36,371 nucleotides of DNA from a virus (IMGVR_UViG_3300042922_000516:1-36371); one strand, 5' to 3'; positions 1 through 36,371 are shown, numbered from the stretch's first letter. Translations and numbers: made by a program. Notes: generated by a model from the letters alone, not told the origin.

Positions 1-127
1 TGAATAGAGTCGCTCTAGTGGGTCGCTTAACAAAGGACCCAGAAGTAAGATACACACAGAGCCAAACGGCTGTAGCAAAATTCACAATAGCTGTAAATAG
101 GATGAAGAAAGTAGAAGGTCAGCCTGA
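1..127 (+). repeat. 127-bp terminal overlap (copy 1), assembly circularity signature
   Basis: Identical to 36245-36371 and falls inside the ssb ORF. Confidence 0.95.
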
Positions 128-386
128 TGCCGATTTTATTCCAATAGTTGTATGGGGTAAGCAAGCAGAGAATGCAGGTAAATACATAGGCAAAGGAAGA
201 TTGGTTGCCATATCAGGAAGAATACAAACAAGAAATTGGGATGATCAAGAAGGTAAGAAACATTTTGCTACAGAGGTTGTTGCTGATGAAGTGCATTATT
301 TAGATAAGGCAAAAGAGGGACAAGTTCAGCATCAAGAACAGTCAGACTTCCACCCTGTAGAGGAAGAAGATGACCTTCCATTTTAA
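1..386 (+). CDS. ssb: Single-stranded DNA-binding protein; true start ATG at 36244 across the circular junction ([15 protein letters not shown])
   Basis: GRLTKDPE...ADFIPIVVWGKQAE...GRIQTR OB-fold motifs; acidic DDLPF C-terminus. Confidence 0.95.
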   Translation, partial: NRVALVGRLTKDPEVRYTQSQTAVAKFTIAVNRMKKVEGQPDADFIPIVVWGKQAENAGKYIGKGRLVAISGRIQTRNWDDQEGKKHFATEVVADEVHYLDKAKEGQVQHQEQSDFHPVEEEDDLPF

Positions 387-389
387 GCA

Positions 390-575
390 ATGGGAAAAAT
401 GTATGTTGATATGTATGACCTTAAGCAGAGATGCTGCACCTGCGAACATGAAATACCAACGGAACAAGAAGATATTATAAGATGTGAAGTCAGTAAAACA
501 CATTGGAGCAATAAGAATGTCTGCAGTCAGTGGAAAGAAAAAAATAAAGATATGAAGGAGAATAGCAATGGATAA
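390..575 (+). CDS. Small Cys-rich hypothetical protein
   Basis: ORF packed between ssb and the next gene; CCTC...C...C pattern. Confidence 0.65.
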   Translation: MGKMYVDMYDLKQRCCTCEHEIPTEQEDIIRCEVSKTHWSNKNVCSQWKEKNKDMKENSNG

Positions 576-921
576 AAACAAACTTTACTATTTAAGTCAT
601 CCTTACACAACCTTTGGTGACCCAAAGAAGAACATAATTAGTGCAAGAGTTATTGAATTTGCTTTATTTACTCATCACGACCTTAAGGTAGTTAATCCGA
701 TAATACTGCCTTTAGGAACTACAAATGATGAAGCAATGGATAAATGTAGGCACTTATATAACGCTTGTGATGCGATTATTCTCTGTGAAGGCTGGGAGTT
801 ATCAAAAGGTTGTATGGAAGAGTATAAGTGGGCTTTAGAGGATGGAAAGCCAATTTACCTAGCTAAGAAAGGCGAAGGCAATAAGTATCATTACATATTA
901 ATAAAATATGAAGCAGCATAA
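568..921 (+). CDS. DUF4406/DUF1937-like protein (nucleoside deoxyribosyltransferase-like fold)
   Basis: YLSHPYT...NP...C..L...CDAIILCEGWELSKGCMEEY..A motif pattern. Confidence 0.75.
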   Translation: MDKNKLYYLSHPYTTFGDPKKNIISARVIEFALFTHHDLKVVNPIILPLGTTNDEAMDKCRHLYNACDAIILCEGWELSKGCMEEYKWALEDGKPIYLAKKGEGNKYHYILIKYEAA

Positions 922-941
922 CAGTAAGGAGGTAATCAATA

Positions 942-1481
942 TTGAAGTATGTAGAACCGATTAGAGACAAAGTATTATTATCTCAGATATTAGAATGGCT
1001 TAAAAAGAAAAATATTAGAGATTACCTTATGTTCTTAATAGGAATAAATACAGGGCTCAGAGTATCAGATATCCTTAAGCTAAGGTATAAAGACCTAAAC
1101 AAAGATATCATCTATATAACTGAAAAGAAAACTAATAAGCTTAAGGAAATTCCAGTAAACAGCGTATTAAGAGATGAAATACGGAAAATGAATCCTGAGT
1201 ACAAAGAACAGTACATCTTCAAATCAAGACAAGGGAATGAGCCCATCACAATTCAAAGAGCATGGCAAATAATGAAAGAGGTTGAAAAAGAATTTAAGCT
1301 TAAGAATCTAGGTACTCATACAATGCGCAAGACTTTTGGATATCACTTTTATCAGAAGAAAAAAGATGTAGTTACTTTGATGGAAATATTTCAGCATGCA
1401 TCAGATAAAATTACTTTAAGATACATTGGTGTAAACAGAAATATGGTCAATGAAGCATATAAAGATTTCAATTTAAAGTAA
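942..1481 (+). CDS. Short (catalytic-domain-only) tyrosine recombinase
   Basis: VEPIRD N-terminus; TGLRVSD (R), EKKT (K), HTMRKTF (HxxR), FQH, TLRY (Y); RBS AGGAGG. Confidence 0.9.
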   Translation: MKYVEPIRDKVLLSQILEWLKKKNIRDYLMFLIGINTGLRVSDILKLRYKDLNKDIIYITEKKTNKLKEIPVNSVLRDEIRKMNPEYKEQYIFKSRQGNEPITIQRAWQIMKEVEKEFKLKNLGTHTMRKTFGYHFYQKKKDVVTLMEIFQHASDKITLRYIGVNRNMVNEAYKDFNLK

Positions 1482-1569
1482 CAGTTAGATTCAAATTATG
1501 CACATAAAACTCATGTTTATAGATATATGTTTAAGCTTATGAAAAATATAGGGCTTAGGTGTGGAACAT

Positions 1570-1603
1570 CAGTTTTATACAATATTAAGATATATAAAAC
1601 TCA
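1570..1603. other. Palindromic candidate recombination site downstream of the short tyrosine recombinase
   Basis: AGTTTTATA(1571-79)-N13-TATAAAACT(1593-1601); degenerate direct copy at 1482-1513. Confidence 0.45.
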
Positions 1604-1642
1604 AAGGGTAATAAATGAATTAAATGCAAAGGAGTGAAATTA

Positions 1643-1909
1643 ATGTGTGATTGCATAAAACAGATAGAAGAAAAGGTTGCGGAATCATTTAAAAAGACCA
1701 TACAGAGTAATGAGGAATATGGATATACAGAAATGTATCCTCTAGGAATTATGTTTAAGAAAGATGGCAAAACGAACACAGAAACAGTATCTCATGTAAA
1801 GGTTGCTTATATCTTGAATACAAAATTAGGGAAACGACAAACAAAGGAAAAACAATATAATATGGCTCACAAGTTTTGTCCGTTTTGTGGTGAAAAGTAT
1901 TCAGAGTAA
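1643..1909 (+). CDS. Hypothetical Cys-motif protein (CDC...CPFCG)
   Basis: AGGAG RBS before ATG 1643 (track start 1634); flanked by cassette-like sites. Confidence 0.75.
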   Translation: MCDCIKQIEEKVAESFKKTIQSNEEYGYTEMYPLGIMFKKDGKTNTETVSHVKVAYILNTKLGKRQTKEKQYNMAHKFCPFCGEKYSE

Positions 1910-1910
1910 G

Positions 1911-1932
1911 ACTCATCACAAGAAGATTGTGT
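1911..1932 (+). other. Candidate cassette recombination site ACTCA-TCACAAGAAGAT-TGTGT
   Basis: Same arm/spacer geometry and similar spacer as 29470-29491; starts 2 bp after a stop codon. Confidence 0.5.
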
Positions 1933-1960
1933 GATAGACAACTTCAAAAGAGTAGTCCTA

Positions 1961-2155
1961 TCATCTAGAACTACTCTTTTGGATTTTACTTAGGTAATAC
2001 AATATTATTGCTTCACCTAAGTGGTCTGCAAGCCAGTCTAATAATGGCCCTGCATTTTTATGTACTGATGTCATGTCTATAATGAATATTCCATGTTGCA
2101 CTGCCATTAATAAAGCAACTGCAAGGCATGTACCTACGATGATTAAACGATTCAT
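1961..2155 (-). CDS. Small membrane protein (moron, opposite strand)
   Basis: MNRLIIVGTCLAVALLMAV hydrophobic N-terminus; G-rich RBS before ATG 2155. Confidence 0.55.
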   Translation of the reverse strand: MNRLIIVGTCLAVALLMAVQHGIFIIDMTSVHKNAGPLLDWLADHLGEAIILYYLSKIQKSSSR

Positions 2156-2323
2156 GTTTCTACCCCCTAATTTTGATGTGATCAACGTATGTATTAAGCT
2201 TTAGTATTTGGGGTATCAATCATCTTTTGTATTTAAACGTTTCTTCTTTTGTAGGTACATTTAGATTGTTAACAATATTTTTAGAAATATTCAATTGAAA
2301 ACAAATAAGCGAGGTGAAGGCTA

Positions 2324-2617
2324 TTGAAATGCTCATACTGTGAAGGAGAAGAAATGGAGCATATTAAAAAGCAAGATTACTATGTATGTCCTAAGTGTCT
2401 AGGGGAGTTCTGGCCTGGTGAATTGAAGAAGCAAAAAGAACTGTATGCAGATGAGAGACAATATAACTTAAACTGTTTAGCAGCGCAGGCAACAGCTATA
2501 AATTCAAAGCCAGTAAATCTTGGAGGTAAGCCAGTATTCAAAGGTGGATCAAAGAACGGAAAGAGCCGGAAGAAGAAGCCAAAGAAAGATACATTCGGTT
2601 TTAATCCATTTCAGTAA
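2324..2617 (+). CDS. Zinc-ribbon protein with basic C-terminus, possible late regulator
   Basis: CSYC...CPKC; RBS GAGGTG; last early gene before the packaging region. Confidence 0.7.
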   Translation: MKCSYCEGEEMEHIKKQDYYVCPKCLGEFWPGELKKQKELYADERQYNLNCLAAQATAINSKPVNLGGKPVFKGGSKNGKSRKKKPKKDTFGFNPFQ

Positions 2618-2696
2618 AATAATACTTGTAATTGGACAAGTCTTATATTATGATTATTTTATAGAGGTATGTCCAAGAACCAATTAAATATAAATA

Positions 2697-2725
2697 TAAC
2701 GCCCGAATTGCTCGGGCGTTTTTTA
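2697..2725 (+). terminator. Intrinsic terminator
   Basis: AACGCCCGA-ATTGC-TCGGGCGTT followed by a T-run. Confidence 0.75.
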
Positions 2726-2743
2726 TTGCAGTTTTTTACTTTG

Positions 2744-2772
2744 AAGCCGTTTGGGAAACCAAGCGGTTTTTC
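2744..2772 (+). terminator. Second hairpin/terminator
   Basis: AAGCCGTTTGG-GAAA-CCAAGCGGTT followed by a T-run. Confidence 0.6.
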
Positions 2773-2804
2773 AATGCAATAAAATAATCTTAGAAGGTGA
2801 TGGG

Positions 2805-2903
2805 GTGGAAGAATCATGTAAGCATAAGTGTTACAAATGTGTATGGGGTACATGGCATGGGTATAAGTACACTTGTCTATTCGCTGTGTGCATAAAGAAA
2901 TGA
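2805..2903 (+). CDS. 32-aa Cys-rich peptide (MEESCKHKCYKCVWGTWHGYKYTCLFAVCIKK), not in ORF track
   Basis: AAGGTGA RBS, GTG start, CxxC/C...C pattern. Confidence 0.45.
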   Translation: MEESCKHKCYKCVWGTWHGYKYTCLFAVCIKK

Positions 2904-2951
2904 TAGCAAGGGAGCTCAGCATTACCTCCGTGCTGGGCTCCAAAATATTAA

Positions 2952-2978
2952 GCAGGAATCTTCCTTTGATTGTGGAAT
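2952..2978 (+). promoter_or_regulatory. Putative SigH-type promoter
   Basis: GCAGGAATC-N11-GTGGAAT matches the RNAGGAWWW-N11/12-RNNGAAT consensus. Confidence 0.55.
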
Positions 2979-3005
2979 ATGGAAATTGAAGGGAGGTGAT
3001 TGGTG

Positions 3006-3203
3006 ATGGCAGATGAAATAAAAGTTAGCCCTACACCTATACAGAGGAATCCAATGGATGCAGCAACATAACTAACTCAGCTGTTTTACTCGCGTAAAGG
3101 GTTTGATACAGCAGAAGAAGTACAGGAAACTTTTTTAAAATTCTACGCTGTAGCTTATAATGCATTAAGGGGCAAATTAGAATTAGATAAGTATTTACCA
3201 TAA
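3006..3203 (+). pseudogene. 65-codon moron gene with premature TAA at 3069-3071
   Basis: Strong RBS GGGAGGTG; MADEIKVSPTPIQRNPMDAAT*LTQLFY...KYLP*; own promoter and terminator. Confidence 0.65.
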
Positions 3204-3217
3204 CATTTAATTGAGAT

Positions 3218-3243
3218 GAGAGCCAATAGGCTCTTTTTCTTTT
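3218..3243 (+). terminator. Intrinsic terminator of the moron
   Basis: AGAGCC-AATA-GGCTCT followed by a T-run. Confidence 0.6.
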
Positions 3244-3256
3244 GGAGTAGATATTA

Positions 3257-3610
3257 ATGGAGTTAAGTAATCAATCAATAGTTGGGCAATGGATTAGGAA
3301 ATTACTAGAAGCAAACAACATACATACCTTCTATACATCAAGTGAATGGTTGAAGCTTAGAGCTGATGTGCTGGATGAATACAAACATGAATGTCAGCAT
3401 TGCAAAGCTAAGGGGTTTTACACTAAGGCTAACACAGTGCATCATGTACAGTATGTTAAGAAGCATCCTGAGTTGGCACTGAGTAAAGTTTATATATATA
3501 GAGGCAAAGAGTATAGACAGTTGATTCCTTTATGTCATAACTGCCATGAGATAACACATGGCTATAGAGTAGCAAAGAAAGAAAACCCTTTGACTGAGGA
3601 GAGATGGTAG
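3257..3610 (+). CDS. HNH endonuclease, terminase-associated (cos-phage type)
   Basis: FY.S.EW..LR..VL...CQHC...VHH...LCHNCHE..H; directly upstream of terS. Confidence 0.9.
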   Translation: MELSNQSIVGQWIRKLLEANNIHTFYTSSEWLKLRADVLDEYKHECQHCKAKGFYTKANTVHHVQYVKKHPELALSKVYIYRGKEYRQLIPLCHNCHEITHGYRVAKKENPLTEERW

Positions 3611-3719
3611 AGATACCCCCGGTCAAATAAAAATGCATTTTAATGCGATATAGCTTGACTCGTATGGGTTTAAGACAAAAGAAATTTTCAAGGATATCAC
3701 ATGACAGGGGGGTGGTGGT
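3611..3719. other. Probable cos/packaging region (exact cut not determined)
   Basis: Non-coding gap beginning TACCCCCGGTC between HNH and terS, the usual cos location in HK97-like Bacillota phages. Confidence 0.45.
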
Positions 3720-4070
3720 ATGGCAGCAAATGCAAAAACCAGAAAATACTTGAAATCTAATTTGTATGCCGAGTTAAAAAAAGATTTATTAGATCAGCTC
3801 GACAGAAATGGAACCATAGGTAAATATTATATTGACCTTGTTGGTGACTACATGGATATGTGGGTTACAAAAAGTTTACTTGTTGATGATATTCAGCAGC
3901 GGGGAGTGCTGGTTAAATATGATAATGGCGGCGGTCAAAAGGGTAAAAAGAAGAATGATTCCGTTGAACAAATGATAAAAGTAAATGGGCAAATGCTAAA
4001 GCTATTATCTGAGCTGGGAATAAAACCGTCTCAATCGGATGGTGATGGAAATGAAGACGAGGAAATGTAG
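3720..4070 (+). CDS. terS: Terminase small subunit (P27-like)
   Basis: Position; DLVGDYM...DIQQRG...NGGGQ.G.KKNDSV...NGQMLKLL.ELG. Confidence 0.85.
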   Translation: MAANAKTRKYLKSNLYAELKKDLLDQLDRNGTIGKYYIDLVGDYMDMWVTKSLLVDDIQQRGVLVKYDNGGGQKGKKKNDSVEQMIKVNGQMLKLLSELGIKPSQSDGDGNEDEEM

Positions 4071-5724
4071 TTATCATCCATATATCGATTCTTACATGGA
4101 TGGGTGCCGAGATGGGAGCATTGTAGTTGGTAAAGATATTCTTGATGCTTTGGATTATATAGAATTAAAGTTAGATGATCCAGATGTATTCATTGACCAT
4201 GGAAAAATTGATAAAGCTGTTGAACTAATGGAACGGTACTTTGAAATAAAACTTTTTGACTGGGAGTTATTTGTAACAGCACTAATACATTGTTTCTATA
4301 AATCAGGTGATACATTAGTATTTAGTACAATTTTTATTATGATGGGCAGAGGTAATGGAAAGAATGGTTTTATATCTCCAATATCCTGGTATCTTACTAC
4401 TCACTATCATGGAATTACTGGATACAATGTTGATATTGTTGCAAATGCAGAAGACCAAGCAAAGACATCATTTGATGATATATTTGAAATGCTCGAAAGG
4501 ACATGGAAAAAGTCAAAGAAGTTTTTCTATAAATCAAAAGAACTTATCAAAAATTTAATAACTAAATCTTATATAAAATTTAATACATCGAATGCAAAAA
4601 CAAAAGATAGCAAAAGAACCGGATGTCTTATATTTGATGAGGTCCATGGTTATGAAAACTATGATAGCATAAAAGTATTTACATCTAGCTTTGGAAAGCG
4701 CAAGCATTCCAGAGCTTTTTATATTACAACAAATGGGAATATTCGCGAAGGTGTTCTAGATGACATGCTTGCAATCACTAAAGATATTTTGAATGGCACA
4801 ATAAAAGACCTTAGGTGGCTGCCATTGATATATCGTATAAACAAAGAGGAAGATGCTCTTGTTCCTGTAATGTGGCACATGGCAAACCCGTCCTTAAAAT
4901 ATCTTCCTGAACTTATGCAAGAGATGGAACAGGAGTTTATAGAAATGAAGTACAAGCCTGCCATCGAAGAAGAATTTTATACAAAACGGATGAACTGGCC
5001 AAAGGGAAATAAGGAGTTACAAGTTACAGATTGGGATAACATTCTCGCAACAAATAAAAAAATTCCTGACCTATGTGGCAGATCTGCTGTTGTTGGAACA
5101 GACTATGCTAAAATTACTGACTTTGCATCTACCGTTATTCATTTTAGAGAGGGAGACATACGATATGACATTGCACACTCATGGTTATGCTTGAAATCAG
5201 CAGACTTATCTAGATTAAAGGTACCCTGGAGGCAATGGGCAGATGAGGGACTCTTAACACTTGTTGATGACGTGGAAATTAGTCCGGACTTAATAGCTGA
5301 TTGGATAGCGGAGCAGGCTGCAAAGTATAATCTTGTAAAGCTGGCTTTGGACAATTATCGTTATGCATTACTTGCAAACTCATTAAAAAAGGTTGGCTTT
5401 GATGCAAAGGATTATAAAAACGTAAAGTTAGTTAGACCATCTGACATTATGACTGTTGTGCCAATAATAGACAGCTGCTTTGTTAATCAATACTTTGTAT
5501 GGGGAGATAATCCATTGTTAAGGTGGGCTACTAATAATACTAAGTTAATTAGATCAGGTAAAAAGCAAGGAACTGATACAGGTAATTACTACTATGGAAA
5601 GATTGAAGCCAAGAGTAGAAAGACTGACCCTTTTATGGCGGTAGTAGCTGCTATGACAATAGAGGGTGAGCTAGGTGATGGTTGTAGTGGTGAAACACCT
5701 GACATTGATGTCCACACATATTAG
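4039..5724 (+). CDS. terL: Terminase large subunit
   Basis: MGRGNGKN Walker A, LIFDEVH Walker B, ITTNG, W..ANPSL, K.D...A C-terminal nuclease motif. Confidence 0.95.
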   Translation: MVMEMKTRKCSYHPYIDSYMDGCRDGSIVVGKDILDALDYIELKLDDPDVFIDHGKIDKAVELMERYFEIKLFDWELFVTALIHCFYKSGDTLVFSTIFIMMGRGNGKNGFISPISWYLTTHYHGITGYNVDIVANAEDQAKTSFDDIFEMLERTWKKSKKFFYKSKELIKNLITKSYIKFNTSNAKTKDSKRTGCLIFDEVHGYENYDSIKVFTSSFGKRKHSRAFYITTNGNIREGVLDDMLAITKDILNGTIKDLRWLPLIYRINKEEDALVPVMWHMANPSLKYLPELMQEMEQEFIEMKYKPAIEEEFYTKRMNWPKGNKELQVTDWDNILATNKKIPDLCGRSAVVGTDYAKITDFASTVIHFREGDIRYDIAHSWLCLKSADLSRLKVPWRQWADEGLLTLVDDVEISPDLIADWIAEQAAKYNLVKLALDNYRYALLANSLKKVGFDAKDYKNVKLVRPSDIMTVVPIIDSCFVNQYFVWGDNPLLRWATNNTKLIRSGKKQGTDTGNYYYGKIEAKSRKTDPFMAVVAAMTIEGELGDGCSGETPDIDVHTY

Positions 5725-5739
5725 AAGGGAGGTGAGACA

Positions 5740-6921
5740 TTGGGATTATTAACATGGATTAGGGAACGACTCAGTAATGGTGAAATGACAATAACAGCTT
5801 CAGATGCAAACGAGTTTTTCAGCCTTGCATCAGAAACATATATCAGAGAACTAGCCTTTCAATCGGCGGTCAACCTCATAGCAAATTCAATCAGTAAGTG
5901 TGAGTTTAAAACCTACTTGAAAGGAAAGGAGGTGAAGGATAAAGAGTACTATCTATTCAATGTAGAGCCTAACAAAAATCAAAACTCAAGTGTTTTTATA
6001 CATAAGTGGATTTCAAAACTCTACGAAGATAACGAATGCTTGATAATTGAAAATGGTGGTCAACTACTTGTTGCAGATAGTTTTATCATAGAAGAATTTG
6101 CACTATTTGATTACAAATTCACACAGGTTACAGTAAATAACTTCACTTTTAACAAAACATTTTACATGAGTGAAGTGCTGTACTTCAAGTTAAACAATGC
6201 TGATATGCGGAAAGTAGTCAACTGCTTGCATGAAAGCTACAGTAAGTTAATGATTTATGCAATGAAAAGCTATCAAAAGTCGAGGGGCAATCGTGGCATA
6301 TTGAACATATCAGGCTTGGCATCAGGTAAACCAGATTTTAAGGAAACGGTCGAAAAGCTTTTAAATGAACGCTTTAAGACCTTTTTTAATGCTGATAATG
6401 CTGTACTGCCACTATTTGAAGGTTACAAATATGAGGACACAGGCTCTAAGACTTATAGCAATGAAGGCACAAGAGATATAAAAGCTATGGCAGATGATAT
6501 ATTCGACTTTACAGCAAGGGCATTGAACATACCGCCTGCATTGTTGAGAGGTGATATATCTGACACTGAAAAGGCTGTAAACAACTTCCTTACATTCTGT
6601 ATTGACCCCTTAACAGATATGTTACAAGAAGAAATAAACCGCAAACGATCAGGCTATGAAGGATTTAGACAAAAGACATTTATCAAGATAAACACTAAAG
6701 CAATTAAGCACGTGGACTTATTAAGTGTAGCAACTGCAATTGATAAGCTTATTTCTTCGGGAGCATTCAACATCAATGATATAAGGCTGCTCGTTGGAGA
6801 AGAACCAATAGATGAAGAATATGCAAACCAACATTTTATGACCAAGAACTATTCTACTGTTGCTGACATAATGTTAGCACTTGAAGGAGGTGGAAATATT
6901 GAAACCAATGTGGGAACTTAA
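5740..6921 (+). CDS. Portal protein (HK97 family)
   Basis: NLIANSISK, LFNVEPN..Q, IPPALL, INDIR motifs; position after terL. Confidence 0.92.
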   Translation: MGLLTWIRERLSNGEMTITASDANEFFSLASETYIRELAFQSAVNLIANSISKCEFKTYLKGKEVKDKEYYLFNVEPNKNQNSSVFIHKWISKLYEDNECLIIENGGQLLVADSFIIEEFALFDYKFTQVTVNNFTFNKTFYMSEVLYFKLNNADMRKVVNCLHESYSKLMIYAMKSYQKSRGNRGILNISGLASGKPDFKETVEKLLNERFKTFFNADNAVLPLFEGYKYEDTGSKTYSNEGTRDIKAMADDIFDFTARALNIPPALLRGDISDTEKAVNNFLTFCIDPLTDMLQEEINRKRSGYEGFRQKTFIKINTKAIKHVDLLSVATAIDKLISSGAFNINDIRLLVGEEPIDEEYANQHFMTKNYSTVADIMLALEGGGNIETNVGT

Positions 6922-7675
6922 ACAAGCAGCAAACGGCAATGACATTGAAATGTACATTTACGGCGATGTCGAAGGTGATTATTTTGATTGGTGGGAATGG
7001 GAAATGAAAGAGAGCGAAACCTCAGCAAACCATTTCAGAAGCGAACTTGCTAAATTTCCAAATGCACAAAACATTAATATCTTTATCAATAGTTATGGTG
7101 GAAGTGTATTTGAAGGTACTGCAATTTATAGCCAACTTAAAAGGCACCCAGCACAAAAGACAGTGTACATTGATGGCTTTGCTTGTTCTATAGCTTCAGT
7201 TATTGCTATGGCAGCAGATAAAATTATAATGCCTAAAAATGCAATGATGATGATTCACAATATGTGGAATGTAGTTGCAGGCAATTCAACGCAACTGAGA
7301 AAGGCCGCTGATGATCTCGACACAATAATGTCAGGCAACCGTCAAGCTTACATGGTTAAGTCAAACGGCAAGCTTACAGAAGAAAAGCTTATACAAATGC
7401 TTGATGCTGAAACGTGGCTAACAGCAGAACAATGTATCGAGTATGGTTTAGCTGATGAATATGCAGAGAAAGAAGCTGATTTAGCTAATGCTCAACAACT
7501 ACTGCAAAAGGCTAATTTGACAATGACACAGCAAATCCAATTTAACAAAAACTTTGCTGCAGCCTTGAAGGATATGACAACGCTACCAAAGCAAAATACT
7601 GACACAGTACCCGAACCACCAAAGGAACAAAAACTAAAACTATTTGCAGCATTCGCTGCTAAGAAAGAGGTGTAA
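6899..7675 (+). CDS. ClpP-type prohead protease
   Basis: INSYGGSVFEG, DGFACSIASVIAMA, MMIHN, ETWLTAE; GGAGGTG RBS before TTG 6899. Confidence 0.93.
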   Translation: MKPMWELKQAANGNDIEMYIYGDVEGDYFDWWEWEMKESETSANHFRSELAKFPNAQNINIFINSYGGSVFEGTAIYSQLKRHPAQKTVYIDGFACSIASVIAMAADKIIMPKNAMMMIHNMWNVVAGNSTQLRKAADDLDTIMSGNRQAYMVKSNGKLTEEKLIQMLDAETWLTAEQCIEYGLADEYAEKEADLANAQQLLQKANLTMTQQIQFNKNFAAALKDMTTLPKQNTDTVPEPPKEQKLKLFAAFAAKKEV

Positions 7676-7677
7676 AT

Positions 7678-8925
7678 ATGAAAAAAACATTTGAACCACT
7701 ATTCTCAATGGATCTACAACTATTCGCAATGAAAAATCTAGATGTATTACAAGCAAAGAAAGCTGAGATCATGCAAAAACTTAACGCAGCCATCAAAGAA
7801 GGCAATGAAGAAGCCTTCACTCAAGCCTTTACAGAATTTAGTGAAACAATACAAGAAGCTGTTATGGCAGAAGCAAAAGGGCTTGTTCAAGCTGCTGATA
7901 CAAATGTATTAGTTGGCAGAGGTGTTAGACAACTTACTTCAGAGGAAAATAAATATTACCAAGCAGTTATTGACGCAATGAAATCTACAAACCCAAAACA
8001 AGCACTAGCTGATGTACCTGTTGTAATGCCAATTACCACTATTGATGCAGTATTTGAGGATCTAACAGTTTCACACCCTCTGCTTGAAGTTATTGACTTT
8101 CAAAATACTAGCGGCTTGATCGAATTCATTGTTAATACAAATACTAAGCAGCTTGCAACTTGGGCTACATTGACAGCTGCAATCGTTACTGAATTGACAG
8201 GCGGTTTCAAGAAAATCAACATGACTTTGCATAAGCTATCTGCTTTCTTACCAGTTGCAAAGTCCATGCTTGATCTTGGCCCAGTGTGGATGGACAGATA
8301 TGTAAGAACAGTACTTGCTGAAGCATTAGCATTCGGATTGGAAGAATCAATAATCAATGGTACAGGCAAAGATATGCCAATAGGCATGAATCGCCAAGTC
8401 GGCACAGGTGTTGTCGTAACAGATGGTGTTTATCCATTAAAGGATACAGTAGCAGTTGTAAGCCTTGACCCTGTTACATATGGAACACTTATCGGCGGCA
8501 TGGCAGTAGATGCAAAAGGAAATGCAAGAGTGGTTAATGAGGTTATCTTAATTGTAAATCCAATTGACTACTTGACAAAGATTATGCCAGCAACAACAGT
8601 TAGAGGTGCTGATGGAAAATATGTAAATAATGTATTCCCATTCCCAACAAGACCAATCCAATCTCCACAAGTACCTGCAGGTAAAGCAATATTTGGACTT
8701 CCAAAGCGTTACTTCATGGGTATCGGCACAGCTAAGTCCGGTAAGATTGAATACTCTGATGAATACAAATTTTTAGAGGACGAAAGAACATACCTTGTTA
8801 AATTGTATGGGCATGGTGAGCCACTAGACAACAAGGCATTCGTTTATGCTGATATATCTGGTTTAGTTCCTGCAGTACAAGAAGTTAAGGTTGTAGGAAC
8901 TGTTAGCACGGAAGAAGTGGTGTAA
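7678..8925 (+). CDS. Major capsid protein (HK97 fold)
   Basis: Position and size; INGTGKDMPIG motif; N-terminal coiled delta domain with a DLQLFA motif. Confidence 0.92.
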   Translation: MKKTFEPLFSMDLQLFAMKNLDVLQAKKAEIMQKLNAAIKEGNEEAFTQAFTEFSETIQEAVMAEAKGLVQAADTNVLVGRGVRQLTSEENKYYQAVIDAMKSTNPKQALADVPVVMPITTIDAVFEDLTVSHPLLEVIDFQNTSGLIEFIVNTNTKQLATWATLTAAIVTELTGGFKKINMTLHKLSAFLPVAKSMLDLGPVWMDRYVRTVLAEALAFGLEESIINGTGKDMPIGMNRQVGTGVVVTDGVYPLKDTVAVVSLDPVTYGTLIGGMAVDAKGNARVVNEVILIVNPIDYLTKIMPATTVRGADGKYVNNVFPFPTRPIQSPQVPAGKAIFGLPKRYFMGIGTAKSGKIEYSDEYKFLEDERTYLVKLYGHGEPLDNKAFVYADISGLVPAVQEVKVVGTVSTEEVV

Positions 8926-8928
8926 TTT

Positions 8929-9174
8929 ATGAAGGTTAAAGTGATTAGAAAATTTACTGATAAGTACACCATGAAAAGGATAGCAAAAGATTCTGAAATA
9001 GAAATATCAAAAGAAAGGTTCGGGGAATTAACCACTGGACCTCGTGGTATTTTTGTGGAGGAAATTGTAGAAGGACCCAAAATATACAAATGTACAAAAT
9101 GCGACTTTGAAACAACCAATAAGGGTGAGGTTGGTTCGCACTATAAGACAATGCACCCTAAACCTAAAGAGTAG
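8929..9174 (+). CDS. Small head-region protein with C-terminal C2H2-like zinc finger
   Basis: MKVKVIRKFTDK N-terminus; YKCTKCDF...HYKTMH. Confidence 0.75.
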   Translation: MKVKVIRKFTDKYTMKRIAKDSEIEISKERFGELTTGPRGIFVEEIVEGPKIYKCTKCDFETTNKGEVGSHYKTMHPKPKE

Positions 9175-9182
9175 GTGATTAG

Positions 9183-9488
9183 ATGGCACTGCCAATAGGA
9201 TTGCTTGAGGCAGTCCGTAACTACCTTGATATAACATGGGTTGATGTTGCCGGAGATGAAAAACTCTCTGGCATAATCGCCCGAGGCATTAGTTACATAG
9301 ATGGGATAGCAGGTTCAACAATGGACTACACAATTGAGGGTAAGCCTCGTGAATTGCTGCTTGACTATTGCCGTTATGTACGTTCAAATGCTTTGAATGA
9401 ATTCCAAAAGAATTACCTACATGAATTGTTGTCACTTCAAATAACACAGGAGGTGGCGGCATATGAAGCGGCAAACCCAGTCGTTTAA
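9183..9488 (+). CDS. Head-tail connector (HK97 gp6/SPP1 gp15-like)
   Basis: LLEAVRNYLDITW...D.KL..II...ELLLDYCRY; position. Confidence 0.85.
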   Translation: MALPIGLLEAVRNYLDITWVDVAGDEKLSGIIARGISYIDGIAGSTMDYTIEGKPRELLLDYCRYVRSNALNEFQKNYLHELLSLQITQEVAAYEAANPVV

Positions 9489-9816
9489 TGATGGTGTTGT
9501 TAATATTTATTCAGTAGGTGACATAGCGCAACCTGGTAACATGCCAAAAGAAGGACTGACCTTGAAGGTTGGTCCCTTGCGCTATGAAGAAAGAACTGTA
9601 GGCATGGGAAGATTTTATACAGCACTGCAAGTACAAGCTAGAGTTGACCAAGTTTTACGAGCTCCGCAATTAAGAAGTGTGTCAGCTCAAGATATAGCAA
9701 TACCAATAGACGGAAAACAGTATAAAATAATACAGATTCAATACCCAGAAGATGTAGACCCACCTGTAATGGACCTGTCTCTTGAGAGATTGGAGGCTGA
9801 CTATGACATTAGTTGA
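9463..9816 (+). CDS. Head closure/head-tail adaptor protein
   Basis: Position; SFNDG...IDGKQYKI.QIQ pattern. Confidence 0.75.
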   Translation: MKRQTQSFNDGVVNIYSVGDIAQPGNMPKEGLTLKVGPLRYEERTVGMGRFYTALQVQARVDQVLRAPQLRSVSAQDIAIPIDGKQYKIIQIQYPEDVDPPVMDLSLERLEADYDIS

Positions 9817-10120
9817 ATTAAGAGATCTATTATTAACAATTATGCCTAATGTCTATCACTATACAGCAGACAAACAAAAGGGTAATTACATTGTCTGGGC
9901 AGAGGATACCCAGTCAGGTGCAGGCTATGCAGATAACCACATGACAACACAAGTCTTACAGGGCACAATCGACTATTTTACAAAGACAGAGTTTGATCCT
10001 GTGTCTGACCAAATACAAGAAAAGCTAAATTCTGTAGATATTGCATGGAGTTTAAACTCTATTCAGCATGAAGAGGAAACAGGTTATATTCATTATGAAT
10101 GGGTATGGGAGATGGTCTAA
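9803..10120 (+). CDS. Neck/tail terminator-like protein
   Basis: Position; YIVW.E...IDYFTK.E...EEETGYIHY; GGAGG RBS before ATG 9803. Confidence 0.7.
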   Translation: MTLVELRDLLLTIMPNVYHYTADKQKGNYIVWAEDTQSGAGYADNHMTTQVLQGTIDYFTKTEFDPVSDQIQEKLNSVDIAWSLNSIQHEEETGYIHYEWVWEMV

Positions 10121-10545
10121 TGGCTAAGATGACAGTTAATGCTGGTGCCGATTATGCTCTTAAATTATCAAGGCTCGGTAAAGACTCCGCAGAAATAGCA
10201 AAGAAAGTTGTTATGGCTGGGGCTTCTCCGGTAGCCAATGAAATAAGAAAAAACCTTGAATCAAATCTCGCTGGATCCAAGCATTCAAATGGTGATTTGA
10301 TTGCATCCTTTGGTGTTGCTCCACCTGACATTGACGATAGAGGAAACACCAATACAAAGATAGGCTTTGAAGGATACGACAGCAAAGGTGTACCCAATGT
10401 ACTCAAAGCCAGGGCAATGGAAAGCGGTACAAGTACCCAGAAGAAAAAACCTTTTATACGTCCTGCAGTTAATAAAATGCGTGGTCGTGCAGTTGATGAA
10501 ATGGGAAAGAAACTTGATGAAGAAATGAAAATTTATGGATTATAA
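10120..10545 (+). CDS. HK97 gp10-like tail completion protein
   Basis: ESGTS.QKKKPFIRPA motif. Confidence 0.85.
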   Translation: MAKMTVNAGADYALKLSRLGKDSAEIAKKVVMAGASPVANEIRKNLESNLAGSKHSNGDLIASFGVAPPDIDDRGNTNTKIGFEGYDSKGVPNVLKARAMESGTSTQKKKPFIRPAVNKMRGRAVDEMGKKLDEEMKIYGL

Positions 10546-10556
10546 GGAGGTTCAAA

Positions 10557-11465
10557 ATGGAAAATAAATATGATGAGTTTGTAGGCGTGGATAATATCCA
10601 TGCGGCTATAATTACAGAGGATTCAGAAAGTAATTATATAACAGCAACTCCTGAATACTTTGCTCCTGCTGCCGAAATTGCTGGAGAGCCAGAAACAGAA
10701 AGTACTCCGACGTACTATGATAATCAACCAGCAAATAACTATATAACTGAAGGCGTAACAACGTTGACAATGACAATATCAGGGATACCTGCTGACAAGG
10801 CTGCTAAGTATCTAGGCAAGAATTATGATGTAGCTTCAGGAAGAGTTTTAGACAGTGGAGATCCTAATCCACCGGATGTTGCTTTATCTTTTAGATTTAA
10901 CAAGGGTAAAAACGGTTATAGATATTATCAATATCTAAAAGGTGTATTCAGTGGAGGAAAAGAAGAGGCTACATCAAAGACTAGCAAAGTGGATATAAAG
11001 ACATATCAAATGACCTTTACAGCTGTTGCTACCACAAAACAATGGTCAATTGATGGGATAATGAAGTCATTAAAGAGGATATTTGCAGACACAACTGACC
11101 CAGCTTTTGACCCAACAGGTTGGTTTACTCAGGTACAAACACCTGATACAACAGTAGCACCTGATACTATTGCATTATCAACCATTGTTCCTACTGATGG
11201 AGCAGCTGCAGTAGCTAGAAATTCAACTATTGTATTAACGTTCAATAACAAGGTTGCGGCTGAAGCTATTACATTGCTCAATAGTACATCAGGTGATGTA
11301 GTTGAGGTAACTAAAGCATGGGATGCAGCAGGGAAAGTTCTTACACTTACACCTACAGCCCAGCTTGCAGCTACTACAAGATTTATTGTATCAGTGGCAG
11401 GCGTTAAGGACGTTTATGGTCAAAACCTTGCAGCTACAGGCAAAGATTTTACAACAGTAGCATAA
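10557..11465 (+). CDS. Major tail protein (phi13-like) with C-terminal Ig-like domain
   Basis: GVDNIH...YYDN...VAL.F...YYQYLKG; C-terminal P.DGA..V.RN..I.LTFN...LTLTP...L...T...V..GVKDVYGQ.L Big_5-like repeat. Confidence 0.9.
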   Translation: MENKYDEFVGVDNIHAAIITEDSESNYITATPEYFAPAAEIAGEPETESTPTYYDNQPANNYITEGVTTLTMTISGIPADKAAKYLGKNYDVASGRVLDSGDPNPPDVALSFRFNKGKNGYRYYQYLKGVFSGGKEEATSKTSKVDIKTYQMTFTAVATTKQWSIDGIMKSLKRIFADTTDPAFDPTGWFTQVQTPDTTVAPDTIALSTIVPTDGAAAVARNSTIVLTFNNKVAAEAITLLNSTSGDVVEVTKAWDAAGKVLTLTPTAQLAATTRFIVSVAGVKDVYGQNLAATGKDFTTVA

Positions 11466-11467
11466 TG

Positions 11468-11495
11468 AAAAAGGCGGCAATAATGCCGCCTTTTT
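11468..11495 (+). terminator. Intrinsic (bidirectional) terminator after major tail gene
   Basis: AAAAAGGCGGCA-ATAA-TGCCGCCTTTTT. Confidence 0.85.
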
Positions 11496-11534
11496 ACTAA
11501 TTAAATATAAATCCGTTTTTATAGGAGGACAATT

Positions 11535-11846
11535 ATGAAAGCAGTATTTTTACAATTTACAGATGGTGAAGGCAAGGCAACGAAAACTTTTACAGCATGT
11601 AGCCTTAAGACTGGTATGGTAGATAATATATTTGACATTGCAGAACGTGCTGAAAACTTAGAAAAGGAAAATGTAAGTGTGGCCGAGGTGAAAGAATTTT
11701 ACCGAGATCTGAAAGCTCTAATTATATCGGTATTTAGCTACAAGTTTTCCATTGAAGAGTTAAACGAGAACGTAGAACAAGCAGAGCTGATGAAAGTGTT
11801 TAAAAATATATGCGCTAATATTAGTGGAGAAATGAAAAAAAACTAA
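11535..11846 (+). CDS. Tail assembly chaperone (gpG-like)
   Basis: Between major tail and tape measure genes; ends in slippery AAAAAAAAC. Confidence 0.85.
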   Translation: MKAVFLQFTDGEGKATKTFTACSLKTGMVDNIFDIAERAENLEKENVSVAEVKEFYRDLKALIISVFSYKFSIEELNENVEQAELMKVFKNICANISGEMKKN

Positions 11847-12073
11847 TATCGGGGGAGCTTGAAGATGACTCTCCCGTTAGTTATAAAGTGACAATTTTAA
11901 ATTTAAAGAGGACCATATCTAAGAAATTAGGATGGTCTTTATTTGATATAGATGAGACAGATATTTGTAATTTACTTGCGTTTATTCAGTTCAGTCCTGA
12001 AGATGATCCTAATGTAAAAGTTATAAATGGCAAGGAGTACAGACGAGCAAAGGAAGCTCCATCTTGGCTATAA
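11835..12073 (+). CDS. Tail assembly chaperone gpGT extension via -1 frameshift
   Basis: Slippery A8C at 11835-11843; -1 frame is open from 11843 into ORF 11888-12073; downstream hairpin 11850-11877. Confidence 0.8.
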
Positions 12074-12090
12074 AAGGCAGGTGAAAATAT

Positions 12091-14208
12091 ATGGCATATG
12101 ATATAGGTCCAAAGATAGGTATTGAGGGCGAAAAAGAGTTTAGATCTGCAATAACCAATATTAATACAAATTTACGGACTCTTGACACAGAAATGAAAGC
12201 TGTTACATCTCAATTTGATAAGAATGATAAAAGTGCCCAAGCTCTTACAGCTCAAAATGAAGTATTAAACAAGCAGATAGATGCTCAAAAAAACAAGCTT
12301 TCTGAGTTACAGAAGGGGCTTGCTGCTGCTGCCGATAAGTATGGTGAAAATGACAAGGTTACTCAAGGTTGGCGGCAGTCAGTTAATAAGGCTACTGCTG
12401 ATTTAAACACCATGGAGAGAGAGCTTGGCAATAATACAAAAACTCTGAATGGTACTGGAAGCGCTGCTAAAGATTTAGGTAAAGACCTTGATAATGCAGG
12501 AAATAAAGCGATATCTTTTGGAGATGTCCTGAAGGCAAATATTATAGGAAGCTTTATTGTTGATGGAGTTAAAGCAATAGGCAGCGCTATTAAAGATCTT
12601 GCAAGTGCTGCTTTGGATAGTGCAGATAGTATACAACAGATGGCTGATCAGACAGGTATGAGTGCAGAAGCCATACAAGAATGGCAATATGTTGGAGATG
12701 CACTCGGTACAAGCATAGAAACAATCACAGGCTCACAAAGAAAACTAACAAAGTCTATGTCGGAAGCTAAAGATGGCAGCAAATCATATACAGAAGCATT
12801 CAACAAGCTTGGAATAGCAGTAGTAGATGGAAATGGAAACTTAAGAGATGCAAAAACAGTAATGACTGAAGCACTTTCTGCTCTAGGAGGGGTTGGTAAT
12901 GAAACAGAACGTGATGCACTAGCCATGGAGATTTTCGGGAAAAGTGCCGCGGAACTAAATCCTCTTATAAAAGCAGGAGCAGATGAAATAGAGAACCTTG
13001 CAAAACAAGCACGTGATACTGGGGCAGTAATGACAGGGGACACCGTTTCAAGCCTAGATAATTTCGGTGATACCTTAGGACAATTAAAGCAAAGTGCACA
13101 AGCTATGGCAGGTACAATATTAAGTGAGCTTATGCCATCGATACAACCTTTAATAGATAAAGTAAGACAATTTGACCCAACGGTGATTACAAGTGTATTA
13201 AAATTTATACTTGATAATGCTAGTAATATTGCAGCTGGACTTGGTGGAATTGGTGCAGGTTTTGTAGCTTTCCAAGTAGCGGGTATGATACAAGGTGTAG
13301 TAGGTGCAATAAAAGCTTTCCAGCTAGCAAATGAGGGAGCGACCATAGCACAATGGGCACTGAATGCAGCACAAAGTGCTAACCCCATAGGAATTCTAAT
13401 CGCAATAATCGTGGCACTTGTTGCTGGAATTATTATACTTTGGAATACAAATGAGGATTTTCGAAAAGCTGTAATAGGTGCATGGGATGCAATAAAAGCT
13501 ACTGGGTTAGCAGTGTTTGGTTGGTTGAAGAAATTCTTTACAGAAGATATTCCAAAAGCATTTAACACGGTTATTAATTTCTTTAAAAATAACTGGAAGG
13601 AAATTCTCTTGTTTATTACAAATCCAATAGCTGGTGCCCTTGCTTTTTTATACAAACTCAACCCACAGTTCAGAGATTGGGTTGATGGTGTATGGAGAAC
13701 AATTGTAAACACTATTAAATCTATTGGAGATGTTAATTGGCTAGAGGTTGGAAGCAACATTATAAAAGGCATAGCAAACGGTGTAACAAATGCAGCAAAA
13801 AACCTTGCAAGTAGCGTGGTAGATGCTGCAAAAGGTGCATTGGATAGTGCTAAAAGGTTCTTGGGTATTAAATCCCCATCCACCGTCATGCGTGATCAAG
13901 TCGGTAAAATGATTGGAGCAGGTATGGCAGAGGGTATTTCTGGAAGCACGAGAAAGGTCAATGCAGCAATGCAGGGGTTGAATAGTTCGTTAATTGATGA
14001 TGGATCTACAAATATAAAGAGAATCACTACAAACATAGAAACTACACGAAATAATAACTTAGGATCAAATCAATCACCAGATTCAAGTTCTCAAATTGTT
14101 GTACCAGTATACCTTGATAGCAAAGAAATAGCGAGAGGCACAGCTCAACATAATGATAAATTTCAAGGAGCTAGGTTGGCCTTTGCAGGAAGGAGCGTTG
14201 GACTATAA
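12091..14208 (+). CDS. Tape measure protein
   Basis: MAYDIGPKIGIEGEKEF N-terminus, Ala/Gly-rich helical repeats, NPIG and GIKSPS motifs. Confidence 0.93.
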   Translation: MAYDIGPKIGIEGEKEFRSAITNINTNLRTLDTEMKAVTSQFDKNDKSAQALTAQNEVLNKQIDAQKNKLSELQKGLAAAADKYGENDKVTQGWRQSVNKATADLNTMERELGNNTKTLNGTGSAAKDLGKDLDNAGNKAISFGDVLKANIIGSFIVDGVKAIGSAIKDLASAALDSADSIQQMADQTGMSAEAIQEWQYVGDALGTSIETITGSQRKLTKSMSEAKDGSKSYTEAFNKLGIAVVDGNGNLRDAKTVMTEALSALGGVGNETERDALAMEIFGKSAAELNPLIKAGADEIENLAKQARDTGAVMTGDTVSSLDNFGDTLGQLKQSAQAMAGTILSELMPSIQPLIDKVRQFDPTVITSVLKFILDNASNIAAGLGGIGAGFVAFQVAGMIQGVVGAIKAFQLANEGATIAQWALNAAQSANPIGILIAIIVALVAGIIILWNTNEDFRKAVIGAWDAIKATGLAVFGWLKKFFTEDIPKAFNTVINFFKNNWKEILLFITNPIAGALAFLYKLNPQFRDWVDGVWRTIVNTIKSIGDVNWLEVGSNIIKGIANGVTNAAKNLASSVVDAAKGALDSAKRFLGIKSPSTVMRDQVGKMIGAGMAEGISGSTRKVNAAMQGLNSSLIDDGSTNIKRITTNIETTRNNNLGSNQSPDSSSQIVVPVYLDSKEIARGTAQHNDKFQGARLAFAGRSVGL

Positions 14209-14915
14209 TGCCTATAAAAGTAATATTCAATAATAAAAATTGTTATAACGATATAGGAGTAATGATAGAAAGCATTAATATTCAGCCTCCTTCTAAAAAA
14301 AAGATAAAACAATCAGTTCCTTTTATGAATGGAAGTTATGACTTTTCAACTGTTGGAAGTTTAGGTGAGATAGTATATGAAGGAAGAATAATTAAAGTTA
14401 AATTTATTTTGGCTGAAAAAAATAGAGCCTTGCTTTATATGAAATATACCAAAGTAATGGAATGGTTACTTGGTTCTGGGCAAAGTCAACTAATCTTTAC
14501 TGATATGCCAGACTGCTATTATATGGCTGAGGTTGAAAATGCTCCAAGCTTCGAAGAGGTAGTTAGGAGAGCTGGTAAGTTCGATGTTGAATTTATTGCG
14601 GAACCTTTTAAAACTGGTGTTGATTATGCCGGAAATAACCTCTGGGATCCATTCAATTTTGAAGAGGATTATATGCAGGATACGGAATTTGATGTGATAG
14701 GAAGTTCTTTAGTGACTATGTATAATCCTGGTAGAGCGGTAGTGCCTGTTATTAATGTGGATGCAGTTATGACGGCAACCATAGGAGGCTATACGGCTAA
14801 TTTAAGTATAGGGGATAATATAGACTATGGATTTAAGTTGCAGCCAATAGAAAATACTATCAACATAACAGGAACAGGACACATTAAGATATTATTCAGG
14901 AAGGTGATGCTATAG
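14208..14915 (+). CDS. Distal tail protein (Dit)
   Basis: Position after TMP; VPFMNGSYDF...YY.A...F.AEPF. Confidence 0.85.
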   Translation: MPIKVIFNNKNCYNDIGVMIESINIQPPSKKKIKQSVPFMNGSYDFSTVGSLGEIVYEGRIIKVKFILAEKNRALLYMKYTKVMEWLLGSGQSQLIFTDMPDCYYMAEVENAPSFEEVVRRAGKFDVEFIAEPFKTGVDYAGNNLWDPFNFEEDYMQDTEFDVIGSSLVTMYNPGRAVVPVINVDAVMTATIGGYTANLSIGDNIDYGFKLQPIENTINITGTGHIKILFRKVML

Positions 14916-16534
14916 TGTATAAAGTTTGTATTTATAACAATGAAATTGAAACGATAGTGCATTACCCTTCCTCTGATAAGGATATACCTCATTTAAAAAC
15001 TCTTCCTTTTAAAGAAAGCCTCTCGCAGCCAGAGCAGCTTTCTTTTTTTGTACCTTATAATAATCCTGGTTACAGCCTAATTGAAGGGCTAAAAACTAAG
15101 GTTAAAATATTTGACGTAAGAGATGATTCAGTTGTTTTCTCTGGGAGAGTAATACCTACCAAAGATGGTATGAGTTCAGAGGGGAATTTTAATAAAGAGG
15201 TCATTTGCGAAGGGGCTTTAGCTTATCTAAATGACACACATACAAGACGTTGGAATTTTACTAATCAAACACCAGAAGAAATATTAACCTATATTCTAAG
15301 TCAGCATAATAGCAAAGTAGATGTCTCGAGACAAATTAGTATAGGCATAGTACAACCAACACAGCCTATAACGATTTATACTAATTTTGAAACAACCCTT
15401 AATGCAATAATAACAAAAGTTCATAATGTATTAGGTGGGGACATGAAAGTAAGAGAAACAGATGGCACATTGTATCTTGATTATCTTACTGCTCAGGGAG
15501 CGAATAACGGAGTAGAGATAAGACTTGGATATAATCTTAAAGACATTATAAGAGAATATGACCCAACGGATATAGTTACACGAGTGATACCCTTAGGATA
15601 TGGTGAAGGCATTAATCAACTTGATATTACAAGTACAAATGGTGACGTAGAGTACTTGCAAAGTGCTACTGCTATTGAACAATATGGTGTTATTGAAGGT
15701 GTCCCAACAAACAAAGATATTCAGAATGCTGCAACTTTGAAAATTTGGGGACAAACAGTACTTAATGAGAAAAGGCAGCCTAAATTGTCGTATCAGCAAA
15801 CGGCTCTTGATTTAAGTGTTATTGCTGGTCATGAAAATGAAAAATATGAGTTAGGGGATACGATACGCACTATCATTGACATTTTAAATGTAGATGTTTA
15901 CAGCAGGGTTATTGAAAGAGAAAGGGATTTGCTTAATGAACCATGGAACCCAAAGCTAACTTTTTCAACAAGACCATCATCTTTAACTGACGAAATTGTT
16001 CAATTAAAACAAAGGAATCTTACCTTAGAGAATGCGCCGCAAGGCAACACCTATATAGATACATTTGGATATGCAGAGAATATCGATTTAACTCATCCAT
16101 TTCAACTTCCTGTGTGGATAAGCCCAGATATTATTAATGTTAATCGCGTACGGTTGCATATAGATGGACAGAGGTACAGAGCATATGAAGCTGGTGCAGA
16201 TAACAATGTTCAAATTTCAAATGGTACTGGCACAACAACAGGTACGGATGGTACAGGAGTCCACACGCATCAATATGGGTTGGTAACATATCCACATTCT
16301 CATCCTGCAAAATATGGCATTGTTGAGGATATAGCAAGCATACCTCTGAATTGTGTTATCAAAATAGATGAAGATCAAATAGCAGGTCCGTTTTCGGGAC
16401 TGTTTTCTGAAGATGTAGACATCACTGATTATATTTCAACACCAGGTCAGACTTATCAAATTGAGGTAAGTAGTTCGCAAAATGCACGTGTAAATGTATG
16501 GGTATCAGTCCAAGCGTTTATACAAACGAAATAG
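14915..16534 (+). CDS. Tail-associated hub (Tal/prophage tail endopeptidase-like) protein
   Basis: F.GR...CEG.L.YL.D, I..G.NL, TRVIPLG, LGD motifs; position after Dit. Confidence 0.85.
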   Translation: MYKVCIYNNEIETIVHYPSSDKDIPHLKTLPFKESLSQPEQLSFFVPYNNPGYSLIEGLKTKVKIFDVRDDSVVFSGRVIPTKDGMSSEGNFNKEVICEGALAYLNDTHTRRWNFTNQTPEEILTYILSQHNSKVDVSRQISIGIVQPTQPITIYTNFETTLNAIITKVHNVLGGDMKVRETDGTLYLDYLTAQGANNGVEIRLGYNLKDIIREYDPTDIVTRVIPLGYGEGINQLDITSTNGDVEYLQSATAIEQYGVIEGVPTNKDIQNAATLKIWGQTVLNEKRQPKLSYQQTALDLSVIAGHENEKYELGDTIRTIIDILNVDVYSRVIERERDLLNEPWNPKLTFSTRPSSLTDEIVQLKQRNLTLENAPQGNTYIDTFGYAENIDLTHPFQLPVWISPDIINVNRVRLHIDGQRYRAYEAGADNNVQISNGTGTTTGTDGTGVHTHQYGLVTYPHSHPAKYGIVEDIASIPLNCVIKIDEDQIAGPFSGLFSEDVDITDYISTPGQTYQIEVSSSQNARVNVWVSVQAFIQTK

Positions 16535-16545
16535 GAGGGGATAAA

Positions 16546-18525
16546 GTGGCTAATATAATAGATAAAATTCTTGCAATAAGACAAGCTATTTATGGAAAGG
16601 AAATCCGAAAAACCATTGCTGATGGAATAGAAGCCATTAATACAGAAGTTGAAAGCACAACTGGAAAGCAGAATTTACTTGAAGCAGAATTTAATCAATT
16701 GATTATTAATGCAGGGGCTGAGAATGCAGAAATAGTTCAAGCCCACGTTAACGCTGGTGGCTTTGCATATACAAGTTTACAAGAAAGGTTAAATAATTCT
16801 GATACACAATTAGCATCAATTCCGAACCAAACATACATCACGGAAAAGGCAAAACAGACTGACTTGAACGCCACCAATGCGATTGTAGCGCAAAAAGCGA
16901 ATGAATTTGACGTAAGATTGAAATCAGTGAAGCTAAGCGCAACATATGACTTTGATGATGAGACCAAAGCCCAAATGACCGGGGTTACGCCCATTACTTA
17001 CAGCCCGATACCACCCACTTCCTCAATAAACGAGAGAATGATCGCACCTAAAACCATTAGTGCTGCAAGAACAGCATTTATTGAAATTGGGAAAAACCTA
17101 TTAGACATGGCAACGAAATCGCCGCTAGGTAATTGGGTGAATTATAGTAGCGGAGCATTTGAAAGTTATCCTACAAACGAATGGATTTCTTTCTATTACC
17201 ATAGTGCACCGATTTTAGTAACACCGGGACAATCGATTGCGAGGCTGTACGGACAGGATGGATACGCTTTCTTCGATGCAAATATGACTTTCATATCAGG
17301 CGGAACGGTTTCAAACTTCACAGTTCCAGCCAGTGCGGTATTTTTGATTGTCAATTTTACAAACGCTCACATGGACGAACAAGTAGAAAATGGTAGTATC
17401 GTGACTGAACGAGAACCTTATGGCTATAAATTAAAATCTTACTTACCTAAGAGTATCCCGACAAGTGCTTTAATGGATGGAGACTTAGTCGTTGAATCGG
17501 ATATCAGAAAACTAAGATACCATTTGAATTTACCAAGTAAGATTTACGGAGTTGTTGGTAAGGAAGTTAATGTGTATTTAGATAACTTAATGATTGATGA
17601 CGCGAGTAAATATAATTTTAATGTTGAATGTGCAGTAGGCATTCAGCAATCGGAGAGGTGGACAGCAGTACCAACAGAAGTAATAGAAACAAATCTTTCA
17701 ATTGATGTTTATAAAGATTGTGGAGATATAACTGAAAAACTTACGGATATCGTTTCCACTTTGCGAGTAGTTGGTGCATCGGCAGGAAGTGGTTTAAACA
17801 AAAAGTATTTACAAATCGGTGATAGTACCACTTGGAACATGATGAACTATGGATATTTGTTAGCTAACTTTACTGATGATGTTATGACTCTGACACAAAT
17901 CGGAACACAAGGCACAGCTCCAAATCTTCATGAAGGATATCTGGGAATGGATACCGAGTTTGTATTCTCTAATCCCGCTTGCCCGTTAGTGTATAATGGA
18001 GCGTTTGATTTCGCGCACTACATGGCAACACAGGGTTATGCTGGTGTTGATATTGTGACATTCGCTATGGGGATAAATGATATGTATGGGATGCAGTCAG
18101 ACGCTCAGGCTAATGCTCAAATAGCCACAAGCATGGCTCAGTACGAGTATATGATAAATAACATTCACTCATACAATCCCGCTATAAAAGTAGGAATCTT
18201 GCTTACGATACCACCCACTAAATCGCAAGATGCCTTTGGCGCTGATGGGCCACAAGCCCAAACGAGGTTCAGGCACAAACGAAACATCATGCTATGGGTA
18301 AAACGGTGCATCGAAGTATTTGGTGCGAGGGAAGCATCAAATATATTTGTTGTGCCTTATGCCACGAATTTGGATACGGAACACAATTTCAGCTATCAGA
18401 GTGCTCAAGTCAATGCGAGAAATCCATTGGTGGTAGACAGACAGGCAAATGCGCTTCATCCCGATTACAGCGGTTGTTGGCAGATGGCAGATAGTGTTTA
18501 TTTTTGGATTAAAAACATTGTGTAG
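16546..18525 (+). CDS. Receptor-binding/tail spike protein: N-terminal baseplate anchor plus C-terminal SGNH/GDSL hydrolase
   Basis: GGAGG RBS with GTG 16546; anchor motif IRQAIYGKEIR...EIVQA...SL.ERL; SGNH blocks IGDST, HEG..G, GIND, NALHP. Confidence 0.85.
   Translation: MANIIDKILAIRQAIYGKEIRKTIADGIEAINTEVESTTGKQNLLEAEFNQLIINAGAENAEIVQAHVNAGGFAYTSLQERLNNSDTQLASIPNQTYITEKAKQTDLNATNAIVAQKANEFDVRLKSVKLSATYDFDDETKAQMTGVTPITYSPIPPTSSINERMIAPKTISAARTAFIEIGKNLLDMATKSPLGNWVNYSSGAFESYPTNEWISFYYHSAPILVTPGQSIARLYGQDGYAFFDANMTFISGGTVSNFTVPASAVFLIVNFTNAHMDEQVENGSIVTEREPYGYKLKSYLPKSIPTSALMDGDLVVESDIRKLRYHLNLPSKIYGVVGKEVNVYLDNLMIDDASKYNFNVECAVGIQQSERWTAVPTEVIETNLSIDVYKDCGDITEKLTDIVSTLRVVGASAGSGLNKKYLQIGDSTTWNMMNYGYLLANFTDDVMTLTQIGTQGTAPNLHEGYLGMDTEFVFSNPACPLVYNGAFDFAHYMATQGYAGVDIVTFAMGINDMYGMQSDAQANAQIATSMAQYEYMINNIHSYNPAIKVGILLTIPPTKSQDAFGADGPQAQTRFRHKRNIMLWVKRCIEVFGAREASNIFVVPYATNLDTEHNFSYQSAQVNARNPLVVDRQANALHPDYSGCWQMADSVYFWIKNIV
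16804..16825 (+). other. Candidate cassette recombination site inside the RBP gene (ACACA-ATTAGCATCAAT-TCCGA, encodes TQLASIP)
   Basis: Lies at the anchor/variable domain junction; same reading-frame register as the site at 18531. Confidence 0.5.
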
Positions 18526-18530
18526 TTACT

Positions 18531-18552
18531 ACACAATAGGACAATAATGTGA
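18531..18552 (+). other. Candidate cassette recombination site ACACA-ATAGGACAATAA-TGTGA
   Basis: 5 bp after the RBP stop codon and in frame with the relic RBP head. Confidence 0.55.
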
Positions 18553-18897
18553 CGAAATTTGCTCTAAAAGCTAATAAGGCACAAGGTCCTTGGATTGTAC
18601 TAGTATTAGTAAATGGCTGGAGTAATGTTGGTGGGAATTTTTAAACAGCAGGATACTTTAAAGACGAGTCTGGTATTGTACATTTAAAAGGTTTAGTTAA
18701 AGATGGTATAACTTCTGTTGACACACAACTTTTTTGTTCTTCCATAAGGTTATAGACCGCCTTTAAGCCAATTTTTTGCAGTTATGAGTAACAACGCTTT
18801 AGGAATATGCTTTATAGCCTTTGATGGTCAAGTTATGATGAGAGCAGGTAGCGATGCAAGCTTTTGTCTGGATGGAATAACTTTTAGAACGGAATAA
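18531..18897 (+). pseudogene. Start-less, degraded alternative tail-fibre/RBP C-terminal head domain
   Basis: TQ*DNNVTKFALKANKAQGPWIVLVLVNGWSNVGGNF*TAGYFKDESGIVHLKGLVKDG...LF / (frameshift) VLP*GYRPP...DGQV...LDGITFRTE*. Confidence 0.8.
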
Positions 18898-18907
18898 GTA
18901 TATAATA

Positions 18908-18935
18908 TTGCAAATAATTACAAATATAGTATGAT
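18908..18935 (+). promoter_or_regulatory. Putative SigA promoter of the SGNH moron
   Basis: TTGCAA-N16-TATGAT followed by GAGGTG RBS. Confidence 0.55.
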
Positions 18936-18952
18936 TTAATAGAGGTGATTAC

Positions 18953-20422
18953 ATGAGAAGAAAAATAGTTGTACTTGCAATATTACTACTACTTATAATG
19001 GTTGGAGGAATAATGTTAATGAGTACAACCGCAGAAGCTAACATAAACATATTAGACTTATCCACTAAATCAGAATTAGGGCATTGGGTTAATTATATTC
19101 ATGGATCGTTTGAAAGTTATCCAACTAATAAATGGATATCATTTTATTATCATAGTACACCGATACCTGTAATTCCAGGTCAAGTATTAAGTAGAATGCA
19201 TGGAGAAGATGGCACAGCTTTTTTTGATAAAGACATGGCTTTTGTATCCGGTTTCACAACTGCCATAATAACGGTTCCTACTAATGCAAAGTTTGTAATT
19301 GCAAATGTTACAGATTCGCACCTAGACGAGCAGTTGATATTAGTTTCTGATGTGCCTAAAGATGTTCTCCCTAACGCACCTGTTGTTGAACCAACGCCCG
19401 ATACAATTAAATATCAACTTAACTTACCACTAACTATTTATGGAGTTGTGGGTAAGGAAATAAATGTGTATTTGGATAATCTAATGATTGACGATGCAAA
19501 TAAGTATGATTTTAATATTGAATGTGCTATTGGAATACAACAAACAGAAAGATGGACAGCCACACCAACGGCTCCAATAAACACTAATCTTTCAATAGAC
19601 GTATATAAAAAATATGGAGATGTAACCGACATACTAACAAGAACAGTATCAACTTTGAAAATTGCGCCTGTATCAGCAGGAAATGGTTTAAATAAGAAAT
19701 ACTTACAAATAGGCGATAGTACAACTGCACAAATGATGGATTTTGGTTATGTAGTAGGTAACTTTACTAATGATGCAATGTCGCTTACTCAAATAGGAAC
19801 ACAAGGTATGGGGATAAATAAGCATGAAGGTTATCCTGGAAAAGATACCAATTTCATTTTTAGTGACCCCGGAAGTCCATTTGTTTTTAATAGGATATTT
19901 GATTTTTCAAAATATATGAGCGTGAATGGATTTGATGGTGTTGATTTTGTAACACTTAGTTTTGGTATTAATGATATGTATGGTATGAATTCAGATGCAA
20001 AAGCTAAAGAAAAAATATTAGCATCTATGCAACAGTATGAATCTATAATAACTAATATACACGCATACAACCCCAATATAAAAATAGGTATTCTACTTAC
20101 AATACCACCTGCTAAATCGCAAGATGCATTCGGAGCAGATGGTCCTTATTCACAAACACGATTTAGACATAAGCGAAATATAATGCTCTGGACAAAACAA
20201 TCTATTGCACAGTTCAGCAAACGAGAAACATCAAACATTTATGTTGTTCCTTATGCATCGAATTTAGATACTGTTAATAATTTTGCCGTTCAAACAGCAC
20301 AAATTAACGCTCATAACCCTAATACAATTAATCGACAAGCTAACGCTCTCCATCCAGACTATGATGGATGTTGGCAAATGGCTGATAGTATTTATTATTG
20401 GATTAAAAATATGGTGCATTAA
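18953..20422 (+). CDS. Exported/membrane-anchored SGNH hydrolase, paralogue of the RBP C-terminal region
   Basis: MRRK + hydrophobic stretch + AEA signal-like N-terminus; collinear similarity to the RBP (FESYPTN.WISFYYHS, QANALHPDY.GCWQMADS.Y.WIKN). Confidence 0.88.
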   Translation: MRRKIVVLAILLLLIMVGGIMLMSTTAEANINILDLSTKSELGHWVNYIHGSFESYPTNKWISFYYHSTPIPVIPGQVLSRMHGEDGTAFFDKDMAFVSGFTTAIITVPTNAKFVIANVTDSHLDEQLILVSDVPKDVLPNAPVVEPTPDTIKYQLNLPLTIYGVVGKEINVYLDNLMIDDANKYDFNIECAIGIQQTERWTATPTAPINTNLSIDVYKKYGDVTDILTRTVSTLKIAPVSAGNGLNKKYLQIGDSTTAQMMDFGYVVGNFTNDAMSLTQIGTQGMGINKHEGYPGKDTNFIFSDPGSPFVFNRIFDFSKYMSVNGFDGVDFVTLSFGINDMYGMNSDAKAKEKILASMQQYESIITNIHAYNPNIKIGILLTIPPAKSQDAFGADGPYSQTRFRHKRNIMLWTKQSIAQFSKRETSNIYVVPYASNLDTVNNFAVQTAQINAHNPNTINRQANALHPDYDGCWQMADSIYYWIKNMVH

Positions 20423-20423
20423 G

Positions 20424-20446
20424 GCATAATAGGACTATAATAGCGA
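20424..20446 (+). other. Degenerate cassette site GCATA-ATAGGACTATAA-T(A)GCGA
   Basis: Spacer 11/12 identical to the site at 18531; 1 bp after a stop codon. Confidence 0.45.
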
Positions 20447-20641
20447 CCCGATCATTGTATTATTTTGTAAGATATAGGATAATGAATGAAATACAATACG
20501 GAGGTCGGAATGAAGAATTATATAGAATTGCCTAAGAAACCAGAGGTTTTACAACTAACACCAAAACCACATAAAGAAACGAAAGGGCTTACCCCATAGG
20601 TAGGCTCTTTTATTATGACAAAATATGAAAGAAGGTGCTCT

Positions 20642-20896
20642 ATGAATGATCTAGTATGCACTGAAAAACACAAGAACATAGATAATCGGTTTGAAACTCA
20701 TGAAAAAAGATTGAACAGCCATGCGGACCAACTGGACGTGTTAGCTAAGAGTGATGCAGTTAACACTATTATGATTACTCAAATATGTAAGAAGCTTGAT
20801 GGATTAACAACGGCTATATGGGCTTTAGTATTAACATTTGCAGGAGGCCTTATTGGCTTCTTTTTTTACGCAATACAAACAAAAATATTTAATTAA
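20642..20896 (+). CDS. XhlA/hemolysin-family lysis membrane protein
   Basis: HE.RLN.H...LD.L coiled coil plus C-terminal TM; first gene of the lysis cassette. Confidence 0.8.
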   Translation: MNDLVCTEKHKNIDNRFETHEKRLNSHADQLDVLAKSDAVNTIMITQICKKLDGLTTAIWALVLTFAGGLIGFFFYAIQTKIFN

Positions 20897-20910
20897 TGGA
20901 GGTAGTTGAA

Positions 20911-21246
20911 ATGTTAGAAAAAATATTAACTATATTATGGGAATGGAGATTAATTATATTGCTGGCCATAGGCGGTATATTATACTGTCTGTTTGAGTGG
21001 GAGAGAGCAAAGACATTAATATATGCAGGCATAGCTCAGGCAAAGAGATATGCAAAAGACCAGGTGCTGAAGAATGGAAACCAACAAGAAGAGTATGTTG
21101 TTAAATTGGCTCTGCAGTATCTTCCTTTATCGTTAAAAATATTTTTAAGTGAGAAGATAATTAGGAGATTAGTCAAATCTTTATATTCAAAATTAGGAGA
21201 TTATATTGACGATGGAATATTAAATGATACTTATAAACTGGAGTAG
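20911..21246 (+). CDS. Putative holin
   Basis: N-terminal TM, D..DDG.LN tail, located between XhlA and endolysin. Confidence 0.65.
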   Translation: MLEKILTILWEWRLIILLAIGGILYCLFEWERAKTLIYAGIAQAKRYAKDQVLKNGNQQEEYVVKLALQYLPLSLKIFLSEKIIRRLVKSLYSKLGDYIDDGILNDTYKLE

Positions 21247-21282
21247 GCGAAAGCCTGCTCTTCCTTTTATGGAGGTATAACT

Positions 21283-22008
21283 ATGAATAAGAAGCCTATA
21301 TATTATAAGCAATCAGATCCTAAGTGGGGAAAGATACCTTATACAATTGATAGTGACAAAAATGAAACCATAGGAGCTTCTGGATGCGGACCTACATCTG
21401 CAGCAATGATAATTGCCAGCGTTAAGGATGCAAAGATTACTCCGGTAGAAATGTGTAAACTGGCAATTGAATTGAAGGATAGAACTGCAAACAGTGGTAC
21501 TGAATGGGAGTTCTTTGGAAAGGTAGCAACCAAGTACAGTATCCCCTTTATACAATCTGGGAGCACCAAAGATGCTATAGAAGCTTTAAAGCAAGGAGCT
21601 TATGTAATCTGTAGCATGAAGCCCGGGAAGTTTACAAAGGGCGGTCATTATATATTAGCATGGGATTTTAAGGATGGAAACCTAATAGTCCACGATCCTG
21701 CTAGTACGTTACAAGCACGCACATTTGGCGATATAAAGACTTTTGAGACTCAATGTAAACAGTACTTTATGTTCTTTGTTAATCAGTTGATTCAGGAATC
21801 TAAACTTCCAACGCTAGAAAAAGGCATGAACAATCAATATGTCAATACACTTCAAGAACTGCTAAATAAATATGGTTATAAATTAACTGCTGATGGTGAC
21901 TTTGGAATAAAAACAGAGAGTGCTGTAAGAGATTTTCAGCGCATTAAGGGGCTTATTCCTGATGGTGTTGTAGGACAAAAGACATTGGATAAACTTTATG
22001 GGGTGTAG
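21283..22008 (+). CDS. Endolysin: C39-like cysteine peptidase plus PG_binding_1 domain
   Basis: YY.Q.D..W...SGCGPTS.AM...GHYI...DP; C-terminal V..LQ..L...GY....DGDFG..T..AV..FQ...GL..DGVVG..T. Confidence 0.88.
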   Translation: MNKKPIYYKQSDPKWGKIPYTIDSDKNETIGASGCGPTSAAMIIASVKDAKITPVEMCKLAIELKDRTANSGTEWEFFGKVATKYSIPFIQSGSTKDAIEALKQGAYVICSMKPGKFTKGGHYILAWDFKDGNLIVHDPASTLQARTFGDIKTFETQCKQYFMFFVNQLIQESKLPTLEKGMNNQYVNTLQELLNKYGYKLTADGDFGIKTESAVRDFQRIKGLIPDGVVGQKTLDKLYGV

Positions 22009-22030
22009 CTTCGGCTGCACCTTTTTTATT
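22002..22030 (+). terminator. Late operon terminator
   Basis: GGTGTAGC-TTCG-GCTGCACC followed by a T-run. Confidence 0.85.
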
Positions 22031-22047
22031 TTTTTGCAGTTTTAATG

Positions 22048-22068
22048 CAAACGTATGTTTGGTATAAT
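22048..22068 (+). promoter_or_regulatory. SOS-box-like palindrome overlapping an extended -10 promoter
   Basis: CAAAC-GTAT-GTTTG (cf. Bacillota GAAC-N4-GTTC) and TGGTATAAT. Confidence 0.45.
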
Positions 22069-22095
22069 ATATTAAAATGTGTGTGGAGGGATAGC

Positions 22096-22377
22096 ATGGC
22101 CGGAGAGAAATATCTTGTTGAGTGCATAGCTACTTTTGATCCAAGAGGTGGTATCAGACCTAATAGAATAAAATTTGAAGATGAAGATGGAGTCCATGTT
22201 ATTAAGGTCGATAAGGTTATTGAGCAAGATGTAAATAATACATTTGGCACAAGAAATGGCAATCAAAATAAAGCTTATACATTTAAGTGTCAATCAATAA
22301 TTGAGGATATATTAATATCTTTTAAACTGCAGTATGACCAGCAATCATGTAAATGGCATATGCTTAAGGTGGGTTAA
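22096..22377 (+). CDS. Hypothetical protein, possibly SOS-regulated
   Basis: GGAGGG RBS before ATG 22096; own promoter. Confidence 0.7.
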   Translation: MAGEKYLVECIATFDPRGGIRPNRIKFEDEDGVHVIKVDKVIEQDVNNTFGTRNGNQNKAYTFKCQSIIEDILISFKLQYDQQSCKWHMLKVG

Positions 22378-22394
22378 GGATAATTATTATATAG

Positions 22395-22421
22395 GAAGGA
22401 TTTAATCATCTTAAATAGAAT
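22395..22421 (+). promoter_or_regulatory. Putative SigH-type promoter
   Basis: GAAGGATTT-N11-ATAGAAT. Confidence 0.55.
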
Positions 22422-22454
22422 ACTTCCATATAATACTACAGATGGGGTGTTTAT

Positions 22455-22658
22455 ATGGGAGTACGCAACAACCTTAAGGAAATCCGGATGAAAAAGTTTA
22501 TGTTGAGTCAAACAGAGTTTGCTAAGCTGCTCGGAATAAATTATAGACAGTATAACAAGTATGAGAACGGTACAGTTCCTGAGTCTGAAACAATGCTTAA
22601 GATAGCAATTAAACTCGATAAAAAAGTTGAAGATATATTTTACCTGATTGAAGAATAG
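22455..22658 (+). CDS. XRE-family HTH regulator
   Basis: NNLKEIR...SQTEFAKLLGI...YNKYENG..P....LKIA..L...VEDIF. Confidence 0.9.
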   Translation: MGVRNNLKEIRMKKFMLSQTEFAKLLGINYRQYNKYENGTVPESETMLKIAIKLDKKVEDIFYLIEE

Positions 22659-22676
22659 CAATCAGGTATTTTTTTA
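22641..22676 (+). terminator. Terminator at end of HTH gene
   Basis: TACCTGATTG-N8-CAATCAGGTA followed by a T-run. Confidence 0.65.
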
Positions 22677-22758
22677 TTAACAAAATGAGTTAGGACAGAC
22701 ATTAAATGAGTTTTAAAGGCATAATATAAACTAAGAATATAAAAAGGGAAGTGTTAGC

Positions 22759-22959
22759 TTGGGTGATGGGGTAGCTTTAATTGCAAAGTTGTTCGGCTTA
22801 GGTATTATTTTAACTATAGCAGAAATGGTACTAAATAAATCAGGGAAGAATGATGTTGCTTTTGGCATAGGGCTTGCTGGTGTTGCAATTATTATGATTA
22901 TAGTAGTTGCACAGGTAGCAAAGTTATTTGGCACAGTTACTACAATGTTTAGTTTATAG
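22759..22959 (+). CDS. SpoIIIAC/AD-like two-TM membrane protein
   Basis: LI.K..G.GI.....VL.KSGK...A....LAGV.I....V...V..LF..V.TMF.L, the SpoIIIAC pattern. Confidence 0.75.
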   Translation: MGDGVALIAKLFGLGIILTIAEMVLNKSGKNDVAFGIGLAGVAIIMIIVVAQVAKLFGTVTTMFSL

Positions 22960-22970
22960 GGGGTGCAGAA

Positions 22971-23060
22971 ATGTATGAGTTAATAAGAAACAATAATTGG
23001 CTCGCTTGGGGTATAGCCATAGCAGGGATTGCGCTCATGGTAGTGATTGCTATATGGTAG
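22971..23060 (+). CDS. 29-aa single-TM peptide (MYELIRNNNWLAWGIAIAGIALMVVIAIW), not in ORF track
   Basis: GGGGGTG RBS; stop overlaps FtsK ATG at 23054. Confidence 0.55.
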   Translation: MYELIRNNNWLAWGIAIAGIALMVVIAIW

Positions 23061-24250
23061 TTGATATATTTGGCTTTGGTGAGTTTGCATCTGAGCTAAT
23101 AAAGACCTTAATTGGCGGGGGCATCTTGGCAGGTGTCCCTTTATACTATACTTTCTTCCGAAAAAGGAATAAAGTCTTTAATAACCTCATGCTGGAGGTA
23201 GGGTTAAAAAATAAGAAGGATAAAGTTCCTTTGGTGATCAGCGAACAGGAAAAAGAGTATGGCAAGAATTATGTGTTACACGTTCCTGAAGGTTTATGCA
23301 TTGATGATTTAGAGAAGGGAAGAACTAAATTGGAGCATACCTTAGGTGGCACTTTGGAATTTGAGAATATAGGCCATCAGAATATACTTATGAAGCAGAT
23401 TAGTATGAAGCTTCAGCAGATATATAAATACAACTATGAGAAGCTTCCAATAATGAAATTTGCACTAGGTTACAGCTATATCGGCAAAGAATACTTAAAA
23501 TTATGTAATGATGATGTATCTATATTAGTAGGTGGTGGTACCGGTAAGGGTAAGAGCAGTTTCATACATCTTTTATTGGTGCAACTTATTTTAAACAATC
23601 ACAATATGATAGACATTTACTTGTCTGACCTAATGAGAAAAGAATTCATGGTCTATGAAAAATGCAAGTATGTAAAGGACCTATGCTACGATATTGATGA
23701 AACTCTGCAGATGCTATATAAACTAAAACGTATATTGCATGACAGGATGCAATGCTTTGAGGCTGGAATAAACAATATCTATAAGTATAATGCTAAATAT
23801 CCTAACAAGAAGTGGAAGTTTATTATATGCTTTATAGATGAATTCGCAGACATTACACTTACCCCAAACAAAAAGGATAATATAGAAACACAACTCTTGT
23901 TGTCTGAGCTCGAAAGAAAAGGCCGTGCAATTGGTATGCATTTTGTACTATCAACACAGCATCCAAATGCACAAACAGTTCCAGCTTGCATAAAAAAACA
24001 CTTGTTAGTTAATGTAGCTTTCTCTGTCCAGGATAGATATTGTAGTGAAGCAATTATTGATCATTCAGGAGCAGAGAAACTAAAAGAAACTGGAAGGGCA
24101 ATAGTTAAGAATAGTGAGGGAGAAAAAGAGATTCAAACATTTTATGTTGATGTGGACCAAGTTGAAGATTTGATAAAGCATACCTTTATTGAAAAGACTG
24201 AGACAACTGAAAATGATGTAATTGGAGTTGCAAGAAAATGCTTGAGCTAG
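23054..24250 (+). CDS. FtsK/SpoIIIE-family ATPase with N-terminal TM
   Basis: GGGTGKGKS Walker A, FIDEFAD Walker B, R.GRAIG.H..LSTQ.P, GAEKL...GR. Confidence 0.92.
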   Translation: MVVDIFGFGEFASELIKTLIGGGILAGVPLYYTFFRKRNKVFNNLMLEVGLKNKKDKVPLVISEQEKEYGKNYVLHVPEGLCIDDLEKGRTKLEHTLGGTLEFENIGHQNILMKQISMKLQQIYKYNYEKLPIMKFALGYSYIGKEYLKLCNDDVSILVGGGTGKGKSSFIHLLLVQLILNNHNMIDIYLSDLMRKEFMVYEKCKYVKDLCYDIDETLQMLYKLKRILHDRMQCFEAGINNIYKYNAKYPNKKWKFIICFIDEFADITLTPNKKDNIETQLLLSELERKGRAIGMHFVLSTQHPNAQTVPACIKKHLLVNVAFSVQDRYCSEAIIDHSGAEKLKETGRAIVKNSEGEKEIQTFYVDVDQVEDLIKHTFIEKTETTENDVIGVARKCLS

Positions 24251-24804
24251 ACAAAAAGATATTAAGCTTTATAGAAATGTTTCATGCTGCCAATACAAAA
24301 CAGATCCAAAGAGCTTTTTACAAATCTCAGAAGCAGGGAACGTTTTTATGTGAGAGAAAATTAAGAAAGTTATATGAAAGGAATCTTTTAAAACGTCACA
24401 GAATCGTTTTAAACGAACCCTATATATATTACTTTACGAAGAGCAAACAGATAACACACCACCTAATTGTGACGGAGCTATATTGTAATTTGTTAGAGCA
24501 TAAAGGGAATATAATAAGTTTTGAAGTTGAGGAAGTAATAGAAGATATAAGACCAGATGCAATATGCCAATTTGAATTGAATGGAGACATATATCAATAC
24601 TGTATCGAGGTCCATATAAGCAACAATAATTTTGATCAAATTAAGTATGAACGATTTTATAGGTCAGGAGCCTGGAAGAAATACTTTAAGATATTTCCTG
24701 CAATTGTAATCATAAGCGATAGAAAGGTTAATCTTAAGGATACCAAATTGATTTTTATTCAGATTGGTACAGCGTTTAAGGATATAGACAAGATATTTAT
24801 ATGA
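24238..24804 (+). CDS. Replication-relaxation (Replic_Relax)-like protein
   Basis: N-terminal wHTH, H.L...E.Y, IRPDA...IEV.....K...Y PD-(D/E)XK pattern; coupled to FtsK gene. Confidence 0.8.
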   Translation: MLELDKKILSFIEMFHAANTKQIQRAFYKSQKQGTFLCERKLRKLYERNLLKRHRIVLNEPYIYYFTKSKQITHHLIVTELYCNLLEHKGNIISFEVEEVIEDIRPDAICQFELNGDIYQYCIEVHISNNNFDQIKYERFYRSGAWKKYFKIFPAIVIISDRKVNLKDTKLIFIQIGTAFKDIDKIFI

Positions 24805-24981
24805 TGGGGTAGATAGTATCTATTCCATCATTATTTGTATTATGATGTGTATTTTACATTGTATTATCGGTTAATACATATTGTAAGGTGTAAGTCTTTG
24901 GATGCCAAGATCTGGACAAACGCTAGTTTATAAGAATAAGACTACAGTAGCTACTACAACGGAAAATAGATATGCGTATTA

Positions 24982-25011
24982 ATGATATATTAACATCTGT
25001 TAATATATCAT
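24982..25011. other. Perfect 14-bp inverted repeat with 2-bp centre; candidate attP
   Basis: ATGATATATTAACA-TC-TGTTAATATATCAT overlapping the integrase stop codon. Confidence 0.5.
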
Positions 25012-26525
25012 GACTGAGAGAAAGTCAACGCTTTTCCAGACTCATTATCCAACCATAACTTGATATATTCGATATCTTTATCATTAGTAATTTTAATCTC
25101 TTGGACTATTGTACGTATTAGTCTTTTTTTATCTTCAATAGATGCAACTTGTATAAGCTTCACAAAGGCATCTATAGTAAATAATGCCTTTTCTAATGCT
25201 ATTGGATTACTTCTATGCATTTCTACCTCTCTGGCTAATTCTGTGCGCTTTGACGATAGTGATTGTATTTCACTTTCAATCTTATTAAGTCTTTCTAAAA
25301 ATATCTTCTTATCATTTATCTCTTCGGATTCAAACATTTCGAAATAACTGTTTTTAGTTTTCTCCAATTTTACAAGTTGTGACTCAATGTGCTTTAATTG
25401 CTTTTCAATTGGTGCTAAATCTTTCTCGGCTTCTTTATTTGTCTTTGTAATAGAATCCTCAATAAGGTTGGTGTTTTCAGCGAGTCCCAAAATTATAGCA
25501 ATTGCTTTGTTTTCGAGCTTATCAGCAGAAATATAACCAAGCTTGCAGTCGTGTTTTGCGGTTTCTCTATTACATTTGTAATATCTGTATCTATAGTTAT
25601 AGTTCTTGCCAGCAGCACTTGTTTTATTTGCAGTGTTATATGTTCCACATAAAGGGCTGTTGCACAAAGGGCACTTTATAAGTCCAGTGAGAAGAAAAGT
25701 TCCTTCTTCATGATTGCGTTGAGTCAAGGTAGACCTGGTGCTCCTACGAGATTGCGCGGCATTATAAATTTCTTCACTAATCAATGGGGAATGGTTTCCT
25801 TGTACCGTATACTCATTTTCGGTATTTGTGTTATGTCTAACTAATCCTATATAAGTAGGATTTTTAAGTATTACACCCACAGAAAAATGAGTGAATCGAA
25901 TATCTCTCTTTGTCTTATAACCACTATCGTTTAGATATTTTGTTATCGCATGTAAGCTATATTCTTTATTTACATATAAATCAAATATAGTTCTTACTGC
26001 ATCAGCTTCGTGATCATTTATAATAAGCTTCTTATCTTTCCAATCGTAGCCATATATATGTCCACCCGATTTATTGCCTTGCCTTATACGTTCCTTCAAT
26101 CCCATCTTTACATTCTCAATGATAGTATTTCTTTCGAATTCTGCTATGGATCCTAATAATTGAAGTGTCATTTTCCCTACTGGAGTAGAGGTGTCAAATT
26201 TTTCAGAATAGCTGATAAAGCTTACTCCACTTTTATCAAACATATCAACAATGTTTAATAAATCTTTTAAACTGCGGCTTAGACGTGATATTTTCCAAAC
26301 TAAAACAGAATTAAATAAGCCCTTAGTACTATCCTCAATTAATTGATTTAGTCCTGGCCTGTTGATTGTATCTTTTCCTGATATACCTAGATCCTTGTAT
26401 ATACTATATATTTCAAGTCCAAACAAATTACAGTACTGTGTAAGGGTTTCAATCTGTCCAGAGACAGACATACCCTCTGTAGCTTGTTCTTCAGTTGATA
26501 CCCTCACATATATTGCTGCTTTCAT
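25008..26525 (-). CDS. Large serine recombinase (integrase)
   Basis: AIYVRVSTEEQ catalytic Ser, D.GISG...RPGL, SRLSR, recombinase domain, Zn ribbon LIKCPLC...YYKC, coiled coil. Confidence 0.95.
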   Translation of the reverse strand: MKAAIYVRVSTEEQATEGMSVSGQIETLTQYCNLFGLEIYSIYKDLGISGKDTINRPGLNQLIEDSTKGLFNSVLVWKISRLSRSLKDLLNIVDMFDKSGVSFISYSEKFDTSTPVGKMTLQLLGSIAEFERNTIIENVKMGLKERIRQGNKSGGHIYGYDWKDKKLIINDHEADAVRTIFDLYVNKEYSLHAITKYLNDSGYKTKRDIRFTHFSVGVILKNPTYIGLVRHNTNTENEYTVQGNHSPLISEEIYNAAQSRRSTRSTLTQRNHEEGTFLLTGLIKCPLCNSPLCGTYNTANKTSAAGKNYNYRYRYYKCNRETAKHDCKLGYISADKLENKAIAIILGLAENTNLIEDSITKTNKEAEKDLAPIEKQLKHIESQLVKLEKTKNSYFEMFESEEINDKKIFLERLNKIESEIQSLSSKRTELAREVEMHRSNPIALEKALFTIDAFVKLIQVASIEDKKRLIRTIVQEIKITNDKDIEYIKLWLDNESGKALTFSQS

Positions 26526-26572
26526 AGTTCACCCCTAATTATAGATAAAATAAAATGCCCTAAGGCATTAAA

Positions 26573-27124
26573 TTATACATCGAATAAAAGTTTGTCGAGA
26601 ATCAGATCTAGTTTTTTATTGGCAGTAGAAACGGTATTAGTTTTATTTATGTTAATATATCTCTTTTCGATTACTTCGGTAGATACAAAGAAAACATCTG
26701 ACAACCATTCTTTATCATATGGCCTAATCACGAATTGCTTATCAGGAACTAGAAACTGTGCCGCAAATTCATTGGCCTCTTCTTCTATGTAATCTAGTTT
26801 AGCTTTATCAGTACTTGCATAGAACATATAATGTTTTAATAATATGTGCCCCAGCTCATGGGCAAGGGAAAAATTTAATCGTTTATGTAAGTAAGGGCTA
26901 GTCCTATTTTTATTTATAATAATGGCAGTCACATCATGTATAGGATCATAATTAGCCACTACATCTGCACTGCCTTGTATATCAATTTGCCTTATTATTA
27001 TTTTATCACTATAAAACTTCTTTAATAGTTGTGGCATTTTAATTGGATATTCTGCTATTTGCAATTGCTTGTGGATTTCTTGTACCTTGGCTGCTACTAA
27101 ACCAAGACGATAATCACTTATCAT
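26573..27124 (-). CDS. ImmA/IrrE-family metallopeptidase (anti-repressor)
   Basis: NFSLAHELGH...EEEANEFAAQFL; ATG 27124 overlaps repressor end. Confidence 0.9.
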   Translation of the reverse strand: MISDYRLGLVAAKVQEIHKQLQIAEYPIKMPQLLKKFYSDKIIIRQIDIQGSADVVANYDPIHDVTAIIINKNRTSPYLHKRLNFSLAHELGHILLKHYMFYASTDKAKLDYIEEEANEFAAQFLVPDKQFVIRPYDKEWLSDVFFVSTEVIEKRYININKTNTVSTANKKLDLILDKLLFDV

Positions 27125-27539
27125 TATCCTTTTCCTTTTCAGCTCTTTCTCTAAGGAACTTTTCAATAAGCAAAGCAGAATATTCTTTGATTTTTTGTCT
27201 TTCTTCCACAGGAAGGTCAGTAGCCCTACACATCTGTATTAGCATTTCAGGGTCTATTTTATAAAGGTTTTCTGTTTCTTTGAAAATTTCGGATTTCTCT
27301 TCAACGTGATAAGGTTTCATAATATCACTTCTACCAAGCAAATAGTCAAGAGAAACATCAAAAAGGTCGGCTAATTTTAAAAGTATATCTTCATCTGGAA
27401 ATCTGTATCCATTTTCCCAATTACTGATAGTACCTTTATGTACATTTATAAATTTAGCACATTCTTCTTGCGTATATTTCTTTTGTATTCGTAATGACTT
27501 CAATCTATCTCCGAAATTACTCACAACCTCACCCCTCAT
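27114..27539 (-). CDS. CI/ImmR-like XRE repressor
   Basis: FGDRLKSLR...TQEE.A....V.K.TISNWENG.R.P...L.KLADLFDVSLDYLLGR. Confidence 0.92.
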   Translation of the reverse strand: MRGEVVSNFGDRLKSLRIQKKYTQEECAKFINVHKGTISNWENGYRFPDEDILLKLADLFDVSLDYLLGRSDIMKPYHVEEKSEIFKETENLYKIDPEMLIQMCRATDLPVEERQKIKEYSALLIEKFLRERAEKEKDNDK

Positions 27540-27623
27540 TATTATAATTATATCATTATTCGTTAAAATATAAATATATGACGTCGAAACGTATATTTAT
27601 TAATAAAATATTTAAAAAATATA

Positions 27624-27678
27624 TTGACTAACGTCAAATTGACGTATATAATCAAAATATAAGTTGTCAATATGACGA
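27624..27678 (+). promoter_or_regulatory. Lytic SigA promoter with repressor operators
   Basis: TTGACT-N17-TATAAT (27624-27652); palindrome ACGTCAA-A-TTGACGT fills the spacer (27631-45); second copy TTGTCAA-T-ATGACGA (27664-78). Confidence 0.8.
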
Positions 27679-27693
27679 GTTGGAGGGGAGTTT

Positions 27694-27897
27694 ATGAATA
27701 AACAAAATACAAATACCGAAAGACATTGGTTCACATGTCCTTGTTGTGGGCAAAAAATATGTCAATTTGCTGATGGAGCTATGTCGTTACAAGTTTTTAT
27801 TAAATGTAAGAAGTGCGGTAATGAAATCGAATTAAGGATAAATATTAGTCATGAGCTAGAAGAACATGAGCATGTAAACGATGCAGCAGCATCTTAA
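27694..27897 (+). CDS. Com-like zinc-ribbon protein
   Basis: W..CP.CG.K........v.IKC.KC..E..L pattern; first lytic gene. Confidence 0.75.
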   Translation: MNKQNTNTERHWFTCPCCGQKICQFADGAMSLQVFIKCKKCGNEIELRINISHELEEHEHVNDAAAS

Positions 27898-27955
27898 ATA
27901 AAATGAATAGTACAAAATCTTTCATACATAGAATTTACTAAAAGGGGGCGGCGGT

Positions 27956-28105
27956 ATGCAGAAGATTAATATAATTAAAAACGCACAGTATGAAAAAGTT
28001 ACTGATTTGATAGCAGAATTATTAATCAAATACCGTCGCGAGATAGAATCCTTGGATATATCAGAGGTTAGCCAAACTAGCACAACTGGCTATAAGTTAG
28101 CCTAA
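27956..28105 (+). CDS. 49-aa hypothetical protein (MQKINIIKNAQYEKVTDLIAELLIKY...), not in ORF track
   Basis: AAGGGGG RBS, ATG, helical sequence. Confidence 0.5.
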   Translation: MQKINIIKNAQYEKVTDLIAELLIKYRREIESLDISEVSQTSTTGYKLA

Positions 28106-28121
28106 ATAAAACTCAATATTA

Positions 28122-28159
28122 TGAGCGTGAGCCCGAGCCTTTGAGCCTGAGCCGAAGCC
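28122..28159 (+). repeat. Six (T/C)GAGC(C/G)-type hexamer repeats
   Basis: TGAGCG TGAGCC CGAGCC tt TGAGCC TGAGCC GAAGCC. Confidence 0.85.
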
Positions 28160-28209
28160 GATTACAGAATTGCTTTTTAGCATTCTTTGTAGTCGGCTTT
28201 TAATTTTTT
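28155..28209 (+). terminator. Early intrinsic terminator overlapping the last repeat
   Basis: AAGCCGATTACA...TGTAGTCGGCTT followed by TTAATTTTTT. Confidence 0.75.
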
Positions 28210-28228
28210 GTAGAAAGGAGGTGCACCT

Positions 28229-28447
28229 GTGGCTAATAGGTATTTGAAAAGCTTAAGAATTTTAAAAGGCTTAATTCAACAAGACATGGCAGATTTACTC
28301 GGAGTTACTATTCAAACATATAACAAAAAGGAAAATGGTAAGGCAGCATTCACAGCAGAAGAATATAAGAACATGGCTGAATTATTTGAAGTTCCTATAG
28401 AAAGTCTTATGACTAAATTTAAAACATCAAATCATAATAGCGCATAA
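28229..28447 (+). CDS. Cro-like XRE HTH protein
   Basis: LKSLR...Q.DMA.LLG.T..TY..KENG...F; AAAGGAGGTG RBS. Confidence 0.88.
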   Translation: MANRYLKSLRILKGLIQQDMADLLGVTIQTYNKKENGKAAFTAEEYKNMAELFEVPIESLMTKFKTSNHNSA

Positions 28448-28496
28448 GTTCAAAGTATTGAATGTAAACGCGAATAAGTAGAAAGGAGAGAGTCAA

Positions 28497-29234
28497 TTGA
28501 ATCAACTACAAAAGATTTTCAATTATAAATATAGACAAGTAAGAACAGTTTTAATTGGTGGAGAACCATGTTTCGTGCTTAGAGACATCTGTGACATTTT
28601 GGAAATTGCAAATTCCCATAATGTAGCAACACGTCTTGATGATGATGAAAAGGGTATCCACTCAATAGACACCCTTGGTGGAAATCAACAAATGACAGTA
28701 ATTAACGAATCAGGCTTATATAACGTTATTTTAAGGTCGGACAAGCTTGAGGCTAAACAATTTAAAAAATGGTTAACATCAGAAGTTCTTCCAAGCATCC
28801 ATAAACACGGCATGTATGCCAAAGATGAACTGCTGGACAATCCTGATTTATTACTTGATATAGTATCAAAGCTAAAAGCAGAAAGAGAAGCCAGATTACT
28901 GCTCGATACTGAGAACAAACTTCTGACTCAACAAACGCTCACCTGGGCAGATAGAAAGGTACTAGATGCACTAATTAAGAAGTGTGGCTCAAAAATAGGC
29001 TTTGAAGCTTCTTGGAGAGAGTTTAAAAAAGAATTGCTTTATGCTCACGGAATAAATCTTACTCTAAGGATAACGAACTACCTTAACAACACCGGTAAGA
29101 AAACAAAGCCTAAGACACTCGATATGATACACAACGAAGAGCTCGCTGCTTGTATAAGCTCAGCAGTTGCATTATGCAGAAACAAGAGTGTCAAGATAGA
29201 TGACATTATCCAGAGATTTAATATACCAGCATAG
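28497..29234 (+). CDS. BRO-N domain antirepressor
   Basis: VRTV...GEP.FV..D.C..L...TLGG.Q....INESGLY.VI..S.K.EAK.FKKW.T.EVLPSI.KHG.Y. Confidence 0.9.
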   Translation: MNQLQKIFNYKYRQVRTVLIGGEPCFVLRDICDILEIANSHNVATRLDDDEKGIHSIDTLGGNQQMTVINESGLYNVILRSDKLEAKQFKKWLTSEVLPSIHKHGMYAKDELLDNPDLLLDIVSKLKAEREARLLLDTENKLLTQQTLTWADRKVLDALIKKCGSKIGFEASWREFKKELLYAHGINLTLRITNYLNNTGKKTKPKTLDMIHNEELAACISSAVALCRNKSVKIDDIIQRFNIPA

Positions 29235-29241
29235 ATTAGTA

Positions 29242-29263
29242 GCGCAACATGAATAAAATGTGA
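29242..29263 (+). other. Candidate cassette site GCGCA-ACATGAATAAAA-TGTGA
   Basis: Intergenic, right arm runs into AGGAG RBS of the next ORF. Confidence 0.55.
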
Positions 29264-29275
29264 AGGAGTGTTTTC

Positions 29276-29467
29276 ATGGAGCATAATGACGGAAGATGCA
29301 AAGGCTGTAAATATGCAAAAACAATGGTCGCTAATGGACAATGGCAATTTGTTGGGTGTACTCACGAACCTCATAAGGGTAAATGGGTTGCTGAAATTAA
29401 ACAGTGTCCTAAACACCTTGAAAAGCTAGAAAAAGCTGAACGAAAAGACCCATTATACAGTTATTAA
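29276..29467 (+). CDS. Small Cys-rich hypothetical protein (putative cassette)
   Basis: CKGC...C...CP; flanked by two sites. Confidence 0.75.
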   Translation: MEHNDGRCKGCKYAKTMVANGQWQFVGCTHEPHKGKWVAEIKQCPKHLEKLEKAERKDPLYSY

Positions 29468-29469
29468 TT

Positions 29470-29491
29470 ACACATCACAAAAATTATGTGA
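29470..29491 (+). other. Candidate cassette site ACACA-TCACAAAAATTA-TGTGA
   Basis: 2 bp after a stop codon, right arm runs into AGGAGG RBS of dnaN. Confidence 0.55.
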
Positions 29492-29503
29492 AGGAGGATG
29501 TAT

Positions 29504-30613
29504 ATGAAAATCAGGGTAAACAGTACTGAATTTTACAAGGCCTTGGCTATCGTTAATAAGGCTGTAAGTTCAAAGATGACCATAGAAATTTTAAGAGGCA
29601 TATTAATTAGCGCAGAAAACAATAATCTTACGCTTACTTCAACTGACTTAGAATTCTCAATATCTACACAAATAGAAGTTGAGGTTATCACTCCGGGGAA
29701 GGTTCTAATTATGGCCGAGAAGCTTGCAAAGTTCTTAAAGCTAATACCTGACACAACTTTAAGTATTGAGCTGCAAGCAGACCACATAAATGTAATAGCA
29801 GATAATCTATATTTGAATTTGCCTAATATGAACACAGATGAATTTCCAGAAATACCAGATCTTGAAATAGATTATCAACTCAAAGTAGCGAAAAAAGCAT
29901 TTAAATCTCTAATAAAGCATACAAGCTTTGCAGCATCAGCAGACCAAATTAGACCAATTTTAATGGGCTCATTAATTAAGGTGAATGAATCTCAAATCAC
30001 AATGGTGGCACTGGATGGGTTTAGAATGGCAGTAAAAGAAGCTCACTGCGATAGCAAACTATCCAACCTCAAAACCGTAGTCAGCAGCAGATTATTAAAG
30101 AAAGTAAGCCAAATAATAAATGATTCTGATGAGTTTATTGATATTGCTTTTTCAGGCAAAAGAATGCGTATTAAAACTGATAAAACAATAATTGATCTTA
30201 GAACAATTGATGGAGAGTTTATAAATTATCAAGAAATACTTCCTAATGATTTTAAAACTATAATCAAAACAGATTCATCAATAATGCTTCAAGCCTGTAA
30301 AAAAGTAGGAATGTTCATTAAGGACAGTGACCCATCAGGGGGTATAGACTTTAGCATTAAAGAGAAGCTATTGGTTTCTTCCCAAACAGAATTCGGGGAT
30401 ATAGGATTTTACCCTCCAGCTATAACAGAAGGAGAACATTTAGAAGTTTGTTGTAGGAAAAAGTATCTAATGGATGGGCTAAAACTTTGTGAAGGACCAG
30501 TTCAAATAAACTTCAACACATCAATTGCACCAGTACTTATTGTAAATGAAGAAATAGGATTTAAGTATTTAGTCTTACCAATTCGCATGAGGAGAAAGAA
30601 GGAGGTCAAATAA
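29504..30613 (+). CDS. dnaN: DNA polymerase III beta sliding clamp, phage-encoded
   Basis: IL.GILI...TSTDLE, RPILMG, VALDGFRMA, G.F.NY...LP, YLVLPIR; about 370 aa. Confidence 0.9.
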   Translation: MKIRVNSTEFYKALAIVNKAVSSKMTIEILRGILISAENNNLTLTSTDLEFSISTQIEVEVITPGKVLIMAEKLAKFLKLIPDTTLSIELQADHINVIADNLYLNLPNMNTDEFPEIPDLEIDYQLKVAKKAFKSLIKHTSFAASADQIRPILMGSLIKVNESQITMVALDGFRMAVKEAHCDSKLSNLKTVVSSRLLKKVSQIINDSDEFIDIAFSGKRMRIKTDKTIIDLRTIDGEFINYQEILPNDFKTIIKTDSSIMLQACKKVGMFIKDSDPSGGIDFSIKEKLLVSSQTEFGDIGFYPPAITEGEHLEVCCRKKYLMDGLKLCEGPVQINFNTSIAPVLIVNEEIGFKYLVLPIRMRRKKEVK

Positions 30614-30813
30614 TGTGGAAATGGCTTAAGAATCTATTTAAACCAAAGACAACAAAATGTAGATCCTGCAAATTTAGACACGGTCGTTATTGTGGAAGGG
30701 CCTTTGTTGCAACTAAATCAGACGTATATAGCCGGCATTACCGTTCTATACACGGCAATAAAATTGTAAGGACAAGCCCTATATGGTGTCCAATAAGGAA
30801 AAGTGTTAAATAG
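30613..30813 (+). CDS. Small basic Cys-containing hypothetical protein
   Basis: GGAGG RBS; CRSC...C...TSP.WCP. Confidence 0.7.
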   Translation: MWKWLKNLFKPKTTKCRSCKFRHGRYCGRAFVATKSDVYSRHYRSIHGNKIVRTSPIWCPIRKSVK

Positions 30814-30901
30814 CAAAGAGTTTTTACAAATTACATAGGAGTTTTTACACATACTTAGTGCTTTTCAACTCCTACAAAAATTAAAAGGAGTGGTACTAGA
30901 T

Positions 30902-31900
30902 ATGTATAAAGAAGAAGCAATTATAAAAATATTAACAAAGGTTATGGAAGACCAACCTAACATTGATCACGAGAATTTAAGAAACACATTGGAGCTGGTA
31001 TTGAACGACTATGAAGTAAAGACTGCAGAAAGAGCATTAACTGTAATGGCAAACATACGAGAAAGAGTATTGATATACCTGGCATCAAAGAAACTAGACG
31101 GACTATCGATGTTGACCTTAAAGGGATATGCGCAGCACCTAAAGAGATTTGCAATGTTTATGCCAAAGAATGTTGAGGATATTGCAGCAATGGATATTAG
31201 GCTTTACTTGGCAGAGTATTCAAAGGGCAAAGACCTAAAGACAGCAACATTACAAACAGAAATATCAATACTACGCAGCTTTTTCTCATGGTTGGAAAAT
31301 CAAGACTATGTACTTAAATCACCTATGAGAAAGATTAATCAGATCAAATCAGAAAAACGCATAGTGAAGTCATTGACAGTTGAGGAATTTGAATCACTTA
31401 GAGAAGCTTGTAAAGAACTTAGGGAAAGAGCGTTAGTAGAAACATTCTACGCAACTGGTAGCCGTTTATCTGAAATATCTGGAATGAATAAAGATGATAT
31501 AAATTGGCAGAACATGAGTGCGAGAGTTATAGGCAAGGGTAACAAAGAGCGTATTGTTTACTTTAGCTACAAAGCCTTTTATCACCTTAAGAAGTATTTG
31601 AACAGCCGCACAGACAATTGTGAAGCTCTATTTGTAACAGAAAGAAAGCCATATACCAGGTTGGGCAATAGAGCAATCCAAAGATCATTCAAGCAGATAG
31701 CAGCAAGAACAAACTTGAAGAAGAATATACATCCGCACATCATGCGTCATACTTTTGCGACATTAGCTTTAGACAACGGCGCAAATCTTGCAGATGTACA
31801 AGCTCTACTAGGGCACGAGGACCCAGCAACTACACAGATTTATGCTACTGTAACTGAACAGCGTAAGCAGGAAGCATATAAAAAGCACCATGCACAGTAA
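30902..31900 (+). CDS. Full-length XerC/D-like tyrosine recombinase
   Basis: SAM-like N-domain (GLS..TL.GY...L..F), TGSRLSE, GKGNKER, HPHIMRHTFAT, LLGH, TTQIY. Confidence 0.93.
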   Translation: MYKEEAIIKILTKVMEDQPNIDHENLRNTLELVLNDYEVKTAERALTVMANIRERVLIYLASKKLDGLSMLTLKGYAQHLKRFAMFMPKNVEDIAAMDIRLYLAEYSKGKDLKTATLQTEISILRSFFSWLENQDYVLKSPMRKINQIKSEKRIVKSLTVEEFESLREACKELRERALVETFYATGSRLSEISGMNKDDINWQNMSARVIGKGNKERIVYFSYKAFYHLKKYLNSRTDNCEALFVTERKPYTRLGNRAIQRSFKQIAARTNLKKNIHPHIMRHTFATLALDNGANLADVQALLGHEDPATTQIYATVTEQRKQEAYKKHHAQ

Positions 31901-31919
31901 AACTAAGGGAGGTCAAATT

Positions 31920-32291
31920 ATGAATAATTACATATCAAGACAAAAGGTCATAATCATTTGCCTGATGATGGCAATAGTAGTACTTATGGGAGTTATGGCA
32001 ATGATGCAGTTTAAAGTAGAGAAGCTACAAGAGCAGTTATTAACAGAGCAAGTTCCTAAGCTAATAGTCGGTGATTTTACCATTATTCAATACACTGAAG
32101 CAGGTTGGATAAACCCAATCTATATTTCAGAATACTTTTTAGATGGACAAGTCCTAATGTATTTAGAAAAGGACAGCTCAAGATATAAACCAATGAAATT
32201 TGAAGGATTAAGGTTTATAGATGGCTGGCTTGGAGATGACGAAATGATGAAGTATGGTTACTGGATTTCTGATGACCTTGGACTAAATTAA
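31920..32291 (+). CDS. Hypothetical membrane-anchored protein
   Basis: GGGAGG RBS; N-terminal TM. Confidence 0.7.
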   Translation: MNNYISRQKVIIICLMMAIVVLMGVMAMMQFKVEKLQEQLLTEQVPKLIVGDFTIIQYTEAGWINPIYISEYFLDGQVLMYLEKDSSRYKPMKFEGLRFIDGWLGDDEMMKYGYWISDDLGLN

Positions 32292-32312
32292 TAAAGAAAG
32301 AGAGTGATATAA

Positions 32313-32492
32313 ATGGCAGATGCAGATGCAATAGTTCTAGTTAGAGCATTTATGCTTACAATTGCAAAATCAAAGGTTAGTGTATCAACCTTTGAAAAGT
32401 TTCAAGATGGATGTTTGGCAGTAATTGAGGAGCTTAAATCAATGGACAAGCCTATGGAAGGAGCTGTTGATTATGCTACTTCAGAAGATTGA
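32313..32492 (+). CDS. 59-aa hypothetical protein, not in ORF track
   Basis: AAAGAGAG RBS; MADADAIVLVRAFML... Confidence 0.55.
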   Translation: MADADAIVLVRAFMLTIAKSKVSVSTFEKFQDGCLAVIEELKSMDKPMEGAVDYATSED

Positions 32493-32571
32493 ATATATTC
32501 TATTCTACGGCATAATGTTATCGATTGCTGTGAGTTTATGGTTTTTAGTATGGATATTACTAGCAAATTAA
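32473..32571 (+). CDS. 32-aa hydrophobic peptide, not in ORF track
   Basis: AAGGAG RBS; MLLQKIEYILFYGIMLSIAVSLWFLVWILLAN. Confidence 0.5.
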   Translation: MLLQKIEYILFYGIMLSIAVSLWFLVWILLAN

Positions 32572-32584
32572 GGGAGTGGAGGTC

Positions 32585-32731
32585 ATGTCTAAGAAGAATA
32601 AGTGTAGAAATAAAGGCAAAGCAGTTCTTGTACACATAGATAGGCGCAAGATTGAAACCATGAGTCCAGGTATATTGGTTGCAGTTGCAGAATGGAAAAG
32701 TCCAATAAAAAAAGCCACAGCGCAAGGCTAG
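32585..32731 (+). CDS. 48-aa basic hypothetical protein, not in ORF track
   Basis: GGAG/GGAGG RBS; MSKKNKCRNKGK... Confidence 0.45.
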   Translation: MSKKNKCRNKGKAVLVHIDRRKIETMSPGILVAVAEWKSPIKKATAQG

Positions 32732-32832
32732 ATGGCCGACTAAAAAACAACACAATTTATTATAACTTAATACTATATATATTTCAAATAAAACAAAGGT
32801 GGCTACTAAGCCAATCTTCAAAGGGAGGTGAT

Positions 32833-33762
32833 ATGGTGGCAAGGCCAAAGAAACAAACTGTAGAGTATTTCCCTCATTTTGTTGCAAGTGGAAAGACCCT
32901 ATATATATTAGAACAGGCTTATGGAAATGATGGTTATGCATTTTGGTTTAAGATACTAGAGTTGCTTGGTTCTACAGATGGACATTCTTATGATTGCAAA
33001 AGTACACCTGCATGGAAATTTCTACTAGCTAAAACTAAAGTAAATGAGGATGTTGCAAACATGATGTTAGATATGCTAGCAGAATTAGAAGCAATAGATC
33101 GGCAAATGTGGACTGAAAAAATTATATGGTGTGATAAGTTTGTTGAGAATTTATTGCCATTATACACAAATAGAAAAAGTTCTTTACCTCATAAACCAGT
33201 TTCTACTAGTAGAAATATCAACACAGGTGAGTTTCTACTAGTAGAAACCCCTCCGAGCGAGGTTTCTACTCATAAAAACACACAAAGTAAAGTAGAGGAA
33301 AGTAAAGTAGAGGAAAGTAAAGTAGAAGAAGTAGATATAACTGCTACTACTGAAGAAGCTCTTCCAGACTATATAAAAATTTTAGAACACTTTAATGATA
33401 GAGCTAATAAGATTCAAAATTCAACTAAGGAAATAGAACTATCAAGAAAGCTTATTAGCGATGGAATATCAGTAAAAATTGCTATTTTAGGAATAGATGA
33501 AGCTTTCACAAATTATAAACCTGATGGAAACCACAATAAAATTAGTACACTTATTTATTGTGAGGGAAAGATCAGAGATCTGTGGAAAGCTGAACAGGAG
33601 GTGCAAGATGGTGGAAAAGTTACAGATACCAGCAATAGAAACAATTCCAGACTTTCAAATCAGAATAAAAAAACTAATGCAAGACAGCAAGAGCAGTTCG
33701 ACACCAGCAAAATTGGATATAAGTCAACTGGAGAAAAAATCGACGACAGCGATCTGCTCTGA
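32833..33762 (+). CDS. Replication initiator (DUF4373/Lin1244-like N-terminus)
   Basis: MVARPKKQTVEYFPH...G..GYAFWFKILE; GGGAGGTG RBS; internal iterons. Confidence 0.85.
   Translation: MVARPKKQTVEYFPHFVASGKTLYILEQAYGNDGYAFWFKILELLGSTDGHSYDCKSTPAWKFLLAKTKVNEDVANMMLDMLAELEAIDRQMWTEKIIWCDKFVENLLPLYTNRKSSLPHKPVSTSRNINTGEFLLVETPPSEVSTHKNTQSKVEESKVEESKVEEVDITATTEEALPDYIKILEHFNDRANKIQNSTKEIELSRKLISDGISVKIAILGIDEAFTNYKPDGNHNKISTLIYCEGKIRDLWKAEQEVQDGGKVTDTSNRNNSRLSNQNKKTNARQQEQFDTSKIGYKSTGEKIDDSDLL
33199..33328. repeat. Replication origin: palindromic iterons plus purine-rich 15-bp repeats
   Basis: GTTTCTACTAGTAGAAA(T/C) at 33199 and 33231, degenerate copy at 33262; AAAGTAAAGTAGA(G/A)G x3 at 33284-33328. 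Confidence 0.8.
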
Positions 33763-34408
33763 TTGTAATGATGGATGGATAGAATACATAGATATAAATG
33801 GCTATAAGAGAGTTAAAGAATGCAAATGTCACGCCGCATTGGAGACAATGAAACTTTTTGAAAGATCAGGAATAAGCCGTTTTGGTTTTAAAGACTATGA
33901 TGCTTACAATGGGCAATTGATAATAGCAAAAGAGTCTGCAATACATTATACAAAACAATTTAATGAAATTAGAAATGATAAGTATAATAGCATTGCTTTA
34001 CTTGGGCAACCAGGTTCAGGTAAAACACATCTTGGAAGTGCAATAAGCAATAATCTTATGACTCAAGGGATACCGGTTGTATATGCACTATATACCGAGT
34101 TAATACCAAAACTTAAGCAGTCCTATATGGACTTTGAAAACTATAACAAGGAACTCGGAAGACTAAAAAATGCAGCTGTTTTGTTTCTAGATGATTTATT
34201 TAAGGAGTACTCAGATGCAGATATAAAATATGTATTTGAAGTGGTAAATCATAGAAATACTAAACGCCTACCAATGATAATCAGCAGTGAAAAGACAATG
34301 AATGAGATTCTTAACATTGATGTTGGTACAGGAAGAAGGATATTAGAAATGTGTAAGAATCATACCGTTGAGCTGATAGGAAGGGAATTAAATTACAGCT
34401 TAAAATAG
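33608..34408 (+). CDS. DnaC/IstB-like helicase loader ATPase
   Basis: CSDC...CKC Zn motif, GQPGSGKTHL, LFLDDL, IISS; GGAGGTG RBS before ATG 33608. Confidence 0.9.
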   Translation: MVEKLQIPAIETIPDFQIRIKKLMQDSKSSSTPAKLDISQLEKKSTTAICSDCNDGWIEYIDINGYKRVKECKCHAALETMKLFERSGISRFGFKDYDAYNGQLIIAKESAIHYTKQFNEIRNDKYNSIALLGQPGSGKTHLGSAISNNLMTQGIPVVYALYTELIPKLKQSYMDFENYNKELGRLKNAAVLFLDDLFKEYSDADIKYVFEVVNHRNTKRLPMIISSEKTMNEILNIDVGTGRRILEMCKNHTVELIGRELNYSLK

Positions 34409-34466
34409 CAGAGGAAATATGAGCAAGTTTAGAACAAATGAACATAAAGTGAAGGAGCTGGTTTCA

Positions 34467-34697
34467 ATGAAAAATACACTGGGTGATTTAAACAACCATT
34501 TATTTGCTCAATTAGAGAGACTTAGTGACGAAGACTTAAAAGGCGAAGAACTTCAAGAAGAAATTAGTAGGGCAAAAACAATAAATTCAGTTGCAGCACA
34601 AATTATTTCTAATGGATCATTAGTTCTTGAAGCTAAAAAGTTGATGGATGACAAAATAAATACTGATGATAAATTACCGAAAATGTTGGAGGGGTAA
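34467..34697 (+). CDS. Conserved phage hypothetical protein
   Basis: MKNTLGDLNNHLFAQLERL; AAGGAG RBS. Confidence 0.8.
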   Translation: MKNTLGDLNNHLFAQLERLSDEDLKGEELQEEISRAKTINSVAAQIISNGSLVLEAKKLMDDKINTDDKLPKMLEG

Positions 34698-34699
34698 AC

Positions 34700-35287
34700 A
34701 TGCCTCACAAATATACGGAAGCACAAGCGAAATTCATTGCAGAAAATGTAACAGGTACTTTTCAAAAGGATTTAACACTAATGTTCAATAACCATTTTGG
34801 ATTAAGTCTGAAAGTTACTCAAATCAGAGCATTTATTAAAAATCATGGTTTGAAAAGTGGGTTAGATTGCAGGATAAAGCCAGGCAACGTGCCATTCAAT
34901 AAGGGTATAAAAGGTATGGGTGGCTGGGAACCTACGCAATTCAAAAAGGGAAACAGACCTGTCAATTATCGTCCTATAGGTAGTGAGCGTGTCAATGTTG
35001 ATGATTACGTGGAAGTCAAAATAGCTGATCCAAATAAATGGAGAGGCAAGCATATCGTAGTTTGGGAACAGCATAATGGACCTTTATCCAAAGGATATGC
35101 AGTGATATTCGGTGATGGAGATAGACGCAATTTTGAACTAAATAATCTAATCCGTGTATCCAGGCAGCAGTTATTAATATTGAATAAAAATAAGTTGATA
35201 CAAAACAATGCAGATTTAACTAGGACTGGAGTCATTATAGCAGATCTGTATCAAAAAATAAGCAAAAGAAAAGTTAAGACTAAGTAA
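34700..35287 (+). CDS. HNH-like endonuclease domain protein
   Basis: FKKG..P.N..PIGSER...W..KH..VWE.H.GP...VIF.DG...N....NL. Confidence 0.8.
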   Translation: MPHKYTEAQAKFIAENVTGTFQKDLTLMFNNHFGLSLKVTQIRAFIKNHGLKSGLDCRIKPGNVPFNKGIKGMGGWEPTQFKKGNRPVNYRPIGSERVNVDDYVEVKIADPNKWRGKHIVVWEQHNGPLSKGYAVIFGDGDRRNFELNNLIRVSRQQLLILNKNKLIQNNADLTRTGVIIADLYQKISKRKVKTK

Positions 35288-35315
35288 CATACATTAATTA
35301 GAAAGCGAGATTAAT

Positions 35316-35777
35316 ATGAAATACCTAAATAAACAGATAAAAGAAGATGTCATAATAATCGATGTTCTCTGCAACTATATGAGTGAAGCTCTTGCAAGAT
35401 GGGAACAAGCAAAATCTATGCAGGGAGAAAAGAAGTTCATTCAAAGGATAAAACAATCTAGAACATTGATATATAACAACCTATCTGAATTTTTAGCACA
35501 GTTTACACCTGAGGAAGTGCTGCAAGTGATGAATAAGAAATCACAGAATGAAATCTTTATATTGCCTAAGAGTGATATAAAAATGAAAACCGAAACCGAA
35601 GTCACAAAAAAATATATAACAGGTGAACAAGCTATGGAAATTAGCGAGGGTATAATAGAAGGCTTTTGTAAGAAATGCACCTGTAAAGATTTTATACAGT
35701 GTACTAAAAGAGGCTTGATGCTGGAATGGCTTATTCCAGGACTAGAAGAAACAGAGGGATGCCAATATAAATATTAG
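35316..35777 (+). CDS. Hypothetical protein with C-terminal Cys cluster
   Basis: ORF in early operon; CKKC...C...C. Confidence 0.75.
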   Translation: MKYLNKQIKEDVIIIDVLCNYMSEALARWEQAKSMQGEKKFIQRIKQSRTLIYNNLSEFLAQFTPEEVLQVMNKKSQNEIFILPKSDIKMKTETEVTKKYITGEQAMEISEGIIEGFCKKCTCKDFIQCTKRGLMLEWLIPGLEETEGCQYKY

Positions 35778-35787
35778 GGGGTATAGC

Positions 35788-35928
35788 ATGGAATGCAATC
35801 AAAACTGTGACATATGTGCGGTACATGGTGATGATAGATGCTGCAAAGATTGTGCTGACAAATATAAATGCAAAGTAAAGTGTGGATTTCTTAAGAATGA
35901 ATTAGGGGAGGAAAGATTATATGAATAA
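35788..35928 (+). CDS. 46-aa Cys-rich peptide, not in ORF track
   Basis: AGGGGG RBS; MECNQNCDICAVHGDDRCCKDCADKYKCKVKC... Confidence 0.55.
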   Translation: MECNQNCDICAVHGDDRCCKDCADKYKCKVKCGFLKNELGEERLYE

Positions 35929-36247
35929 ATTAGTAATGGAAGCTCATGAAAATGCAGTGGCTCATGGTTGGTGGGAAGAAGATAGAGGATTCGCAGAAAT
36001 TATAGCTTTAATGCATAGTGAATTATCTGAAGCATTAGAAGAATATGGAAATGGTCACGATCCACAAGCTATATATTATTATGCACAAAAAGGAAAGCCT
36101 GAAGGGATACCAATAGAGCTAGCAGATGTAGTAATTAGAATATTTGATGCATGCGGTAGATATGAAATAGACCTAGATGAAGCAGTGAGAATTAAAATGG
36201 AGTACAACAAAACTAGACCATACAAACATGGAGGGAAGAAGATATGA
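35921..36247 (+). CDS. MazG-like nucleotide pyrophosphohydrolase
   Basis: [12 protein letters not shown]...[11 protein letters not shown]...KM.YN..RPYKHG. Confidence 0.88.
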
Positions 36248-36371
36248 ATAGAGTCGCTCTAGTGGGTCGCTTAACAAAGGACCCAGAAGTAAGATACACA
36301 CAGAGCCAAACGGCTGTAGCAAAATTCACAATAGCTGTAAATAGGATGAAGAAAGTAGAAGGTCAGCCTGA
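36245..36371 (+). repeat. 127-bp terminal overlap (copy 2)
   Basis: Identical to 1-127. Confidence 0.95.

Follow-up and report, generated by a model that had tools for sequence, protein, structure and literature searches.

The phage genome analysed here, a stretch of 36,371 nucleotides referred to below as the window, carries a family of palindromic sites, each consisting of two inverted arms of about 14 bp flanking a 6-bp core. These sites lie at gene ends and at the domain junction of the tail-fibre gene, where they are constrained within the coding sequence; they fall into distinct core classes, coincide at the edge of the core with breaks of homology between related phages, and are linked to one clade of XerA-like tyrosine recombinases. 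On balance, the sequence comparisons favour the view that they are Xer-family crossover sites and that the enzyme is probably the XerA-like recombinase encoded at 30902-31900, swapping modules between phage genomes.

The window is a soil phage genome, with sites both at gene ends and within the tail-fibre gene. Its relevant features, with the basis of each assignment in brackets, are the following:

942..1481, + strand: second tyrosine recombinase, catalytic domain only, phrog_216 (PHROGs/Pfam annotation)
1911..1932, + strand: weak CAA-class site, core CAAGAA, 1 nt past the stop of the 1643-1909 gene (rank 8 in the external arm model)
16546..18525, + strand: tail fibre/RBP, N-terminal anchor and SGNH-hydrolase-like head (PHROGs, Pfam, homologues)
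16804..16825, + strand: junction (J) site within the tail-fibre gene, core AGCATC at 16812-16817 (external arm model, rank 2 of ~36,000)
18531..18552, + strand: gene-end (E) site, core GGACAA at 18539-18544, 5 nt past the fibre stop (rank 1; leave-one-out)
18531..18897, + strand: decayed remnant of an orphan fibre head, sharing the reading frame of the E site (three-frame translation; similarity to the G001 head)
18953..20422, + strand: SGNH-head paralogue, preceded by an RBS of its own and hydrophobic at the N-terminus (DNA identity, translation)
20424..20446, + strand: E-type site, decayed, with core GGACTA and an additional base, at the right-hand edge of the variable tail region (same place in G001 and G002)
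25008..26525, - strand: large serine integrase (Pfam Resolvase, Recombinase and Zn ribbon domains)
29242..29263, + strand: TGAA-class early-region site with core TGAATA (29250-29255), following the antirepressor stop and preceding an RBS (rank 4)
29276..29467, + strand: 63-aa gene between the TGAA and CAA sites (sequence)
29470..29491, + strand: CAA-class early-region site with core CAAAAA (29478-29483), preceded by a stop and followed by the beta-clamp gene RBS (rank 3; leave-one-out)
30809..30822, + strand: possible half site upstream of the recombinase gene (ungapped comparisons with G001 and G002)
30902..31900, + strand: XerA-like tyrosine recombinase, candidate enzyme (NF040815, catalytic residues, Foldseek)

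The serine integrase is likely the integration enzyme. The head paralogue at 18953-20422 shares 72-78% DNA identity with the fibre head, and its product is likely to function as a membrane-anchored moron. The decayed head behind 18531 is interrupted by internal stops and a frameshift; it resembles the head following the J site of the relative G001 (40% identity over 62 aa, E 3e-6, tblastn), and its pieces gave no match by Pfam or pairwise BLASTP. In the early region, the TGAA core class is also found upstream of small genes in G001 and G002; searches for the 63-aa gene returned one weak locus and one other protein cluster, and those for the beta-clamp gene no relatives in viral contigs. At 30809, homology to G001 and G002 starts at the right arm of the site preceding the recombinase gene in G002, and no left arm is recognisable under the external arm model. 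An Rfam search of the window gave no match, and promoter-like matches at 18400-20700 were not above those in shuffles.

The eight strings proposed as sites in the initial annotation are all present where it had placed them; its spacing of two 5-bp arms around 12 bp is better described as an 8-6-8 palindrome inside a 14-6-14 one. A strict 5-12-5 regular expression, tried as the site definition, has no match in G001 or G002, and the pooled count of CRCA-N12-TGYG over 71 recombinase loci is not enriched (35 vs 32). Likewise, CACA-N(8-16)-TGTGAAGGAG showed no peak over other spacings across all viral contigs (N12 in 12 of 122), and de novo palindrome EM, started from 8 seeds for each core length on 55 upstream regions, converged on other optima without recovering the site. 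Information is concentrated in the inner 3 and the outer 6 bases; left and right arms share one consensus and are thus symmetric, and four 38-nt sites of the window fold at only 0 to -2.9 kcal/mol, with no attC-like hairpin.

When a PWM was built from the six main sites of that annotation (22-column model, leave-one-out), 18531, 29242 and 29470 beat chance, with 0 better positions in the genome and 0-0.03 expected in 30 shuffles, but 1911, 16804 and 20424 failed to do so, being outscored by 16, 403 and 209 positions, respectively. The result for 18531 is boosted by its paralogous copy at 20424. The two weaker sites also listed, at 1608 and 35287, are background: they rank 1616 and 234 in this analysis, and both fall below rank 1300 in an external arm model derived from 32 gene-end sites of other phages, the selection seed of which included window sites. 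This model places 18531, 16804, 29470 and 29242 first to fourth of the ~36,000 positions, with 24.8-14.8 bits against 8.8 for the next position; 1911 ranks 8 and 20424, with an extra base in its right arm, 357. At the position of 20424 a site is also present in G001 and G002, with unrelated DNA upstream and homologous DNA downstream. The site family is real, with 1911 a weak and 20424 a decayed member. Since forward scores exceed reverse scores at all six main sites, the claim that they share one orientation holds, and their placement next to stop codons, before RBSs and at the fibre domain junction was confirmed.

The family extends to other phages. A model of the six window sites, applied to the held-out G001 and G002 (~75 kb), returned four stop-adjacent sites and two fibre junctions as its top 6 positions. 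In 23 whole or nearly whole genomes bearing the recombinase clade (of 50 such records), 60 matches were obtained with 6-bp cores, 33 of them intergenic and three doubled through overlaps, vs 23-36 (5-7 intergenic) with cores of 4, 5, 7 or 8 bp; with each genome's own sites excluded from the model, the count was 62 vs 7-15, in 22 of the 23 genomes. Judged on sequence, this appears to be the target geometry of a tyrosine recombinase, namely inverted arms of 11-14 bp around a core of 6-8 bp in which crossover takes place. No description of the family was found in the openly accessible literature searched; the available portions of PMC12680318, PMC5786514, PMC8138268 and PMC3025954 contain nothing on it.

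Within the tail-fibre gene, the J site at 16804 encodes the peptide T-Q-L-A-S-I-P at the border of anchor and head, and 8 of 9 anchor homologues switch head at this peptide. Synonymous codon choice was followed in 10 fibre lineages, a set chosen after the DNA had been seen, with wobble positions left free in the site search. The Leu codon is TTG in 10/10 (1.5 expected) and the last Ala codon is GCG in 9/10 (1.7 expected); the Ala codon in the core is GCG in 2/10 (1.7 expected), and among 35 other ORFs used as control GCG occurs in 3 (5.9 expected). PHROGs families, mostly of tail or virion proteins, were matched by 10 of the 12 fibres scanned, out of 14. The palindrome at fibre junctions is thus constrained at the DNA level within coding sequence.

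The product of 30902-31900 is a Xer-family tyrosine recombinase. Its residues R188, K212, H279, R282, H305 and Y314 are intact and invariant in 53 homologues; it scores above the cut-off of NCBIfam NF040815 and below those of the XerC, XerD and IntI models (99.9 bits against 265 for the IntI model TIGR02249). It consists of Pfam SAM and Phage_integrase domains (core-binding and catalytic), with a 50-residue helical N-terminal extension and no arm-binding domain, and its best Foldseek match is the archaeal XerA 5HXY. Physical linkage of sites to this clade, in line with the initial annotation, is supported: in viral loci of the close clade a site lies within 1.5 kb upstream in 23 of 54, vs 5.0 for other core lengths, and in two sets of loci of distant recombinases in 4/49 and 1/58, vs 4.2 and 4.5 expected. 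After removal of 10 of the 81 viral recombinase loci as redundant, the order fibre, J site, head, E site, recombinase was seen in 11 of 71 loci, and the cultured phage TPELB_ph1 has the same order; in phiCp-D the recombinase lies behind the RBP gene and no site was found there. Among 38 phage records chosen by another gene (38 of 80 loci of the short, 942-1481-type recombinase), an intergenic site is present in 3 of 4 with the recombinase and in 4 of 34 without it (hand-calculated P about 0.015; one lineage accounts for two of the three). On these grounds the enzyme is the best candidate, by prediction, for acting on the sites. In a FastTree tree, tail-linked and early-region enzymes are interspersed and the placement of the outgroup is unstable; the nearest chromosomal relatives sit among pieces labelled type I restriction hsdS-like from reading of the translations.

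The second tyrosine recombinase at 942-1481 had been missed in the initial annotation. It was rejected as the site enzyme because it is absent from site-bearing genomes (e.g., G009, G013 and G014), its family has a different palindrome downstream, with a 9-10-nt centre, and phages chosen by it seldom carry sites.

Between related phages, both breaks of homology at the core edge and site-bounded replacements were seen. Of 139 sites, 14 have a homology end no more than 20 nt from the core, vs 1.4-6.8 per equal width elsewhere, and an end of homology is present at 9 of 9 strong gene-end sites vs 240 of 579 site-less gene ends. Phage pairs 91-99% identical diverge at the edge of a common core (TGAAAT, CAAA.A, GATAAA, GGCTGA), the stop of homology often coinciding with the core edge rather than with the end of the palindrome, and module replacements bounded by sites are seen between related phages as paired sites in different contexts. 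Since related phages differ exactly at the sites, these are likely recombination joints. One AT-rich prophage lineage supplies most of the precise breakpoints, and one partner of several breakpoint pairs carries half a site only. Site-less mosaic borders are also numerous between the window, G001 and G002 (31900, 31908, 32285, 921), and no joints at sites were seen in the contigs of run X1, possibly the source sample; a metagenome scan, which returned only relatives of 35-41%, served as control. The cores fall into classes according to position, GGC.GA at fibre junctions, GGA..A or GA.... behind fibre heads, and TGAA.. and CAA... in the early region, so that the modules of the window are flanked by unlike cores, AGCATC/GGACAA in the tail and TGAATA/CAAAAA in the early region.

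Sites also occur apart from the recombinase gene. They are present in ANDSL2_ph1 and G003, which have no such gene, and 11 of 14 virus records bearing a junction, including 1 of the 2 complete ones, are likewise without it. Furthermore, Clostridiales chromosomes have sites between their accessory genes: 47 matches with the 6-bp core vs 7-8 with other cores were counted in 14 regions, each selected around a known match, and G178 has 16 in 40 kb. These arrays carry GNAT, NUDIX, APH and TfoX genes, and no such recombinase was found within the 14 regions. In Clostridiales genomes, the close recombinase clade is present in 8 of 142 and the strict site pattern in 26 of 121. A perfect 14-6-14 palindrome precedes the gene in 3 of 6 host Xer loci; it has TCGC...GCGA in common with the sites at equal distance from the core, and departs from the site consensus at three of the best-conserved arm positions (T 88-93%, A 84-87%, T 75-79%).

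That the palindromes result from chance and protein constraint, being mimicked by AT-rich surroundings of RBSs and by a coiled coil ending in S/T-Q-L-A-D-I-A, would agree with the leave-one-out failure of three of the six sites and with the lack of enrichment of the strict motif in all viral contigs; it is largely refuted by synonymous positions fixed to the palindrome, by enrichment restricted to 6-bp cores and by the motif at non-coding gene ends. We give little credence to the palindromes being operators of some DNA-binding protein, of repressor or nucleoid type, with breaks arising from microhomology of 20-30 bases and phage single-strand annealing recombinases. Two strong early-operon sites do immediately precede RBSs, and shuffling mediated by PeSL cassettes is published (in the portion available of PMC2839356), but it is hard to see why an operator would lie in frame at head junctions in unrelated fibres, why its 6-bp centre would be free and common to crossover partners, or why it would adjoin one recombinase clade, and homology frequently ends at the core edge, before the end of the palindrome.

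Among the explanations that accept crossover at the sites, the integron-like reading of the initial annotation, in which the 30902 recombinase moves promoterless cassettes through circles in integron-style arrays, is improbable. It was right in that the sites appear to be crossover sites of tyrosine-recombinase type, as the synonymous constraint and the breaks at the core suggest, and in that they bound fibre heads and small early genes, as seen in the tail and early regions. Single genes are indeed flanked by directly oriented sites, the decayed in-frame head behind 18531 resembles a displaced cassette, the chromosomal relatives of the enzyme lie among hsdS-like pieces and the arrays carry the accessory genes listed above; moreover, TvrR is a tyrosine recombinase known to excise and reintegrate through circles (available portion of PMC6265443). 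Excision and insertion of promoterless cassettes do not fit, however, with flanking cores that are unlike, since crossover partners have like cores; swapping between genomes fits these better. Furthermore, the sites form no attC-like hairpins, the IntI models remain far under their cut-off, and genes behind sites retain their own RBS. Orphan heads are exceptional: among the 119 sites that are not open on both sides, 18531 is the sole case identified, and reading through most of these sites meets a stop within some 20 codons. A host-encoded enzyme, or one from another mobile element, as in pdif, acting on the proposed crossover sites with the phage recombinase merely as cargo or helper, is unlikely too, though less so. 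The host enzyme would be the conserved Clostridiales Xer of ~330 aa, encoded in several genomes beside a lexA-like gene, or XerD, which would account for sites in gene-less phages and in chromosomal arrays far from phage recombinases, and is in line with the palindrome of the three host Xer loci. Against it stand the deviation of that palindrome at three highly conserved arm positions, the enrichment beside the phage clade and none beside distant Xer-like genes, symmetric arms unlike those of XerC/XerD pairs, and 95 of 121 Clostridiales genomes with no match to the strict pattern.

In the mechanism that we favour, exchange by the XerA-like enzyme between phage genomes, one recombinase would bind both symmetric arms and exchange strands over the 6-bp core, most efficiently between like cores. 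Since the cores flanking a module are unlike, the module would be replaced rather than excised, by two crossovers with a co-resident prophage or a co-infecting phage carrying the same two cores. Crossover at the J site would be in frame and thus join a new receptor-binding head to the old anchor. The enzyme may also work in trans on gene-less phages and chromosomal arrays, and the decayed head behind 18531 may be a remnant of a sporadic insertion or cross-class event. In engineered cassette exchange with heterospecific lox or FRT sites, two unlike spacers permit replacement and not excision; the phage sites resemble these in their pairs of unlike cores, but would be a natural and degenerate case, likened to it by inferred mechanism only.

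The sites can be compared with known systems on the available portions of the papers cited here. Acinetobacter plasmids carry many dif-like pdif sites with 6-bp centres around accessory modules that are mobile between replicons (PMC9455709), a likeness to the phage sites; however, pdif relies on the host XerC/XerD pair with differing arms (PMC9455709), whereas the arms here are symmetric and not of asymmetric XerC/XerD type, there is linkage to an XerA-like phage gene, Bacillota serve as hosts, and one class lies inside coding sequence. The host dif candidate considered, from Clostridiales, may differ from the true dif of the host of this phage. Bifidobacterium prophages possess the Rin shufflon, in which an RBP gene lies beside an armless tyrosine recombinase similar to XerD and has one crossover site inside it and a second, directly oriented, just past its 3' end, and the head is changed in frame (PMC6109161). 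Rin inverts heads stored in one genome at identical, asymmetric 11-bp rix repeats (PMC6109161), whereas the tail region of the window has no inverted head and no long inverted repeat, as would be sought for a Rin/Min-type shufflon, the palindromic arms enclose differing cores, exchange is apparently between genomes, and sites also occur in early regions and chromosomes. Integrons (IntI, attI, attC) are known in phages too (PMC9892861) and are similar in having a tyrosine recombinase by a site, and sites between small genes, which in chromosomes are frequently of GNAT, NUDIX or APH type; the 30902 enzyme is not an IntI-type integrase, and the RBS of each gene, the lack of attC hairpins and the unlike cores of each module set the phage sites apart. 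XerS/difSL and archaeal XerA/dif share with them a single Xer, imperfect inverted arms, a 6-8-bp centre and a site immediately upstream of the gene, but use one conserved chromosomal site for dimer resolution (PMC1914069) rather than several degenerate sites with differing cores at module borders. The PeSL cassettes of T4-type phages are likewise short elements repeated at gene borders with modular shuffling, but they are promoter-terminator cassettes recombining by homology (PMC2839356), whereas the phage sites have tyrosine-recombinase geometry and form no stable stem-loop.

As a broader and decidedly tentative proposal, the Bacillota may share an address-coded cassette exchange, in which an XerA-like enzyme acts in trans on the 14-6-14 site and the 6-bp core is the address, servicing tails, early genes and chromosomal arrays. 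If this is true, heads would be exchanged in frame between the tails of unrelated sipho- and myophages, and early accessory genes and chromosomal arrays of GNAT, NUDIX and phosphotransferase genes would be serviced as well. For the extra integrases of phages, the accessible part of a recent paper gives only hypotheses (PMC13245101); the finding offers a job for the one that many Firmicute temperate phages carry between their tail and lysis genes or in early regions. Genome engineering could also profit from a recombinase that has natural orthogonal cores. The site family explains the recurring S-Q-L-A-D-I-A junction in the tail fibres of Firmicute temperate phages, and sites between resistance-type genes of Clostridiales chromosomes hint at an undescribed route of accessory-gene flow. 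The borders of phage mosaics are usually attributed to illegitimate recombination followed by selection; the exchange proposed here would be a programmed source of mosaicism and a functional counterpart of integrons in Gram-positive bacteria, and since borders carry a site conserved at the DNA level even within coding sequence, direct tests can be made of whether new host range arises by a programmed route.

The window phage is a temperate siphophage of the Clostridia type (36.2 kb, 100% complete, with a 127-nt terminal repeat), found in one soil metagenome run, and it carries head, tail, lysis, serine integrase, repressor and replication modules. Between lysis and integrase (22455-24804) lie HTH, SpoIIIAC/AD-like, FtsK/SpoIIIE and replication-relaxation genes, a cluster annotated in BtCS33 too. 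At 18953-20422 the SGNH head of the fibre is present a second time, here preceded by a hydrophobic leader; this copy is likely to encode a surface-anchored moron, which could modify the phage's own receptor, and directly behind site 29470 stands a DNA polymerase III beta clamp gene (29504-30613), for which close relatives were not found in viral contigs. The tyrosine recombinase genes are:

30902-31900, plus strand: full-length XerA-like tyrosine recombinase
942-1481, plus strand: catalytic-only tyrosine recombinase

The site strings listed by the initial annotation, palindromes here named by their start, are all present in the window; in a leave-one-out test within the window, 18531, 29242 and 29470 beat chance, while 16804, 20424 and 1911 do not. 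The decisive check of the candidate sites was provided by the relatives G001 and G002, myophages with unrelated tails, whose recombinases are 90% and 87% identical to that of the window. When a symmetric 8+8 model of the arms, with the six window sites as its only training set, was applied to ~75 kb of these two genomes, the six best-scoring places were the two tail-fibre head junctions and four sites a short way downstream of stop codons. A 38-column model was also built on other phages, from 32 of their gene-end sites; it is not fully independent because the seed used to pick these contained window sites. Under it 18531, 16804, 29470 and 29242 head the window's ranking, well ahead of the next position; 1911 came 8th, 20424 requires a one-base gap, and the weaker sites proposed at 1608 and 35287 proved to be background. 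The arm consensus is ~TTAAT-TCRCAATA, mirrored across a 6-bp core, and sequence comparison shows the site family to be real and conserved. At 18516-18538 a near-perfect inverted repeat overlaps both the stop codon of the fibre gene and the left arm of 18531; it scores as a terminator on the minus strand, and it may represent a pair of arms placed back to back.

In 23 genomes, 6-bp cores gave 60 matches (33 intergenic) vs 23-36 (5-7 intergenic) for other lengths, and 62 vs 7-15 when each genome's own sites were excluded from the model; enrichment is limited to 6-bp cores. Site 16804 is in a coding region; the peptide encoded there is the point at which 8 of 9 anchor homologues switch head. To tell protein from DNA constraint, viral contigs were scanned for this peptide with any base allowed at wobble positions, which gave 74 matches. 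In ten fibre lineages, picked by gene context after the DNA had been seen and with expectations from local codon use, Leu is TTG in 10/10 (expected 1.5) and the last Ala is GCG in 9/10 (expected 1.7). The Ala within the core is GCG in 2/10 (expected 1.7), and GCG occurs in 3 of 35 other ORFs (expected 5.9); it follows that the palindrome is conserved at silent positions.

Homology ends within 20 nt of 14 of the 139 sites, and such ends cluster at sites. A homology end is present at 9/9 strong gene-end sites vs 240/579 site-less gene ends (10/13 with weaker sites included, P 0.019), but at many mosaic borders among the window, G001 and G002 no site is present. In pairs 91-99% identical, one arm and the core are in common and divergence follows; most such pairs belong to one AT-rich prophage lineage, and often one partner has only half a site. 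Examples are:

L058/L065: divergence at shared core TGAAAT
L066/L065: divergence at shared core CAAA.A
L383/L500: divergence at shared core GATAAA
L401/L453: divergence at fibre junction core GGCTGA, after 5.5 kb at 97.7%

In another pair (L026/L029), the head is in common from the junction onward and the anchor is not.

Sites open on both sides have cores beginning GGC in 41/59 cases (30/47 without loci whose search pattern fixes part of the core), cores behind fibre heads are mostly GGA..A or GA...., and early-region genes are often bracketed by a TGAA.. and a CAA... core:

window 29242/29470: bracketed early gene
G002 4699/5277: bracketed early gene
G002 9160/9720 and window 1608/1911: likely decayed pairs

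Modules are bracketed by unlike cores, whereas crossover partners have like cores. Given the established chemistry of tyrosine recombinases, such an arrangement speaks for replacement between genomes rather than for excision; the integron mechanism of the initial annotation is less likely than address-matched replacement, and integron-like excision appears very improbable. The one exception in the window is a decayed head in frame behind 18531 with homology to the head of G001, and it suggests that insertions or events between core classes take place as well. No joints at sites were seen in contigs of the one run examined. That the sites are operators is hardly to be expected.

As to the enzyme, the 30902 protein has intact catalytic residues and is XerA-like, consistent with the symmetric arms, and is a plausible but unproven candidate. 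Of 54 close viral loci, 23 have a site in the 1.5 kb upstream of the gene (5.0 with other core lengths), and near distant recombinases no site excess was found (4/49 vs 4.2, 1/58 vs 4.5, 5/27 vs 3.5). Phages without the gene also carry sites, which speaks for a host or other enzyme. The order fibre-junction site, head, end site, recombinase recurs in 11/71 loci and in the cultured phage TPELB_ph1, and among 38 records chosen by the short recombinase an intergenic site is found in 3/4 with the 30902 clade and 4/34 without. In phiCp-D the recombinase gene stands behind the RBP, yet no site was found there. The close clade occurs in 8/142 Clostridiales genomes and the site pattern in 26/121 (control matches 3). 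Many of these matches fall between chromosomal GNAT, NUDIX, APH, TfoX and GrpB genes, and upstream of a conserved host Xer stands a perfect palindrome that is related to the sites yet not the same; these points count against the phage clade as the enzyme, but the alternative, a host or other enzyme, we consider unlikely.

Clostridiales chromosomal stretches (L574, L575 at G178:C27:113000-152900, L579, L581, L582, L584) hold up to 16 sites per 40 kb, with GNAT, NUDIX, APH, HD, TfoX and GrpB genes between them and alternating cores (TAAAGA/GCAAAA; TGTAGA/CAA..A); a 30902-clade recombinase was not found within the regions examined. In the G137 genus (L582:9800-10660; L629, L636, L647, L653) the site belongs to an intergenic repeat of ~90 nt, with many copies in 20/20 genomes scored, in which a second palindrome (ATACCG-TATTATTC, six free bases, GAATAT-ACGGTAT type) adjoins the CAA-class site; the repeat gave no Rfam match and is absent from the window. 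The palindrome directly upstream of the ~330-aa Clostridiales Xer (14-6-14; L588:982, L589:2516, L593:2469) may be a dif site served by a single recombinase, as in difSL/xerS. Strong sites also adjoin other tyrosine recombinases (L612:627, L615:2614, L604:3323), at one of which a small downstream gene resembles a Tn554-type tnpC; the site may also serve, or be targeted by, other mobile elements. The short recombinase family (phrog_216; window 942-1481, L385, L397, L402, L438, L513) usually has its own palindrome within ~40 nt downstream; the palindrome's centre measures 9-10 nt, and the window copy is degenerate. On chromosomes, the closest relatives of the 30902 recombinase (35-41% identity; L529, L533, L536, L537, L539, L540, L545) have neighbours resembling type I restriction specificity pieces and are likely domain-shuffling recombinases.

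Among known systems, the window system works most like pdif modules (PMC9455709) but does not belong to them, its arms being symmetric. With the Rin shufflon (PMC6109161), where one site likewise lies within the RBP gene and the other past its end, it has this tail anatomy in common, but inverted heads were not found in the window; nor is it an integron, since the 30902 protein is not IntI and no attC hairpin was found. A search of the open-access literature found no description of the site family.

Good comparative evidence points to these sites as places where receptor-binding heads and accessory genes are exchanged by site-specific recombination, and we lean slightly towards the phage recombinase clade as the enzyme that would carry it out at the candidate sites, in trans as well.
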